In this document: positions 1-50,345 of the stretch, in pieces
How the letters are laid out: each line of letters starts with the position of its first letter
Numbering within the stretch: the stretch's first letter is position 1
IMG/VR virus record: IMGVR_UViG_3300019768_000006
Coordinates: 1-50,345 of that record
Direction: 5' to 3' (one strand)
DNA from: a virus
Taxonomy: Duplodnaviria; Caudoviricetes
Length of the DNA: 50,345 bases
Notes under the pieces: generated by a model
What the model was told of the DNA's origin: nothing
Databases searched by the model: none
What the model saw: the letters and a program-made list of their open reading frames with translations, nothing else
Made by a program: the position numbers and the translations under genes

Positions 1-361
1 AGATTTCTTCTTCACGTTTTACAACGTAATCGAAGATCATACCAAGAACTTCAGATTTGTTGATTGAGTTGAAACCAGCGTTAGTTCTTTTACCTGTGAT
101 TTCTAAAGTCTCAGGATCGAACTCAACTAATACTAGTCTGTTCTCAGGATCGTACTTATCATCTGGTTCTCTATCGTAAGCGATAGCGTCTACTACAACT
201 TTATGATTTCCATTAGATACTAATACAGTACCGATTGCTGGAAGATCACCAGTGTAAGGACCACCTGATAAAGTGTCAACACCAATTACTAAACCGTCTG
301 TTGCATCTGCAACTGTTTCTTTTAACATTTTGATTGCTAATGCTAAATCTCTTAAATTCAT
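1..361 (-). CDS. hypothetical protein, runs off the window edge (probably highly expressed)
   Basis: ATG at 361 after AGGAGG; open frame MNLRDLALAIKMLKETVADATDG...VKREEEI to position 1; biased codons (GGT, GTT, ACT, AAC, TTC); not in the ORF track. Confidence 0.8.
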   Translation of the reverse strand, partial: MNLRDLALAIKMLKETVADATDGLVIGVDTLSGGPYTGDLPAIGTVLVSNGNHKVVVDAIAYDREPDDKYDPENRLVLVEFDPETLEITGKRTNAGFNSINKSEVLGMIFDYVVKREEEI

Positions 362-409
362 GTTATTCCTCCTAGGAAAATAGGTTAATGGGATCACCCC
401 ATATAGTTT

Positions 410-901
410 TTATAAAAGCTGGAAAGCTTCTTTGATTGCTTGTACATTAGCACCATGTAAAATTCTATTGGTGTCTTTTTGTACCCTCTTTGAGATTGCT
501 GGATAGTCTAGATTAGCTATCCATGCCCAGCATTGAACTGGCTCAAATAGGTTGTATTTATGAACTGCTAAATGTTGTAAATCTATTGGGTCAATTGGAA
601 TCACATTGATTTGTTTGCGGTGATTCATATCACGAATATGATTCTTTAACAGTACACTTAATGAGCAACCATAATAAGCATCCAGTGCTCTTATGTTAAT
701 TTGATTAATTGGTAGATTATAAATCATACCAAATACATTGTTACCACCCCATCGCTTTAATCCGATAGTGTGAAATGTTGTTTTATTAATAGACCACAAT
801 TTGCCCTCGGCAATACCAAGGGCTATAGGTGTCATATCGTATATTTTGATAAGCTTTTGTACACGCTTTGTCATCATTTCATCAGATAAAAAGATTAACA
901 T
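410..901 (-). CDS. hypothetical protein, possibly gamma-glutamylcyclotransferase-like
   Basis: 163 aa; VFGMIY...IRALDAYYG...AWIAN resembles the GGCT/AIG2-like pattern, but the usual catalytic Glu is not evident. Confidence 0.4.
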   Translation of the reverse strand: MLIFLSDEMMTKRVQKLIKIYDMTPIALGIAEGKLWSINKTTFHTIGLKRWGGNNVFGMIYNLPINQINIRALDAYYGCSLSVLLKNHIRDMNHRKQINVIPIDPIDLQHLAVHKYNLFEPVQCWAWIANLDYPAISKRVQKDTNRILHGANVQAIKEAFQLL

Positions 902-1061
902 GTTTTCTTTTTGATGTAATATTTTCCTTCACATCTGTAGAATTGATGCTTTGAGTCTTTTACATCTACCTCGATATTATATTCATCATCTTTAATGTAT
1001 GTGAACTCAACTCCAAAGTCGTTGTTAAATCTATCAAGGTCTGACATTTTAATATATACTT

Positions 1062-1259
1062 TTAACATAATTCATCAATCCTTTTAGATATTCTGTGTTG
1101 TTTCATAAGTCTTAGAAGTGTGACTCGTGAAATGGAAAGCTCTTTTGCTATTTGAGTTGTTGTCAACTCATCGTCAACATAAAGCTTTCTGAGGGTTTCT
1201 CGGTCTATGTGAACTTTATTTGAGGGCTCTTTTCTAGTCATCGAATACTCCGAATACAT
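1062..1259 (-). CDS. small helix-turn-helix DNA-binding protein
   Basis: LYVDDELTTTQIAKELSISRVTLLRLMK is a typical HTH. Confidence 0.7.
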   Translation of the reverse strand: MYSEYSMTRKEPSNKVHIDRETLRKLYVDDELTTTQIAKELSISRVTLLRLMKQHRISKRIDELC

Positions 1260-1304
1260 CTAATATCATCCATATTAATGTTATTATTGCAATTATAAAT
1301 AATG

Positions 1305-2276
1305 CTAACATTCAAAGTCTCCTTTCAAAATAAAGTTTTTCAACCAAGTTTTGATACGTTTAACTTCGTCGAATTTAATATATTCACTATTTCTGTGAGC
1401 CTCGTAATAGCCCGCAGAAACGTTTACGAAGTTTTGTACAAGATATTTCAGTGTGAAGTTATCACTCATTGAACCTTTCTCAAGGCTTGGATTGATACCA
1501 CTGATAATAGCCCATTTTGCCAGCTCAGCAATAAAGTAATTACTTCCATTTCTTTCTGAGCCAGTTGTTACGCAAATGTGATTACCTCCACGTCTATCTA
1601 TTGTTAGACCATAGAGTATATCTTCGAACCAGTCTGCATGGTTTTTAGCAGCAAATGTTGCACCATTACATCCAGTTTCTTCTTCAGTTGTAAAGAGAAT
1701 TTTCATAGGGATTTCTGTGGTTCGTGCTATATCAAGAGCAATAGCAATTCCACACTTATCGTCTCCACCCATTGGTCTTGTTTTGTTACTTGTAATTTTC
1801 TTCGTTTTTTCTTCATATTTTAGTTCGAATACCTCTTGTTCTTCCTCTTCTTCCGAAGATTTCTTCTCAGGACCATCATAGTATGGACAGTCTTCGTCAT
1901 AGTTTGTAGCAGTTACAAGTCCATAAGTCTCACATTGTACGTTGTATCTAGTAAATGATGAGTTTGGATAAGGTTTGTAAGATTTTATTTTACTACACTT
2001 TTTACAAGTGAAGCATTCACAAACGTCATTGTATGTGTAGCTTTTCTTAGACCATTTCGAGCCCTCTACAGAATCCATATGAGCATTAAGCAAAACATAT
2101 GGACCATCTCCACGGACTGCGTAAATATTAAAAGCTGCATCTATTTCTACTTTAAATCCAAATTCTAATAATATTGGAAACAAGTATTCAATGACTGGTT
2201 GTTCATTGCCTGAGAAGCTTTCTATATTGAGTAAATCCATTAGTGTATCTTTTAAGAACTCTTTTGAATTACTCAT
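1305..2276 (-). CDS. M20/M28-family metallopeptidase with Cys-rich insert
   Basis: Motifs SFSGNE, NAHMDSV, GGDDKCG, TEEETG, DRRG, SD and YYEAH in canonical order. Confidence 0.85.
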   Translation of the reverse strand: MSNSKEFLKDTLMDLLNIESFSGNEQPVIEYLFPILLEFGFKVEIDAAFNIYAVRGDGPYVLLNAHMDSVEGSKWSKKSYTYNDVCECFTCKKCSKIKSYKPYPNSSFTRYNVQCETYGLVTATNYDEDCPYYDGPEKKSSEEEEEQEVFELKYEEKTKKITSNKTRPMGGDDKCGIAIALDIARTTEIPMKILFTTEEETGCNGATFAAKNHADWFEDILYGLTIDRRGGNHICVTTGSERNGSNYFIAELAKWAIISGINPSLEKGSMSDNFTLKYLVQNFVNVSAGYYEAHRNSEYIKFDEVKRIKTWLKNFILKGDFEC

Positions 2277-3567
2277 TATGTCCCTCCTTGGCTTTATTCC
2301 AAGTTAACTTCACTGGTTTGACATTTGCATGTCTTTTATATTTCTTACCATCTTGAGATACTTTTGCATCTGTTATATTGTCATGGTAAACAGCTACTGA
2401 GTATTTACCAGACTTTAGACAATAATCGCAATTGTATTTGCCAGATTCTGTTTTATTGTGACAAGATTCTCTGCTGCAACCACAATGAGTTGAATTGTAA
2501 CCCTCTCCATCTTCATCATCCCAGATAAACTGTTGTTTAAATCCTACAGGTGCATCATCATATGATATATAAATTATACTTTCAGTTGGAATTATAAAAT
2601 TTTCATCTGAGGTTTTTTGTTCAGATGTATAATCATCAAAGATTGCTACTTCTACATTATCTAGTTCTTCGCAAATCTTCTTCAATGTCAACACCAATGA
2701 TGGTGTATATGTTGAATGAGGATAAGCGCGGTCTGGTACGATATAGTATTTATTACTATGCTCATCGTGTAACAGCCTTACAAGTGTTCTTGTAACCATT
2801 ACTTGATGTTCTTCTGTGATTGCATTTACACTACCTTCTGGAACAGCTTTATTTCCATTAGTAACATATGCTATTAAACTAGATTCATCTAATAAGTTTA
2901 AAGCAATCCCTCCAATATAATTATCATTGGGTTTGTGAGTTGATACGTTTTGACAAGAAGTATATTCTTTCTTCTCAAATACATTAGACATACATAAGAA
3001 AGTTGCACTAGAATTTGTAATTACTAACTTAAGTCCTCCGAAGTCCTTTGCAGTTTTCTTAGACTCGTAAGTCTTATACCATTCTCTTGAAGCCGATTGA
3101 TCTTTGTTACCTGGATTAACAAATTCATAAATCTTTTTACAATATTTAAGAATCTTTTGACCATTAGGCATTTTACCACTCTCAAATACTTGAGGTGTCA
3201 TTTGCTCTAATTGTTGATACAGCTCGATAAGCTTTTTTGAGGTGTCTGAGATTTTAGAATCAATTACCATTGTTTCAAATTCAGACTCTACCTGTTCTTT
3301 TTGTTCTTCTGGGATCGAGTCAATAATGTCGTTGATTAGAGACAATACAAAGTTCTTATACCATCCCGGTAAACTAGCGATTTCTAAATCGTGAACTCCG
3401 ATAAAGTTCTCTAATACACTATTGACTTTTTTGTAGACTCCTTGAGCTACTATTTGGTCATATTGGGCCTTCATAATGTTTTTACGATAACTCATATCGA
3501 CCAATACTTGTTTTACTATTTTTTGTGCTGACTCACGGTCATTAGCACCTAAGATACCAATACTCAT
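2269..3567 (-). CDS. hypothetical phage protein with C-terminal Cys cluster
   Basis: 432 aa; AGGAGG RBS; FLCMS, TSCQ, LDESSLIAYV, DRAYP motifs; C-terminal HCGC..SC..CDYC. Confidence 0.75.
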   Translation of the reverse strand: MSIGILGANDRESAQKIVKQVLVDMSYRKNIMKAQYDQIVAQGVYKKVNSVLENFIGVHDLEIASLPGWYKNFVLSLINDIIDSIPEEQKEQVESEFETMVIDSKISDTSKKLIELYQQLEQMTPQVFESGKMPNGQKILKYCKKIYEFVNPGNKDQSASREWYKTYESKKTAKDFGGLKLVITNSSATFLCMSNVFEKKEYTSCQNVSTHKPNDNYIGGIALNLLDESSLIAYVTNGNKAVPEGSVNAITEEHQVMVTRTLVRLLHDEHSNKYYIVPDRAYPHSTYTPSLVLTLKKICEELDNVEVAIFDDYTSEQKTSDENFIIPTESIIYISYDDAPVGFKQQFIWDDEDGEGYNSTHCGCSRESCHNKTESGKYNCDYCLKSGKYSVAVYHDNITDAKVSQDGKKYKRHANVKPVKLTWNKAKEGHNE

Positions 3568-3587
3568 GTATTGATTCCTCCTTTCAT

Positions 3588-3833
3588 TTATTTATTAAGC
3601 ATTTCTTGGAAAGCTTTTATAACATTGCTTTTTATATATTTTTCAATATATTGTTCTAATACATAGTATCCATGATTATCTTCACAATTACCACTACAAT
3701 CATGAAGTCCACATATTGCATTATAAAATCTTATACCATAAATTTTATCACCAGTTTCAATAATTTTACCATATTCTCCAGCTAAATTATGAGGTTCTTT
3801 TATAATTACTCTATCTCCTATTTTTAGGTCCAT
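3588..3833 (-). CDS. small KOW/SH3-like protein, C-terminal-motif family
   Basis: N-term LKIGDRV; C-term SNVIKAFQEML. Confidence 0.75.
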   Translation of the reverse strand: MDLKIGDRVIIKEPHNLAGEYGKIIETGDKIYGIRFYNAICGLHDCSGNCEDNHGYYVLEQYIEKYIKSNVIKAFQEMLNK

Positions 3834-3834
3834 A

Positions 3835-4041
3835 TTAGTTCTCCAATAGTTTTATGAAAGTTTGTATAATAGAATTGTAATTACCGAATTTATACTCGCT
3901 ATATCTTGCAATTTTATTTGTATCATCAAATTTAATTTTAACTAAAAAATTGTTAATATATCCAATAACTATTCCAGTTCTATTATATGAATCAGACCAT
4001 TCAATAGTTCCAATTACCTTATCACCTTTTTTAAATTTCAT
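3835..4041 (-). CDS. small KOW/SH3-like protein, C-terminal-motif family
   Basis: MKFKKGDKV; C-term NSIIQTFIKLL; GGAGG RBS. Confidence 0.8.
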   Translation of the reverse strand: MKFKKGDKVIGTIEWSDSYNRTGIVIGYINNFLVKIKFDDTNKIARYSEYKFGNYNSIIQTFIKLLEN

Positions 4042-4062
4042 AGTGTACCTCCATATGTAATC

Positions 4063-4097
4063 GAGGACTTAATTTCTAGCCAAGTCCTCAGAGAGCC
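4063..4097 (-). ncRNA. structured RNA motif, copy 1 (hairpin/pseudoknot)
   Basis: CGGCU-CUCU-GAGGACUU-GGCUAGAAAUU-AAGUCCUC; second copy at 4862-4896 has a different stem but the same loop. Confidence 0.6.
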
Positions 4098-4116
4098 GAA
4101 AGGAGGTATATTTATG

Positions 4117-4365
4117 TTAATTACAAAGTTGTCTAAATTTGTTGAGTATTTTATTTTCTTTAACTAAATTAAATCTTTCTTCATATATATTATATTTATT
4201 AGTATCTTGGTTTTCTAATCTTTTTACTGTTGGGTGTTGCGTTGTACCATTATTAAGGTAACTAGTCCAAAAACCTACTACTTCAAATTTATCTCCAGGT
4301 TTAAAATCGCCTTTTTTACAGTTTATTTCAACTATATCTCCGATTATAAATTTACATTTCTTCAT
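4117..4365 (-). CDS. small KOW/SH3-like protein, C-terminal-motif family
   Basis: KFIIGDIV; C-term NKILNKFRQL. Confidence 0.8.
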   Translation of the reverse strand: MKKCKFIIGDIVEINCKKGDFKPGDKFEVVGFWTSYLNNGTTQHPTVKRLENQDTNKYNIYEERFNLVKENKILNKFRQLCN

Positions 4366-4390
4366 GAGTCCTCCGAATAATCTTATGAGT

Positions 4391-4420
4391 TGAGCAGTTT
4401 CTTTGCTTGCTCAGGCGCAA
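4391..4420 (-). ncRNA. predicted H-type pseudoknot
   Basis: UUGC-GCC-UGAGCA-A-GCAA-AGAAAC-UGCUCA. Confidence 0.5.
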
Positions 4421-4557
4421 GGAGTGGGTCGTTATACAATAATCTGTTGGCTCGCATTTTCTTATAAGTTATTGTCATAAAGAAAACTTGAGGAAAGAAA
4501 TGACTTTGACCTTGCTAAAGGGTCTGGCTATTGGCTATCAAGCCTAGCCTAGCACAT

Positions 4558-4634
4558 TGGCTACGGAGGTGAGATTTGAACTCACAACAACTGACTTCAA
4601 AGGCCAGTGCTCCACACTTTTTAGCTACTCCGCA
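4558..4634 (-). tRNA. tRNA-Gln(UUG)
   Basis: Acceptor UGCGGAG/CUCCGUA, anticodon arm CUGGC-CUUUGAA-GUCAG, T-arm GUGAG-UUCAAAU-CUCAC, encoded GCCA. Confidence 0.9.
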
Positions 4635-4640
4635 ATATGT

Positions 4641-4682
4641 AACAACCTTTTTTAATTATGACAGAAAGGCTGCCTAAACTGC
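4641..4682 (-). ncRNA. predicted H-type pseudoknot
   Basis: GCAG-UUUA-GGCAGCCUUU-CUGU-CAUAAUUAAA-AAAGGUUGUU. Confidence 0.5.
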
Positions 4683-4687
4683 GCTCC

Positions 4688-4774
4688 TGGCACAGGCCCT
4701 GAGACTCGAACTCAGATTGGTTCTAGAGACCACGGTTTTGGAGACCGCTGCATTTCCATTTATGCTAGACCTAT
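4688..4774 (-). tRNA. tRNA-Trp(CCA) with unusually long variable region
   Basis: AUAGGUC/GGCCUGU acceptor, D-arm GCAU-AAAUGGAA-AUGC, GCGGU-CUCCAAA-ACCGU, 16-nt variable region, CUGAG-UUCGAGU-CUCAG, GCCA. Confidence 0.88.
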
Positions 4775-4780
4775 ATACGT

Positions 4781-4852
4781 AGGCAAGTGGAGGATTCGAA
4801 CCCCCGTAAGCATGTAGTCGACATACACGATTAACTCACCGTTATTCTTGCC
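4781..4852 (-). ncRNA. tRNA-like RNA or degenerate tRNA (nominal UCG anticodon)
   Basis: GGCAAG/CUUGCC acceptor, T-arm GGGGG-UUCGAAU-CCUCC, stem GUGUA-UGUCGAC-UACAU lacking U33; no encoded CCA. Confidence 0.6.
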
Positions 4853-4861
4853 ATATCAATT

Positions 4862-4896
4862 GTGGTTAATTTCTAGCCAACCACCGCTGAAAGCCG
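4862..4896 (-). ncRNA. structured RNA motif, copy 2
   Basis: CGGCU-UUCAGCG-GUGGUU-GGCUAGAAAUU-AACCAC. Confidence 0.6.
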
Positions 4897-4908
4897 ATGT
4901 TATTTGAC

Positions 4909-5032
4909 TGGTGAGATGTATAGGATTCGAACCTATATTGTCAGGTGTGCCGCCAATTACACCAAGCGGGCCGTAGCCCACTACTGGACTTGAACCAATT
5001 CCTCCCAACTGTTCCCATTAACTTAACATCTC
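4909..5032 (-). ncRNA. anticodon-less double tRNA-like RNA (two elbows, one CCA end)
   Basis: Two T-arms, two D-arms, two 7-bp acceptor stems (one closed by cUACGg, one ending ACCA), joined by a shared GUUGGG/CCUGAC stem. Confidence 0.8.
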
Positions 5033-5039
5033 ACGCCGC

Positions 5040-5096
5040 CCTAGTTTTGTTTACATGCTTTATAGTCTCAAGGAAACTAGGAAAAGTCCAGACTAT
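5040..5096 (-). ncRNA. predicted H-type pseudoknot
   Basis: AUAGUCU...AGACUAU (P1) interlocked with CCUAGUUU...AAACUAGG (P2). Confidence 0.6.
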
Positions 5097-5099
5097 CAT

Positions 5100-5176
5100 T
5101 GGTACTCGCCCAGGGTCTTGAACCCCGTACCTCTCGGATATAAGCCGAGTGCTCTAACCAGATGAGCTAGACGAGC
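5100..5176 (-). tRNA. tRNA-Ile(UAU)
   Basis: GCUCGUC/GGCGAGU, GCUC-AUCUGGUUA-GAGC, CUCGG-CUUAUAU-CCGAG, CGGGG-UUCAAGA-CCCUG, ACCA. Confidence 0.92.
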
Positions 5177-5352
5177 ATGAAGAGTTAAGTAAGCCTTTGA
5201 AAGTCTTGTTATCATTATTTTGCACCTATCTATATAAATAAGATAGTACCGCTCACATGTTACTCTTTTCAGTCTGCTGTTAATCTCAACATCTAATAAT
5301 TATTAGACCTTACTAGTGGCCACATATTGTCAGAAATATGATATGTAAAATT

Positions 5353-5383
5353 GGGTAAGCATTTATTAGCCCTTACCCGAGGC
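5353..5383 (-). ncRNA. predicted H-type pseudoknot
   Basis: GCC-UC-GGGUAAG-GGC-UAAUAAAUG-CUUACCC. Confidence 0.5.
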
Positions 5384-5390
5384 ATATGTA

Positions 5391-5738
5391 TTAATAATCT
5401 ATATATTCGCTACATTTTGTAATATCAATTTCTACATTTTCTTTATTTGGATAATTTATAGTTAAACTCAAATTACTTGAATAATAACCGTTTTGCTCAT
5501 CATAACAATGAATCGTATAACCATTAATTCTAAATCCAATACCTTCGACTTTTTCAAATTCTATTGTGTTGAATATAAGGTTTTCAAAACCTGTATCGTC
5601 CAGACTAGACCAGTCTGCATATACATGCTCACATCAATCTTGTTCGTGATAGTCTTCAATTTTTAAACCATTAGAAAAATAAAGTCCATTATTAATTCTA
5701 ACTGTTAATGGCCCATCTTGACCGTCATATAATAGCAT
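5391..5738 (-). CDS. candidate selenoprotein (115 aa, in-frame UGA at codon 35)
   Basis: GAAAGGA RBS + ATG 5738; MLLYDGQDGP...DYHEQD-TGA(5636-5634)-CEHVYADWSSLDD...CYDEQNGYYSSNL...EYIDY-TAA; SECIS-like hairpin just downstream of the UGA. Confidence 0.8.
5601..5617 (-). promoter_or_regulatory. bacterial SECIS-like hairpin
   Basis: CAGACU-GGUCU-AGUCUG; stem starts 16 nt and loop 22 nt after the UGA; the loop shares GGUCU with the E. coli fdhF SECIS loop. Confidence 0.7.
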
Positions 5739-5776
5739 ATTACATCCTTTCTCTAGTTTACTATGTATAAGGATGT

Positions 5777-5809
5777 AAGCCCTTATTACTCTACCCAGGG
5801 CTCAGGGGT
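5777..5809 (-). ncRNA. predicted H-type pseudoknot
   Basis: ACCC-CU-GAGCCCU-GGGU-AGAGUAAUA-AGGGCUU. Confidence 0.55.
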
Positions 5810-5816
5810 TATGTAA

Positions 5817-5933
5817 TGGAAAGCGTGTTGGGAGTCGAACCCAACTGCATAGTGATCAAATCCATACAACACTGACCGCAAGTACTTGTGCCTACTGCCT
5901 AGAATTTTTCAACATTTTCCTTTGTGTACGCTC
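5817..5933 (-). ncRNA. enlarged tRNA-like RNA with CCA end
   Basis: GAGCGU/ACGCUU acceptor + UCCA; GUUGGG-UUCGACU-CCCAAC T-arm; internal stem UGUAUGG/CUAUGCA; no canonical anticodon arm. Confidence 0.65.
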
Positions 5934-5987
5934 ACAGTTCTGAGCCAGCCCCGTAAGACCTGGGCCAGCTCGCTGATGATCTATTTT

Positions 5988-6167
5988 TTATTGTGTCTTG
6001 CTAACTTGAGAAGTTTTGTTAAGCGTAGTCTTTACAGCTTCAGGAGTTGCAGCAGCTTGTTGCTTTTTGATTTCTCTTGTTTTCGCAAGGTTGATACCAC
6101 CAATATAAATTTCATTTCTTCTGTTTCTTCCTCGTCTTGAGCGAGATTGTTTCTTAGTGTAAGTCAT
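5988..6167 (-). CDS. small basic protein
   Basis: AAGGAGG RBS before MTYTKKQSRSRRGRNRR; Arg/Lys-rich. Confidence 0.6.
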   Translation of the reverse strand: MTYTKKQSRSRRGRNRRNEIYIGGINLAKTREIKKQQAAATPEAVKTTLNKTSQVSKTQ

Positions 6168-6285
6168 GATAAGCCTCCTTAGCTTAATGAAGATGTTTAA
6201 TAACCTCATAAAACTCTAATATGCATATTAACATCTCGAAATGATGCACATTAAATTTATATATTATTTCTATAACTACCTCCGG

Positions 6286-6579
6286 CTAGTACAATTGATA
6301 CCTCATGAAATGTATTCTTATGATGTAATTTTGTAGTTCTTCAAACTCTTTAGTGAATCTTCCTATTTCTATTTTTCCATTTACTTCTTTATAGAATGTT
6401 GCTACTCTTTTACTTCTACTAGGTTTGAAAGGGTCTCCTCCAAATTTGTCTTCCATTACTTTACTTATAGTAATTTTAATAATTTCTCTTGAGTTGTAGC
6501 TTTTGAAAAGCACCTCAAAGTCAAATTCATCAAGTTTTCCGTAGTATCTTCCAGAACCTTTCTTAAGTATTTTGATCAT
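6286..6579 (-). CDS. hypothetical protein
   Basis: 97-aa ORF abutting the radical SAM gene. Confidence 0.65.
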   Translation of the reverse strand: MIKILKKGSGRYYGKLDEFDFEVLFKSYNSREIIKITISKVMEDKFGGDPFKPSRSKRVATFYKEVNGKIEIGRFTKEFEELQNYIIRIHFMRYQLY

Positions 6580-6580
6580 A

Positions 6581-7393
6581 TTAATACACCAAACTTCCTG
6601 GTTCGTCCCAGAGTCTGTAGAGATGACAGTCTGGTCTTAGAATAAGCTTCTCTCCCATACAGTTCTCATCAATGAACACGGTCATGTCTTCGATAATTCT
6701 TATCGGATACTTACCGTCTATTGTTTTGCCTTCTGTAAAGAAATGAGCTTTAAACTCATTAAATTTCTCTTCAGACATTTTATGGTGTTTAATCCATGTA
6801 TTCTGAGGTGTTTCATCTTGTGAGATGAAAAGCTTTCTAAGGGTTACTTGGTCTGCTAATAAAGCATTTCTTAAATAATGAAAGAAATCTTTTACATCCC
6901 AAGAATCGAAAGCATCTGTTAAGTTTACTGAGATGCGTAAGTTCATGTTAAGAGATTTAACATTGTATGCAAACTTTGTCATATCATATCTTAGCTTCTC
7001 AGGAGAACCTTGATAATCAAAGTTTTGTTTAAATCTGAATGAACTGATACTCCAAGAGATCGTGTCAATACCAGCAGCTTTTAGAATCTTTAATTTGTCA
7101 AAGTCTAAAAGGACTCCGGTAGTTTGAATTTCAATCTTTTGGAAAGGGTTTTTAAGCTGATCATTAAGATATATAACATCATTAATGAACCTCATATGTT
7201 GTTGCGGTTCACTATCGCCAGTAAATACTAAGGTATCTATACCTTTGTCTCTGGCGTATTGCATCCGCTTGACATATTGGGATTTATAAGTATTGAATAT
7301 ATTCTTATATTGAGTTGCTTTCATTTGAGCAATACAGAATTTACAATTATTAATACAGACTAGGTCTGGTACAACTATTGATAGGCTTTTCAT
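6581..7393 (-). CDS. radical SAM protein
   Basis: CINNCKFC (CxxxCxxC), TGDSEP, IQTTG; AGGAGG RBS supports the start at MKSLSIV. Confidence 0.9.
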   Translation of the reverse strand: MKSLSIVVPDLVCINNCKFCIAQMKATQYKNIFNTYKSQYVKRMQYARDKGIDTLVFTGDSEPQQHMRFINDVIYLNDQLKNPFQKIEIQTTGVLLDFDKLKILKAAGIDTISWSISSFRFKQNFDYQGSPEKLRYDMTKFAYNVKSLNMNLRISVNLTDAFDSWDVKDFFHYLRNALLADQVTLRKLFISQDETPQNTWIKHHKMSEEKFNEFKAHFFTEGKTIDGKYPIRIIEDMTVFIDENCMGEKLILRPDCHLYRLWDEPGSLVY

Positions 7394-7498
7394 AATATCC
7401 CTCCTCAAGGATTACATTGTTGCAATGTAAATTAGAGTAAAAGCAACTCCAATTGTTATTCCTAATATAAATAGTACAAATGTGATCATTTAGACCTC

Positions 7499-7804
7499 CT
7501 AAAAAATAAATCTTTGTTTATTTAATTTTACATTAAAATTAAATTTTAAATCTATAGATGATGCTACATATTGACAATTTACAATTGTACTTTTTAATTC
7601 ATTATAACCTTCTAATCCTGTTGAAATACTTGATCCAGATTCTTTAATTATAATAAAAATCCATTCATCTCTGTTAATTTTTTGATAAAAATAAATTAAG
7701 TTTTCATTCATAATTACATAAAATTTTTCATAATTTTCTAAAATGTCCATTTTTTGTTCTAATGTTAATTCTTTATTATGTTCATCATAATTTTTAATTA
7801 GCAT
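7499..7804 (-). CDS. hypothetical protein
   Basis: AGGAGG RBS before MLIKNYDE; very AT-rich. Confidence 0.65.
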   Translation of the reverse strand: MLIKNYDEHNKELTLEQKMDILENYEKFYVIMNENLIYFYQKINRDEWIFIIIKESGSSISTGLEGYNELKSTIVNCQYVASSIDLKFNFNVKLNKQRFIF

Positions 7805-7814
7805 AATAGACCTC

Positions 7815-8045
7815 CTAATGTCTAATAATACTTGCAGAGCCCTCATTGAGTTCTCTGATTATTTGCGGGAAAGCGTCCCACCATTCACAATTTTTTCTAT
7901 GTTTTACTTTAAGGCCTGTTGAACTGAACATATAACTAGTGTTCTTTTCAATCACACCATTACGTTCTATTTTAAATTCCTCGCCTAGCATTACGTTTAG
8001 CTTTCGTGCAAGACTTGGGGTCTCGTATTTGATCATCAATCTCAC
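7815..8045 (-). CDS. hypothetical protein
   Basis: ORF in an operon-like run; AAGGAG upstream. Confidence 0.55.
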   Translation of the reverse strand: MRLMIKYETPSLARKLNVMLGEEFKIERNGVIEKNTSYMFSSTGLKVKHRKNCEWWDAFPQIIRELNEGSASIIRH

Positions 8046-8439
8046 TCTCCTTAATAGATTGAACGATTGTTTTTCTTAACATAATAGTTAAAGCTTCACA
8101 AGCATCTTTGAGTTGTTCAATAGAACTCTCTGTAGTATATGAGAAGCTTTTTTCATTTAACTTTATCAGCTCAAAAGATTTATTATCTACTGAGCATTCT
8201 AACCATGAGTCTCTTTCAAAGTGATAGGCTTGTTTTATAAATAACACTCCCTCCCACTTTGCTTCATCTATTATAACACCTATATCAATCCATAATAAAG
8301 CCTCATTTAAGTGCTTATCTAAGGTCTCGGTGAGTTCATTTATTTTATCTTCAATAGATTTTTTATAGTTTCCATTGATATATTTTTTATCAAGCTTAGA
8401 ATATAAATCTTCAAGTTCATGAAAAATTTTCATTGCCAT
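7972..8439 (-). CDS. hypothetical protein
   Basis: 155-aa ORF, AAGGTGG RBS. Confidence 0.65.
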   Translation of the reverse strand: MAMKIFHELEDLYSKLDKKYINGNYKKSIEDKINELTETLDKHLNEALLWIDIGVIIDEAKWEGVLFIKQAYHFERDSWLECSVDNKSFELIKLNEKSFSYTTESSIEQLKDACEALTIMLRKTIVQSIKESEIDDQIRDPKSCTKAKRNARRGI

Positions 8440-8494
8440 TCCACCTTTTTATTTTTAAATTCATAAGTTGATAAGCTTTTTTATTATAGTCCGG

Positions 8495-8791
8495 TTATAA
8501 TTGTATTATATTCATAAACTTTCTTAATATTTTATTTTGATTTTTTTCACGGACTTCATAGTATTCTTCTAAAAAACAAATCATGTCACTTATAGTTCCA
8601 TATTTTATTCCTCTTGGCATCCAACTTTTTAAACTTTTAAAATATGGATAATAACAATATATTGTATTATCAACTTTAACAATCATTATATCATACCAAC
8701 CATTTTCATTTGGATCTTGTCCATCATAAATAGATGATCCATATCCTTTTGTTTTTACTTCATAGTTTGCCACAAAGTCCTTAGCGTCCAT
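8495..8791 (-). CDS. small protein, C-terminal-motif family
   Basis: GAGAGG RBS; C-term NKILRKFMNII. Confidence 0.75.
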   Translation of the reverse strand: MDAKDFVANYEVKTKGYGSSIYDGQDPNENGWYDIMIVKVDNTIYCYYPYFKSLKSWMPRGIKYGTISDMICFLEEYYEVREKNQNKILRKFMNIIQL

Positions 8792-8811
8792 TATACCTCT
8801 CCCCAGTTTTT

Positions 8812-8849
8812 AAAAAACCAGGGATCAGAATTAACTGATCAACCTGGTT
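8812..8849 (-). terminator. intrinsic terminator
   Basis: AACCAGG-UU-GAUCAG...CUGAUC-CCUGGUU followed by a U run, downstream of 8863..10092. Confidence 0.65.
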
Positions 8850-8862
8850 AATATTTAAATCA

Positions 8863-10092
8863 TTATCCTAAGATTTTAACAACATCTTCTTCTTGCATTA
8901 CAGGAGCAAGCAATTCGATAAGATGTTCTTTTGTTGAGAATGCATGTGCCAATCCAATTAAATCTATTAATTCTGAATCAAAATTCTCAGATGCAAAGAT
9001 AGGATTGTTATCTGCATTTTGACCAAGAATTGCACAAAGCTTGTAGACAACATCTGTGATGTTTTCATGATAAGCATCTTGAGCATCAGCAAATGTTTTA
9101 GGGAAATTAATATCTCTATCAATATCCTCATACTCAGGTTCAATTTCAGAACCAAATTTTTGCATACCTTCAGCTTGTAACTGAGATATATATTGAGAAG
9201 CTTGCTCTTCTGTGAATTGCATTAGATTAAGTTCATCAAGCTCAGGATTACCACTTCTTACTAGAAGCTTATTAATTAAATCTCGTTGACCTTGAGAAGC
9301 TCTATCTTTATTCCATCTGTAGAATACAGCTTGGTTTTTAGAGATAAACTCTGTACATTGTTGTTTAACAAGCTTATCAAGTGAGAAACTATCAGCATAC
9401 TCATCAATTTCTTTTTGAGTTGCTACCATATCATCTTGAAGAGATTTCAATACAGCTTCAGCATCCTTCTGAGCCTTCTGTAATTTCTTTAATCTCTTAG
9501 TATCATTTTCCATGATACAATCTTGTTGAAGATTAAGAATCTGGTTTACTGCTGAGTTGTTAAGAGTGATCTCTTTCTCAAGAGAATCTTTCTTATCAAG
9601 AATCTCAGCTGGAACTTCGTACAACTCAGATGAATCAATGTCTGGACACATCATCATTTTTGAGATGAAAGCAAGTTGCTTTTCTGAAGGGATATGAGCA
9701 AAATGTTTTTCATAGTAATCATCCATTTTCTGAATAATTGAAGATGCTTGAGTTACACTTAATTTATCTAAGAACTCATCATCTGGTTCATCCATTCTGC
9801 ATTTAACATATCTGCCTTTGACAGCTTCCTTTTGACCATCAGTAGCTGGGAAGAAATCTTCAAGGGCTTGAGTTTTCTTGATAATTTCTGATAAGTTATT
9901 CTGAGATAATAACTCATAGTTTTTAATAGGATCAACATTTTTTCTCTTACATACTTTCAAATAATATGCTTGAGATTTTTCAGAAGCGACACCAGCTTTA
10001 CGAGGTGCACTGGTCTGAGAAGTTTTCTCAGCTTTGGGAGCGTTCTTTTGTAAATCCTTAATAATTTGATTGTAAGTGTTCAAAGTTTTCAT
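8863..10092 (-). CDS. protein with four short helical repeats and a coiled coil
   Basis: 409 aa; repeats ASEKSQ/ATDGQ/PSEKQ/ASQGQ, each followed by an LS..Q(AS)..I-like segment; AAGGAG RBS. Confidence 0.8.
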   Translation of the reverse strand: MKTLNTYNQIIKDLQKNAPKAEKTSQTSAPRKAGVASEKSQAYYLKVCKRKNVDPIKNYELLSQNNLSEIIKKTQALEDFFPATDGQKEAVKGRYVKCRMDEPDDEFLDKLSVTQASSIIQKMDDYYEKHFAHIPSEKQLAFISKMMMCPDIDSSELYEVPAEILDKKDSLEKEITLNNSAVNQILNLQQDCIMENDTKRLKKLQKAQKDAEAVLKSLQDDMVATQKEIDEYADSFSLDKLVKQQCTEFISKNQAVFYRWNKDRASQGQRDLINKLLVRSGNPELDELNLMQFTEEQASQYISQLQAEGMQKFGSEIEPEYEDIDRDINFPKTFADAQDAYHENITDVVYKLCAILGQNADNNPIFASENFDSELIDLIGLAHAFSTKEHLIELLAPVMQEEDVVKILG

Positions 10093-10220
10093 AATAATCT
10101 CCTTAATCTTCTAATTTGTTAATGATTGATTGGCCTGTGTGACCAATTATTGCTCCAGCAATAAACGATAATACAAGTGTTGTTACTTTGATAGTAATAA
10201 TTAATATCTTACTTTTCATG

Positions 10221-10451
10221 TTAAACCTCCTTATTTAACATACATTTAACATACTCTGGACAATCAAGACAGCCATCTGGTTTAGTAGCCATCTCGATAC
10301 ATTTTTTTGAGCCAAGTTTAATTTTTGGTTTATCTTTAATTCTATCGAAATATACTTTTTCAGCTGAGCGAGTATCTTTGCGAGCTTCGAACTCGACTTC
10401 GATACCAGCTTCTTTTAAAGTATTAATGTTAGTAGGTGCTATATAAGACAT
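10221..10451 (-). CDS. hypothetical Cys-containing protein
   Basis: 76 aa, C..CxxC..C. Confidence 0.65.
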   Translation of the reverse strand: MSYIAPTNINTLKEAGIEVEFEARKDTRSAEKVYFDRIKDKPKIKLGSKKCIEMATKPDGCLDCPEYVKCMLNKEV

Positions 10452-10454
10452 ATC

Positions 10455-10805
10455 TTACTCTCCTTTCTTCATAGGCTGAATAGCCTCTTTTTCACTCGCC
10501 TCATTAAGAGGCGACTCTCTCTTAACCCAAACAACTAGTTTTTCTTGCTTATAGACAGCTCCATGAGAACTGATTACTTTAGCAAGTACAAACCTATAGT
10601 TCTTTAGTAAATCTGTATGGGTCATTATTGAATGACTAAACCATACTTGAGTTGGATCAGTTTTTAGATGAGCATTCATCATATCGCAAGCCATCTGAGC
10701 AATCTCATCAAGAGTTACTCTAAGGGATTCGATAGGGCCAATTGATAGTTCAAATGAACCATCTTTGTTAAAGTTATCGATTTCTACATTGTATAAACCT
10801 TTCAT
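10455..10805 (-). CDS. hypothetical protein
   Basis: GAGGAG RBS before MKGLYNV. Confidence 0.65.
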   Translation of the reverse strand: MKGLYNVEIDNFNKDGSFELSIGPIESLRVTLDEIAQMACDMMNAHLKTDPTQVWFSHSIMTHTDLLKNYRFVLAKVISSHGAVYKQEKLVVWVKRESPLNEASEKEAIQPMKKGE

Positions 10806-10806
10806 T

Positions 10807-11169
10807 TTATATCTCCTCTCCATCTGCTAGTACGACCTGATACTGGTCTTCATAAGGTACTTTGAATTGTTGCTGAGGGCAAGCGATCATTCTGGTTTTA
10901 ATGTTTTCTTGCTCATATAAATTAAGCATGAATTTAACATCATCCTTAAATTCTTCCAATCCTTTAGGTGTGAAGTAACAGTGACATTCCTTAGAGTAAT
11001 TCACATGATACCTCCGAGGGTTTACTACTTCCATTTTTCTTTTAAAATTTGATTGACAATCTGAATACAAGAATTTATACATATTTTCATCGTTTAACAA
11101 ATAAACTGAAAATAATCCATACCAAGCATTTTCGTTTGGATCATATACTTCAAAACGATAATATAACAT
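10807..11169 (-). CDS. hypothetical protein
   Basis: 120 aa, AAGGAG RBS. Confidence 0.7.
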   Translation of the reverse strand: MLYYRFEVYDPNENAWYGLFSVYLLNDENMYKFLYSDCQSNFKRKMEVVNPRRYHVNYSKECHCYFTPKGLEEFKDDVKFMLNLYEQENIKTRMIACPQQQFKVPYEDQYQVVLADGEEI

Positions 11170-11170
11170 T

Positions 11171-11383
11171 TTATTTCTCCTTTCTTTCTAACAACTCAAG
11201 AAGTCCTATTAGTTCTTCTTTGAGCTGTTGTAGTTTCCATTTAGCAAAATTACAAGTCTGAGGAAAGTTTTCAATATCCTCTTGACATAAATGTATCTGA
11301 TGAGCAATAAATCTTACTCCAGGGTTTACATAATGTTTTTCAGCTAATTCAAATTCCGAAACTGTTAATAAATTTTTCAACAT
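11171..11383 (-). CDS. hypothetical protein
   Basis: 70 aa, AGGAGG RBS. Confidence 0.65.
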   Translation of the reverse strand: MLKNLLTVSEFELAEKHYVNPGVRFIAHQIHLCQEDIENFPQTCNFAKWKLQQLKEELIGLLELLERKEK

Positions 11384-11395
11384 AATCCATACCTC

Positions 11396-11701
11396 CTAAG
11401 CATGTTGTACTATAAAGTTATCATTTAAGAACTCAAGGTGTTCTTTTGATACGATTTCTTGCCAATTGTCAGGGTCTTCAATAGAAACATATCTCATGTT
11501 TTTTTCATTAATGAAAATAGTACGAGATGGTTTCATTGTAGGTTGTGGTAGTTGTAATCTTTTCTTAGATTTTAATAATGCATAAGCAAAGTATATAACA
11601 CTTGCAAATGCAATAATTCCAAGAACTACGCCAGTTACTTTAGCTGCAACAGCTAAGATTGATGGTGCGATTGCTACGATAGTAATAAATAATTTTTTCA
11701 T
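11396..11701 (-). CDS. membrane protein
   Basis: Hydrophobic N-terminal ~44 aa; AAGGAGG RBS. Confidence 0.7.
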   Translation of the reverse strand: MKKLFITIVAIAPSILAVAAKVTGVVLGIIAFASVIYFAYALLKSKKRLQLPQPTMKPSRTIFINEKNMRYVSIEDPDNWQEIVSKEHLEFLNDNFIVQHA

Positions 11702-11720
11702 AATATCCTCCTTAGTCTAA

Positions 11721-12026
11721 TTATAAACTAAGAACAACTCTTTCAAGTTGCTCAAAGTTTGATTGTTCGTTAGCTGTATTCATTTTTAATGTTAATGCAT
11801 ATTCATAAGCAAGTTTCATACAAAGCTTATATGCAATATCTGGGTTGCCAATGCTTAACCAAGTAATTAATACAGACTCAAGATAACGTTTACTTGTGCT
11901 GTGCTTCATTTTGTCAACACCTTCAACGATTTGATTTACAGTCTTTTCTGAGGGCTTGTTGTGACACTTCTTAATTGTTTGTGCCAACACAACCATTTTG
12001 TTTAAACCATCATTTCTAAATAACAT
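11721..12026 (-). CDS. hypothetical protein
   Basis: 101 aa, AAGGAGG RBS. Confidence 0.7.
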   Translation of the reverse strand: MLFRNDGLNKMVVLAQTIKKCHNKPSEKTVNQIVEGVDKMKHSTSKRYLESVLITWLSIGNPDIAYKLCMKLAYEYALTLKMNTANEQSNFEQLERVVLSL

Positions 12027-12203
12027 TTATTTTTCCTCCTTAATAATTAAATTCATTAATATGCCAATTATAATACCAACAACTGATGCTGAAAATATCG
12101 CAGTAGCTTCATCTAAAGTTTCTTTATAAACTTTATTACCGACTTTATCGCCAACAATATAAGATGTTACTAAACCTGTGATAATTATTAAAGCTTTTTT
12201 CAT
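12027..12203 (-). CDS. small membrane protein, first gene of the leftward early arm
   Basis: AAGGAGG RBS before MKKALIII; two hydrophobic segments. Confidence 0.7.
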   Translation of the reverse strand: MKKALIIITGLVTSYIVGDKVGNKVYKETLDEATAIFSASVVGIIIGILMNLIIKEEK

Positions 12204-12814
12204 GATAGACCTCCTTAGTCTTAATAGTTTAATTAATAAATTAATCACACAACACCATGCTTGCATGGTAGTTTACTGATATAAAATAAACTAGGAATAC
12301 CTGTTAATATCACTGAGATGTAATATACTTTTAGTGCTTTAGCACTGTTGCGAAGCAACCTATAAAACCCTTTACAAAACCTTCCAAAAACCAAGCATGA
12401 GCTGCAATAATCTTTGAGAAAGGCTATGAAATAGCCTGAGAGGTACTGCTGAGGGGTTGAAAGGGTTGCTTGAGGGCTCTCAGGGATCAACCCTCTCACA
12501 CCTCTCAGAAGATTCTCCAGTAGGGGCTCAGGGGTTCTCGGAGGGTTTAATGAAGGGAACGCAGAGAACCTTCAGTAGGCCTTCAGAGGCCCCGGGGAGC
12601 GGAAAGGGAGTACTTTATATCCGGTTCTCTAAGGGCGTTGTAATATTATTATCCGTCTATACGTCCGACCATCCCTCAGAAAATATATAGAAAATTTATA
12701 GAAAAATTCTCAGAAAATATCTCAAAAATTTTACCCCCACCCCAAAGAAAACCCTTCGGAGAATTGTTTCACAGCTCAAGAAAAAATTAAAAATTTTATA
12801 AAAACTTAGAGGGC

Positions 12815-12843
12815 TTGACAAGGTCTCGGAAATGTGTTATAAT
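12815..12843 (+). promoter_or_regulatory. sigmaA/sigma70 promoter for the morphogenesis module
   Basis: TTGACA-17 nt-TATAAT with TG extension. Confidence 0.85.
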
Positions 12844-12994
12844 AAGATGTAATCGTATAATGGCGCTGCCAAGACCGATTAATAATTAATAATTAAATAA
12901 AAATTATTTAAGAATTGTTCAAAGAACTAATTTAAAAACTAATTAATTTAATTACTAAAACTATATTAACAATTAATTGCAACACAAATAATCT

Positions 12995-13042
12995 TCGGAA
13001 TATGAGAACTCGGAATATAAGAACTTAGAGGTCTCGGAATAT
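12995..13042 (+). repeat. three direct repeats TCGGAATAT
   Basis: Copies at 12995, 13010 and 13034; related TCGGAAAT lies inside the promoter spacer. Confidence 0.7.
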
Positions 13043-13100
13043 ATAAATTATTTGAGTTGTAAGACCTTAGAACAAAGACCGCAAAGGTCGAGGAAGAAAG

Positions 13101-13424
13101 ATGAAAAAAATATTGATAGTTCACAAACCATACACAATCCTTGAACCAGAATATGTTAAAGATGTATGTGACTCAATGGATGGAGCAGCAGCTTATTGTG
13201 ATTGTGCAAACAAGTTAATTGTAGTGCCATTAAAGAACAATGAAGGTGAAGAATTAACAAATGGTTATAGATTAGAATTATTAGAGCATGAGATTATTCA
13301 TTGTTTAATCTATGAAGCTGGCTATGATGGAACAGGCTGGTCAAGTGATGAAAAGCTAGTTGAAATGATTAGATTCATCTCAGAATATATAAGGACTACG
13401 GGGGTACTTGGATGTTTGAGCTAA
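13101..13424 (+). CDS. HExxH zinc metallopeptidase-like protein (ImmA/IrrE-like)
   Basis: LLEHEIIHC followed by downstream DEKLVE. Confidence 0.7.
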   Translation: MKKILIVHKPYTILEPEYVKDVCDSMDGAAAYCDCANKLIVVPLKNNEGEELTNGYRLELLEHEIIHCLIYEAGYDGTGWSSDEKLVEMIRFISEYIRTTGVLGCLS

Positions 13425-13792
13425 TTAAGGTTTTGATAAGTATTGCTTTATTATTGTATATTTATAATAATTCTTATGAGCTGAGAATTAGAATTAAGAA
13501 TTTTGTATATAATAAGGTATATGCATTTAAACACAGAAACGATGAAGAAGAAGTTGAAGAAGACATAATAACACACGACGAAGTTCTCAAAGAGCTTGCA
13601 GAGATTTATAGAGTTCCTACTATGGGTTCTGGAAAAGAGATTGATGAGTTCGAGGAGTTGAAAAACTTCCATGAGCAAGTTTTTGATGAAGACAATTATA
13701 ATCCACCTACTGGTATATATACTCACAGCTCAGAGCTAGAAGATGCTGACCTGGACTTCCCAGATATATATGACAAAGAAGTGGCAGATTAA
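13412..13792 (+). CDS. membrane-anchored acidic protein
   Basis: N-terminal TM segment, acidic tail. Confidence 0.7.
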   Translation: MFELIKVLISIALLLYIYNNSYELRIRIKNFVYNKVYAFKHRNDEEEVEEDIITHDEVLKELAEIYRVPTMGSGKEIDEFEELKNFHEQVFDEDNYNPPTGIYTHSSELEDADLDFPDIYDKEVAD

Positions 13793-13978
13793 TAAATGAT
13801 AATTACAGACTAATGGAGGAATGAATGAAAATGTATGAAAGAATTTGTGACCTAATTGCACAAGCTAGAGAAGAGAATATGTTACACGAAGATTTTCTTG
13901 AGAGATTAGCTTTAGCATTAGCAGAAGAAGTAGACGACATTAAAGATGAAGTAGAGGCCCTTAGAAAAGAATTAGGAT

Positions 13979-14530
13979 ATGAACAAAAAAGAAATTAAAA
14001 AGAAAATTGAGGAAAAGCCTAGCGAAGAAGAAGTTAAGGAAACTGCTCTTAAAATCGCAAAGGAAGTTCCAGATTATATAGATGTATTGTTAGAGAAAAA
14101 TCCTCGGATTGGGAGGGCCGTTCAGTTATACCTAACTGGAACTCAATCCAAATCGGAAATAGCAGCTTTGCTCGGAGTAACTAGTACCACTGTTAGAAAG
14201 TGGTTTAATGATCCAGCAGTACAACAATACATGGAGGCATTTAAAAAAGAGCAAGCAAATATGGTTAGAGCAAGGATACATGCCTCAACCGATGCAGCTC
14301 TGCAAAAAATGGTTGACCTTCTTGAAAGCCCCATTGATGGGGTTGCTCTACAGGCTGCCAAGGACTTGCTTGATAGGGCTGGACATAAACCTAAGCAAGA
14401 AGTCAAAAAGGAAGTTACAGTAAAAACCTTTGAACAGCAACTCGCAGACCTAATAGGTAATGAAGCGATTGATGTAGACTATGAAGAGGTTGATGATGAA
14501 AACGATGAAGATTCGGAGGATGATGAATAA
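13979..14530 (+). CDS. terminase small subunit (HTH)
   Basis: KSEIAALLGVTSTTVRKW HTH; ALQAAKDLLDRAGHK motif; upstream of TerL. Confidence 0.75.
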   Translation: MNKKEIKKKIEEKPSEEEVKETALKIAKEVPDYIDVLLEKNPRIGRAVQLYLTGTQSKSEIAALLGVTSTTVRKWFNDPAVQQYMEAFKKEQANMVRARIHASTDAALQKMVDLLESPIDGVALQAAKDLLDRAGHKPKQEVKKEVTVKTFEQQLADLIGNEAIDVDYEEVDDENDEDSEDDE

Positions 14531-14715
14531 TGGCTAAAGGTATTTTTGATATGACACACCAAACTGCATTAACAGCAGATTTTGATGACGGACAATCAAC
14601 AAACCCAGCATCACCAGAACCAAGAATGAATGGAGATATTTGTGTAGTTGTAGATAGTTCTGAATTTAACACTTATATAGCTCATAATGGTAAATGGTAT
14701 GGACCAATGGCATAG
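14530..14715 (+). CDS. hypothetical protein
   Basis: 61 aa, coupled to the TerS stop (TAATG). Confidence 0.65.
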   Translation: MAKGIFDMTHQTALTADFDDGQSTNPASPEPRMNGDICVVVDSSEFNTYIAHNGKWYGPMA

Positions 14716-14733
14716 GCCGGAGGTACAAAAGAA

Positions 14734-16368
14734 ATGAAATATAATTTAAAAAGAAGTAAATTCTCGTTTTCACTAGCCAAGTGGAAAAGCGGGCTTCTAG
14801 GGGCTCTGAGAAAATGTGGATTATTATCTGCTACAACCCCAGAAACAGACATAGTATGTAAAGCAGACAGACAAGCAGTACCTGGTAGAACTTTAGTTGG
14901 TGATGGTGCGACATATTTGGATACTAATCAAATACTAGACGAATACGATACGTTGGTTGTAGACGGAAGGTTTAAATCTACTGGCGGAAGAATGGGTTCG
15001 TTAGGCATAGACGCAAGGTTTTACTTTGGTCACAATTTAACCACATGGATTGCTGGGTTTGGTAGCATAACGGTAAACGACGGAACACCTGACTTATTAA
15101 GGCATGTATTTAAAATAAATAAAAACGGTTTTTATGTAGATGAAAATCTAGTATCTGATTTCTCCGGTTATATATTTAATAACGCTAACGTAATAACCAC
15201 GTGGCTTCTGAATAGAAACGGTAGTGCAGACGCTTGTGATTTTGATGTATATAGCGCTTATACAATCAAAGATGGTGTAAGAAGAGATTTAGTCATAGAA
15301 GACCGTGACGACACAGGTGTTATAGCTCTAAAGAACCCTAACGATAATAACGACCAAATACTAGGCGAGCAGTTTTTAAGCCCAGCAGTACCTACAGTAC
15401 CTAATACGTCTGAGGTTAGTTGGTTTGATTTGTATGGCGGTACGATAGCGGGAAATGGCACACATTGGTACGACCAAGCTAAAACTCAACCAGTACCACA
15501 AGGCACTCTAATGTCAGCTAGTAAAAGTGGTTACTTATACACCTATGACATTAATGGTGAGCATCCTATAGCTGATAGCGTTGGTGAGATTAAGAAGAAT
15601 GCTAGGGTTGTTGATGGAGTGGTAGCATTTAACGTATTAGATTACACACCAGAAAGTGGGACAGACCAAAGTATAGAAACAGAAATAAATAAGGTTACTG
15701 TTTTTGAAAAAGATGCGGACTCTTTTTCTAGGTATCAAAGTGGTTTGGTACAGCTTAAACCTAGTACTCAGTATACAATTAAATCGTCCATGACAACTTT
15801 AGTCGGCGTAACAGAGGGTTTCGTACTCATATTAGATGAGTCAAACACACAAATAGGAAGTATGACATTTACTTCTGATTCGACTATGACAGATACTTTC
15901 ACTACAACAGTAGATGGCAGAGTTTCTTTTGAATTTTATGCAACAGGTGCAACTATTACTGCTGGAACAAAGCAATATGATACAAAAGTATTTGAAGGTA
16001 CTACAGAACCTACAAATGGTGTATTTGAATCTGGTAACTCTATTATTAAGACTCAACAGTATAATGGTGAAGTTAAATATGATACTAACAACATTTTATA
16101 TAACGCTGACGGTAGTCCTAAAGTTATCTCGTTTGACGACCTTGATAATATCGTAGGAAATCAATTATATGTATCAGAGGACAAGCAAACTATACTATTC
16201 TTTGAAGAACCGTTAACAGGTGAATGTGACCACAAAGCACGTAGATATGTAGATATAAATGAACAATTTATGGTAGAAACTTCAGAAGGTTCTGGAGAGT
16301 ATGAACCATTCTTAGTAGATGGTGAAGAGCTTTGGGTATTAAAAGAAGGGGTGACAATAGATGAGTAG
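14734..16368 (+). CDS. putative structural / receptor-binding protein (beta-rich, lectin/CBM-like)
   Basis: 544 aa, T/G/D-rich; YLDTN, RHVFKIN, LKPSTQYTI and FEGTTEPT motifs typical of phage LamG/CBM-like domains. Confidence 0.55.
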   Translation: MKYNLKRSKFSFSLAKWKSGLLGALRKCGLLSATTPETDIVCKADRQAVPGRTLVGDGATYLDTNQILDEYDTLVVDGRFKSTGGRMGSLGIDARFYFGHNLTTWIAGFGSITVNDGTPDLLRHVFKINKNGFYVDENLVSDFSGYIFNNANVITTWLLNRNGSADACDFDVYSAYTIKDGVRRDLVIEDRDDTGVIALKNPNDNNDQILGEQFLSPAVPTVPNTSEVSWFDLYGGTIAGNGTHWYDQAKTQPVPQGTLMSASKSGYLYTYDINGEHPIADSVGEIKKNARVVDGVVAFNVLDYTPESGTDQSIETEINKVTVFEKDADSFSRYQSGLVQLKPSTQYTIKSSMTTLVGVTEGFVLILDESNTQIGSMTFTSDSTMTDTFTTTVDGRVSFEFYATGATITAGTKQYDTKVFEGTTEPTNGVFESGNSIIKTQQYNGEVKYDTNNILYNADGSPKVISFDDLDNIVGNQLYVSEDKQTILFFEEPLTGECDHKARRYVDINEQFMVETSEGSGEYEPFLVDGEELWVLKEGVTIDE

Positions 16369-16379
16369 GAGGCGAGAAA

Positions 16380-16850
16380 ATGGCTTATAATAGTAATTAC
16401 ACAGGTAAACAATTTGATAGATTGAAAGATTTGGGATTTGTATCATTATCAGCACAATCAGCTTTGACAATGACATTAGCTGATACGTATTATGCAATTC
16501 CTGGAACATTTGTAGATGGAGGACTTTCTAATATGTTTACATCTAACGCAGATGGAAGCATGACATACAATGGTGAGGATGGTGCGGTAAGGTTTGATGG
16601 GACTAGTGATATCTCTATCGACGCTACTGCTCCAGTAGATGTAATATATGTATTATATAAAAATGGTTCGCCATTGTTAGAAACAGAAACACCACATGGA
16701 TTTACAGCTCAATCAAAAACTGAGAATGTATCTATAACTGGTGTGTTAGATATTGCTAATGGAGATACATTTCAAATATATGCAAAATGTGATACAGCTG
16801 GAAAAACATTAACTACTGAAACTCTAAATGTAGTTGTTCAAGGTGCATAA
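16380..16850 (+). CDS. putative structural protein (C1q/BclA-C-like jelly roll)
   Basis: LYKNG...SITGVLDIANGDTFQIY pattern. Confidence 0.55.
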   Translation: MAYNSNYTGKQFDRLKDLGFVSLSAQSALTMTLADTYYAIPGTFVDGGLSNMFTSNADGSMTYNGEDGAVRFDGTSDISIDATAPVDVIYVLYKNGSPLLETETPHGFTAQSKTENVSITGVLDIANGDTFQIYAKCDTAGKTLTTETLNVVVQGA

Positions 16851-16976
16851 TGGAGGTGAATAATGGTGGATGGTTATTATCTTTATCTTTTACTAAAATA
16901 AAAGAATTAATGGCAATCTTTGGAGATGATCTCGTAGAATACGGAGAAATCCCTCAAGAGTCTGCGGAGGTTTAGG

Positions 16977-18737
16977 ATGGCTTATAAATATAAATGGGAT
17001 AAGAAAACGTTATACCTTATCCCTCCTAAAGGCCTCTCAAGAGAAGAGGTGCTTAAGTGGAGAATAATATATGATAAAAAATGGTATATAGAAAACTTCT
17101 TAAAAATTAAAGACAAGCAAGCTAATCTTATTCCCTTTATGTTTAATAAAGCTCAGAGGTTAGCTTACACAAAGTACCTTGAGTGTATGAGAGATAGTAT
17201 AACACCAAGATTCATATTTCTAAAGAGTCGTCAGCAAGGTATCAGTACTTGGACAGAAGCAATGATGTTTCACGATACAGCTGTTAATAAGTTAAAGAAT
17301 ACTTATATAATAGCTCATGAGGGTGATGCATCAACCAACTTATTTAATATGAGTAAACTGTATTATGATGAGTTGCCACAATTATTAAAACCGCTCAAAT
17401 CAAAATCTAATGAGAAAGCTTTAATATTTGAGAACCCAGATAAAGATGCTGTTGCTAAAGGTGCTGATCCAGGCCTTAGAAGTAAGTTCTCAATAGGTAC
17501 AGCAAATGTAAAAGAAGCTGGACGTTCTGGTACAAACCATAATGTTCATATTTCTGAGGCGGCATTCTTCCCAAATCCTGAGAAGACTGTGGCTGCCTTG
17601 ATACAGACTGTTCCAGACTTTATGAATACAATGGTAGTTATTGAATCTACTGCAAATGGTATTGGTGGATATTATCATGAACAATGGTTGCTTGCTCAAG
17701 AAGGTAGAGATTGTGATTTTATTCCTATTTTCTTACCTTGGTCTTTTGATCCAACTTGTACTAGAAAGTTTAAGAGCCAAGCCGAAAAGGATAAACTTGA
17801 AGAAGAGATAAATATGTGTTATAATGATTATAAAGGTGATACTGTTCATACGGAAGAATATCGTTTAATGAATGATTATAATCTTACTCTTGAACAACTT
17901 AACTGGAGAAGATGGGCAATAGCTAATAAGTGCTTTGGTGATGTTGATATATTCAAACAAGAATATCCAATAAATGACAGAGAAGCCTTTCTAAGTTCTG
18001 GTAGACCTAAGTTTAATATTCCTTCATTGAGACGATATATGTCTATTGTAAAGAATGGCACAAGGGGCTATATAGATTCTAAATTTGGTAAATCAACATT
18101 TAGAGAAGATGAAAGCGGTTATGTTGAGATTTGGGAAAAACCAAATAGATATGATAGTTATTACATTGGTGCTGATGTTGCTGAAGGTTTAGCTACTGGT
18201 GATTATAGTTGTGCTTATGTAATTAATCAACACTTTGAGATTGTTGCAGTATGGCACGGACATATCGACCCAGACCTTTATGGTGTTGAATTAGTTAAGC
18301 TTGCCAGATATTATAAAGAAGCTTTCCTAGGGGTTGAGAAGAACAACCATGGTTTTACAACTCTAAATAAGATTAAGAAGCTTGAATATTGGAATATATT
18401 CTATGAAACTAAATATGATCAAATAGCAGATCGAAGAACTAAATCTATAGGTTGGAGAACAGATACTAAATCTAAACCTCTTATGATTAATAAATTAGCA
18501 GAGTTTATTCGAGATGTTCATATAAAAATGTATGATAAAGAACTTATTAATGAACTGATGAGTTATATTATAGAACCAAATGGTTCAACAAATGCCCAAC
18601 TAGGTTGTCATGATGATAGAGTTATGGCCCTAGCCATAGCACTTCAAATGGCATTGCAAGGACTGGACGAGACCTTCGTACCAGAGAAAAATGTTGAATC
18701 ATCAAATGAAGACTACACAAAAGAAATATCAAGATAA
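16977..18737 (+). CDS. terL: terminase large subunit
   Basis: LKSRQQGIST Walker A, HISEAAF Walker B, IESTANG, GADVAEG...DYS, HDDRVMA nuclease motifs. Confidence 0.95.
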   Translation: MAYKYKWDKKTLYLIPPKGLSREEVLKWRIIYDKKWYIENFLKIKDKQANLIPFMFNKAQRLAYTKYLECMRDSITPRFIFLKSRQQGISTWTEAMMFHDTAVNKLKNTYIIAHEGDASTNLFNMSKLYYDELPQLLKPLKSKSNEKALIFENPDKDAVAKGADPGLRSKFSIGTANVKEAGRSGTNHNVHISEAAFFPNPEKTVAALIQTVPDFMNTMVVIESTANGIGGYYHEQWLLAQEGRDCDFIPIFLPWSFDPTCTRKFKSQAEKDKLEEEINMCYNDYKGDTVHTEEYRLMNDYNLTLEQLNWRRWAIANKCFGDVDIFKQEYPINDREAFLSSGRPKFNIPSLRRYMSIVKNGTRGYIDSKFGKSTFREDESGYVEIWEKPNRYDSYYIGADVAEGLATGDYSCAYVINQHFEIVAVWHGHIDPDLYGVELVKLARYYKEAFLGVEKNNHGFTTLNKIKKLEYWNIFYETKYDQIADRRTKSIGWRTDTKSKPLMINKLAEFIRDVHIKMYDKELINELMSYIIEPNGSTNAQLGCHDDRVMALAIALQMALQGLDETFVPEKNVESSNEDYTKEISR

Positions 18738-18751
18738 TCGGAGGTAATTAA

Positions 18752-20653
18752 ATGTCTGATAATAAACAACCAAATGATATGCAAGAAATGACGATTGCTA
18801 GTTGGGTTACAATGAAGTTTGTTGAAGCTAAGGCTAATAGACAAAGTAGAACAAATCTTGAGAAAGCTTGTATAGATGCTTATAATGGTGACACAAAAGT
18901 TACTAAGCCTGATTATGCAAGTAACCACATCTCAAATTATATACATGCTACTCTTGAAACTATTAGACCTATCATGACTGATAATAACCCAAAATTCCAA
19001 GCATTGGCTAGACAGCCAGATGGTAAAGACAAAGCTGATAAGGTTCAAACAGCTCTTGACTATGAATGGGACAGGGCTCAAATGGGATTAATGCTACCTA
19101 AACTATTAACTACATGCTTAGTTACTGGTACTGCAATAGTATATTTACCTTGGAATAATAAGAAAGATAAGAAAGGTCAAGTTGACCCAATATTGGTTAA
19201 TCCAATGAACTTCTTCCCAGACCCTATGGCAACTACTATAGAGGATGCAGAATATCTTATCTATGCTACTTATAAACCAGTAAATGTTATTAAGAAATTA
19301 TTCCCAGATAAGGCAGAGTATTTGAGTGGTGCTGGTATTCAATATGATGATCTTGTAGCTCAAAAAGTTACAGCTCCAGTAAATAACCAAATACTAATAC
19401 TTGAATGTTGGTGTAGAGATTATACTGAGATGAATGTAATGGATAAGAATGGTAAAGAAGTTAAGCAAAAGAAATATCCTAGAGGTAGAGTTATTACAGT
19501 AGCTCCTAATCAAGGTATTGTTTTAAAAGATAGACATAACCCTTATAAGGATGGATATTTTCCATTTGTGATGTTTAAGGATTATGATGTTCCTTTCCAA
19601 TTCTGGGGAAATGGTGATGTAGAACAATTACTAAGCCCTCAATTCTCTTTGAATGAATTGAACAATGCTATTATTGATAATGCTAAGCTTACTGCAAATG
19701 CTCCTTGGTTAGTTGAGAGAAATGCTGGTATTCCTAGAAACTCTTTGACTAATGAACATGGTTTAGTCATTAGAAAGAATCCTGGTACAGAAGTTACAAG
19801 AATGACAATACCAACTATGCCTAATTATATTCAAGTAAAAGTTGATGAGATGAAAAACGATATTGAAAGTATCGCTGGTATTCATAATTCAACTAGAGGA
19901 CAAGCTGGTGATTCAGTAGTTGCAGCTCAAGCAATTATGGCACTTCAAGAAGCTGGTCAAGCTAGAATAAGATTAAAGGTAAGAATTATGGAGAGGTCTC
20001 TCGCAAAGCTTGCTACTATGTGGTATTCAAGAATGCAACAATTCTGGAAAGATGATAGAATAGTTAGAATATCTGATATTAATGGTAAAGTTACAATGGG
20101 CGAAATTACTCCTCAAGACCTTACAGCAGACTTTGATATTACTATTACAGCTGGCTCAACAATGCCAGTTAATAGAAATGCTATGTTAGACTTGATGATT
20201 AGATTAGGTCAAACTGTTGCTGAAGATGGTTTACCAATGGTAGATAGAGAAGCTATTATGGAGTTTGTTCCTATTAATAATAAACAACAAGTTCTTCAAA
20301 GAATGCAGCAAAGAGCTGAAGGACAACTTCAACAAGAAGCTGAAGCTATGGAGCAACAATTAGAACAAATGATGCAAATGGTTGAAGCTCTTACACAACA
20401 AGTTGAAGTTCTCAACAAAGAACATGAGTCTATGAAACAGTCTAAAAAAGAGTCTGAGCTAGTGAAAAGTGGCTATGATCGTGGCAGAAACTCTCAAGGC
20501 TTGACAGATGACGAAATTTATGGTATAATAGAAGAAGATAAGAAGATTCCTGATGAGATTCTTCAAGAGATAGAAACTCTAAGTGACGAAGAGATTGCAC
20601 AACTGTTGCAAGTCTTCCCGGACTTAGCGGATATTATAGCGAACAACTCATAA
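18752..20653 (+). CDS. portal protein (P22-like)
   Basis: 633 aa directly after TerL; FPDPMA, YPRGRVI, FWGNGDVE, C-terminal Q/E coiled-coil barrel. Confidence 0.9.
   Translation: MSDNKQPNDMQEMTIASWVTMKFVEAKANRQSRTNLEKACIDAYNGDTKVTKPDYASNHISNYIHATLETIRPIMTDNNPKFQALARQPDGKDKADKVQTALDYEWDRAQMGLMLPKLLTTCLVTGTAIVYLPWNNKKDKKGQVDPILVNPMNFFPDPMATTIEDAEYLIYATYKPVNVIKKLFPDKAEYLSGAGIQYDDLVAQKVTAPVNNQILILECWCRDYTEMNVMDKNGKEVKQKKYPRGRVITVAPNQGIVLKDRHNPYKDGYFPFVMFKDYDVPFQFWGNGDVEQLLSPQFSLNELNNAIIDNAKLTANAPWLVERNAGIPRNSLTNEHGLVIRKNPGTEVTRMTIPTMPNYIQVKVDEMKNDIESIAGIHNSTRGQAGDSVVAAQAIMALQEAGQARIRLKVRIMERSLAKLATMWYSRMQQFWKDDRIVRISDINGKVTMGEITPQDLTADFDITITAGSTMPVNRNAMLDLMIRLGQTVAEDGLPMVDREAIMEFVPINNKQQVLQRMQQRAEGQLQQEAEAMEQQLEQMMQMVEALTQQVEVLNKEHESMKQSKKESELVKSGYDRGRNSQGLTDDEIYGIIEEDKKIPDEILQEIETLSDEEIAQLLQVFPDLADIIANNS
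20501..20529 (+). promoter_or_regulatory. sigmaA promoter inside the portal CDS, for scaffold/capsid
   Basis: TTGACA-17 nt-TATAAT with TG extension. Confidence 0.8.
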
Positions 20654-20682
20654 TAAATGGGACTCGCATGGAGGACAATTAA

Positions 20683-21315
20683 ATGACACAAGAAGTTAAT
20701 AAAGCGAACTCACAAGTTGATAGTGAACAATCGAATTTAGTGGAACTTCCAGATGGTACTAAGGTAACTGTTGATGAATTATTAAGCGGTTATATGAGAC
20801 AGTCTGACTACACTAAAAAAACTCAAGCTTTGGCAGACGAGAAAAAAGCCTTAGAGTCTACTAAAGTTAATCAACAAGTTGATTCCACACTCAACTCTAA
20901 TCCGGAAAAGAGTAATGAGGCAGAGGTAACTAAGATGTTCTTAGACATGAAGATGGATCAACTTAGAAACAAATATGGTGAATCATTTGATGAGGTGGCG
21001 GTACTAAGAAAAGCAGCTCAAATGCTTGAGAATGGTATGAAGCCAACCAATATAGATTTTGATTTCATTGCAAGAGGCTTATTAAATAACAACGATAACG
21101 CTGCAGACCTAGAAGCTAAGATAAGACAGAAAGTCTTGGCTGAGATGTCACAAAGTGGCGTTGACACTTCAAGCATAATCTCTGGTAATGGTTCTGGTGA
21201 TATAAACATTGATGATGGTACTTATGGTTTAACGCCAGAAGAACTTGATTATTGTAGAAAGACCGGAGAAGACCCTAAGATTTATGCTGAGTGGAAAGAG
21301 AAACTTGGACGATAA
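20683..21315 (+). CDS. capsid scaffolding protein
   Basis: VTVDELLSGYMRQSDYTKKTQALA motif; located between portal and capsid. Confidence 0.85.
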   Translation: MTQEVNKANSQVDSEQSNLVELPDGTKVTVDELLSGYMRQSDYTKKTQALADEKKALESTKVNQQVDSTLNSNPEKSNEAEVTKMFLDMKMDQLRNKYGESFDEVAVLRKAAQMLENGMKPTNIDFDFIARGLLNNNDNAADLEAKIRQKVLAEMSQSGVDTSSIISGNGSGDINIDDGTYGLTPEELDYCRKTGEDPKIYAEWKEKLGR

Positions 21316-21333
21316 TTAGAGAGGTGAAACTAA

Positions 21334-22299
21334 ATGGCTACAATTCCTGTAGTACCAGTTGCGGGTAATACCCACGAATCGACTCCATTTGCCAAGTTGT
21401 TAGAGCCTAGATTCGCTCGTATATTTTATAACAACTACAATGAGATCGAAGAACAATTTTCAAAAGTTTTTAATGTAAAGACTTCTAATAGAGCAGTAGA
21501 AAGAGAGTATGGCTTAGGTGCATTCAAAGATTGGACAGCTCGTGCTGATGAATATGACACTGTTGCATACCAAAAGATTTCTCCTGGTTTAGAGAGAGCT
21601 TACACTCATACTGCATTTACTTCTGGTTTTATGGTAACTAGAGAGTTATATGACGATGAGATGTACAATCAAATGGACAAAATGCCAGCTGACTTAGCTA
21701 GAGCTGGTAGAGCTAAAGTAGAAAAAGATGCTATCACAGTATTAGTAAATGCGTTTACTGAGGATGCTGGCGGTACTGGCGCTTCTGCTATTTATGATGG
21801 TAAAGCTTTATGTGCTGCTGACCATCCACTTTTAGATTCAGTTGGTACTGGCGACAACTTAGCTACTGGCGCTTTAACTGAAGCAAACTTAAGATTAGCT
21901 ATGATCAAGTTTAGAGAGACTGTTGGTGAAGCTGGTAACTTAATCGTTATGAGACCTAAGAAATTAATCATTCCACCAGCATTAGAATATACTGCTAGAG
22001 TTATTCTTCAATCTCAATTAATTCCTGGTTCTGCTAATAACGATATTAACATTGTAAAAGGCGCTTTAGAAATAGTTGTAATGGACTACTTAGGTTCAGC
22101 TTCTACTGGTAATTCTGCTACAGATGCTTACTGGTTCTTACAAGCTGATATGCACGAAATGAACTTCTTCTGGAGAGTTGCTCCTGAGTTTAAAGCTATG
22201 GAAGAATTTGATAACTTTGTTGCAAAGTACAGGGGATATATGCGTTATTCATACGGAGTTTCAGATTGGCGCGGTGTGGTTGGAAGTACTGGAGCTTAG
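21334..22299 (+). CDS. major capsid protein (HK97 fold)
   Basis: 321 aa; YDGKALCAADHP, PKKLIIPPALE, SDWRG motifs; strongly biased codon usage. Confidence 0.9.
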   Translation: MATIPVVPVAGNTHESTPFAKLLEPRFARIFYNNYNEIEEQFSKVFNVKTSNRAVEREYGLGAFKDWTARADEYDTVAYQKISPGLERAYTHTAFTSGFMVTRELYDDEMYNQMDKMPADLARAGRAKVEKDAITVLVNAFTEDAGGTGASAIYDGKALCAADHPLLDSVGTGDNLATGALTEANLRLAMIKFRETVGEAGNLIVMRPKKLIIPPALEYTARVILQSQLIPGSANNDINIVKGALEIVVMDYLGSASTGNSATDAYWFLQADMHEMNFFWRVAPEFKAMEEFDNFVAKYRGYMRYSYGVSDWRGVVGSTGA

Positions 22300-22322
22300 G
22301 TATTCCGAGAACCACGTAATGG

Positions 22323-22351
22323 TTGACAATATTCATTAAATGTGATATAAT
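22323..22351 (+). promoter_or_regulatory. sigmaA promoter upstream of the HNH gene
   Basis: TTGACA-17 nt-TATAAT with TG extension. Confidence 0.8.
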
Positions 22352-22358
22352 ATAATTA

Positions 22359-22391
22359 GGGAAGGGAGTTAATTCCCTTCTCATTTTTTTA
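22359..22391 (+). terminator. intrinsic terminator after the capsid gene
   Basis: GGGAAGGGA-GUUAAU-UCCCUUCUC followed by A and a U7 run. Confidence 0.7.
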
Positions 22392-22412
22392 TTCTACATG
22401 AGGTGAAAAGAT

Positions 22413-22913
22413 ATGAATATTGTAAAAATGTACACAGAAGAAAATATGTCACTTAGAGCTATCTCAAAAGAGCTCAGGATTAGTAGAGAAAAGGTTAGAA
22501 AAGTTTTAGAAGAAGCTGGTATTGAGATTGTTAAAAAACCTCGATCAGACCTTGATATTTCTGGTGAAACACAAATTAAAAAGAAATATTATATTTATCA
22601 GCAAAATGCTAAACGTAGAGGCTATGAGTTTACATTAACCTATGAAGAGTTTAAAGAAAAACTTTTAGGTAATTGTAAATACTGTGGTTGTGAACCAGAT
22701 ACTCCATTTACCAATTCTCCAAATAGAGAATTTGCACACTATATAATGGTAAATACCTTGGATAGAATAGATAGTGACGAAGGATATACAAACGAAAATA
22801 CTGTGAGTTGTTGTAAGATGTGCAACTCAATGAAATCAGATTTTAGGCTTAAAGATTGGTTTAAAAAAATGAAAATGATTTTAGATTACAATAAAAATAA
22901 TGAGGTGAAATAA
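22413..22913 (+). CDS. free-standing HNH-type homing endonuclease with N-terminal HTH
   Basis: SLRAISKELRISREKV HTH; CKYCG...LDRIDSDEGYTNENTVSCCKMCNSMK. Confidence 0.88.
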   Translation: MNIVKMYTEENMSLRAISKELRISREKVRKVLEEAGIEIVKKPRSDLDISGETQIKKKYYIYQQNAKRRGYEFTLTYEEFKEKLLGNCKYCGCEPDTPFTNSPNREFAHYIMVNTLDRIDSDEGYTNENTVSCCKMCNSMKSDFRLKDWFKKMKMILDYNKNNEVK

Positions 22914-23468
22914 ATGGATAAATGTGTTCTTTGCGGAAGACCAGCAGAGTACTTTGTAAAAGAAGCTATAACTGGCTCAATGCAAACAGAAACAATAACA
23001 GTTACTGGTGCACCTACTGCTGATGGTAATATTACTATTACAATTACCTCTGCAAACCTTACTGGTTCTCCATTGGATACAGTAGTTGCTATATTAGATG
23101 CTGATACTGTTGATGATGTTGCCACTAAAGTTGTTGCTGCATTAAATGCTGTTGAAGCTATCACAGATATATTTAAGGTTAATTCAGCTTCTGCTGTTAT
23201 TACTTTAACTGCTAAGACTACTGAGACCGCAGATGCTACTTTAGCTTTTGCTTTTGATGATACAGATACAACTGGTGCAACTTTTGGTGCTTCTACTAAT
23301 GGTTCTAATATTGGTAGTGCTTTATTAGGTACTGAGAATGGATATTGCAGAATGCACTTAGTTACAATAGTAGATGATAATACTAAAGAATTTAATGTTA
23401 AAAAAGCTGGTTTTACTAGAGACCCAGACATCTTTAGCCATAGCGGTGGTTATAAAGCTAAGTCATAG
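22914..23468 (+). CDS. putative virion structural/decoration protein
   Basis: T/A-rich 184 aa, ETITVTGAPTADGNITIT; GAGGTG RBS. Confidence 0.6.
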   Translation: MDKCVLCGRPAEYFVKEAITGSMQTETITVTGAPTADGNITITITSANLTGSPLDTVVAILDADTVDDVATKVVAALNAVEAITDIFKVNSASAVITLTAKTTETADATLAFAFDDTDTTGATFGASTNGSNIGSALLGTENGYCRMHLVTIVDDNTKEFNVKKAGFTRDPDIFSHSGGYKAKS

Positions 23469-23601
23469 GAGGATAGTTAAATGAAAAGATTAAGTAAAGC
23501 TGCTGTTGAGAAATTGCTAGATAATGCAATTACTGATGCACAAATATTGGAAATCACTAAGGTATTATTATTATATGAAATTTTATCGGAGGTGAAAAAG
23601 A

Positions 23602-24105
23602 TTGACAAGACTAGACATAATAGTAATGGCGGGGATTAGACTTAGAGACCCAGCACATACTCAATATACAATTCAACTGCTTAATATTGCTATTAATCAA
23701 GGTATTGATAGAATCAAGCAAGAAATACCAATATTAAGAACTATGAATTATTTAGACTCTGATAGTGATATTCCTGAGTTGTTACCAGATTATTATCATG
23801 AGATGCTTAGTATATATGCACAATTCAGAGCCCTTGAAATGGACGAAAGGTTGTATGAATCTAGAATAGCAAACAATGAATTTGAAGTTAAGCTTTCTAC
23901 ATTGAAAGGAGAAATAGCTTCTGGTCAAATCATTATTAAAGATACTGAAGGTAATGAAATTACAGAAACTGTTATAAATGAGCAAATCAAGGATACTTAT
24001 TATCAAGGTATACCTTATGACACCACAAAAGATGGTAGATATAATTATACAGATGAAAGGGATGAATTTGATTCTACAGATGATGGCTGTGGAGTTACTG
24101 GTTAG
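23602..24105 (+). CDS. head-tail adaptor protein
   Basis: TTG start after GGAGGTG; LRDP...AINQG...PELLPDYYHEMLSIYA adaptor-like pattern. Confidence 0.7.
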   Translation: MTRLDIIVMAGIRLRDPAHTQYTIQLLNIAINQGIDRIKQEIPILRTMNYLDSDSDIPELLPDYYHEMLSIYAQFRALEMDERLYESRIANNEFEVKLSTLKGEIASGQIIIKDTEGNEITETVINEQIKDTYYQGIPYDTTKDGRYNYTDERDEFDSTDDGCGVTG

Positions 24106-24115
24106 GAGGTGACAT

Positions 24116-25756
24116 ATGATACATTTACAAAGAAATACTCCACCAATAGACGAACATGTTCCTTTCACGTATAGTGACTTTTCTGGTGGATTAAATAATA
24201 AAACTGAATTAAAATTAAATCAAGCCAGAGACCTGTTAAATATGTCATTCTTGAGTGACTTACGAGTTGGTAAGAGAACTGGTGTATATAAGGATGAAGA
24301 CTTTATTGCTACATTTCATGATATAACATTTATTGATAGATATTATAGACAAGGTACAAGACAATGGAATACTGTATATGCAGATAAAGATAGATTTTGT
24401 GTTGATATAAAAATTTATAACATACCTAATGTAACTATGGGAGTAGGATATAAAGACCAATATTTCTTTGTTAATGGTGAAGCTATATGGGTTATGGATG
24501 GGCTTTTGACTGTTAGAAAAATGGTTAATCCACCAGCTGGATTTACACCAGCCCCATCTCCAGCTACTATTGGTATTTGGGTAAATGATGATAGCGTTAA
24601 TCCAAAAGAAAGATGGTATGAACCTTGTCAATTAGAGCTAGACTCCACTGAACTTGGTACAAATCTAATTCCAGATGGACCAACCATAATAGCCCTCAAA
24701 GAAGGTCGTCTATATGTAAGTGGAGTTGATTCTGATCCAAATAATGTATACATCTCAGATTTAGATAATGGGTTTTATTGGCCTGTTGCATTGCCATTAC
24801 AAGCACCTCCAAATGGTGAAAAAGTAACTTGTTTATATGAGTTTATGAACACAATGGTAATAGGTAGGGAAAATAGTATATATGCTATTTATGGTAATAC
24901 TAATATTCCTGATTCTGGAGATGATTTATTTAGAGTTAAGAGTATACAAACTCATGCTGGAATCATAAATAGTAAATGTGTCGCCAGGATGCATAACTAT
25001 ATGGTCTTTGTAGGTTCTGATGGTATTGTATATTATATGATTACTCCATTGACTGATGTGAGGTATTTTACAACAAAAGTTCTCAGCAAGGATGTTGATT
25101 TATTTAAAGAACCATTGGGGTTCACTTATGAACAAATAGAAGAATGTTTTGCTACATTCTCAAATAACGAATATTTATTAAGCATAAATGATAAAACACT
25201 AATTTATAATTATGTTGAGCAAGCGTGGACAGTTTATGATGTTAATGTAGCATCAATGCTAAGTTATAATGATGAGTTAAAATTTACACTAAAAGGTGCT
25301 ACTGGTTTTTATAAATTCAGAGAGCATGGTCATGTAGATGCTTATAGAGATGTTATAAAAATTAATTTTACCAATGACATTGAAAACAATGCAATAAACT
25401 CTTATTGGACTTCTCTTAGAGATGACTTTGGTAATGCAACTTACTTCAAGCACTTTAGAGAAATATTCCTTGTTGTTAGTACATTCAAAAATTATATTAG
25501 TAATGTTGATGTTAATTTTGAAATAGATTATATAGATGTTGGTAATCTTATAACTATAGCCGATAAAATTGCAGTTTGGGGAAGGGCTGTATTTGGTGAT
25601 AGACTATTAGATAAGGATATATCAGTTTCCCTTCCAACTCAAATAGGACGCAGAGGTCGATTTTTATCATTTACTGTTTCAAATAATAGTATCGACCAGC
25701 CACTTGTTTTACATGAGATGAGTGGAGATTATATACTTAGAGGGAGGCGAAAATAA
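24116..25756 (+). CDS. tail nozzle / tubular protein (P22 gp10-like beta-propeller)
   Basis: DFSGGLN start motif, GRLYVSG, VYISD, LIYNYVEQAW; follows the adaptor. Confidence 0.75.
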   Translation: MIHLQRNTPPIDEHVPFTYSDFSGGLNNKTELKLNQARDLLNMSFLSDLRVGKRTGVYKDEDFIATFHDITFIDRYYRQGTRQWNTVYADKDRFCVDIKIYNIPNVTMGVGYKDQYFFVNGEAIWVMDGLLTVRKMVNPPAGFTPAPSPATIGIWVNDDSVNPKERWYEPCQLELDSTELGTNLIPDGPTIIALKEGRLYVSGVDSDPNNVYISDLDNGFYWPVALPLQAPPNGEKVTCLYEFMNTMVIGRENSIYAIYGNTNIPDSGDDLFRVKSIQTHAGIINSKCVARMHNYMVFVGSDGIVYYMITPLTDVRYFTTKVLSKDVDLFKEPLGFTYEQIEECFATFSNNEYLLSINDKTLIYNYVEQAWTVYDVNVASMLSYNDELKFTLKGATGFYKFREHGHVDAYRDVIKINFTNDIENNAINSYWTSLRDDFGNATYFKHFREIFLVVSTFKNYISNVDVNFEIDYIDVGNLITIADKIAVWGRAVFGDRLLDKDISVSLPTQIGRRGRFLSFTVSNNSIDQPLVLHEMSGDYILRGRRK

Positions 25757-26814
25757 TGCCAAGTACAAATATTACAAATTTAACTCACCCATATCCAAAC
25801 TTCCAACAAGGAGCTATTATGAGTGAATCTGAATTTAATTCAAACAACCAAGCAACTCGTGATAAGGTTAATGAGATTATATCTGTATTTAATCCTTATC
25901 CAGATGTTTCTAATATTGTCACTAAAGATGGCAATAATGTGTTTACTGGTACTAATTCATTTTCTAATGATATTACATTCAGTGGTACAATAGTAATTCC
26001 GACGCCAGTATTAGATTACCAGGCGGCAACAAAGAAATATGTAGACGATGCTATATTAAATGTAAATATAAATAGTGTTACACTTACTGGCGACCAATCT
26101 GTAGATGGCGTTAAAACATTTACAGAACGACCTATAGTACCAACTCCAAATGCTGACTATGAAGTTGCAAACAAAAGATATGTTGATATAAATAGTGGTT
26201 ATTCACAAGTTGAAGGTGATAGATTAACTAGTCAAGCTTTACAACCTGTTGCTGCTTTTAGATCTGGAAATGATTATGAAGTCAATATAGGTATTATAGG
26301 AGGTTTTGTCACAGGGGTTCAAGATGGTTTTTTTGTTATATTAGGTGATGGTCACGAAGCTCCAACATCAATTGGTCTTTCTATTGATGGACAACCTTTG
26401 ACATATTATGATAATGGAGAAAAGGTTTGTATATTAGAAGAAGATTGTTATAATTTAATTCACAAAAATGGTACAACCTATAAACTAATTAGACCAAAAA
26501 AAGTCGATAATATACTTACTTATACTGGAAGTTTATACCTACAACTTTCTAATTTTGTTGGTAAATATATAAGAATGAATAACACCTCAAATGAAACAGT
26601 ATCAATATTTGCAGATAGCACTGTTAATCTTCCAATTGGTTCTGAGATAGAAATAATGAACATTGGAACATTTGATATAACCATTGTAGGGCTTACTGGT
26701 GTTACATTAAATTCTAAAAACGGTTATACAAAAATAGATGGACAATATGGTAAAGTAACCCTCAAAAAGGTTGCTGCAAACACATGGGACCTCTTCGGAG
26801 ACCTTAAAGCTTAG
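25756..26814 (+). CDS. tail fibre protein
   Basis: Two repeats of PTP..DY..A.K.YVD, LTGDQSVDGVKTF; C-terminal VTLKKVAANTWDLFGDL. Confidence 0.8.
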   Translation: MPSTNITNLTHPYPNFQQGAIMSESEFNSNNQATRDKVNEIISVFNPYPDVSNIVTKDGNNVFTGTNSFSNDITFSGTIVIPTPVLDYQAATKKYVDDAILNVNINSVTLTGDQSVDGVKTFTERPIVPTPNADYEVANKRYVDINSGYSQVEGDRLTSQALQPVAAFRSGNDYEVNIGIIGGFVTGVQDGFFVILGDGHEAPTSIGLSIDGQPLTYYDNGEKVCILEEDCYNLIHKNGTTYKLIRPKKVDNILTYTGSLYLQLSNFVGKYIRMNNTSNETVSIFADSTVNLPIGSEIEIMNIGTFDITIVGLTGVTLNSKNGYTKIDGQYGKVTLKKVAANTWDLFGDLKA

Positions 26815-26826
26815 TGAGGTGGCATA

Positions 26827-27258
26827 ATGAAAATTAATGTTGTTGGAGATGTAATGCTCCGAAAAAACTTTAATTTATTAGAGTTTATTAATAAACTTGA
26901 TGGCAATGCTGTTATGTTGCCTAATCCAAAGTTATTAGATGGATTACAGTTTACTAGGGAGATACTTGGCCCTATGATGATTACTAGTGGATATAGAACA
27001 TATAAATTTAACAAGGCCTGTGGTGGTAGTTCTAATAGCTATCATCTCAAAGGGCTTGCGGCAGACTTTAAAGCAGACTTTACAAATTTCCCAAAGATGG
27101 CCTTAGTCGGAATCTTTAAAAGAGCTGGATTTACAAATGTTAAATTCTATTATAAAAAAAATAGTAAAGGTATTTATTATCTTCAAAGATGTCATGTAGA
27201 TGTAGGCCCTACATGGAATGGGAAGGATTTTTGTGTACTAGCCAATAAGTACGAATAG
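26827..27258 (+). CDS. endolysin, peptidase M15 family
   Basis: ITSGYRT, NKACGG, SYHLKGLAAD, HVD. Confidence 0.88.
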   Translation: MKINVVGDVMLRKNFNLLEFINKLDGNAVMLPNPKLLDGLQFTREILGPMMITSGYRTYKFNKACGGSSNSYHLKGLAADFKADFTNFPKMALVGIFKRAGFTNVKFYYKKNSKGIYYLQRCHVDVGPTWNGKDFCVLANKYE

Positions 27259-27269
27259 AGGTGAATTAG

Positions 27270-28892
27270 ATGGCTACAAATTATGATGCTTTAAAATTAC
27301 AAGCTGAAAAGGCTGATCCCGAAACTATAAAAAAAGTTATGGAAACAAATTTTAAAGGCGATTCTCAGGCTCAATCTCTATTACAAAGTGTTATTGATGC
27401 TAAACTCAACACAAAGCCAGTAACACAATCTGATGGCAGAACTCCTATGACCTCAAGTGGTGGTCAATCAGTTTCTGAAGATGTTCAGCCAATAACTGAT
27501 GTTTTGAGTAATGATAAGTCTATTAAAAAAACAAGTTCATCTGGCTCTGGTCCTTCCGATACTACAGGAATGGCTACCGAACCAGAATCAAATTATGATT
27601 TTAAAAATGAATTATTATCTGCAATTGACGCATATATATCAAAACTTACAGATGCAAATAGGTTGGCTGAGGGTAGGGCAATATCAAATATAGAAGCTGA
27701 GCGAGATGTTGCATTATCTGGTGAAGATGCAGCTAAAAGAGAAGCTGAACAATTATTCCTAAATACAGTTGAATCTATAAATGAAGGTGAGTTTGATGCA
27801 CAGCAATTAGCTAAAGTTAGTTCTCAGCGTAGAGGTATCGCTAGTTCTCAACAAGCCGAAGCATTAGCCCAAGGTATTTCTCGTGAGGGTATGGGACTAA
27901 GGTTTAAGAATGAGCAAGATAGAACAGTTAGGCTTTCTAATATTCAAGATAGAATTAATGCAATTAAAAATGCAGCCCAACAACAAATTACTTCTGCTGG
28001 AATTGCTAGACAACAAGCTGATGTTGAAGCTACCGCTAGAGGGCAAGAGTTATTATTAAATAGACAATTTGCAATTGAAGATAGAGAAGACTTGCAAGAC
28101 TTCCAAAGACAACTTCAAGAAAGTGCCCAAAGGTATGGTACTTCTGAAAGAGAAGCTGGGCAAGAGTTCCAAGTTGATCAACAAACAAGGGAGTTTGAAC
28201 AAAGACTTAAAGAAATAGATGTTAATTTTATAAATGTTTTAGAGAAAACAGATGTTGATTTTAGAAATGCATTTGCTTTAGCAGCACAACAAAATCAGTG
28301 GGCTGTTGATAGAGATTTAGTTAATAATGCTGCTGCATTAGAAAGATTAAATATAAGTAATAGTCATGCAATGGAAATACTTGGACTACAACAAGCATAT
28401 GGATTTAAGATGCAAAATTTAAATTATTTACAACAATTATCTGTTGCTAATATGGACTTTGAAAGAACAAAACAATTAGCACAATTAGATGAAGGAAGAC
28501 AAAAGCGTATAATGGATTATGCATCAAAAAAAGATAAGGATATGCTTGAGTTCCAAATCGGTTTAAATTATGAAGCTAACTTTATAGAAGAGTTTGGTCA
28601 ATTTGAAACTAAAGAATCAATTATACAAGATGTTATGGAAGGTGTCGATGCAGAGTCTAAAGCAAGAGCTAAGGAAATGTGGGGTATGCTTGGTTCAGCA
28701 TTTGGCTGGGGTGAATATAACGAAGAGACTTTTAATGAATTGACTGATGAGCGTGCTCAAGAATTATTAAATAAAAGAAAAGACGAAGTAGATATATTGC
28801 TTGATGGTATGGGTTATAATAATGATGTAACTAAACAACGTCAAGCTTATGAAAAACTTAAAGGAGTATTTGATTATTTTACTGGTAATTAA
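27270..28892 (+). CDS. putative internal virion (ejection) protein
   Basis: 540 aa, Q/A/E-rich helical; position after the tail genes of a podovirus. Confidence 0.65.
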   Translation: MATNYDALKLQAEKADPETIKKVMETNFKGDSQAQSLLQSVIDAKLNTKPVTQSDGRTPMTSSGGQSVSEDVQPITDVLSNDKSIKKTSSSGSGPSDTTGMATEPESNYDFKNELLSAIDAYISKLTDANRLAEGRAISNIEAERDVALSGEDAAKREAEQLFLNTVESINEGEFDAQQLAKVSSQRRGIASSQQAEALAQGISREGMGLRFKNEQDRTVRLSNIQDRINAIKNAAQQQITSAGIARQQADVEATARGQELLLNRQFAIEDREDLQDFQRQLQESAQRYGTSEREAGQEFQVDQQTREFEQRLKEIDVNFINVLEKTDVDFRNAFALAAQQNQWAVDRDLVNNAAALERLNISNSHAMEILGLQQAYGFKMQNLNYLQQLSVANMDFERTKQLAQLDEGRQKRIMDYASKKDKDMLEFQIGLNYEANFIEEFGQFETKESIIQDVMEGVDAESKARAKEMWGMLGSAFGWGEYNEETFNELTDERAQELLNKRKDEVDILLDGMGYNNDVTKQRQAYEKLKGVFDYFTGN

Positions 28893-28906
28893 TCGGAGGA
28901 AATATA

Positions 28907-31900
28907 ATGGCTTATGGAATAGATATTTTTAATCAAAGTGCATATGAGAAGAAGCGTGAAAGTGTTAAAGCTGAGCCCTCTCCTGGGTTCGGCTCTATTC
29001 CTAATTATAAACAGGAATTTGAAGCTAATTATTCTCAACCAAATTATAGTGAAAATTTTAATAAGACACAATCTTATTATGATAATTGGATGAGCCAGCA
29101 CGGAGATTATAAGCGTTCAACTCTTGATAGAATTTTTGATGTACTTCAAGTTGGACAATATGCTTCTGTTGGTGCTATTAGAGAAAGACAAAGAGCTGGA
29201 ACAAGTCTTACTCCAATTTCTTTTAATCCTTTAGATATTGGTAAAGGTGGTATTGCATCTATGACTGGCCTTATTAAGGGTTTGCGAGCTGCTAATCCAT
29301 TTGGTAAAGGCTATGAAGAAGGTGAAGCTACAACTACAAGTGTTTTATCTGAATGGGGATGGAATCCAGAATCCAAAGTTGGCAAAGTTGCTAGAGGTGT
29401 TATTGGATTTGCTGGAGACGTTGCACTTGATCCATTGACTTATGTTACTGGTGGTACTGGAGCAGTTATCAAAGGTACTGGTAAAGGTGCTAAGATTGGT
29501 GCGAAGGTATCAAAAGAATTAGTTAAAAAGTTTGGTCAAGAAGTTGCCGAAGAGATTACTCAGAAGGCTGCTCAAAATATTGGTAAAGGTTTATCTAGAG
29601 AAGCAGCTCAAAAGATATTATTTGAAGCTGGTGAATCTGTTACTACTAAAAATGTAGATGATTTTATCAAACGTATAAATAAGTTTGCTGGTATTCAAAA
29701 GAATACTGGACAAGACCTTATGATTGGTATTGGTAAAAATAAGAAATTACTAGTTGATGAAAAAACATTAAGAATGATTGGCGATAAGACTATTGCACCA
29801 TATGCAAATTCTATTCCTAATCTTATTAAGAATACTGGTATATTTAAAAAGTTAGATACTAAGAATGCTTTAAAGACTTTAGCAAGATATGATATAGACC
29901 AAGTTGCAAATACACTATTAGCCAACGATTTAAGAAATCGACATTCTGTTAAGCTTGCAAAAAATATTGTTTCAGCTAAAAGAAAAATGGCAAAGATTGC
30001 TGATGGTCTATCTCCAGATAATAAATTAAGAGTTTTAGAAATTCTTGATGACCAAGAGTTATGGGGTAAGAAGTTAGTTACAACTGGTTTAGTTGATAAT
30101 GAGAATGGTCGTAAGCTTATTCAGAGATATGCTGATGAGTTGAGTGAGCTTGATAAAATTATTAATGATTATGATACAATGATAGCCAATAGAAAAGTTC
30201 TTGAAAAAGATGCTGATAACCTTACTCGTGTTATTTCTAAGCTAGAAGGTGCTAAAGTAACTAATGAATTAAATAAGTTCAAGGAACTTAGAGCTACATT
30301 TGTAGCTAATCAAACTAATATAAAACAAGCTTTATTTGATATTAATAATGAACCAGTTAATCAAATAGTTGGTAAACATATTATTGATTATAGAAATAAA
30401 ATTAAGACAAGTAGAATTATTGAAGAAACTGGTAAATCTAAATTTGTTGAGTTGCCATATGGTTTTAGAAAAGCTGGTGATTTTATTCGTGGTGCTGATA
30501 ATACTACTTATTCCTTAGATGATTTCTTAGATAGTCGTATGAATGATTTCTCTAAGATTAATAATAAGCGTGGATATGCTACTAGCTCAAAGTCAGTTAA
30601 TAAGTTTTTAGGCAATAAGCATTCTATAGATATGACTAGAGAAAAGTTATTGGATGTTATTGAAAAAACACCTATGCTTAAAACTGATTTCGAAATGATG
30701 CCTTTAGCTAATAAGGTATCTTTAGAAGATATGAATAAAGCTTTAGATATTTATGCTAATGGTACTGCTGATGAGTTCTTTGATTTTTCTAAAACATTAC
30801 GTGAAGGTTATAATGAATCTAGAGCAATTGCTGAATTAGAATTTGATGAAGCCGTAAAGGGTTTCCAAGATTTAACTGGTAAAGAGTTAGCTGATGCAAC
30901 TCGTAAAGCTCAAGCAGATAAGTTTAGAAGAATCGATGAGTTAATGTTAAATGAAGATGAAAGACTTCCATTGTATATTAAGAATATAGATAAGTCTGAT
31001 GCATTAGCTAGAAGTAGAAAACAGAAGTTTGCTAAAGGTTCTAATTATGCTGATTTAAAAACCAGAAGAGTAGACCTAGAAGGTAGACTTGCTAGTGGTG
31101 CTATTACAGATGATGAATTGTTAGAACTTCAAGAACTTGCTAAAGAACTTGGTACTAGAAATAAAAGACTCTATGACCAAGGTATTGTTAATAAAGCTAA
31201 GTTGGATGCTAATGAATTATATTCTACTTTGACTGATAGTGAGATAGATAATATTCTTAGAACTGATTATTATGGTGATTTTAAACAGGCTCAATTTGAT
31301 GAGGCATTTGACCCTTGGGAAGATATAGATTTAGATTCTACAAAAGCTACTGAGACTGAGTTATTCTCTGATTCATTTATAGATGGTTCTGATTTAAAGA
31401 AAGTCTATGGAGATGCTTCTACTCCCGATTGGATTCGTAGAGATAATGTTTTAACTGATGCAGATATAGATGCTTTACTTGCAACTAATGATGATGTCGA
31501 TAAACTTATAGACCAATTTAATTTAGGAAGTGGTAAAGGATTTGATATTAAAGTTAGTCCAGAAACAGAGCGTATGGCAAGATTGTTTGACCAGATGATA
31601 GATAATACTTCTAAGTTTGATATAGATATGGAAAACATTTCTGATTCAGCTCAAATATTACAAAGTAAAAAATTTAATAGAGCTAAGAAAATTGCCGAAG
31701 AAGTTTCTAAGGTTAATAAAAATGCTGGTAAAGAATTTAAAGCAAATTTTGTCAAGAATGACTTGTTGTCTGATTTATTCAAACAAACCCCAGAAGAGAA
31801 TATTGCGTCTATTAAAAATACTAAAGTTAGAAATGCTAAGCAACGTAAATATGCTGAATCTATTTTAGATGCACAAAAACTTAAAGCAAAATCTTATGAT

Positions 31901-34339
31901 TTGACTACTGAGCAAATTGACAATCTTGATAAGTATCTTAAGTTGGATTTTGAATCAGTTGTTAATCAACTAGATGGTATTGATAAAAAGCAGATTAGAA
32001 ACTATAAACGTTCTGTGATGAAAAAATATTTTCCAGATAAACGCCTCAAAGACCTCACAAGGATTGAGAAAGAGTTTATAGATGATCAAATATTAGAAGC
32101 TCAGAAAACTGGTATTATTCAGAGCGTTGATAGAAAAGATTTCTATGATGCACTACTTGAACGTACTGATATTGAGATTGGTAAAATGGATGAAATTTCC
32201 GAAGCTATTGAATCTAATGCTCAAAAGACTAAAGAAGGTTATTGGATGCAAAGTGATAATATTAAAAATGAAATTTCTAAAATTGATGAACAACTCAAAG
32301 AGTTTGAGAATGTTAGAAATATAGATGCTGCTAAAAGTAAAGCAGATGAACTTAGAAAAGCTTTTAGAGATGGCAAGGTAGATGATTATGCTAAGAGTCA
32401 GTTAGGTATGGCATATGATCAATTTGTTAATTGGACTGAGATTCCAGATACTATGCTTAAGCAAAATAAATTATTAGATGGAGATTCTGAGTTGATAGAT
32501 ACTGTATTAAAACTTAGAGAAGAACTTAATGTATTCCAAACCATGGAAGAGTCTAATAAAATTGCTGCTTATTTTCCTCATATAGTTAAAGAGAAACATC
32601 AAAAGTTATTTAATGAATTTGTTGAGTTGTCAGAAGATGCCTTAGTTGGTTCTGATGGCAGACCATTCATTGCTAATAAATTATCTCGTAATTGGAAAGG
32701 TTCTATTAAAGACTTTCACAACGCTTGGGATAATCATTTAGAACAATTTGGTAAAGCTCCAACATTTGATGACTTATTTAAAAATGGTCAACCTGTTGAA
32801 GTCCCTAGAGATTTATTTGAAAACGATTTAGTTAAAGCTCTTACTGAGCGTGCTATAAGACATGAGAATTATGTATTTGATTCTAAGAACTCAAAGAAAA
32901 TTGCTGAATTAGTTTCTGAACCCTACACACCTAAGCGAGGCCTTAAAGGTACTGAATCAGTTGTTATTCCTAGAGAAGATTTAATTAGACTTGCTAAAGA
33001 CCTCAGAGGAATAGATGCAGCTAAAGGTGTTAAAACAAAAGGTCCTATTACTACTACTGAAATTATTAATCATTTTCAAAATGAATATTTAGCAGATGTA
33101 CTCATAAAGCCTGATGATCTTTATGCCGAGGTTCGTGGTAATATAAATAAAGTTTATAGTGCTACTGACGAATATGGTAAAAGATTATTCAACACAAGAG
33201 CTATGAAGCAAGAAGTTCTTGATCATTTTAATCAATTATCAGCGTATCAAAAATCTGATGGAATCCAAAAGGTTCTTGATGTTTATGATAAATTCTTACA
33301 CTTGTGGAAGTTGAATGTAACAGTTGTTAATCCTTCATTCCATGCTCGTAATGCTATGGGTAATTCATTTAATTCTTACTTAGATATTGGCACTAAAGCA
33401 TTTTCGTTTAAGGAACGTAAAAGAATTGCTAATATAATGTCTGGCGTTTCTAATGAAATTATAGGTGGATTTGATGCAGAAGAATTAATACAAGTTGCCA
33501 AACAACTAGAAGTCATTGATACTGGTCAATTTGGTTTTGAGTTAAGACAACTCATGGAATCTAGTAAAAAGACCAATAGTAAATGGGCAAAGTTTGACCC
33601 AAGTAATGCTACTAATTTTTTACCTTATAAAGCTGGTACACAAGTTGGTAGCTATATTGAGAATTTAGATAAGATGTTAAATTTCGTACATCACATAGAA
33701 AGTGGTATGAATCCTAACTTGGCTGCTGAGATGACAAATAAATTCTTATTTGATTATAAGAATGCTACTGTGTTTGAAAAGGAAGTCCTCAGAAGGGCTG
33801 TTCCATTTTGGACATGGGCTAAGAAAAATATTCCATTACAAATGGAAATGGTTACTAAGCATCCTGAGAAGTATAGACCATTTATTAAAGGTCTTCAGGC
33901 CCTTGACCAATCTAATTTAGGTGATGAAAGAATCTCGTTTGATCGTAAGCGAGATGCTGGAGATTTTGCTAAGGATTGGGTAACAGTTCCTGGTGATGCA
34001 GATGGAGTTAAGATTTATAATCCTAATTTACCTTATCAAGACCTTTCATTAGATGTTAAAAGTTTTATTGGAAGATTAAGTCCTTTTATTAAAGTTCCTG
34101 TTGAGTTGGCTGCTGACTATGACAGTTACTATGGTACTGATATTGATTCTAGTTTACACCACATACTAAAACAATTAGGCCCTTATAGTAGTGGAAGTAA
34201 GCTAATGAGAAAGCAAGGTACTGATAGAAGACTTGAGATACTTGCTCAATTAACTGGTTTAAGATTCTTAAACTATGATCAAGAGAAATATAATTATAGA
34301 AAAATTATTGACGAACTCGAAATGGAAAATCGTAGATAG
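28907..34339 (+). CDS. large internal virion (ejection) protein
   Basis: 1810 aa; DVALDPLTYV, PSFHARNAMGN, FLFDY, VPFWTWAKKNIPLQ motifs typical of large polyvalent/ejection proteins. Confidence 0.7.
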   Translation: MAYGIDIFNQSAYEKKRESVKAEPSPGFGSIPNYKQEFEANYSQPNYSENFNKTQSYYDNWMSQHGDYKRSTLDRIFDVLQVGQYASVGAIRERQRAGTSLTPISFNPLDIGKGGIASMTGLIKGLRAANPFGKGYEEGEATTTSVLSEWGWNPESKVGKVARGVIGFAGDVALDPLTYVTGGTGAVIKGTGKGAKIGAKVSKELVKKFGQEVAEEITQKAAQNIGKGLSREAAQKILFEAGESVTTKNVDDFIKRINKFAGIQKNTGQDLMIGIGKNKKLLVDEKTLRMIGDKTIAPYANSIPNLIKNTGIFKKLDTKNALKTLARYDIDQVANTLLANDLRNRHSVKLAKNIVSAKRKMAKIADGLSPDNKLRVLEILDDQELWGKKLVTTGLVDNENGRKLIQRYADELSELDKIINDYDTMIANRKVLEKDADNLTRVISKLEGAKVTNELNKFKELRATFVANQTNIKQALFDINNEPVNQIVGKHIIDYRNKIKTSRIIEETGKSKFVELPYGFRKAGDFIRGADNTTYSLDDFLDSRMNDFSKINNKRGYATSSKSVNKFLGNKHSIDMTREKLLDVIEKTPMLKTDFEMMPLANKVSLEDMNKALDIYANGTADEFFDFSKTLREGYNESRAIAELEFDEAVKGFQDLTGKELADATRKAQADKFRRIDELMLNEDERLPLYIKNIDKSDALARSRKQKFAKGSNYADLKTRRVDLEGRLASGAITDDELLELQELAKELGTRNKRLYDQGIVNKAKLDANELYSTLTDSEIDNILRTDYYGDFKQAQFDEAFDPWEDIDLDSTKATETELFSDSFIDGSDLKKVYGDASTPDWIRRDNVLTDADIDALLATNDDVDKLIDQFNLGSGKGFDIKVSPETERMARLFDQMIDNTSKFDIDMENISDSAQILQSKKFNRAKKIAEEVSKVNKNAGKEFKANFVKNDLLSDLFKQTPEENIASIKNTKVRNAKQRKYAESILDAQKLKAKSYDLTTEQIDNLDKYLKLDFESVVNQLDGIDKKQIRNYKRSVMKKYFPDKRLKDLTRIEKEFIDDQILEAQKTGIIQSVDRKDFYDALLERTDIEIGKMDEISEAIESNAQKTKEGYWMQSDNIKNEISKIDEQLKEFENVRNIDAAKSKADELRKAFRDGKVDDYAKSQLGMAYDQFVNWTEIPDTMLKQNKLLDGDSELIDTVLKLREELNVFQTMEESNKIAAYFPHIVKEKHQKLFNEFVELSEDALVGSDGRPFIANKLSRNWKGSIKDFHNAWDNHLEQFGKAPTFDDLFKNGQPVEVPRDLFENDLVKALTERAIRHENYVFDSKNSKKIAELVSEPYTPKRGLKGTESVVIPREDLIRLAKDLRGIDAAKGVKTKGPITTTEIINHFQNEYLADVLIKPDDLYAEVRGNINKVYSATDEYGKRLFNTRAMKQEVLDHFNQLSAYQKSDGIQKVLDVYDKFLHLWKLNVTVVNPSFHARNAMGNSFNSYLDIGTKAFSFKERKRIANIMSGVSNEIIGGFDAEELIQVAKQLEVIDTGQFGFELRQLMESSKKTNSKWAKFDPSNATNFLPYKAGTQVGSYIENLDKMLNFVHHIESGMNPNLAAEMTNKFLFDYKNATVFEKEVLRRAVPFWTWAKKNIPLQMEMVTKHPEKYRPFIKGLQALDQSNLGDERISFDRKRDAGDFAKDWVTVPGDADGVKIYNPNLPYQDLSLDVKSFIGRLSPFIKVPVELAADYDSYYGTDIDSSLHHILKQLGPYSSGSKLMRKQGTDRRLEILAQLTGLRFLNYDQEKYNYRKIIDELEMENRR

Positions 34340-34355
34340 CCCAGGAGGTGTGATA

Positions 34356-34628
34356 ATGGGTGATGAATGTAAAATTACCAGAGAAGAAGTTGAACTAATT
34401 GTTCAGCTTGAGGTTGAGAAATCAAAGGGAGAAATTATGGAAAAGGTTGTAAAGAATACTAGTAATATCGAGGCCAATAGAACTGACCTAGGTGAGATAA
34501 AGTCCGATATTAAAACTATAATGAATATCCTTAGAGGTAAGGATAGGTTTGCAATAGCTACCATGGCTACTAGTATAATCACATTGATTACTATAGCTGT
34601 CACAATAATAATTGCTGTTGTTTCTTAG
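34356..34628 (+). CDS. holin-like / XhlA-like membrane protein
   Basis: AGGAGGTG RBS before ATG 34356; coiled coil followed by a C-terminal TM segment. Confidence 0.6.
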   Translation: MGDECKITREEVELIVQLEVEKSKGEIMEKVVKNTSNIEANRTDLGEIKSDIKTIMNILRGKDRFAIATMATSIITLITIAVTIIIAVVS

Positions 34629-34656
34629 AGCTGGTTTAGTCCAGCTCTTTTATTTT
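34627..34656 (+). terminator. intrinsic terminator ending the virion module
   Basis: AGAGCUGG-UUUAGU-CCAGCUCU followed by UUUAUUUU at the convergence point. Confidence 0.8.
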
Positions 34657-34739
34657 AATCAATATTTTCATAAAGTAAATATATTAACATATATATTATA
34701 ATTAGGTATATTAGAACAATGCCAACCATTATATCACCT

Positions 34740-34931
34740 CTATATTAATATTGCTGCATTACAGCATGGACAAGTTATTTTTTGTTTTATTACTGTAAAA
34801 CAATGGCCTTCATAATCATATTCATAAGTTTCATAATCTTCTATATCTTTATTTTCATATTCTAAAAGACTATCACAAAACCAACATTTAATTTTCTTTG
34901 GTTTGTTGTGATTGTTTTCTAATACTTTCAT
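34740..34931 (-). CDS. small zinc-ribbon protein
   Basis: CWFC...CPCC. Confidence 0.7.
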   Translation of the reverse strand: MKVLENNHNKPKKIKCWFCDSLLEYENKDIEDYETYEYDYEGHCFTVIKQKITCPCCNAAILI

Positions 34932-35110
34932 TATATCACCTCTATATTACTTTCATGAACCCAGCGAACCCCTGGGAGTCTTCCGACATACTCGTTAATT
35001 ATAACTAAATAATATTTTCCATATTTAACTACTGCAACCCCTTGAAGGTTTGCTCTGTGTTCTTTGACTATGACTAGTTGGTCTAGCTTAGTTTCTATTA
35101 TGGTTTTCAT
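34931..35110 (-). CDS. hypothetical protein
   Basis: AAAGGA RBS; translationally coupled ORF. Confidence 0.55.
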   Translation of the reverse strand: MKTIIETKLDQLVIVKEHRANLQGVAVVKYGKYYLVIINEYVGRLPGVRWVHESNIEVI

Positions 35111-35324
35111 GAGTTGCATCCTTTCTCCATTTAATAAAGTTTCGATTATAAAGAAATGTATACATCACACAGCCCGGCAATAATCCCCATTGAGCATCTC
35201 GAATGATTATTATAACCCAAAAGATTTGACTTATTATTCCTATTAGTGGTGCATATGTCCATTTATTACCTGTCTTCCAGGTCTTGAGAAAGCCTAGTGC
35301 ACTTATTATTAATTCTAAAATCAT
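35088..35324 (-). CDS. small membrane protein (PnuC-like half unit)
   Basis: Three hydrophobic segments, W-rich, ending NFIKWRK. Confidence 0.55.
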   Translation of the reverse strand: MILELIISALGFLKTWKTGNKWTYAPLIGIISQIFWVIIIIRDAQWGLLPGCVMYTFLYNRNFIKWRKDATHENHNRN

Positions 35325-35325
35325 T

Positions 35326-35556
35326 TTACACCTCCAATGATTTATTTAACATCTCATAGAATTTCGCAGATATTTTGTTGTATCCTCTAAGTCTATAGAT
35401 ATATATTTCATTTTCTTCATCATATTTTTCTATATAATTATAATCTCTCATATAGCTAGAGATAGCTTCAAAATAGTGTTCTTTTTTTATAAATAATGTT
35501 GGTGTTTTTCTTTTTGTTTCTCTTAGTATATCTCCTGCTAATTTCATTTCTAACAT
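35326..35556 (-). CDS. small protein, C-terminal-motif family
   Basis: GGAGG before MLEMKL; C-term NKISAKFYEML. Confidence 0.7.
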   Translation of the reverse strand: MLEMKLAGDILRETKRKTPTLFIKKEHYFEAISSYMRDYNYIEKYDEENEIYIYRLRGYNKISAKFYEMLNKSLEV

Positions 35557-35557
35557 G

Positions 35558-35791
35558 CTAAACCTCCAAGAGTTCTGAGAACTTTCTGAGGATTGATGAT
35601 TCATTATTTATAAATAACCAACAGTCTTCTCCATACAAAGTTCCTTCTTTAACAAACTTATATCTGCTTGTTCTAAAGAATTTTTTTAATGTGTTTAAAG
35701 ACCATACATTAGTTGTTACATAAATATTTGGTTCTTTATCGTTTGTATATTTAAAAAGTTGTTCTGCTCTCTTACATAATACTTTATTCAT
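35558..35791 (-). CDS. small protein, C-terminal-motif family
   Basis: AGGAG RBS; C-term SSILRKFSELL. Confidence 0.75.
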   Translation of the reverse strand: MNKVLCKRAEQLFKYTNDKEPNIYVTTNVWSLNTLKKFFRTSRYKFVKEGTLYGEDCWLFINNESSILRKFSELLEV

Positions 35792-35957
35792 TGTTATCTC
35801 CTAGATTTATATTCAAGGGCTATGATACGGTCTCTGAGTTCTGATAATTCTCTCAGTACATACCATGTTAAAAATATTATCATTAAATAAATCATATGAC
35901 CTCCTATTATGACCTGGTCTTAATACTAAGTATTAGTACCACTTTTACTATGTAAAT

Positions 35958-35986
35958 TTGACAAATGCAAAAATATATGATATAAT
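35958..35986 (+). promoter_or_regulatory. sigmaA promoter upstream of the GIY-YIG gene
   Basis: TTGACA-17 nt-TATAAT with TG extension. Confidence 0.8.
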
Positions 35987-36075
35987 CAAAATATAAAATA
36001 AACAATTTTTCCTCAAATAGCGCAAGCTGTGTCTATTTAATAAAATAGTTATATGAGCAAGCTCAAGGTATTTAT

Positions 36076-36540
36076 ATGTATGGTATAATTTATAAAATTA
36101 GAAATAAACTTAATAATAAAATTTATTTTGGTCAAACCGTCTCTTCTTTTAAAAACAGATATGGAAATAATTTATTAAAATTTTCTCATAATAATCATCT
36201 TAAAAATTCTATTAAAAAATATGGTATTGATAATTTTGAAATTGATGAAGAATTTGATATTGCATATTCTAAAGAAGAATTAAATAAATTAGAATATTAT
36301 TATATTGAACTTTATAATACAACAAATCCAAATAATGGATATAATAAAATCAAAGGTGGAAATTCTAAAAAATTATCAACAGAGACATTAATTAATAGAT
36401 ATACTATTGATAAGTCTATTCATGATAAAATAAAATTTGCAATTGAAGATTCTAATCTTAGTTGTAATATGATAGCAAAAGCTTTTAAAGTTTCTTGTGA
36501 TGTTGTTTTAAGAGTTAAGAAAAATAAATATAAATGGTAA
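36076..36540 (+). CDS. free-standing GIY-YIG homing endonuclease
   Basis: GIIYKIRNKLNNKIYFGQT, KKYGIDNF, LEYYYI, NGYN; very AT-rich; opposite strand to its neighbours. Confidence 0.9.
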   Translation: MYGIIYKIRNKLNNKIYFGQTVSSFKNRYGNNLLKFSHNNHLKNSIKKYGIDNFEIDEEFDIAYSKEELNKLEYYYIELYNTTNPNNGYNKIKGGNSKKLSTETLINRYTIDKSIHDKIKFAIEDSNLSCNMIAKAFKVSCDVVLRVKKNKYKW

Positions 36541-36597
36541 TTTTAAATTTGCTCAGAGGGGTGAGGGGGGAGAAGAATAACATTTTTTGAGAAAGCA

Positions 36598-36637
36598 ACT
36601 CAACAAGCGAAGCGAAGTTGAAAGTGCGAAGCACTTT
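36598..36637. other. tandem GCGAAGC mini-hairpins (possible origin/priming signal)
   Basis: TCAAC-AA-GCGAAGC-GAA-GTTGA and AAAGTGC-GAA-GCACTTT. Confidence 0.45.
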
Positions 36638-36640
36638 AAG

Positions 36641-36669
36641 GAAGGTCTTTAGAGGCCTTCTTTTTCTTT
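36641..36669 (+). terminator. intrinsic terminator
   Basis: GAAGGUCU-UUAG-AGGCCUUC followed by UUUUUCUUU. Confidence 0.7.
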
Positions 36670-36926
36670 GCGAGAAGCTTTACTTTCCCAATAATGTTAA
36701 CGGCGTGTAATCCTAACAGTTCTCCTTAAGCATTGCGCACACTCTCATTTATGTTGTCGAGAGAGCCCGTTACTTTTAGTGTGTTTCTCGGGGTTTCTGG
36801 TTTGATTACTCTACTACAAACCCTTTTTCGGTATGCCTGTCCAAGCCTTCTGAGCTCTGTGAAGAGTTCTGTACTCAACTAATACTACTCTATTACTAAG
36901 CCTTAGAACTCCTCAGAGGGCTTTAT

Positions 36927-37076
36927 TTAGTCATTTCTATCAGGATTGATGAAGGTTAATAGACCACCAGCAACTAAGAAAATAACTTCTTGTAATTCTA
37001 AGAATAATGAAGCAACTGCTACAATTCCAAGAATTATAAGTGTTAATGATTTGTTATCAATAATTTTTTTAAACAT
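36927..37076 (-). CDS. 49-aa two-TM membrane protein (holin-like)
   Basis: GGAG RBS; MFKKIIDNKSLTLIILGIVAVAS...VIFLVAGGLLTFINPDRND; below the ORF-track cutoff. Confidence 0.55.
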   Translation of the reverse strand: MFKKIIDNKSLTLIILGIVAVASLFLELQEVIFLVAGGLLTFINPDRND

Positions 37077-37363
37077 TAAATTTTTCTCCATACCTTTTTG
37101 GTAATTTCTACTTGTTTTACTCTATCACAATCAACTTCCTCATCCCAATATTCAGAATCGTAATTCCAATCTGTAAATGGAGAGCCACTTCTTCCTTCTA
37201 CTATAGAGTAATATTTGCCATTTTTTTCAAATATAATTGTTTTATATTGATATTTATAATCTTGAACCCATTCACTAACTTCAATTAATTTGTATCCGTT
37301 ATATTCAGTTCCAATTTCAAGCTCATCTATAACAATCATTATATCTTTTTTTGGAAATAACAT
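37076..37363 (-). CDS. hypothetical phage protein
   Basis: 95 aa, GAGGAG RBS. Confidence 0.75.
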   Translation of the reverse strand: MLFPKKDIMIVIDELEIGTEYNGYKLIEVSEWVQDYKYQYKTIIFEKNGKYYSIVEGRSGSPFTDWNYDSEYWDEEVDCDRVKQVEITKKVWRKI

Positions 37364-37571
37364 TAAATTCTCCTCGCTAACCTAGCGAATTATTTATTAG
37401 GTCATGCAGCACATTCTTCTGGGGCTGCTCCTGTGACCTTGTACTTACCATCTATTAGTTTTACTTCTACCCCTTTACGGACTTCACCTTCTATATCATT
37501 TTTGGAGATTCCTTCTCCAGTATCCATGATGCAGATTAGGTGAGGGCCCATGGGTTGTATTGCTACTATTT

Positions 37572-37832
37572 TCACTTAATCACCATTTGTTTATATATTT
37601 TTCTGAAGCAAATATAATTATATAAGTTGTTAGTTTTAAGTTGATAGACATGATCTATTTGAGTTGTCATTACTTTAAATCTTTCATGACCAACAGCTGC
37701 TATAATTAATTCTTCTTCTCTGCATTTTGTACATGCAATTATATTAAATAAGTATCCATCTCTTAGACAAGACCATAGGAATGCTGTTAAAAACATTCCC
37801 ATCATCAAGCTAAATATTATTAAATAAGTCAT
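37572..37832 (-). CDS. hypothetical membrane-anchored protein
   Basis: N-terminal hydrophobic helix. Confidence 0.55.
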   Translation of the reverse strand: MTYLIIFSLMMGMFLTAFLWSCLRDGYLFNIIACTKCREEELIIAAVGHERFKVMTTQIDHVYQLKTNNLYNYICFRKIYKQMVIK

Positions 37833-37838
37833 ACTATT

Positions 37839-38057
37839 TTACAATTCTGAAAGAGCAGTATCTTCATACGCTCTAGCTAATGCAAGTTTCATAGCCTTAT
37901 AAGGCTTATTGATGTCACCAGGTTTTCTCATTGCAGTTCCACTAAAACCATTCTTAAGTACAACTACTGTTACATTTCTCTCAATTGTAACATTAAATAC
38001 TTCTGGATAATTTTCCATGAATACTTCTTTTATTTTACCTAACTCTTTATTAGTCAT
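37839..38057 (-). CDS. hypothetical phage protein
   Basis: VTVVVL..G..GTA...PGD.......LALARA pattern seen in small phage proteins. Confidence 0.7.
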   Translation of the reverse strand: MTNKELGKIKEVFMENYPEVFNVTIERNVTVVVLKNGFSGTAMRKPGDINKPYKAMKLALARAYEDTALSEL

Positions 38058-38325
38058 TTTCCTTCTCCGTTTCTTCTACGGGATCACTAGGAGTATCTTC
38101 TTCTTGAGCTTGCTCTGGTTCTCTAGCCTTTTTCTCAAGTTTATCAAATTCATCTTGGCCAAATGTAAATCTAATCAACTCATAAGCATCTGAAATAAGT
38201 TTCATAAACTCTTGATAAGATTGTGCTTCTGATATTGTAAAGGTTCTCTCTAATGATGTACCAGCATCATCCGAATAGTTTACTTTGATTTGTGCTCTGT
38301 ATTGCTTTGCTTGTTGTATTGACAT
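38050..38325 (-). CDS. hypothetical protein
   Basis: 91 aa, GGAG RBS. Confidence 0.7.
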   Translation of the reverse strand: MSIQQAKQYRAQIKVNYSDDAGTSLERTFTISEAQSYQEFMKLISDAYELIRFTFGQDEFDKLEKKAREPEQAQEEDTPSDPVEETEKEND

Positions 38326-38427
38326 TCATTTCTCCGCTTGTTCTTCAAGCTAAATTCTAATTTAAACTCTAAATCCTTATCAAATATATTGATAGAATCT
38401 AGTAAAGTTCCGACACTTCCAAGTGTC

Positions 38428-38875
38428 TTACTTAAAACCTTCCCTAAACTTTTCACGTTGTGCCTCCGTCTGAGCTTTCACTAAGACCTCTACTCTAGGG
38501 TTTTCTCTATCTAAAAAGCAGCCTTGAACCCTTGGTAGTATATAATAATCATTTTCAACGAAAGTACCTTGTAAGCCATCAAAGAATATTTTAAATGTGT
38601 TATGGCTATCTCGGTATCTACGGTCAGGGAAAATAATATATTAAGTCTACATAAAACCAGACTTGTTCGTTTTCGTGTTGCCATCCAGATTCTTCTATTA
38701 TCTTTAACACATGAGCTTTACATCTAGCCATCCATAATTTAGCATGAGATTTAATACCTCTTCTACCATTATAGAATGCATTATTACTAGATGGTGGAAT
38801 CACCACAGAGAATAGAAGTTTCTGTCTAGGCTTATTAGGGGTTTGAAATTTTAAGTCTTTATTAGTGGTTGCCAT
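38428..38875 (-). CDS. rusA: RusA-like Holliday junction resolvase split by a +1 frameshift at CCC-TGA
   Basis: Frame 1: IPPSSNNAF...YYFP-TGA(38626-38624). +1 frame: PDRRYRDSHNTFKIFFDGLQGTFVENDYYI...DRENPRVEV...-TAA, carrying the D..N..K...D.L......ND pattern. Confidence 0.8.
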
Positions 38876-39587
38876 TATAAATCTTCAAGGCTACCGAAAT
38901 TTCTCTACGACTTCCTTTAAAGGTTGCTACTGGGAAACCAGGAGATACTCTTTGAAGGTTCATTCCATCTGGATATGTTTCATCGTAGTCTAAAGCTGAA
39001 CCAGTTAATATAAAGTGTTGCGTTATTTCTTCAACTTGTACAGTTTTAGGGATTGTGAATTGTCTTGATGTACATCCTAATTTGTGAGTGTGCCCCATTG
39101 CATATACATCTGATACAGTTTTTTCAGCCATCTTGATACATTTATTAAATGAGTTTCCTATTGTGCCAGCTCCACCTGATCCATGCCACATATTCACTGT
39201 ATATCTAATTCTTCCTAGAGTATATTTCACAACTCCAGTATATCTTAAATAAGGAACATCTAAGGCCTGTGCAATGAGCTTTGTAACATCAATACCAGTC
39301 ATTTTATAAATTCTAGCTTCATGATTACCTTCTACAATACCATCGATTAAATCTCTATATGGTCTGAACAATTCTATTGCTCGCTCTATTTGGGCATCTA
39401 CGGTTAAATTGGTTTCAATTATACCAGCACCAATTGAGCTTTTTGTTGCACACTCCAGCAAATCACCCATTAGTAAAATTCGATAGTGTTCTCTGTCTGA
39501 GTCGATTTCATCAAACATCATTTGTAGAACATTTTGGTTGAAGCTTATATGACCTATATGAAGGTCTCCAATAAAGGCTAACTTCAT
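38862..39587 (-). CDS. calcineurin-like metallophosphoesterase
   Basis: GDLHIG, GDLLE, GNHE, WHG, GHTH. Confidence 0.92.
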   Translation of the reverse strand: MKLAFIGDLHIGHISFNQNVLQMMFDEIDSDREHYRILLMGDLLECATKSSIGAGIIETNLTVDAQIERAIELFRPYRDLIDGIVEGNHEARIYKMTGIDVTKLIAQALDVPYLRYTGVVKYTLGRIRYTVNMWHGSGGAGTIGNSFNKCIKMAEKTVSDVYAMGHTHKLGCTSRQFTIPKTVQVEEITQHFILTGSALDYDETYPDGMNLQRVSPGFPVATFKGSRREISVALKIYNGNH

Positions 39588-39649
39588 ATAATCCTGTGGC
39601 CCTTCGTAGCCACCTGTTACATATTTGATAGTATCCCTCCGCCTCTCGG

Positions 39650-39856
39650 CTAGTCTTCCATAACCAATACTGTGACTATTACTATCGCATATATTATTGT
39701 CATTATATTATTCACTACAGGAATAACAGCTAAAAGAAGCAATCTCAATAAAGTTATTTCCTTTGCCGTTCCTTTCGTAGATATATATACTGTAAATAAT
39801 ATATTCAGTATTAGAGAAAGTACATAAATATTAAACATTTTCTTTATCCTTTTCAA
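39650..39856 (-). CDS. small membrane protein
   Basis: Two hydrophobic segments. Confidence 0.6.
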   Translation of the reverse strand: MKRIKKMFNIYVLSLILNILFTVYISTKGTAKEITLLRLLLLAVIPVVNNIMTIIYAIVIVTVLVMED

Positions 39857-40025
39857 ACATTTTGTTAACTAACATAGTATCTCTAAATTGTCTGAGTTGT
39901 TCTGTTAAATATGTTATCCACCAAAGTTCACTAGATATTACTCCAGATTCTTTTGCCTTCTCATACATATCATCGAACATTTCAATTTGTTCGTTTACTA
40001 TATCAATTAATGCATCTCTTTTCAT
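39831..40025 (-). CDS. hypothetical protein
   Basis: AAGGAG RBS. Confidence 0.65.
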   Translation of the reverse strand: MKRDALIDIVNEQIEMFDDMYEKAKESGVISSELWWITYLTEQLRQFRDTMLVNKMFEKDKENV

Positions 40026-40316
40026 TTAATGCTCCTTACATGTACATACCGCACAGTTACCGCAGCATTTTGAATCCTCTTTATATTCCCATTTTTCAAA
40101 TTCAAATACAGGAACGAAAATCCATTTTCCATCTTCTCTTTTTTGAACTACCCAGCCAGCTGGATGGTCTCTTTCTTGGACGTCTGTATCGATGTCTAAT
40201 TGACTCATATCATAATCCTTATAATTAACCATCTCAGTATAACTATATAATTCTTTTGTATATCCTATTTCAGATTTAGGGATACCTTCTATATCATATA
40301 CTGTTATATATTTCAT
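40026..40316 (-). CDS. hypothetical protein with Cys-rich C-terminus
   Basis: CCGNCAVCTC; GAGG RBS. Confidence 0.7.
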   Translation of the reverse strand: MKYITVYDIEGIPKSEIGYTKELYSYTEMVNYKDYDMSQLDIDTDVQERDHPAGWVVQKREDGKWIFVPVFEFEKWEYKEDSKCCGNCAVCTCKEH

Positions 40317-41299
40317 CTTTTTAAATTACCTCTTAGGTTTATCCATTCTTGATCTTCAGCACCAGCACAATGACCAGCCTTTGCTACATCACAGAAATTA
40401 GCACAATAATAAGAATTGATTTTTGAAGGTATACTCCAGTTACCTTGGTAAACTCTTGCGAATATTCTTTTAATTTTTCGAGCTGTCTCTTGGAGACTAA
40501 TTACATATTCACGTTTTACAACAGTACATATATACTTATCATCATCAACCCTTTCGAAGGTTCTCTTTTTACCATCTTCAGTAAAGATGAAAGTAAACCT
40601 TTTTGGTAGTTTCCCATATTTCTGTCGGTAAGCCATTATATAAATTGGTACTTGTAGATCGTCTTTAAGTTTCTTTCCATAATAACATTTGCCAGATTTA
40701 TAATCTACTAATTCAACTTCATTGTCTTCAAGTGGATTAATTCTATCTATTGTTCCAGAGATTTTTTGACAACCATCTATATCTAAGAATAGTTTTATCT
40801 CAGTTTCAATAGGGTCTGGTGCGGTCTTTTCGTATTCAAGATATGTCTCAATACTTGCAGTAGCTCTATCATACATTTTTGTAATTATATTACCCTTAAC
40901 AAGTTGTTGAGCTGCTTCTTTATGTTTAGTACCTTCTTCAGTTTCAAGATACTTCATAAACCTTACAGTAAACTCTGTGTAAAGTACACTAAATTCTCTG
41001 TCGATTTTATATAAAGATGCTAATTCAAATACATCATGTAATACGTTTCCTACATGAGACCATATATTTCCTTCTGAGTCTACGCCCTCTATCGCAGTTT
41101 TATAACAAGCATATGGGCAAACTTCAAAAAGAGTTAGCCAAGACCTTCTCCAGACTTCTGGAATATTATTTTTTTCATCTTTGCATTCTTCGCAAATGCC
41201 TTTGAGAGTTACGTGACATATGTCACACAATCCCTCAGAGCATTCTTTGCAACTTAATGCAAATGGTGGTAGGTCTTTTCCACAGTTTTTACATTTCAT
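40313..41299 (-). CDS. PD-(D/E)xK RecB/Cas4-like exonuclease with N-terminal Zn finger
   Basis: SWL..F..CP, GNVLH, GTIDRI, LVDYKSG, Q..IY, C..FC......C. Confidence 0.88.
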   Translation of the reverse strand: MKCKNCGKDLPPFALSCKECSEGLCDICHVTLKGICEECKDEKNNIPEVWRRSWLTLFEVCPYACYKTAIEGVDSEGNIWSHVGNVLHDVFELASLYKIDREFSVLYTEFTVRFMKYLETEEGTKHKEAAQQLVKGNIITKMYDRATASIETYLEYEKTAPDPIETEIKLFLDIDGCQKISGTIDRINPLEDNEVELVDYKSGKCYYGKKLKDDLQVPIYIMAYRQKYGKLPKRFTFIFTEDGKKRTFERVDDDKYICTVVKREYVISLQETARKIKRIFARVYQGNWSIPSKINSYYCANFCDVAKAGHCAGAEDQEWINLRGNLKR

Positions 41300-41728
41300 T
41301 TAATCACCGAATAAGTCAATAAACTTTTGTTTAATTGGGTTCATCACATATATATGATTTCCATTTATTTTATAAATATCTCCTACATATTTATGATAAC
41401 GTAATCTTTTATTGCCAAATGTCAATCCACAAGAGATAAGGCGAGATTGTTTTAGTTTGTTTTTAAATATTAAAACTGAGCCATCATACATCTCAAGAAT
41501 GTCTCCTGGATTTAAAGTAATACCAACAGGAAGACAATAATATGTGCCTACCGTTTCCCAGGAATATATTGAATCAATTTTAATAAGAAAATTATTATTA
41601 AATGAATATTCTTTTATTCCTTTGACTTTTCTTATACGCTCAAGATTATAACTAAAATATTCAACAATATCTCCACAATACTCTTTGTAGAACATTTTTT
41701 TTATTTTAAAAAATTCAGATTCTGTCAT
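41300..41728 (-). CDS. protein of the C-terminal-motif family
   Basis: LNPGDIL internal KOW-like segment; C-term NPIKQKFIDLF. Confidence 0.7.
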   Translation of the reverse strand: MTESEFFKIKKMFYKEYCGDIVEYFSYNLERIRKVKGIKEYSFNNNFLIKIDSIYSWETVGTYYCLPVGITLNPGDILEMYDGSVLIFKNKLKQSRLISCGLTFGNKRLRYHKYVGDIYKINGNHIYVMNPIKQKFIDLFGD

Positions 41729-41732
41729 TTCA

Positions 41733-44729
41733 TTACTCCAATTCAAGTTTCTTAACTTTATTAATTATTAGGCTAGTACCTGATTTGACTCCTTTGACTG
41801 CAACGAATTGATTAACAGAAAATACTTCACGCATTTTATCGGACCATGTACTTGAAAATACTAAGCCTTTAACACTACCATATTGAGATGTTAATGTTAT
41901 AAATGCCATAGTGTTACCGTTCTTATCTTTTCTTTCAGAAAGTTCAGTAACTTCTCCAGCAAGTATTACTGTTTCTCGTTCTTCAAATTTGTCAAACGAT
42001 TTATAATGAAACTTTTCTAAAGGGTGTTTTGTTAAATACATTCCAAGGCTTTCTTTTTCGAAGTCAGCTTTATGAATATCACTATATTCTGGAAAATCAG
42101 TCTTAGGTATTTCTAAGATTTCTTCTGCAGAATTAATGAGATTAAATCTATTGGAATCAATATAATCAAAACAACCAGCCTTAATAAGATTCATTATTAC
42201 ATTAGTTTTCAAATCAGTTCTTTGAGTATTCTCAATAAGACTTCTAAGGTCTTTGATTGGCCTATGCAAAAGAATTGATTTAATTGCAGCATCACCTACT
42301 TGTTCTATAGATGTAATTCTAAAATATATTGTATCGCCTTTAGCAACAAATTTTTCAGTAGAATTATTTATATCAGGTGGTGCTATTTTTATTTTTTGTT
42401 TTTTAACTTCAGCTATTAAATCAGCCAGCTTATCTGAGTCGTCTCCATGTTTTGTCATTAGACTTGCATAGAAGTGAGCGGGATAGTGGTATTTTAGCCA
42501 AGCTGATTGCAAACTCAAGATAGCGTATGAGACAGCGTGACTTTTATTAAATGAATAACCATCACTTGCAGCTTGTACTATTTCAGACCAAATCCTTGTC
42601 AATAGCGGCTTTTTAAATCCTCTACTGATACTATCACTGATAAATTTATTCTGAAGCTCTGTGTCAGCACATAAATCTTTGTTTTTACGTACATGTTTGT
42701 CAGCATATGCTATAGACCACCCAGCAAAGACTTTACAGTCCATTTCATACTGTTCTTGGTATGCTATAATTCCAAAGGTCTCTTCTAGGTATGGTTTACG
42801 GAGTGGGTGTAAGTCATATGCTTTCCCATTGCGTCTTGCAATGTATTCGTCCCAATCTCCTACACCTGGTCTTAACAATGCATTGATTGCTATAAGGTCT
42901 TTAAAGTTTTTAGGTTTTTGCTCAAGTAACATATGGGATTGACCAGCTAACTGGAAAACCCCACTTGCATTACCTTGAGATAACATCTCATAAACTAAAG
43001 GGTCATTATAGTTTATTTTGTGTAAATCAATATCTACATCCATGTCAAGTTTAATTGACTTAACTGCATCTTCATTAACAGTTAAAGACGTCAATCCTAG
43101 CAAGTCAAATTTCACATGCCCAAGCCATTCAAGCATTTTCTTATCAAGATATGCTATGAGTCGATTACGGTTTGCTGAAACTGTTCTTACCGGAATTAGT
43201 TCGCTGATGTTTGGATATATCAATACTCCACCAGCATGTACACCAACATGACTGATGACATTATAAAGTCTTTTTATAACTTCGTATTCTTCAGGATTTT
43301 TAATACAATGTTTTTTAAAGGCTTTTGATTTTCTATATGCATCATCTAAGGTATCGCCTAATTCGTCAATTGGTTTTGTTAGAGATGTGATATAGTAGCT
43401 TTGATAACCAAATGCAGATAACACTTTTCGTATTACAGCTTTGGTTGTTAGATAAATATAGTTCCCTACTAGGGCTACATTTTCAATCCCGTAAGTTTCA
43501 ATTAGGTAATCAATAACCCTTTCTCTATCAGAGAAATCTACGTCGAAGTCTGGGATACGACCATTAGAAAGGAATCTTTCAAAGAGTAGATTATATTCCT
43601 CTGGGTTTACCTCGGTTATTCCTAATGTGAAGGCTGTCTTAGAACCCGCTCCTGAGCCTCTCCCATCTCCGACGAGTATTCCATTGGACCTTGCCCAATT
43701 TACATAATCTTGTACTATGAGAAAGTAGTCTGCGAATCCCTCTTTACATATAACGTCTAACTCGGTGGCAACGTCATCTTTAAATTCTTTAGAGTGTAGG
43801 CCATCGCCTAGGATTCTCTCTTTATAGCTTTTAGTTACCATTCTACGTAAAGTAGGTTGACCATCTTCACCTTTTGGAAGGGTGTGATAAGATGGAAAAT
43901 AAGTGCCTTGTTCAATTGTTGCGTTGCAACGGTCTGCAATCTCAAGGGTATTCTGAAGTGCTTTATGGGCGATCTCTTCGTCAAACTTGATGTAGTCTAA
44001 CATTTCATCATAAGTTTTAAAATGATAATCGTCACAATCGAATCTGAACCGATTTTCATCAGTCATTTTCTTTTTTGTTTGAATTGCTAGAAGAACTTCG
44101 TGAGCATATGCATCTTCCTTTTCAACGTAATGGCAATCATTGGTGAGTATCATCTCAGCACCTATCTTATAGGCAATTTGAATCAACCCATTATTCACAA
44201 TGGTTTGCTGTTCGCTTAATGAGGACTGCAATTCAATATAGAAACGGTCTCCAAAAATTTCTTGAAACTCTACAGCCATTTCAAGTGCTTCTTCTTCTTG
44301 ACCATTCTTTATGAGATAGCCAATCGGATTAGCTACACACGCAGAAGTTATTATTATACCTTCATTGTGCCGCTTTAGTCTTTTCATATCAATACAAGGT
44401 TTACGGCTTGTGAAGCCGAGGTCTGAGAAAGCAAACCTTTGAAGTTTTAATATGTTAGACCAACCTGTGTTATTCATTGCAAGTGCTACGAGGTGTCCTA
44501 CCCCGTATTCTGTTTTTATATAAAATTCTGTACCCAAGATGGGTTTGATTGGAGTTCCTTTACAAAGTTTAAACAACTCATAAGCACCACTAGATGAACC
44601 GTGATCTGTTATTGCTAGTGCTGGCATTCCGAGTTTAATCGCTTTGTTGATATAATCTTGGATACTCCCAAGACCATCTAGTTCAGAATAGTATGAATGT
44701 GTGTGTGTATGAACAAATGTTTTATTCAT
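41733..44729 (-). CDS. dnaE: DNA polymerase III alpha subunit (DnaE type)
   Basis: PHP domain HTHTHSYYSELDG, AITDHG; GRGSGAGS; PDFDVDF; KFDLLGL; YSFNKSHA; C-terminal OB fold; start at MNKTF after AGGAG. Confidence 0.97.
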   Translation of the reverse strand: MNKTFVHTHTHSYYSELDGLGSIQDYINKAIKLGMPALAITDHGSSSGAYELFKLCKGTPIKPILGTEFYIKTEYGVGHLVALAMNNTGWSNILKLQRFAFSDLGFTSRKPCIDMKRLKRHNEGIIITSACVANPIGYLIKNGQEEEALEMAVEFQEIFGDRFYIELQSSLSEQQTIVNNGLIQIAYKIGAEMILTNDCHYVEKEDAYAHEVLLAIQTKKKMTDENRFRFDCDDYHFKTYDEMLDYIKFDEEIAHKALQNTLEIADRCNATIEQGTYFPSYHTLPKGEDGQPTLRRMVTKSYKERILGDGLHSKEFKDDVATELDVICKEGFADYFLIVQDYVNWARSNGILVGDGRGSGAGSKTAFTLGITEVNPEEYNLLFERFLSNGRIPDFDVDFSDRERVIDYLIETYGIENVALVGNYIYLTTKAVIRKVLSAFGYQSYYITSLTKPIDELGDTLDDAYRKSKAFKKHCIKNPEEYEVIKRLYNVISHVGVHAGGVLIYPNISELIPVRTVSANRNRLIAYLDKKMLEWLGHVKFDLLGLTSLTVNEDAVKSIKLDMDVDIDLHKINYNDPLVYEMLSQGNASGVFQLAGQSHMLLEQKPKNFKDLIAINALLRPGVGDWDEYIARRNGKAYDLHPLRKPYLEETFGIIAYQEQYEMDCKVFAGWSIAYADKHVRKNKDLCADTELQNKFISDSISRGFKKPLLTRIWSEIVQAASDGYSFNKSHAVSYAILSLQSAWLKYHYPAHFYASLMTKHGDDSDKLADLIAEVKKQKIKIAPPDINNSTEKFVAKGDTIYFRITSIEQVGDAAIKSILLHRPIKDLRSLIENTQRTDLKTNVIMNLIKAGCFDYIDSNRFNLINSAEEILEIPKTDFPEYSDIHKADFEKESLGMYLTKHPLEKFHYKSFDKFEERETVILAGEVTELSERKDKNGNTMAFITLTSQYGSVKGLVFSSTWSDKMREVFSVNQFVAVKGVKSGTSLIINKVKKLELE

Positions 44730-44737
44730 TGTTTCTC

Positions 44738-44998
44738 CTAAAATAGTTTGGAGAATTTTTCTAAGATTGGCGATAAGTTTGCAAAGTCTATTTTTCCAAC
44801 TTCTACATTCCATACATGGCCATGTTTACCTTTTGCATTTCCATTACCAGAATGACCATTTATATTATTATCAAATTCTATTCTTACATTAGTAGTACCG
44901 TTTAATTGAATTACTGTGCCAATTTGATTAATTATTTTTTTATTTTTATCTTGTTCTTGCAAACATATAACTCTGTCGCCTACTTTAAATTTATTCAT
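44738..44998 (-). CDS. small KOW/SH3-like protein, C-terminal-motif family
   Basis: MNKFKVGDRV; C-term SPILEKFSKLF; internal FDNNINGH..G...GHVW resembles 3588..3833. Confidence 0.8.
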   Translation of the reverse strand: MNKFKVGDRVICLQEQDKNKKIINQIGTVIQLNGTTNVRIEFDNNINGHSGNGNAKGKHGHVWNVEVGKIDFANLSPILEKFSKLF

Positions 44999-45521
44999 TG
45001 TAAACATCCTTTAAAATATCTATAAATTCTCCATTGTCTTCTTGAGGTGTTCCAGAAGTAATCTTATATTCAGTATGATGGAAAACATCTCTAAACTTAC
45101 TACGGTCTTCTGCAAGTCTGTAATAAACTTGTTCTTGAGTATCTCCTCTCATTAGCATTCTATAAGCCCTTTCTTCTTCTGAACAGTCTATAAATATAGC
45201 CTTCATGTATTTGCCATATTTTCTTTTAGCTTTCCAAGCACCTTCAACATCCATTATTGAGATGTAGTTAGTGTTCTTATAGTCTGGAAAGCTTGTTCCA
45301 TATAAACTACCATACAACACATTTACATTTTCTATTGTATGATCTTTTTGTTTTTCTAAAAACTCTAGCGGGCTCAGGAAGGTATACACTGAATCGCTCT
45401 GGTCTTCTCTGGGTTCTCTAGTTGTGTACCATAGAGGTAAGTTGAAATCAAGTTTTCTTATTGCAAAATTCATAAGTCTTGATTTACCACTTCCACTAGC
45501 TCCAACTAAAATGATAATCAT
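44991..45521 (-). CDS. gmk: guanylate kinase-like protein
   Basis: GASGSGKS P-loop, YTTREPR, YGSLYGT, RMLMRGD. Confidence 0.88.
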   Translation of the reverse strand: MIIILVGASGSGKSRLMNFAIRKLDFNLPLWYTTREPREDQSDSVYTFLSPLEFLEKQKDHTIENVNVLYGSLYGTSFPDYKNTNYISIMDVEGAWKAKRKYGKYMKAIFIDCSEEERAYRMLMRGDTQEQVYYRLAEDRSKFRDVFHHTEYKITSGTPQEDNGEFIDILKDVYNE

Positions 45522-45536
45522 ATATTTCTCCGGGAG

Positions 45537-45776
45537 CTATTCGAATAATTCTTTGAATTTTTTAGAGATTGGGCTAGAATTTATTAATTCTATTGCTTCT
45601 TTCGAAACCCACCATGTAAAACCAGGATGCATTTTACCAGAAATAACTTTTATAAGATATTCTTGTTCTCCACCTATATTTAATTCAATGATTTCTGCTG
45701 TACAACCATAAACTTTTCTACTATCAAGAACATTGTTTTTAACTACTATTACTTCATCACCTTTTTTAAATTTCAT
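45537..45776 (-). CDS. small KOW/SH3-like protein, C-terminal-motif family
   Basis: MKFKKGDEV; C-term SPISKKFKELF. Confidence 0.8.
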   Translation of the reverse strand: MKFKKGDEVIVVKNNVLDSRKVYGCTAEIIELNIGGEQEYLIKVISGKMHPGFTWWVSKEAIELINSSPISKKFKELFE

Positions 45777-45778
45777 AA

Positions 45779-46744
45779 TTACCTCATTTTCTTAGCGTTC
45801 TCAAAGAGTTCTCTGAAAAGTTCTTTGTCAATTGTATATGGGTCGTGACCATCTGGAATATCTATAAAATATACATCGCAAGTATATTGGAGTTTTTCGA
45901 AAGACTTTAAAGCTCCCTTTCTTCCAGCTGTATCTCCATCATATGCAATATATATATCTACTCCAAGGTTCTCCAAAAATTCTTTTTGTTTATCTGTTAC
46001 TTTTGAGCCGAATGTGCAAACACATGGATAACCTTCTTCTATCAATGCAAGGCAATCCATTATACCTTCTACGATTATCAAAAATTCAATATCTTGTGTG
46101 CAAATTTTGTCGTAATTATATAATGCATTTCCTACTGATAGTCCTTTAGGTTGACTTATCCATTTAGGTATTGCGTTTCTTCTAGTGGCTCTGAGTTGTA
46201 CTCCGATTAGTTTATTTAAAAAATATATTGGAAATCCAATTCTATTATGAGTTGTTCCATTTGATAATATAAATTCTTTGGCATAGAATATTTCATATTC
46301 TTCTAAGAGCTCTTTGCTAAGTCCTCTATATTCATTTACTTTAAATATTTCTTGAACATCTAAATTATATTCTTTAAATTCTATTTCTTCAGTTAATGAT
46401 TCAATCCATTCTTTCGCATCCTCATAATGGCTTATTTCTTCTTTAGTAAATTCGATTCCATCAATTGTAAAGCCAGAAATATCAGCTATTAAATCACATG
46501 CTTGTAAAAAACTAATGCCCTTGAGTTTTTGGACTAGTTCAATTATATCTCCACCAATCTTGCACTTACTGTGACAATACCACATTCCAGTTTCTGAGTT
46601 GATGTCGAAAGATGTTTTGCTAGTTCCTCCGTGTATTGGACAAGCTGAACGGTATGAATCACCGTTGTGTGTATAATCTATTTTGAGGTATTTCAAGACC
46701 TTCTCAAGATTTGCGTGGTCTTTTACATATTTTATATTTTTCAT
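45779..46744 (-). CDS. dnaG: DNA primase (CHC2 Zn finger + TOPRIM)
   Basis: CPIH...WYCHSKC; VEGIMD; YDGDTAGRKG; DP. Confidence 0.93.
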   Translation of the reverse strand: MKNIKYVKDHANLEKVLKYLKIDYTHNGDSYRSACPIHGGTSKTSFDINSETGMWYCHSKCKIGGDIIELVQKLKGISFLQACDLIADISGFTIDGIEFTKEEISHYEDAKEWIESLTEEIEFKEYNLDVQEIFKVNEYRGLSKELLEEYEIFYAKEFILSNGTTHNRIGFPIYFLNKLIGVQLRATRRNAIPKWISQPKGLSVGNALYNYDKICTQDIEFLIIVEGIMDCLALIEEGYPCVCTFGSKVTDKQKEFLENLGVDIYIAYDGDTAGRKGALKSFEKLQYTCDVYFIDIPDGHDPYTIDKELFRELFENAKKMR

Positions 46745-46998
46745 AGTAGTTCTCTGAAACGTTTAAAAATTGGATTTTCATTATACAATACAATTTCATT
46801 TTCATAGAATGTAAGTACGTCTTTAAATCCTTTTTTAACATTTTTTAATTCTATTGTATATTTTTTTTCATTTTCAACTATAATCACTTTATGAGGGCCT
46901 GGACCATAATTTTCTAGAATATCATTTATAAATGAAATACTATTATAATCCTCTTCTAAGTCTTCACGAATTTTAATTACATCTCCAACTTTAAACAT
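46741..46998 (-). CDS. small KOW/SH3-like protein, C-terminal-motif family
   Basis: MFKVGDVI; C-term NPIFKRFRELL; GAGGT RBS. Confidence 0.8.
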   Translation of the reverse strand: MFKVGDVIKIREDLEEDYNSISFINDILENYGPGPHKVIIVENEKKYTIELKNVKKGFKDVLTFYENEIVLYNENPIFKRFRELL

Positions 46999-47006
46999 TT
47001 CTTACC

Positions 47007-48368
47007 TCAATCTACTTCTACTTGTCTTAAGACATTTTTATAAAAGCGTATTGGTATTGGTTTAACATCACTTTCACCATTCCTCTGAAAGGCTATATAT
47101 AAATATTGATTACCATCTTCAATTCCATCTTTAGCTATATCTTCTTCATCCTTATTATATAAGAATACAAGTTTAGTAGCCAATTGCAAGATTCTGTCAG
47201 AACCTGAGATGTTACCAGCATTCTTTCTTGAGTTGTCAATACCACTTCTATTTTCTTGAACAGCACTAAAGATAGGTATTTTAAGTATTCCAGCGAGGTC
47301 TTTGAGGCCTCCAGCAAGGAATCCTAACATCTGCCATTCTTTAACTGTTTTAAGTGTAGCCATTTCAGATGCTGGAAATTTTAAGTAGTCAAAGAATAAT
47401 GCTACTATTCCATGTTGCATTTGAAATTGTCTAGTAATTGCTGTTACTTTTTCAATTGAAAATCCTGGCATATAGATATGATATAAATTACCATTAGCCA
47501 TCATCTCTTTAGCCTTCTCTAGTCTTGCTATTTTTTCTTTAGCAGAACCATTTTCTGTATCTAATACATACATTCCAGAGACTATCTCAGAGTGAGGAAT
47601 ACCAGTTATTATAGATAAGATTCTATCTTCACTTTCACGAGATGTCATCTCAGTATCTATATAAAGTATTGGTAATTGATCTATTATACCTAGTTTTACT
47701 GCCCAGTTTGTTAGTGTAACAGATTTACCTGTCTTACTACGAGCTGCTACAAATATTAAATCTCCAGGTTGTCCTCCGTTGGTTATCTTATCATACTTTG
47801 GAAAACCCACTTCGAGACCTGGGATAGTATTTGGATTCTCAGCTCTTTCTCTTAATACTTCTTCTGTCTTACTACCTATTTTATACAGCTCAGATGATAA
47901 TGCTTTTCCAACATTTATATCTGAGAGTTTTGATTCAACACTCCCAACTATTTCAGAGGGGTTGAGAATGTTAGTTTTATCGTCTTGCATATCCTTTGTG
48001 GTTTCTTCGCATATGCGAATGATTTCACGTCTGGTATATGCTTGCTTGATTTTTTCTATAAATATCTTTAGATTAGAAGTTTTTACTCTAACTTTGTTTA
48101 ATCCAACTAGATATTTAAGCCCTCCAACTTCATCGACGAGGTCTTTAACTGCTTGATCAGGTAACACCTCATAGATTGCTGTTGGTGTTGGTTCTATTTT
48201 TCTTCCATATAAATACATACAAGCCATGTAAATATATTTATTTGCTTCTACTCCAAAGTCATTGTAAGTTAAACCTTCTGACTCACAATTGACTATTTGG
48301 TCTGGGTACTGAAAACATATTCCTAAGATTTGTCTTTCAGAACCAACAGCTAAAATGTTTGTGCTGAT
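47007..48368 (-). CDS. dnaB: replicative DnaB-like helicase (probable ATC/ATT start)
   Basis: AARSKTGKS, IDTEM, FDYL, SAVQENR; the frame extends 47-48 codons upstream of ATG 48227 with a DnaB-like N-terminus (SERQILG...LTYNDF...NKYIY). Confidence 0.9.
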   Translation of the reverse strand: MSTNILAVGSERQILGICFQYPDQIVNCESEGLTYNDFGVEANKYIYMACMYLYGRKIEPTPTAIYEVLPDQAVKDLVDEVGGLKYLVGLNKVRVKTSNLKIFIEKIKQAYTRREIIRICEETTKDMQDDKTNILNPSEIVGSVESKLSDINVGKALSSELYKIGSKTEEVLRERAENPNTIPGLEVGFPKYDKITNGGQPGDLIFVAARSKTGKSVTLTNWAVKLGIIDQLPILYIDTEMTSRESEDRILSIITGIPHSEIVSGMYVLDTENGSAKEKIARLEKAKEMMANGNLYHIYMPGFSIEKVTAITRQFQMQHGIVALFFDYLKFPASEMATLKTVKEWQMLGFLAGGLKDLAGILKIPIFSAVQENRSGIDNSRKNAGNISGSDRILQLATKLVFLYNKDEEDIAKDGIEDGNQYLYIAFQRNGESDVKPIPIRFYKNVLRQVEVD

Positions 48369-48372
48369 AATA

Positions 48373-48651
48373 TCACTCCGCCATAAGGCTTAAAAATTTG
48401 CTAAGTATTTTGTTTCCAGGTCTAACTATATAAAATTCACGTTTAAATCTTATAAACCAATCATTGTAATCAATATATTTATCGTTTTTACCACAAGGTA
48501 TAATTAAGTTTTTATCTATATAAGAATCAATTATCCAAGTGTTTTCATCTACTTGTTTTTTTATTAGGAAAAATTTATTAGAGTCCTTGGCATATAACAC
48601 AAGGCCTTCGTGTAATGTTTTTGGTTGTTTTAAATTACTATAATCAAACAT
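48373..48651 (-). CDS. small protein, C-terminal-motif family
   Basis: AGGAG RBS; C-term NKILSKFLSLM. Confidence 0.75.
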   Translation of the reverse strand: MFDYSNLKQPKTLHEGLVLYAKDSNKFFLIKKQVDENTWIIDSYIDKNLIIPCGKNDKYIDYNDWFIRFKREFYIVRPGNKILSKFLSLMAE

Positions 48652-48883
48652 TTTGTTCTCCTAATATCTCTAAAAACTTGTTAAGTATTTTTGATTTACA
48701 ACATAGTTTCATTCTCTTGCAGAATTGATTATAATTTAAATTTCCACCTTTATATAGATTATCAATATTTTCACCAAATCTGAAACATACTGAAGATTTA
48801 CTAAGACTAGTTACTATTTGATAATCTTTATCTAATGTATCAAAATAAATTTGTCCAACTTTTATATCATCTTTATTAAGCAT
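48644..48883 (-). CDS. small protein, C-terminal-motif family
   Basis: GAGGAG RBS before MLNKDDIKVGQIY; C-term SKILNKFLEIL. Confidence 0.75.
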   Translation of the reverse strand: MLNKDDIKVGQIYFDTLDKDYQIVTSLSKSSVCFRFGENIDNLYKGGNLNYNQFCKRMKLCCKSKILNKFLEILGEQNV

Positions 48884-49262
48884 TCCAATCAAACTCCTCT
48901 CGTTTACCAAAGTTTTTTAATTTCTTTGAGTTGTCCGAAGCCCTTGGCAAAGTGCCAATTTCCTTAGACTCCTCTTCAGCCTTCTTAACTTTTTCTTTAA
49001 GTTTTTCTTTGCGATAAGGCTTGATTGTATCCTCAATAATTGCAGAAATATATCCGAAACTATATATTCCTCCGGAAGGTTTATGTTTAGAACAATAGTC
49101 CATCGTATATATTATCTCATCTTTTGAGTATTTTGTCAATAGTCTCTTTGCCATTATTATATACTTTGAGATATTATTATCTATTTTTGAGTTCATTACA
49201 TGCTCATAAAAGTATAATATAATTTCTTTTGAGTCTGTTGATTTTGATAAACTATCGTTCAT
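48876..49262 (-). CDS. putative replication initiator/loader-type protein (DnaD-like)
   Basis: AKRLL.KYS.DEI...MDY...SFGYI helical pattern; located between SSB and helicase. Confidence 0.5.
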   Translation of the reverse strand: MNDSLSKSTDSKEIILYFYEHVMNSKIDNNISKYIIMAKRLLTKYSKDEIIYTMDYCSKHKPSGGIYSFGYISAIIEDTIKPYRKEKLKEKVKKAEEESKEIGTLPRASDNSKKLKNFGKREEFDWNA

Positions 49263-49266
49263 AACA

Positions 49267-49977
49267 TTACTCCTCGAAGCTTACATCTTCTTCTGATTCT
49301 TCAGAATCTTCTGGGTTAAAAATTTCTTTTAAAGTCATACCAGATAACAACTTCTTCAAGTTCTCAGAAGATAATGACAAGAATAAATCATTAATATCTA
49401 ATTCCTTTACTTTCTCAAGAATTTCTTCTGGTACTTCTTTTTGTTGAGATTTAGGTGCTTTCTTAAATGTATACGCAGTATCATTTTTACCAGTACCTTC
49501 TCTCTTAACTCTAATTACAAATTGACTAGGGTCATAAACACTATGGTCAACTTCTTTAAGTGCCTCTTCTAAAGTAATATCTTTTTCTTCCATAATTTCT
49601 TCAGCAGCCTCTTCTCTGAGGTCTCCCAAGAAACTAGTTAAGTTCTTTGCAAAGGTCTTGCGTTGGTCTAGTATTTCAAGTTGATTAGTATTGTGATTAT
49701 AAACCAACATACCAAATTTCTTTGCTGAGCTGTGATCAGTTTTCTGATCGTTCTTTTTAGCTGATTTAATGATTGCGCATACTGGACAACCATTTCCAGG
49801 GCATGTTACTGTTAGTCTACCGTTTTTAGCAAGATAGTGTGTCCATCTTGGCAATGCTGCAGCTAATACAGTAATATACGTATTACCTTCTTCAAACTTT
49901 GTGAAAGGTAATCTTTCATTTTTACCATCAGATGATTCATTATCAAATTCATCTTCAAACATATCTAATAAGTTCAT
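49267..49977 (-). CDS. single-stranded DNA-binding protein (gp32-like)
   Basis: H...C....CPVC Zn site, REGTGKNDTAY, acidic tail ending SFEE; next to the helicase. Confidence 0.75.
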   Translation of the reverse strand: MNLLDMFEDEFDNESSDGKNERLPFTKFEEGNTYITVLAAALPRWTHYLAKNGRLTVTCPGNGCPVCAIIKSAKKNDQKTDHSSAKKFGMLVYNHNTNQLEILDQRKTFAKNLTSFLGDLREEAAEEIMEEKDITLEEALKEVDHSVYDPSQFVIRVKREGTGKNDTAYTFKKAPKSQQKEVPEEILEKVKELDINDLFLSLSSENLKKLLSGMTLKEIFNPEDSEESEEDVSFEE

Positions 49978-49992
49978 TTAATTCTCCTCCGA

Positions 49993-50220
49993 CTAGCGGA
50001 ATAGTTCTAGAAATTTCTCTGTTATTTTGGAGGTTTTTGTAGGTTTTACATTTTTAAAATATTTTGCACAAGATACTCCGCTTAATGATATAAACCATCC
50101 AGCACCATGATAGTCATGCGGGCCTTTATAAATTAATATTTGACCTTTACATTTACCTTCTATGCTTAATACTTTATCACCTTTTTGTAAATTCATTAGT
50201 CCCTCCAAATTCTCTGACAA
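49993..50220 (-). CDS. small KOW/SH3-like protein, C-terminal-motif family
   Basis: LQKGDKV; C-term SKITEKFLELF (true start may be MNLQKGD). Confidence 0.75.
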   Translation of the reverse strand: MSENLEGLMNLQKGDKVLSIEGKCKGQILIYKGPHDYHGAGWFISLSGVSCAKYFKNVKPTKTSKITEKFLELFR

Positions 50221-50224
50221 CTCA

Positions 50225-50254
50225 ATAAAAATAATGGGCTAGAAAACTAGCCCA
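50225..50254 (-). terminator. intrinsic terminator
   Basis: UGGGCUAG-UUUU-CUAGCCCA followed by UUAUUUUU. Confidence 0.75.
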
Positions 50255-50260
50255 AGTATC

Positions 50261-50344
50261 TTAAAAGTCTGCCATGTTAGCTTTAGTTGCTGCAGCTTTT
50301 GCTTCTCTTGCTGCTTTTTCTTCAGCTAATCTTGCTGCTTCAGA
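50261..50344 (-). CDS. 3' end of a gene entering from beyond the window
   Basis: SEAARLAEEKAAREAKAAATKANMADF-TAA, followed by a terminator. Confidence 0.7.
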   Translation of the reverse strand, partial: SEAARLAEEKAAREAKAAATKANMADF

Positions 50345-50345
50345 T

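What the first reader, a model, noticed from the sequence alone, without database searches (positions are those of the whole stretch)
3588..50220. Thirteen dispersed small proteins share a C-terminal [NS]-x-I-x-x-[KR]-F-x-x-[LMI] tag
Seen C-termini: SNVIKAFQEML (3588), NSIIQTFIKLL (3835), NKILNKFRQL (4117), NKILRKFMNII (8495), NKISAKFYEML (35326), SSILRKFSELL (35558), NPIKQKFIDLF (41300), SPILEKFSKLF (44738), SPISKKFKELF (45537), NPIFKRFRELL (46741), NKILSKFLSLM (48373), SKILNKFLEIL (48644), SKITEKFLELF (49993); the first two are looser matches. The motif always lies within a few residues of the stop. Codons differ between copies, so conservation is at the protein level. About 7-8 members also begin with a KOW/SH3-like (F/L)KxGDxV; the bodies are otherwise divergent. 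Inference: an amphipathic helix used as a common address label (docking to one hub, capsid loading, membrane targeting, oligomerisation or a degron) on a variable set of effector domains - possibly an undescribed modular effector system.
Basis: partly seen in the sequence, partly recalled or inferred. Interest (0 to 1): 0.86.

Follow-up and report, generated by a model that had tools for sequence, protein, structure and literature searches.

The report
Phage protein family sharing one tail
An uncultured 50-kb phage gives about one gene in six to small early proteins, mostly tiny beta-barrels, that all end in the same short helix, which probably plugs them into one still unknown partner.

Summary
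The strict pattern [NS]-x-I-x-x-[KR]-F-x-x-[LMI] occurs 12 times in the six-frame translation. Eleven of these lie 1-7 residues before the stop of real minus-strand early genes. That is 11 of 83 ORFs, against 0.02 expected from shuffles. A twelfth member (3835) is supported by a tail profile. The thirteenth (3588) has a decayed tail on a clearly paralogous body. Conservation is at the protein level.

The bodies are not a free assortment of effector domains. Five match an external SH3-like small-barrel family, three more match weakly, and one looks barrel-like by structure. Only two or three look different. The barrel-start motif GDxV occurs only in tagged genes. Most external homologues lack the tail; 4 of 142 carry a similar helix.

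Best reading: a lineage-specific expansion of an SH3-like family whose C-terminal, N-capped amphipathic helix is a shared interaction element. Most likely it docks on one common partner. That partner is not identified, and a purely structural helix or a membrane anchor is not excluded. No close relative of the phage was found, so conservation across related phages could not be tested.

The parts
3588..3833 (-). g3588, 81 aa. SH3-like body with a degenerate tail SNVIKAFQEML (nt 3597-3629) followed by NK.
   Evidence: The body matches the external SH3 profile at E 3.5e-16. It is a paralogue of g44738 by blastp, E 5.3e-5, and matches phrog_22041 at E 8.3e-7. The tail profile does not find its tail.
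3835..4041 (-). g3835, 68 aa. SH3-like body with loose tail NSIIQTFIKLL (nt 3844-3876) followed by EN.
   Evidence: Tail profile 13.8 bits, E 1.8e-4. Body matches the external SH3 profile at E 2.4e-7.
4117..4365 (-). g4117, 82 aa. Tail NKILNKFRQLC (nt 4123-4155) followed by N.
   Evidence: Strict motif. GDxV start. Weak match to the external SH3 profile, E 0.075.
8495..8791 (-). g8495, 98 aa. Body of no detectable family. Tail NKILRKFMNII (nt 8504-8536) followed by QL.
   Evidence: Strict motif. No Pfam or PHROG hit. hhalign against the SH3 alignment finds nothing. The Atlas model is poor.
35326..35556 (-). g35326, 76 aa from the ATG behind a GGAGG site. Tail NKISAKFYEML (nt 35347-35379) followed by NKSLEV.
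   Evidence: Strict motif. Starts MLEMKLAGDIL. No profile match to the SH3 family.
35558..35791 (-). g35558, 77 aa. Body of no detectable family. Tail SSILRKFSELL (nt 35567-35599) followed by EV.
   Evidence: Strict motif. hhalign aligns only the tail.
41300..41728 (-). g41300, 142 aa, directly after the DnaE-type polymerase gene. It has an extra N-terminal part, then a barrel-like part, then the tail NPIKQKFIDLF (nt 41309-41341) followed by GD.
   Evidence: Strict motif. Residues 63-124 of the Atlas model resemble YajC/KOW/DUF2158 small barrels, but only at TM 0.3-0.4.
44738..44998 (-). g44738, 86 aa. SH3-like body. Tail SPILEKFSKLF (nt 44741-44773) ends directly at the stop.
   Evidence: Matches the external SH3 profile at E 2e-31 and phrog_22041 at E 4.3e-8. 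The AF2 model shows a barrel plus a helix at residues 77-85.
45537..45776 (-). g45537, 79 aa. SH3-like body, directly after the primase gene. Tail SPISKKFKELF (nt 45543-45575) followed by E.
   Evidence: Strict motif. Matches the external SH3 profile at E 1.3e-9.
46741..46998 (-). g46741, 85 aa. SH3-like body, directly after the DnaB-type helicase gene. Tail NPIFKRFRELL (nt 46744-46776) ends directly at the stop.
   Evidence: Strict motif. Matches the external SH3 profile at E 0.0037.
48373..48651 (-). g48373, 92 aa. Tail NKILSKFLSLM (nt 48382-48414) followed by AE.
   Evidence: Strict motif. The single-sequence AF2 model (pLDDT 57) shows a beta-rich body and a C-terminal helix at residues 81-91. 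No profile match to the SH3 family.
48644..48883 (-). g48644, 79 aa. Tail SKILNKFLEIL (nt 48662-48694) followed by GEQNV. The extra residues overlap the ribosome-binding site and start of g48373.
   Evidence: Strict motif. Weak match to the external SH3 profile, E 0.2.
49993..50196 (-). g49993, 67 aa. First gene after a terminator-like hairpin. Tail SKITEKFLELF (nt 49999-50031) followed by R.
   Evidence: Strict motif. Terminator-like site at 50254-50235. Weak match to the external SH3 profile, E 0.063.

Best explanation
The 13 genes are a lineage-specific expansion of one family of small early phage proteins. Each has an SH3-like beta-barrel of about 60-70 residues, followed by a short C-terminal helix.

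The helix is N-capped by Asn or Ser, often has Pro or Lys next, and carries a hydrophobic stripe of Ile3, Phe7, Leu10 and Leu/Phe11. The copies sit in three adjacent sets (4117/3835/3588, 48644/48373, 35558/35326) and six single slots. Four of the single slots lie directly behind the helicase, primase, nucleotide kinase and DnaE polymerase genes.

The barrels have diverged almost beyond recognition, while the helix has been held constant. I infer that the helix is the family's common interaction surface. Most likely it docks every member on one shared partner, either a phage or host protein or the members themselves. The diversified barrels would then supply different binding specificities.

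Shown: the motif is real, sits at the C-terminus, is selected at the protein level and lies on early-strand genes. Most bodies are SH3-like. The barrel family exists widely without the helix.

Inferred: the docking function and the existence of a single partner. The partner is not identified.
For: - Enrichment and position.
- Protein-level selection.
- The tail is more conserved than the body among the eight alignable paralogues (mean pairwise identity 0.40 against 0.21).
- Bodies are SH3-like: the external-family profile hits 5 members at E 0.004 or better and 3 more at E 0.06-0.2. PHROG 22041 is hit. The AF2 model is a barrel plus terminal helix. Foldseek gives weak KOW, PWWP, PsaE and Pif1-SH3 matches and small uncharacterised phage SH3-like proteins.
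- The barrel does not need the helix: 138 of 142 external representatives lack it.
- Four external representatives carry a like helix directly behind the barrel: P0058, P0069, P0121 and P0137. In P0137 another 57 residues follow.
- The modelled helix has lower confidence than the barrel: about 60-69 against 83-88 in g44738, and about 49-56 against 63-70 in g48373.
- At least two carriers (8495, 35558) show no likeness to the barrel family.
- Gene order places the members between replication genes. The same core order, without tagged genes, occurs in Geobacillus phage GBK1 and Bacillus phage Jayan.
Against: - No partner was found and no binding was shown.
- Every conserved position can also be explained by the needs of a stable short amphipathic helix: the N-cap, the hydrophobic stripe and a Lys6-Glu9 pair. 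This fits a helix that simply packs on its own barrel.
- Every GDxV-type protein of this phage carries the tail. Common descent alone explains much of the sharing.
- The two or three 'different' bodies were judged by sequence only and may be extremely diverged barrels.
- The phage has no close relative in the collections searched.
Confidence: 0.42

Rival explanations
1. The helix is an integral part of the fold. It would be a barrel plus a C-terminal helix that packs on the barrel, as in chromo-domain and Sso7d/Sac7d-type proteins (recalled from knowledge, not tested). The 13 genes would then simply be diverged paralogues, perhaps nucleic-acid binders, and the 'tag' would be their best conserved structural element with no addressing role.
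For: - The topology of barrel then terminal helix appears in both models.
- Foldseek finds PWWP-ssDNA and KOW-type barrels.
- The conserved positions are those that stabilise a short amphipathic helix.
- The tail and the GDxV start are strictly coupled in this genome.
- In P0137 the like helix is internal.
Against: - 138 of 142 external family members have no such helix.
- The helix is modelled with lower confidence than the barrel.
- The helix is about twice as conserved as the body.
- It also occurs on bodies with no detectable barrel signature.
Confidence: 0.25
2. The tail is a membrane-targeting amphipathic helix of the MinD/FtsA kind (recalled from knowledge). It would bring the small proteins to the inner face of the host membrane.
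For: The tail is at the extreme C-terminus and is 10-11 residues long. Its mean helical hydrophobic moment is 0.63, against 0.49 for the best window in the tails of other genes. Its net charge is 0 to +3.
Against: - The fixed identities (Phe in 13 of 13, Ile in 12 of 13, Lys/Arg in 11 of 13) go beyond what lipid binding needs.
- Only four or five hydrophobic residues on a monomeric protein of about 80 residues would bind weakly.
- Two tails have net charge 0.
Confidence: 0.15
3. The tail is a timing or sorting signal of another kind. It could be a C-terminal degron that clears early proteins, or a scaffold-like peptide that loads them into procapsids.
For: In 11 of 13 members only 0-2 residues follow the 11-mer, so the free C-terminus lies at a nearly fixed distance.
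Against: - No ssrA-like ending: 0 of 13.
- Two members carry 5-6 extra residues dictated by the next gene's ribosome-binding site.
- All members lie in the early and replication regions, on the strand opposite the head genes.
Confidence: 0.08
4. The repeat is a nucleotide-level element, or a chance product of AT-rich gene ends.
For: The genome has about 33% G+C. The last residues of several tails overlap the next gene's ribosome-binding site.
Against: - Third codon positions are the least conserved, and synonymous codons are mixed.
- 0 of 119 non-gene ORF tails carry the motif, and shuffles give 0.02.
- Nothing comparable is found in 1.0 Mb of other viral DNA.
Confidence: 0.01

Closest known systems
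Small SH3-like / KOW-like barrel proteins of phages (PHROG 22041; Pfam SH3_12, SH3_15 and DUF4314-type barrels)
   Same: The bodies of at least five members match this family by profile. The AF2 model is a five-stranded barrel. The family is common in viral metagenomes, as single domains and as tandem repeats.
   Different: The Pfam matches stay below the gathering scores. 138 of 142 external representatives have no C-terminal helix. No function is known for the phage members.
Chromo-domain / Sso7d-Sac7d type fold: SH3-like barrel capped by a C-terminal helix (recalled, not searched)
   Same: The same order of elements, a barrel followed by one amphipathic terminal helix.
   Different: No sequence or significant fold match was obtained. 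The Foldseek hits are KOW, PWWP and PsaE barrels at E of about 0.007 or worse. Whether the helix packs on the barrel could not be seen.
Virus multigene families with a variable body and a conserved C-terminal docking element, such as poxvirus ankyrin proteins with a C-terminal F-box-like PRANC domain that binds Skp1 (recalled)
   Same: Many paralogues in one genome, diversified bodies, and a constant C-terminal piece.
   Different: A eukaryotic virus, a domain of about 40 residues, and a known hub. Here the element is an 11-residue helix in a phage and no hub is known.
C-terminal peptides that bind sliding clamps: the bacterial QL[SD]LF motif, the PIP box, and the tails of T4 gp43, gp33 and gp55 that bind gp45 (recalled)
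   Same: Short hydrophobic peptides at or near the C-terminus, shared by several proteins of one replication or transcription system. The phage has a DnaE-type polymerase and no recognisable clamp gene.
   Different: Neither motif is present in any of the 13 tails. The spacing and the helical N-cap differ.
MinD / FtsA membrane-targeting sequences (recalled)
   Same: An amphipathic, mostly basic helix of about ten residues at the extreme C-terminus.
   Different: Those sequences conserve amphipathicity rather than fixed residues. Here five positions are nearly invariant.
Large families of small early proteins sharing a short motif in jumbo phages
   Same: A sizeable share of a phage's genes encode small diverged paralogues that keep only a short helix motif. 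Their function is unknown.
   Different: A different motif (Phe-Gln), acidic proteins, jumbo E. coli/Klebsiella-type phages, and mostly one long array. These are unchecked AI notes, which I did not test.

Membership tests
SH3-like small-barrel family (PHROG 22041 / external family found) | Significant profile match of the body | tested here: met
   Profile built from 21 external single-domain representatives: g44738 2e-31, g3588 3.5e-16, g45537 1.3e-9, g3835 2.4e-7, g46741 0.0037. Weak: g49993 0.063, g4117 0.075, g48644 0.2. No match for g8495, g35326, g35558, g41300 or g48373. phrog_22041 matches g44738 at 4.3e-8 and g3588 at 8.3e-7.
SH3-like small-barrel family | Five-stranded barrel fold | tested here: inconclusive
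   AF2 model of g44738: strands 9-12, 25-33, 37-42, 62-66 and 70-72, mean pLDDT 72. Foldseek best E 6.7e-3 and TM 0.5-0.6 to KOW, PWWP and PsaE barrels, with no match at E 0.001 or better. g48373 models at pLDDT 57 only.
Pfam SH3_12 (PF18129) | Score at or above the gathering threshold (26.2 bits) | tested here: not met
   g44738 scores 19.1 bits, E 0.0013. The external homologue P0058 scores 25.7 bits.
Bacterial sliding-clamp binding motif | QL[SD]LF, QLxLxL or a loose Q-h-x-h-F form in the tail | tested here: not met
   0 of 13 tails match.
PIP box | Q-x-x-[ILM]-x-x-[FY]-[FY] | tested here: not met
   0 of 13 tails match.
MinD/FtsA-type membrane-targeting sequence | Amphipathic, net basic helix at the C-terminus | tested here: met
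   Mean hydrophobic moment 0.63. Net charge 0 to +3. 0-6 residues follow the 11-mer.
MinD/FtsA-type membrane-targeting sequence | Binding to membranes | not testable with these tools
   Needs localisation or liposome assays.
Chromo / Sso7d-like barrel with packed C-terminal helix | The terminal helix packs on the barrel | tested here: inconclusive
   The order of elements fits. The tools return no coordinates or contacts. Helix confidence is lower than barrel confidence.
ssrA-like or SSB-like C-terminal tails | Ending in [LV]AA, or in acidic residues followed by x-P-F | tested here: not met
   0 of 13 for each.

The most novel reading that the evidence does not exclude
The phage encodes a hub-and-adaptor system. 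One 11-residue C-terminal helix plugs thirteen diversified mini-barrels, some on non-barrel bodies, into a single hub such as the phage replisome or a host machine. In this way the phage recruits or blocks many different targets through one port. Such a modular recruitment system is not described for phage early proteins.
Probability: 0.28. Interest if true: 0.8.

Novelty: new variant of a known kind. Interest (0 to 1): 0.5.

Why it matters
Early phage genes of unknown function are the largest blind spot in phage genomes. Here 13 of about 83 ORFs of a 50-kb genome form one family that offers a clear experimental handle: an 11-residue helix with five nearly fixed positions. If the helix docks on one partner, a single pull-down with the peptide would name that partner. 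It would also assign a working context to a sixth of the genome at once. If the helix is only structural, the case still documents an unusually large expansion of a mini-barrel family in a mid-sized phage, interleaved gene by gene with its replication enzymes.

Tried and rejected
- **Homodimer test.** Two copies of g44738 with alignment A1 gave 'no answer'. This is no evidence either way.
- **Relatives of the phage.** None was found:
  - blastn of the head region against the phage collection: no match.
  - DnaE as a query in viral, genome and metagenome contigs: no relative.
  - g44738, P0069 and P0137 by tblastn against cultured phages: no match.
  - P0137, P0121 and P0069 in viral contigs: none.
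- **Word-indexed protein searches.** g44738 and the 13-member alignment A3 returned only the window's own proteins.
- **Cluster look-ups.** These gave alternative start calls and one variant with a single body substitution, which is not informative.
- **Alignments as queries.** A1 and A2 were too variable for the search for related loci.
- **DNA pattern for N-K-I-[LF]-x-K-F-x-E-[LF] in IMG/VR.** 36 matches, 0 of them at the end of an ORF of 30 codons or more by my criterion. The pattern is narrow and matches none of the window's own 13 tails, so this says little.
- **Pattern for K-F-K-V-G-D-R-V.** 115 loci, 107 ORFs carrying it, none with the tail. I used these loci as a background control.
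- **hhalign of five 'odd' bodies against the SH3 alignment.** Nothing was found. A single sequence against a profile has limited reach.
- **Candidate hubs.** The large ORFans g8863 and g2269 gave no Pfam, PHROG or PDB match. No clamp-binding motif was seen in the DnaE region examined.
- **Sequencing runs.** No RNA holder was listed. Contigs of four DNA runs laid on 34700-50345 were essentially identical to the window. The few differences all lie in the polymerase gene, so population variation gives no test of constraint on the tails.
- **Literature.** Four full-text searches listed no paper on such a family. I saw only the search listings. Supplementary files were not consulted.
- **Possible further members.** I considered g410 (ends ...NVQAIKEAFQLL) and g48876 (...SKKLKNFGKREEFDWNA) as decayed members. 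The tail profile does not support them.
Full report
**What the window is.** The window is the whole record held for this genome: one contig of 50,345 bases with about 33% G+C.
- Late and structural genes lie on the plus strand, from about 13.1 to 34.6 kb. They include a terminase-sized ORF, portal-sized and head-morphogenesis-sized ORFs, a Mu gpT-like major head protein and an 1810-residue ORF.
- Everything else is on the minus strand. This includes a replication module with a DnaB-type helicase, a DnaG-type primase, a guanylate-kinase-like protein, a DnaE-type polymerase III alpha, a PD-(D/E)XK nuclease, a metallophosphoesterase and an SSB-like protein.
- The nearest cultured relatives are distant. 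The polymerase is 36% identical to that of Geobacillus phage GBK1. The head protein is 49% identical to that of Bacillus phage PK1 and 47% to a Firmicutes MAG.
- GBK1 and Bacillus phage Jayan share the core order of helicase, primase, DnaE and nuclease.

- All 13 quoted C-termini are present.
- The strict pattern [NS].I..[KR]F..[LMI] occurs 12 times in the six-frame translation. Eleven matches lie in minus-strand ORFs of 80-154 codons, 1-7 residues before the stop. The twelfth lies in a 44-codon ORF antisense to late genes.
- In my greedy set of 83 ORFs, 11 carry the pattern in the last 22 residues and none carries it elsewhere. Shuffles give 0.02, and 0 of 119 non-gene ORFs carry it.
- A profile of the 11 tails separates the members cleanly: 22.6-27.2 bits for the members (circular), then g3835 at 13.8 bits (E 1.8e-4), then 3.6 bits.
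- The tail of g3588 is too decayed for the profile. Its body, however, is a clear paralogue of g44738.
- The profile finds nothing of 5 bits or more in three Bacillus/Geobacillus phage genomes. Its best score in 8443 ORFs from 115 other viral loci is 10.0 bits.
- Third codon positions are the least conserved, and synonymous codons are mixed. Selection therefore acts on the protein.
- An ATG start preceded by a GGAG/GAGG-like site exists for most members. It is weak for g44738 and partial for g45537 and g46741.

**Anatomy of the tail.** Column counts over the 13 tails:

| Position | Residues |
|---|---|
| 1 | Asn 7, Ser 6 |
| 2 | Lys 6, Pro 4 |
| 3 | Ile 12, Val 1 |
| 6 | Lys/Arg 11 |
| 7 | Phe 13 |
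| 9 | Glu 7 |
| 10 | Leu/Ile/Met 13 |
| 11 | Leu 6, Phe 4 |

- This is the signature of an N-capped amphipathic helix with a hydrophobic stripe at positions i, i+4, i+7 and i+8.
- The mean hydrophobic moment is 0.63 and the net charge is 0 to +3.
- Between 0 and 2 residues follow the 11-mer in 11 members. The two longer ends (NKSLEV, GEQNV) overlap the ribosome-binding site of the next gene.
- AF2 predicts a helix at this place in both members modelled.

**What the bodies are.**
- A profile of eight alignable members (A1) found 184 proteins at E 1e-3 or better among 1.84 billion representatives. These are single domains and tandem repeats of an SH3-like barrel with a KFKVGDRV-type start.
- A profile built only from 21 external single-domain hits finds g44738, g3588, g45537, g3835 and g46741 at E 0.004 or better. 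It finds g49993, g4117 and g48644 weakly, and does not find the other five.
- hhalign finds nothing for those five.
- The Atlas model of g41300 resembles small barrels over residues 63-124, at low TM.
- g48373 models as a beta body plus helix at pLDDT 57.
- The AF2 model of g44738 is a barrel plus terminal helix, with pLDDT 72. Fold matches to KOW, PWWP, PsaE and Pif1-SH3 barrels and to small uncharacterised phage proteins are weak.
- A GDxV-type start occurs by regex in 7 of the 13 tagged ORFs and in 0 of 47 untagged minus-strand ORFs. By eye it is also present in g49993, g48644 and, internally, in g41300.
- So most carriers are one family. Only g8495 and g35558, and perhaps g35326, may have other bodies.

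**Is the helix part of the family everywhere?** No.
- Of 142 external representatives, 138 end without it.
- Three end in a close variant ([ST]-[KR]-I-L-x-K-L-L-E).
- One (P0137) has SKITDKFTLAF directly behind the barrel, followed by 57 more residues.
- None of 107 viral ORFs with a KFKVGDRV start carries the tail.
- The helix is therefore an addition found in a small branch of the family, and it is greatly expanded in this phage.

**Arrangement.** In transcription order, the members sit at 8495; 4117, 3835 and 3588 (adjacent); 49993; 48644 and 48373 (adjacent); 46741 (after the helicase); 45537 (after the primase); 44738 (after the kinase); 41300 (after the polymerase); and 35558 and 35326 (adjacent). 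Adjacent sets suggest duplication. The low pairwise similarity shows that the copies are old.

**Mechanism.**
- I favour a shared interaction helix that docks the members on one common partner, while the barrels diversify (0.42).
- Four points argue for this: the helix is about twice as conserved as the body, it is dispensable for the barrel elsewhere, it is modelled less confidently than the barrel, and it is present on at least two bodies without a barrel signature.
- The main rival (0.25) is a purely structural helix, as in chromo-domain or Sso7d-type barrels (recalled). All the conserved positions can be explained by helix stability and packing.
- A membrane-targeting helix (0.15) fits the amphipathicity but not the fixed residues.
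- A degron or a capsid-loading peptide (0.08) fits the near-fixed distance to the C-terminus, but fits poorly with early-gene placement.
- A DNA-level or chance origin is excluded.
- Clamp-binding motifs and PIP boxes are absent.

**Limits.**
- No partner was identified.
- The single complex job gave no verdict (see Tried and rejected).
- No close relative of the phage was found in any collection, so the test of conservation in related phages could not be made.
- Four literature searches listed nothing relevant (listings only).
- Two earlier notes of this scan describe large short-motif families in jumbo phages. These are analogies that I did not test.

Noticed in passing
window 4558-5176 (-): Three tRNA genes: Gln(TTG), Trp(CCA) and Ile(TAT). 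Ile(TAT) reads ATA, the codon used for the invariant Ile in 6 of the 13 tails.
   Followed up: no
window 36076-36540 (+), promoter-like site 35958-35986: A GIY-YIG domain ORF (Pfam E 3.9e-7) lies alone on the plus strand inside the minus-strand early region. It sits behind a perfect TTGACA-17-TATAAT site with an upstream TG. It looks like a free-standing homing endonuclease gene.
   Followed up: partly
window 6581-7408 (-) and 1305-2276 (-): A radical-SAM domain protein of 275 residues with no PHROG match, and an M28/M42-like peptidase (phrog_4191, E 1.5e-36). Their roles in the phage are unknown.
   Followed up: no
window 49267-49977 (-): An SSB-like protein (weak PHROG matches) that ends in an acidic tail with one Phe (...EESEEDVSFEE). 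This is the kind of tail that recruits partners in SSB and T7 gp2.5 (recalled).
   Followed up: no
window 410-901 (-) and 48876-49262 (-): Two further ORFs end in sequences that faintly resemble the tail...NVQAIKEAFQLL and ...SKKLKNFGKREEFDWNA. The tail profile does not support them. They may be decayed copies or chance.
   Followed up: partly
external proteins P0001, P0037, P0058 and others (alignment A2): The external barrel family conserves a Cys in the first strand, a GH, and a GHCW stretch. This could be a metal site. Several window members have lost these residues.
   Followed up: no
L009, L021, L023, L031, L037, L039: Six viral contigs carry a small ORF ending ...NKIL[SF]KFHELI[TA]KF..ELNGG[VL], with 12 residues after the 10-mer. 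This is a different small family with a similar helix near its end.
   Followed up: no
window 34700-50345: Contigs of four public DNA runs labelled microbial mat metagenome cover this stretch in pieces that are identical or nearly so. The few differences all lie within 43197-43789, in the polymerase gene. Eight runs hold at least part of it.
   Followed up: partly
window 8863-10092 (-) and 2269-3567 (-): Two large early ORFs (409 and 432 residues) have no match in Pfam, PHROGs or PDB sequences. They are the largest unexplained proteins and are possible partners for the tagged family.
   Followed up: partly

Follow-up and report, generated by a model that had tools for sequence, protein, structure and literature searches.

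Organization of the tRNA island

The window, meaning the whole stretch of DNA analysed here, is a complete phage genome of 50.3 kb with a low G+C content. The three tRNA genes predicted in it by ARAGORN (Ile, Trp and Gln) all lie in a single island, and Rfam at its gathering score returns the same three (Table 1). Three tRNA-like elements, X1 to X3, are found in the same island. X1 is called as a tRNA-Ala(UGC) with a 58-nt insert by ARAGORN in intron mode, and neither default ARAGORN nor Rfam calls it. X2 is called by ARAGORN only at a threshold of 80% (ps80) or in intron mode and gives a partial Rfam tRNA match of 18.7 bits, which is under the gathering score. X3 gives an Rfam match of 10.9 bits that resembles a tmRNA/tRNA 3′-end.

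Several small genes share the minus strand with these elements. The ORF starting at 5738 shows a weak DUF7448 match that runs across its in-frame TGA (E = 0.0054, under the Pfam cut-off). The initial annotation had described it as a candidate selenoprotein gene bracketed by two hairpin sites, and the bracketing is confirmed; the ORF has a single in-frame TGA. Immediately upstream of the island, an arginine-rich protein of 58 aa is encoded, for which no family match was found.

The same phage stretch is contained in eight microbial-mat metagenome DNA runs, and no RNA run is among those listed. In the four runs compared, the high-identity pieces carry no variant letters and none of the seven sites contains a variant. 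The variants that do occur, three changed letters at 5622–5628 and small insertions at 5434–5448, are all inside the ORF and come from single low-depth, lower-identity contigs. Protein-anchored scans of IMG/VR and metagenome contigs, using the radical-SAM neighbour, the 432-aa gene and DnaE, returned relatives of at most 44% identity or none, and tRNA-Ile was the sole blastn match among cultured phages. A syntenic Ile-Gln-Trp island is present in another sequence (L009), with spacers that cannot be aligned to those described here.

Table 1. Features of the tRNA island and its leaders, in order of decreasing coordinates.
Feature	Coordinates	Strand	Description	Support or score
X1	5817..5975	−	tRNA-like 3′ half (T arm, acceptor 3′ strand, CCA); 5′ partner ambiguous	ARAGORN intron mode
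Site 1	5777..5809	−	GC-rich hairpin; P2 6–8 bp, 13-nt loop; possible 4-bp P1 (ACCC/GGGU)	
Helix beside site 1	5740..5778	−	About 10 bp (9 in MFE fold); anti-SD and Shine-Dalgarno region of the ORF starting at 5738	Adjoins site 1
ORF	5391..5738	−	115 codons, one in-frame TGA (5636–5634), between sites 1 and 2	
Site 2	5353..5383	−	7-bp hairpin, 12-nt loop; possible 3-bp P1 (GCC/GGC)	z = −1.07
tRNA-Ile(UAU)	5100..5176	−	CCA encoded	ARAGORN and Rfam
Site 3	5040..5096	−	Two interlocking AU-rich helices, 7 and 8–9 bp	Fold z = −0.16; random-flank p = 0.02
X2	4909..5032	−	tRNA-like; 7-bp acceptor stem, canonical T arm, CCA, about 50 extra nt	Predicted fold
Site 4	4851..4897	−	Copy of conserved leader module; hairpin ends 9 nt before X3	54.9 bits (model R2)
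X3	4781..4852	−	Low-scoring tRNA-like element (Val, GAC)	ARAGORN, ps80 only
tRNA-Trp(CCA)	4688..4774	−	87 nt, long variable arm, CCA encoded	ARAGORN and Rfam
Site 5	4641..4682	−	8–10 bp hairpin with G-U pairs, 14-nt A-rich loop; possible 4-bp P1	Fold z = −0.75; random-flank p = 0.105
tRNA-Gln(UUG)	4558..4634	−	CCA encoded	ARAGORN and Rfam
Site 6	4391..4420	−	Weak 6-bp hairpin in a possible 31-codon ORF, upstream of an 82-aa gene	Context z = +0.78
Site 7	4051..4099	−	Second copy of leader module; 8-bp stem, loop as in site 4	48.5 bits (model R2)
Outer helix around site 7	4046..4108	−	7-bp anti-SD/SD helix (UACCUCC/GGAGGUA)	MFE −22.9 kcal/mol

Hairpins in the spacers and leaders

All seven sites are present with the coordinates and sequences given in the initial annotation. 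Each contains a P2 hairpin of 6–10 bp, with predicted free energies of −5.6 to −11 kcal/mol. The second helix, P1, which pairs the 5′ flank with the loop, is as short as had been stated, at 3–4 bp in six of the seven sites and with a drawable range of 3–7 bp. The only long P1 is at site 3, where the nested fold is nevertheless slightly better. At sites 1, 5 and 7, the G-U pairs make pairing possible on the transcribed strand only. Loops of the GG(C/G)UA type are found in four strong hairpins, all of them in the island and on the minus strand, and none elsewhere.

Four sites had been reported to begin 3–12 nt after a CCA end. The distances hold (7, 3, 12 and 5 nt for sites 1, 3, 4 and 5, respectively), but accepted tRNAs are found at only two of the four CCA ends. 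Those at 5100 (Ile) and 4688 (Trp) belong to tRNAs recognised by default ARAGORN and RF00005, and those at 5817 and 4909 are recognised only in intron mode or at ps80. At their other end, site 3 (7 nt before X2), site 4, site 5 (6 nt before tRNA-Gln) and a prophage copy of the site 4 hairpin described below all stop 6–9 nt short of the point where a tRNA or tRNA-like unit begins. Site 7 stops 10 nt before the SD sequence of a 68-aa gene.

The seven sites do not form one family, since covariance model R2, run with filters off, detects only sites 4 and 7. Sites 1 and 2 are sequence homologues that MAFFT aligns in a shifted register, so that the resulting hairpins are non-homologous; a family of four was discarded along with a family of seven. 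Site 2 is accompanied by a degenerate direct repeat at 5320–5300 (family D8). The repeat pattern of sites 1 and 2 has no match in viral contigs and three in unrelated genomes, which is about the chance expectation. Sites 3, 5 and 6 are idiosyncratic. Taken together, the sites are ordinary RNA hairpins of mixed kinds, interspersed among tRNA genes and small genes, and only sites 4 and 7 form a conserved pair.

A conserved leader module

Sites 4 and 7 are true paralogues: the 5′ flank is conserved, the 15-nt loop region is identical, and three stem pairs differ in a compensatory way. The module of 47 nt comprises an invariant UCGGCU 5′ flank, a covarying stem and the loop GGCUAGAAAUU, with AUAU|GG 7–10 nt further on. 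A third copy is found in a Paenibacillus prophage (L035), 7 nt upstream of tRNA-Ser(GCU), where the covariance model scores 29.5 bits (E = 7e-5 in 213 kb). The stem is 6 bp in site 4, 8 bp in site 7 and a third, different 8 bp in the prophage. In an alignment fitted to the covariance model, all 17 P2 cells are paired and three of the six pairs are changed on both sides, compared with 33–53% pairing in slid controls; RNAalifold recovers the same stem. Judging from these compensatory pairs and the prophage homologue, sites 4 and 7 are clearly under selection. In the prophage, the leader is joined to nucleotides 1–5 of the tRNA by an outer helix comparable to the SD-masking helices described below; its stability is not unusual (z = −0.37).

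Only three copies of the module are known, in two genomes, and Rfam has no family for it. The exact loop 15-mer has 119 matches in IMG/VR, almost all coding-like, with the prophage as the true homologue among them. A second pattern search gave at least 133 matches; among those listed, 8-bp stems are found in the prophage and in one match inside a 442-aa ORF, which was judged to be due to chance. When sets of 24 and 151 Paenibacillaceae genomes were searched with the covariance model, the same prophage alone came up, plus one match at the end of an ORF that was likewise attributed to chance. In INPHARED, the module of site 4 is unmatched, and the sole match to the wider prophage stretch is 31 nt within tRNA-Ser in one Salmonella phage (two records). 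A sigma-70 promoter was also considered for the module and rejected, given its poor hexamers, 3-nt spacing variation and compensated stems and the absence of a call in the promoter scan.

The module could potentially be an operator for a trans-acting phage or host RNA-binding factor that reads the invariant loop and 5′ flank, perhaps at site 2 as well, and controls maturation, antitermination or translation downstream. Across the three copies, 15 loop nucleotides and the UCGGCU flank never vary, and the stems do so in a covarying manner; the two phages that carry the copies are otherwise unrelated and share no proteins within 4 kb either side of the module. Its position, always 7–10 nt before a functional 5′ segment, and the presence of the 58-aa arginine-rich protein just upstream of the island are also consistent with such an operator. 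Against it, no candidate binding protein was found (the 58-aa protein is without a family match and no protein is common to the two phages), the known copies number only three, and the invariance is equally explicable by recent horizontal transfer of the module. We regard this specific reading as unlikely. It is somewhat less doubtful, although still speculative, that the module represents a phage RNA motif not described before, one that moves between unrelated Firmicute phages, sits just ahead of tRNAs, tRNA-like RNAs or ribosome-binding sites, and serves as a recognition site through which the next unit is matured at its 5′-end or unmasked; it may be locked by the invariant GGCU:GGCU pairing of flank with loop.

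Predicted masking of ribosome-binding sites

The ribosome-binding sites of two small genes are masked by predicted helices, one at site 7 and one beside site 1. The context of site 7, including the outer helix, folds with a z-score of −3.80, and only one of 200 shuffles folds as well. Site 1 and its adjoining helix together have an MFE of −20.5 kcal/mol (z = −1.87), which is equalled by 10 of 200 shuffles. Anti-SD pairing better than chance is found in these two places and is absent at site 6 (z = +0.78).

Pseudoknot topology against chance

An H-type pseudoknot with two interlocked helices and sterically possible loops can be drawn at all seven sites; at sites 1, 2 and 5, L1 is 1–4 nt, L2 is 0 and L3 is 9–10 nt. 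The repetition of this topology had been taken as a common feature of the sites, and it turns out to be at chance level, being as frequent in shuffles and in the rest of the genome. With S2 of at least 6 bp and S1 of at least 3 bp, 23 such structures are counted in the island. Dinucleotide shuffles average 22.7 (47 of 100 reach 23), and 150 windows on the transcribed strand of this genome average 24.4 (119 reach 23). For structures with an A-rich L3 and L2 of at most 1 nt, the counts are 17 in the island, 10.0 in shuffles (0 of 100 reach the island count) and 14.1 in genome windows (29 of 150 reach it). Interlocked helices of at least 7/7 bp number two in the island vs. 0.07 in shuffles, a density equalled in 32 of 243 real genome windows.

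Estimated folding energies give the pseudoknots no clear advantage. In a pknotsRG-like estimate with assumed penalties, the pseudoknot beats the nested fold at none of the seven sites. Only at site 1 does it draw level: the two folds tie in this estimate, and a second stacking calculation favours the pseudoknot there by about 2 kcal/mol. Comparison with dinucleotide shuffles shows six of the seven spacer folds to be no more stable than the shuffles (z = −0.16 to −1.23 for sites 1–5 and +0.78 for site 6), the exception being the context of site 7 (z = −3.8).

Among 19 island hairpins, P1-type complementarity exceeds a random-flank null (Fisher p = 0.011). Values of p < 0.1 are found for 37% of island hairpins and for 10% of 250 hairpins elsewhere, and the P1 scores of the island hairpins are better than those of the same 250 (Mann-Whitney p = 0.0017). 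This excess of flank-to-loop complementarity is not predicted by a pure-hairpin model. It is composition-dependent, and most of it vanishes under a null that preserves the composition of each flank: for the seven sites, chosen beforehand, to which this control was applied, p is 0.09–0.45 each and about 0.07 when combined by hand. Covariation across the three module copies, which had been put forward as a check, supports P2 only. All four P1 pairs (GGCU:GGCU, two of them G-U) are unchanged, and they compete with two G-U pairs that close the loop. Overall, the short P1 stems are unconvincing.

The initial annotation had gone further and proposed that the sites cap new 5′-ends created by tRNA 3′ processing and stop RNase J in the manner of bacterial xrRNAs. 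This proposal is unsupported on four counts: the defining xrRNA architecture (PMC5760640) is missing, P1 is near chance, the sites are not one family, and the tRNAs encode CCA. Each site is a single hairpin with at most a 3–7 bp flank-to-loop helix, and has no three-way junction or ring. A scan of positions 3800–6200 with Rfam 15 (E ≤ 10) found no xrRNA or pseudoknot family. Thermodynamic stability is not by itself enough for resistance (PMC5760640). In Bacillus, the 3′ maturation of CCA-encoding tRNAs is carried out by exonucleases without an RNase Z cut (PMC8097732). CCA is encoded in each of the three accepted tRNAs, so 3′ processing of these tRNAs would not be expected to create a 5′-end just past the CCA.

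We consider it very improbable that the sites are genuine H-type pseudoknots in which an A-rich L3 docks on P1, and that they cap processed 5′-ends and stall RNase J. In favour of this model, a flaviviral xrRNA is able to halt RNase J1 in vitro (PMC5760640), P1 can be drawn at every site with plausible loops and is enriched relative to the random-flank null, and sites 1 and 2 show one apparent compensatory difference (CCC/GGG vs. GCC/GGC). The last argument is undermined because the best alignment of the two sites leaves their hairpins non-homologous. Moreover, the energy estimates do not favour the pseudoknot in six or seven of the seven sites, a P1 of 3–4 bp, lying at the 5′ edge, would be opened by a 5′ exonuclease before any other helix, and three sites precede tRNAs, which are processed by RNase P anyway. 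The fallback offered with the proposal, that the sites act as processing or translation signals, fits better. The predicted SD helices at sites 7 and 1, and the ends of sites 3, 4 and 5 and of the prophage copy at 6–9 nt before tRNA-type 5′-ends, are in line with such roles.

Proposed roles of the hairpins in processing and translation

Most of the sites, and at least sites 3, 5 and 6, could instead be incidental hairpins that result from the G+C-richer composition of the spacers or from decayed tRNA fragments, with their shared topology arising from the selection of hairpins with a complementary flank. The chance-level topology count, the insignificant spacer-fold z-scores of sites 1–6, the own-composition flank null, the genome windows that equal the interlocked-helix density and the three degenerate tRNA-like elements in the island are all in keeping with this explanation. 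It accounts poorly for sites 4 and 7, with their compensatory pairs and prophage homologue, for P1 scores that are better than those elsewhere in the genome, and for the excess of long interlocked helices over shuffles. As an account of most sites, we think it rather improbable.

The best explanation, which we put forward tentatively, is that a single minus-strand transcription unit carries the tRNAs and tRNA-like elements, three of each, together with several small genes, and that the stem-loops in its spacers and leaders function as simple hairpins rather than pseudoknot roadblocks, with roles in processing, stability and translation control. Hairpins would mark and insulate processing units within the polycistronic RNA, and the ends left by endonucleolytic cuts would be protected, as they are by ordinary 5′- or 3′-terminal stem-loops. 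Terminal stem-loops are established mRNA stabilisers, for example the 5′ stem-loop of the B. subtilis aprE leader and the 5′-terminal stem-loops of E. coli, both listed among the references of PMC3997798. The anti-SD helices may gate translation at two protein-coding units, and the invariant loop and flank of the module at sites 4 and 7 probably present a surface that is recognised by a factor from the host or the phage. Because six of the seven spacer folds are no more stable than shuffles, several hairpins (sites 3, 5 and 6) may be functionless.

Comparison with known systems

The closest parallels are stem-loop stabilisers of the E. coli ompA/papA type and the aprE leader of B. subtilis, which, like the sites described here, are simple stable hairpins; from a place at or near an RNA end they protect processed or primary transcripts, as the phage hairpins would. 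Hairpins of the stabiliser type are common in polycistronic phage and tRNA operons. Unlike stabilisers, several of the phage sites precede tRNAs instead of mRNAs, two are nested in SD-sequestering helices, and in one hairpin type a loop of 11 nt is conserved, for which stabilisers have no requirement.

Flaviviral and plant-virus xrRNAs resemble the sites in their proposed place upstream of a protected RNA and in the pseudoknot that has been invoked. They are built from a three-way junction, or from a stem-loop with pseudoknots, that forms a ring around the 5′-end, whereas the sites span 30–57 nt and consist of one hairpin and a P1 of 3–4 bp, with no ring. Had the earlier claim been borne out, viral xrRNAs would have gained their first analogue from a bacterium or phage; the claim is not supported by the evidence.

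The boxB/nut hairpins of lambda-type phages share with the module a variable stem, an invariant loop, repeated copies in one early unit and a small arginine-rich protein encoded nearby. The module differs from them in its loop of 11–12 nt, which is not a GNRA-like pentaloop, in the absence of a boxA and of detected homology to N protein, and in having its copies placed immediately upstream of a tRNA or SD sequence. SD-sequestering leaders, such as translational operators and thermometers, also pair an anti-SD segment with the ribosome-binding site, as is predicted at site 7 (7 bp) and beside site 1 (about 10 bp). No thermometer or leader family of Rfam scores above its gathering score; ROSE_2 reaches 18.4 bits vs. 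the required 65, on the opposite strand at 5960–6027.

What remains is modest but real: a tRNA island of putative processing units, each with a preceding hairpin, two predicted masked ribosome-binding sites and one conserved module. To our knowledge, the coordination of phage tRNA maturation is poorly understood outside T4. If the module is indeed a recognition site, it would offer a handle on how a phage coordinates the maturation of its own tRNAs with neighbouring small genes.

Genome setting and the tRNA island

The window, 50,345 bases long with 33% G+C, spans an entire IMG/VR virus record whose completeness is rated at 100%, with minus-strand genes at roughly 1–12.8 kb and 34.4–50.3 kb. 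Its DnaE-type polymerase shares ~34–37% identity with Geobacillus and Bacillus phage polymerases, and strong GGAGG ribosome-binding sites are visible; together these features make a Firmicute-like host likely. The stretch is contained in microbial-mat metagenome DNA runs, and no variants occur within the seven sites in the four metagenome DNA runs examined. No close relatives of the phage were found.

Exactly three tRNAs are recognised in the island, each by ARAGORN and by Rfam at gathering score, and all three encode CCA. The tRNA-Trp has a type-II shape owing to its long variable arm, which is unusual for tRNA-Trp. Three further elements (X1–X3) have canonical T arms and acceptor strands, yet carry inserts or degenerate D and anticodon arms; decay of former tRNAs, insertions into tRNAs or a decoy role are possible explanations. 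The initial annotation had placed four of its proposed pseudoknots next to CCA ends. By ARAGORN and Rfam, two of these four are confirmed tRNA ends, while those at 5817 (X1) and 4909 (X2) belong to sequences that are only tRNA-like, in which the T arm and the 3′ strand of the acceptor are well formed.

Features of the tRNA island (sites 1–7 are the seven pseudoknots proposed in the initial annotation)
Feature	Position	Strand	Basis and remarks
X1, tRNA-like	5975–5817	minus	ARAGORN intron mode only
Site 1	5777–5809	minus	
Site 2	5353–5383	minus	
tRNA-Ile(UAU)	5176–5100	minus	ARAGORN and Rfam
Site 3	5040–5096	minus	
X2, tRNA-like	5032–4909	minus	ARAGORN at 80% threshold; contains second T-arm-like hairpin
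Site 4	4862–4896	minus	
Module copy at site 4	4897–4851	minus	Sequence comparison
X3, tRNA-like, 5′ of tRNA-Trp	4852–4781	minus	Called below default stringency
tRNA-Trp(CCA)	4774–4688	minus	ARAGORN and Rfam; 87 nt, variable arm ~13 nt
Site 5	4641–4682	minus	
tRNA-Gln(UUG)	4634–4558	minus	ARAGORN and Rfam
Site 6	4391–4420	minus	
Site 7	4063–4097	minus	
Module copy at site 7	4099–4051	minus	Sequence comparison

A distant relative (L009) has a syntenic island at 7400–9200 (plus strand) with tRNAs Ile(UAU), Gln, Trp, Ile, Leu, Leu and Gln and a radical-SAM neighbour that is 40% identical. Read by eye, its G+C-rich spacers are 100–400 nt long, a 23-nt repeat of its own is present in three copies, one of which ends 6 nt before tRNA-Trp, and one tRNA-like element lacks an ARAGORN call.

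Hairpins and pseudoknot topology

At sequence level the seven proposed structures are borne out to the extent that a main hairpin (P2) of 6–10 bp is present at every site. A helix of 3–7 bp between the 5′ flank and the loop (P1) can also be drawn at all seven. Several stems hold G-U pairs whose complements on the opposite strand would be mismatched, which fits RNA structure on the transcribed strand. The repeated H-type topology, by comparison, is at chance level against both shuffled sequence and same-genome windows. With stem S2 of at least 6 bp and stem S1 of at least 3 bp, the island contains 23 such arrangements; 100 dinucleotide shuffles average 22.7 (47 reach 23), and 150 transcribed-strand genome windows average 24.4 (119 reach 23). 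When an A-rich loop L3 and an L2 of at most 1 are also required, the island's 17 arrangements compare with a shuffle mean of 10.0 and are reached in 0 of 100 shuffles; the mean over the genome windows is 14.1, with 17 or more in 29 of 150. Interlocked Watson-Crick helices of at least 7/7 bp occur twice in the island (site 3 and 4486–4436) against 0.07 in shuffles, with two reached in 1 of 300. At 6/6 bp or more, 32 of 243 real windows hold at least as many loci as the island's four; these are mostly other AT-rich early regions and windows overlapping the island. Stable hairpin-plus-P1 combinations (estimated energy ≤ −5) number six against a mean of 1.08, and one of 150 windows reaches six; this excess is dominated by P2 stability.

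Two structures lie outside the initial list. The interlocked pair at 4436–4486 (minus strand) consists of 7-bp AU-rich helices and overlaps the beginning of a putative 31-codon ORF. Directly 3′ of tRNA-Gln, the trailer at 4513–4557 (minus strand) has repeated GGCU/AGCC motifs that give nested hairpins (MFE −17.3 kcal/mol, z = −0.73).

In a pknotsRG-like estimate, which sums the stacking of both helices and assumed penalties (9 kcal/mol for initiation, 0.3 per unpaired base), the pseudoknot is better than the nested minimum-energy fold at none of the seven sites and ties at site 1. A second stacking calculation places the site 1 pseudoknot ~2 kcal/mol ahead of its own hairpin and the pseudoknots of the other sites behind. 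Against dinucleotide shuffles, the stabilities of the spacer folds of sites 1–6 are unremarkable (z = −0.36, −1.07, −0.16, −1.23 and −0.75 for sites 1–5, and +0.78 for the site 6 context).

P1 was also assessed conditionally, with P2 kept and the 5′ flank swapped for random genomic 14–16-mers, giving p = 0.05–0.19 across the seven sites. An unbiased application to all 19 island hairpins outside tRNAs, some of them overlapping, gives Fisher p = 0.011; P1 reaches p < 0.1 in 37% of these 19 versus 10% of 250 transcribed-strand (minus-strand) hairpins outside the island (Mann-Whitney p = 0.0017). Most of this signal stems from G+C-richer flanks beside G+C-rich loop starts, because p rises to 0.09–0.45 for the seven sites when each flank's composition is kept (combined ~0.07, hand calculation). 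There may be a weak residual preference for flank-to-loop pairing in the island.

Nor do the seven sites form one family, since MAFFT alignment and a covariance model do not unite them. Four strong hairpins with GG(C/G/U)UA-type loops, all in the island and on the minus strand, correspond to sites 1, 2, 4 and 7; a single family of these four was ruled out by the shifted MAFFT register of sites 1 and 2. The best alignment of these two (~22 of 27 positions, own count) sets the segment forming P1 in site 2 against the main-stem segment in site 1, and the two sites are sequence repeats with non-homologous hairpins. A further degenerate copy of this repeat lies at 5320–5300. Run on the whole genome with filters off, a covariance model of the site 4/site 7 type detects only site 4 (54.9 bits) and site 7 (48.5 bits), the next match having E = 0.19.

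A leader module and its prophage counterpart

The two copies of the ~47-nt leader element at sites 4 and 7 (the module) agree in their 5′ flank (UCGGCUYUC), in every letter of a 15-nt loop region and in having a 3′ segment that ends AUAU/GG; each of the three stem positions at which they differ is compensated. When 185,579 species genomes and IMG/VR were searched by pattern, 16 and 7 matches, respectively, were returned, near a rough chance estimate, with one outstanding locus in a Paenibacillus nicotianae prophage, found as L189 in the genome collection and as provirus L035 in IMG/VR. This copy shares the flank, the loop (to which one A is added) and the AUAU/GG junction, the GG being nucleotides 1–2 of tRNA-Ser(GCU); its 8-bp stem differs from both others. 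A model made from the window's two copies gives it 29.5 bits (E = 7e-5 in 213 kb). In the three-sequence alignment (fitted to the model), all 17 of 17 P2 cells are paired and three of six pairs change both sides (slid controls 33–53%). RNAalifold returns the same stem plus two loop-closing G-U pairs, with which the module P1, GGCU:GGCU (two G-C and two G-U pairs), competes. This P1 is invariant in all three copies, which neither favours nor opposes it. The invariance of loop and flank does suggest that they could be read by a recognition factor, an explanation that we consider unlikely.

The module has no match in Rfam or INPHARED, and the wider prophage stretch matches INPHARED only over 31 nt inside tRNA-Ser, in two records of one Salmonella phage. 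Searches of 23 and 149 further Paenibacillaceae genomes did not recover the module, save for a single match judged to be chance. No proteins common to both phages were detected in the 4 kb flanking the prophage copy on each side. At L189 2985–3330 (plus strand), the module and tRNA-Ser have a 164-aa ORF on one side and small late-region genes on the other, and a terminator-like hairpin with a T run comes after them. In the leader upstream, a CUAGCCGA segment is complementary, as read by eye, to both module flank and module loop.

Neighbouring ribosome-binding sites and small genes

A 7-bp helix encloses site 7, pairing UACCUCC, which lies upstream, with GGAGGUA, the ribosome-binding site of a 68-aa gene (MFE −22.9 kcal/mol, z = −3.8, equalled by 1 of 200 shuffles). 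Directly 3′ of site 1, a ~10-bp helix (9 in the MFE fold) joins an anti-Shine-Dalgarno (anti-SD) segment to the SD region of the ORF that begins at 5738 (z = −1.87). The hairpins end 7, 9 and 6 nt before the next tRNA or tRNA-like 5′ end at sites 3, 4 and 5, and 7 nt before it in the prophage copy, where an outer helix that is statistically not unusual pairs the leader with tRNA-Ser nucleotides 1–5. The ribosome-binding-site helices and the tRNA spacing suggest a function.

The ORF at 5391–5738 (minus strand) comprises 115 codons and is interrupted once, by an in-frame TGA at 5636–5634. Readthrough translation yields a weak DUF7448 match spanning the TGA (E = 0.0054, below cut-off). A hairpin 16 nt downstream of the TGA (5617–5601; 6–7 bp, G/U-rich loop) looks SECIS-like, its fold being not unusual (z = −0.77). 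Three tandem small genes at 3588–4365 (minus strand; 81, 68 and 82 aa) have common N-terminal K-x-GD-x-V motifs, and direct DNA repeats spaced ~270–285 bp point to an origin by tandem duplication. Immediately upstream of the island, a 58-aa protein (5988–6164, minus strand) has an arginine-rich N-terminus and no relatives in Pfam, PHROG or Atlas.

Possible roles of the hairpins

The initial annotation proposed that the seven sites are pseudoknots that block exonucleases in the manner of exoribonuclease-resistant RNAs (xrRNAs), or else processing or translation signals. According to PMC5760640, the defining features of xrRNAs are a three-way junction and pseudoknots forming a ring around the 5′ end, and stability alone is insufficient for resistance. 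No site has this junction or ring architecture, and a P1 of 3–4 bp at the 5′ edge would be the first helix met by an exonuclease. Assuming a Bacillus-like host, tRNA 3′ processing would not be expected to leave a 5′ end just after CCA, because the three tRNAs encode CCA and, according to PMC8097732, exonucleases such as RNase PH trim precursors of this kind in B. subtilis, RNase Z cutting the CCA-less ones. An xrRNA-like cap is thus very improbable.

We tentatively favour, at slightly short of an even bet, plain leader or spacer hairpins at the seven sites, which would insulate and protect processing units and take part in translation gating. As insulators they would separate one processing unit from the next, and at two genes the hairpins together with anti-SD helices would gate translation. 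Terminal stem-loops are known to protect RNA ends (precedents are among the works cited by PMC3997798), and the island hairpins may likewise protect the ends that endonucleolytic cuts leave behind.
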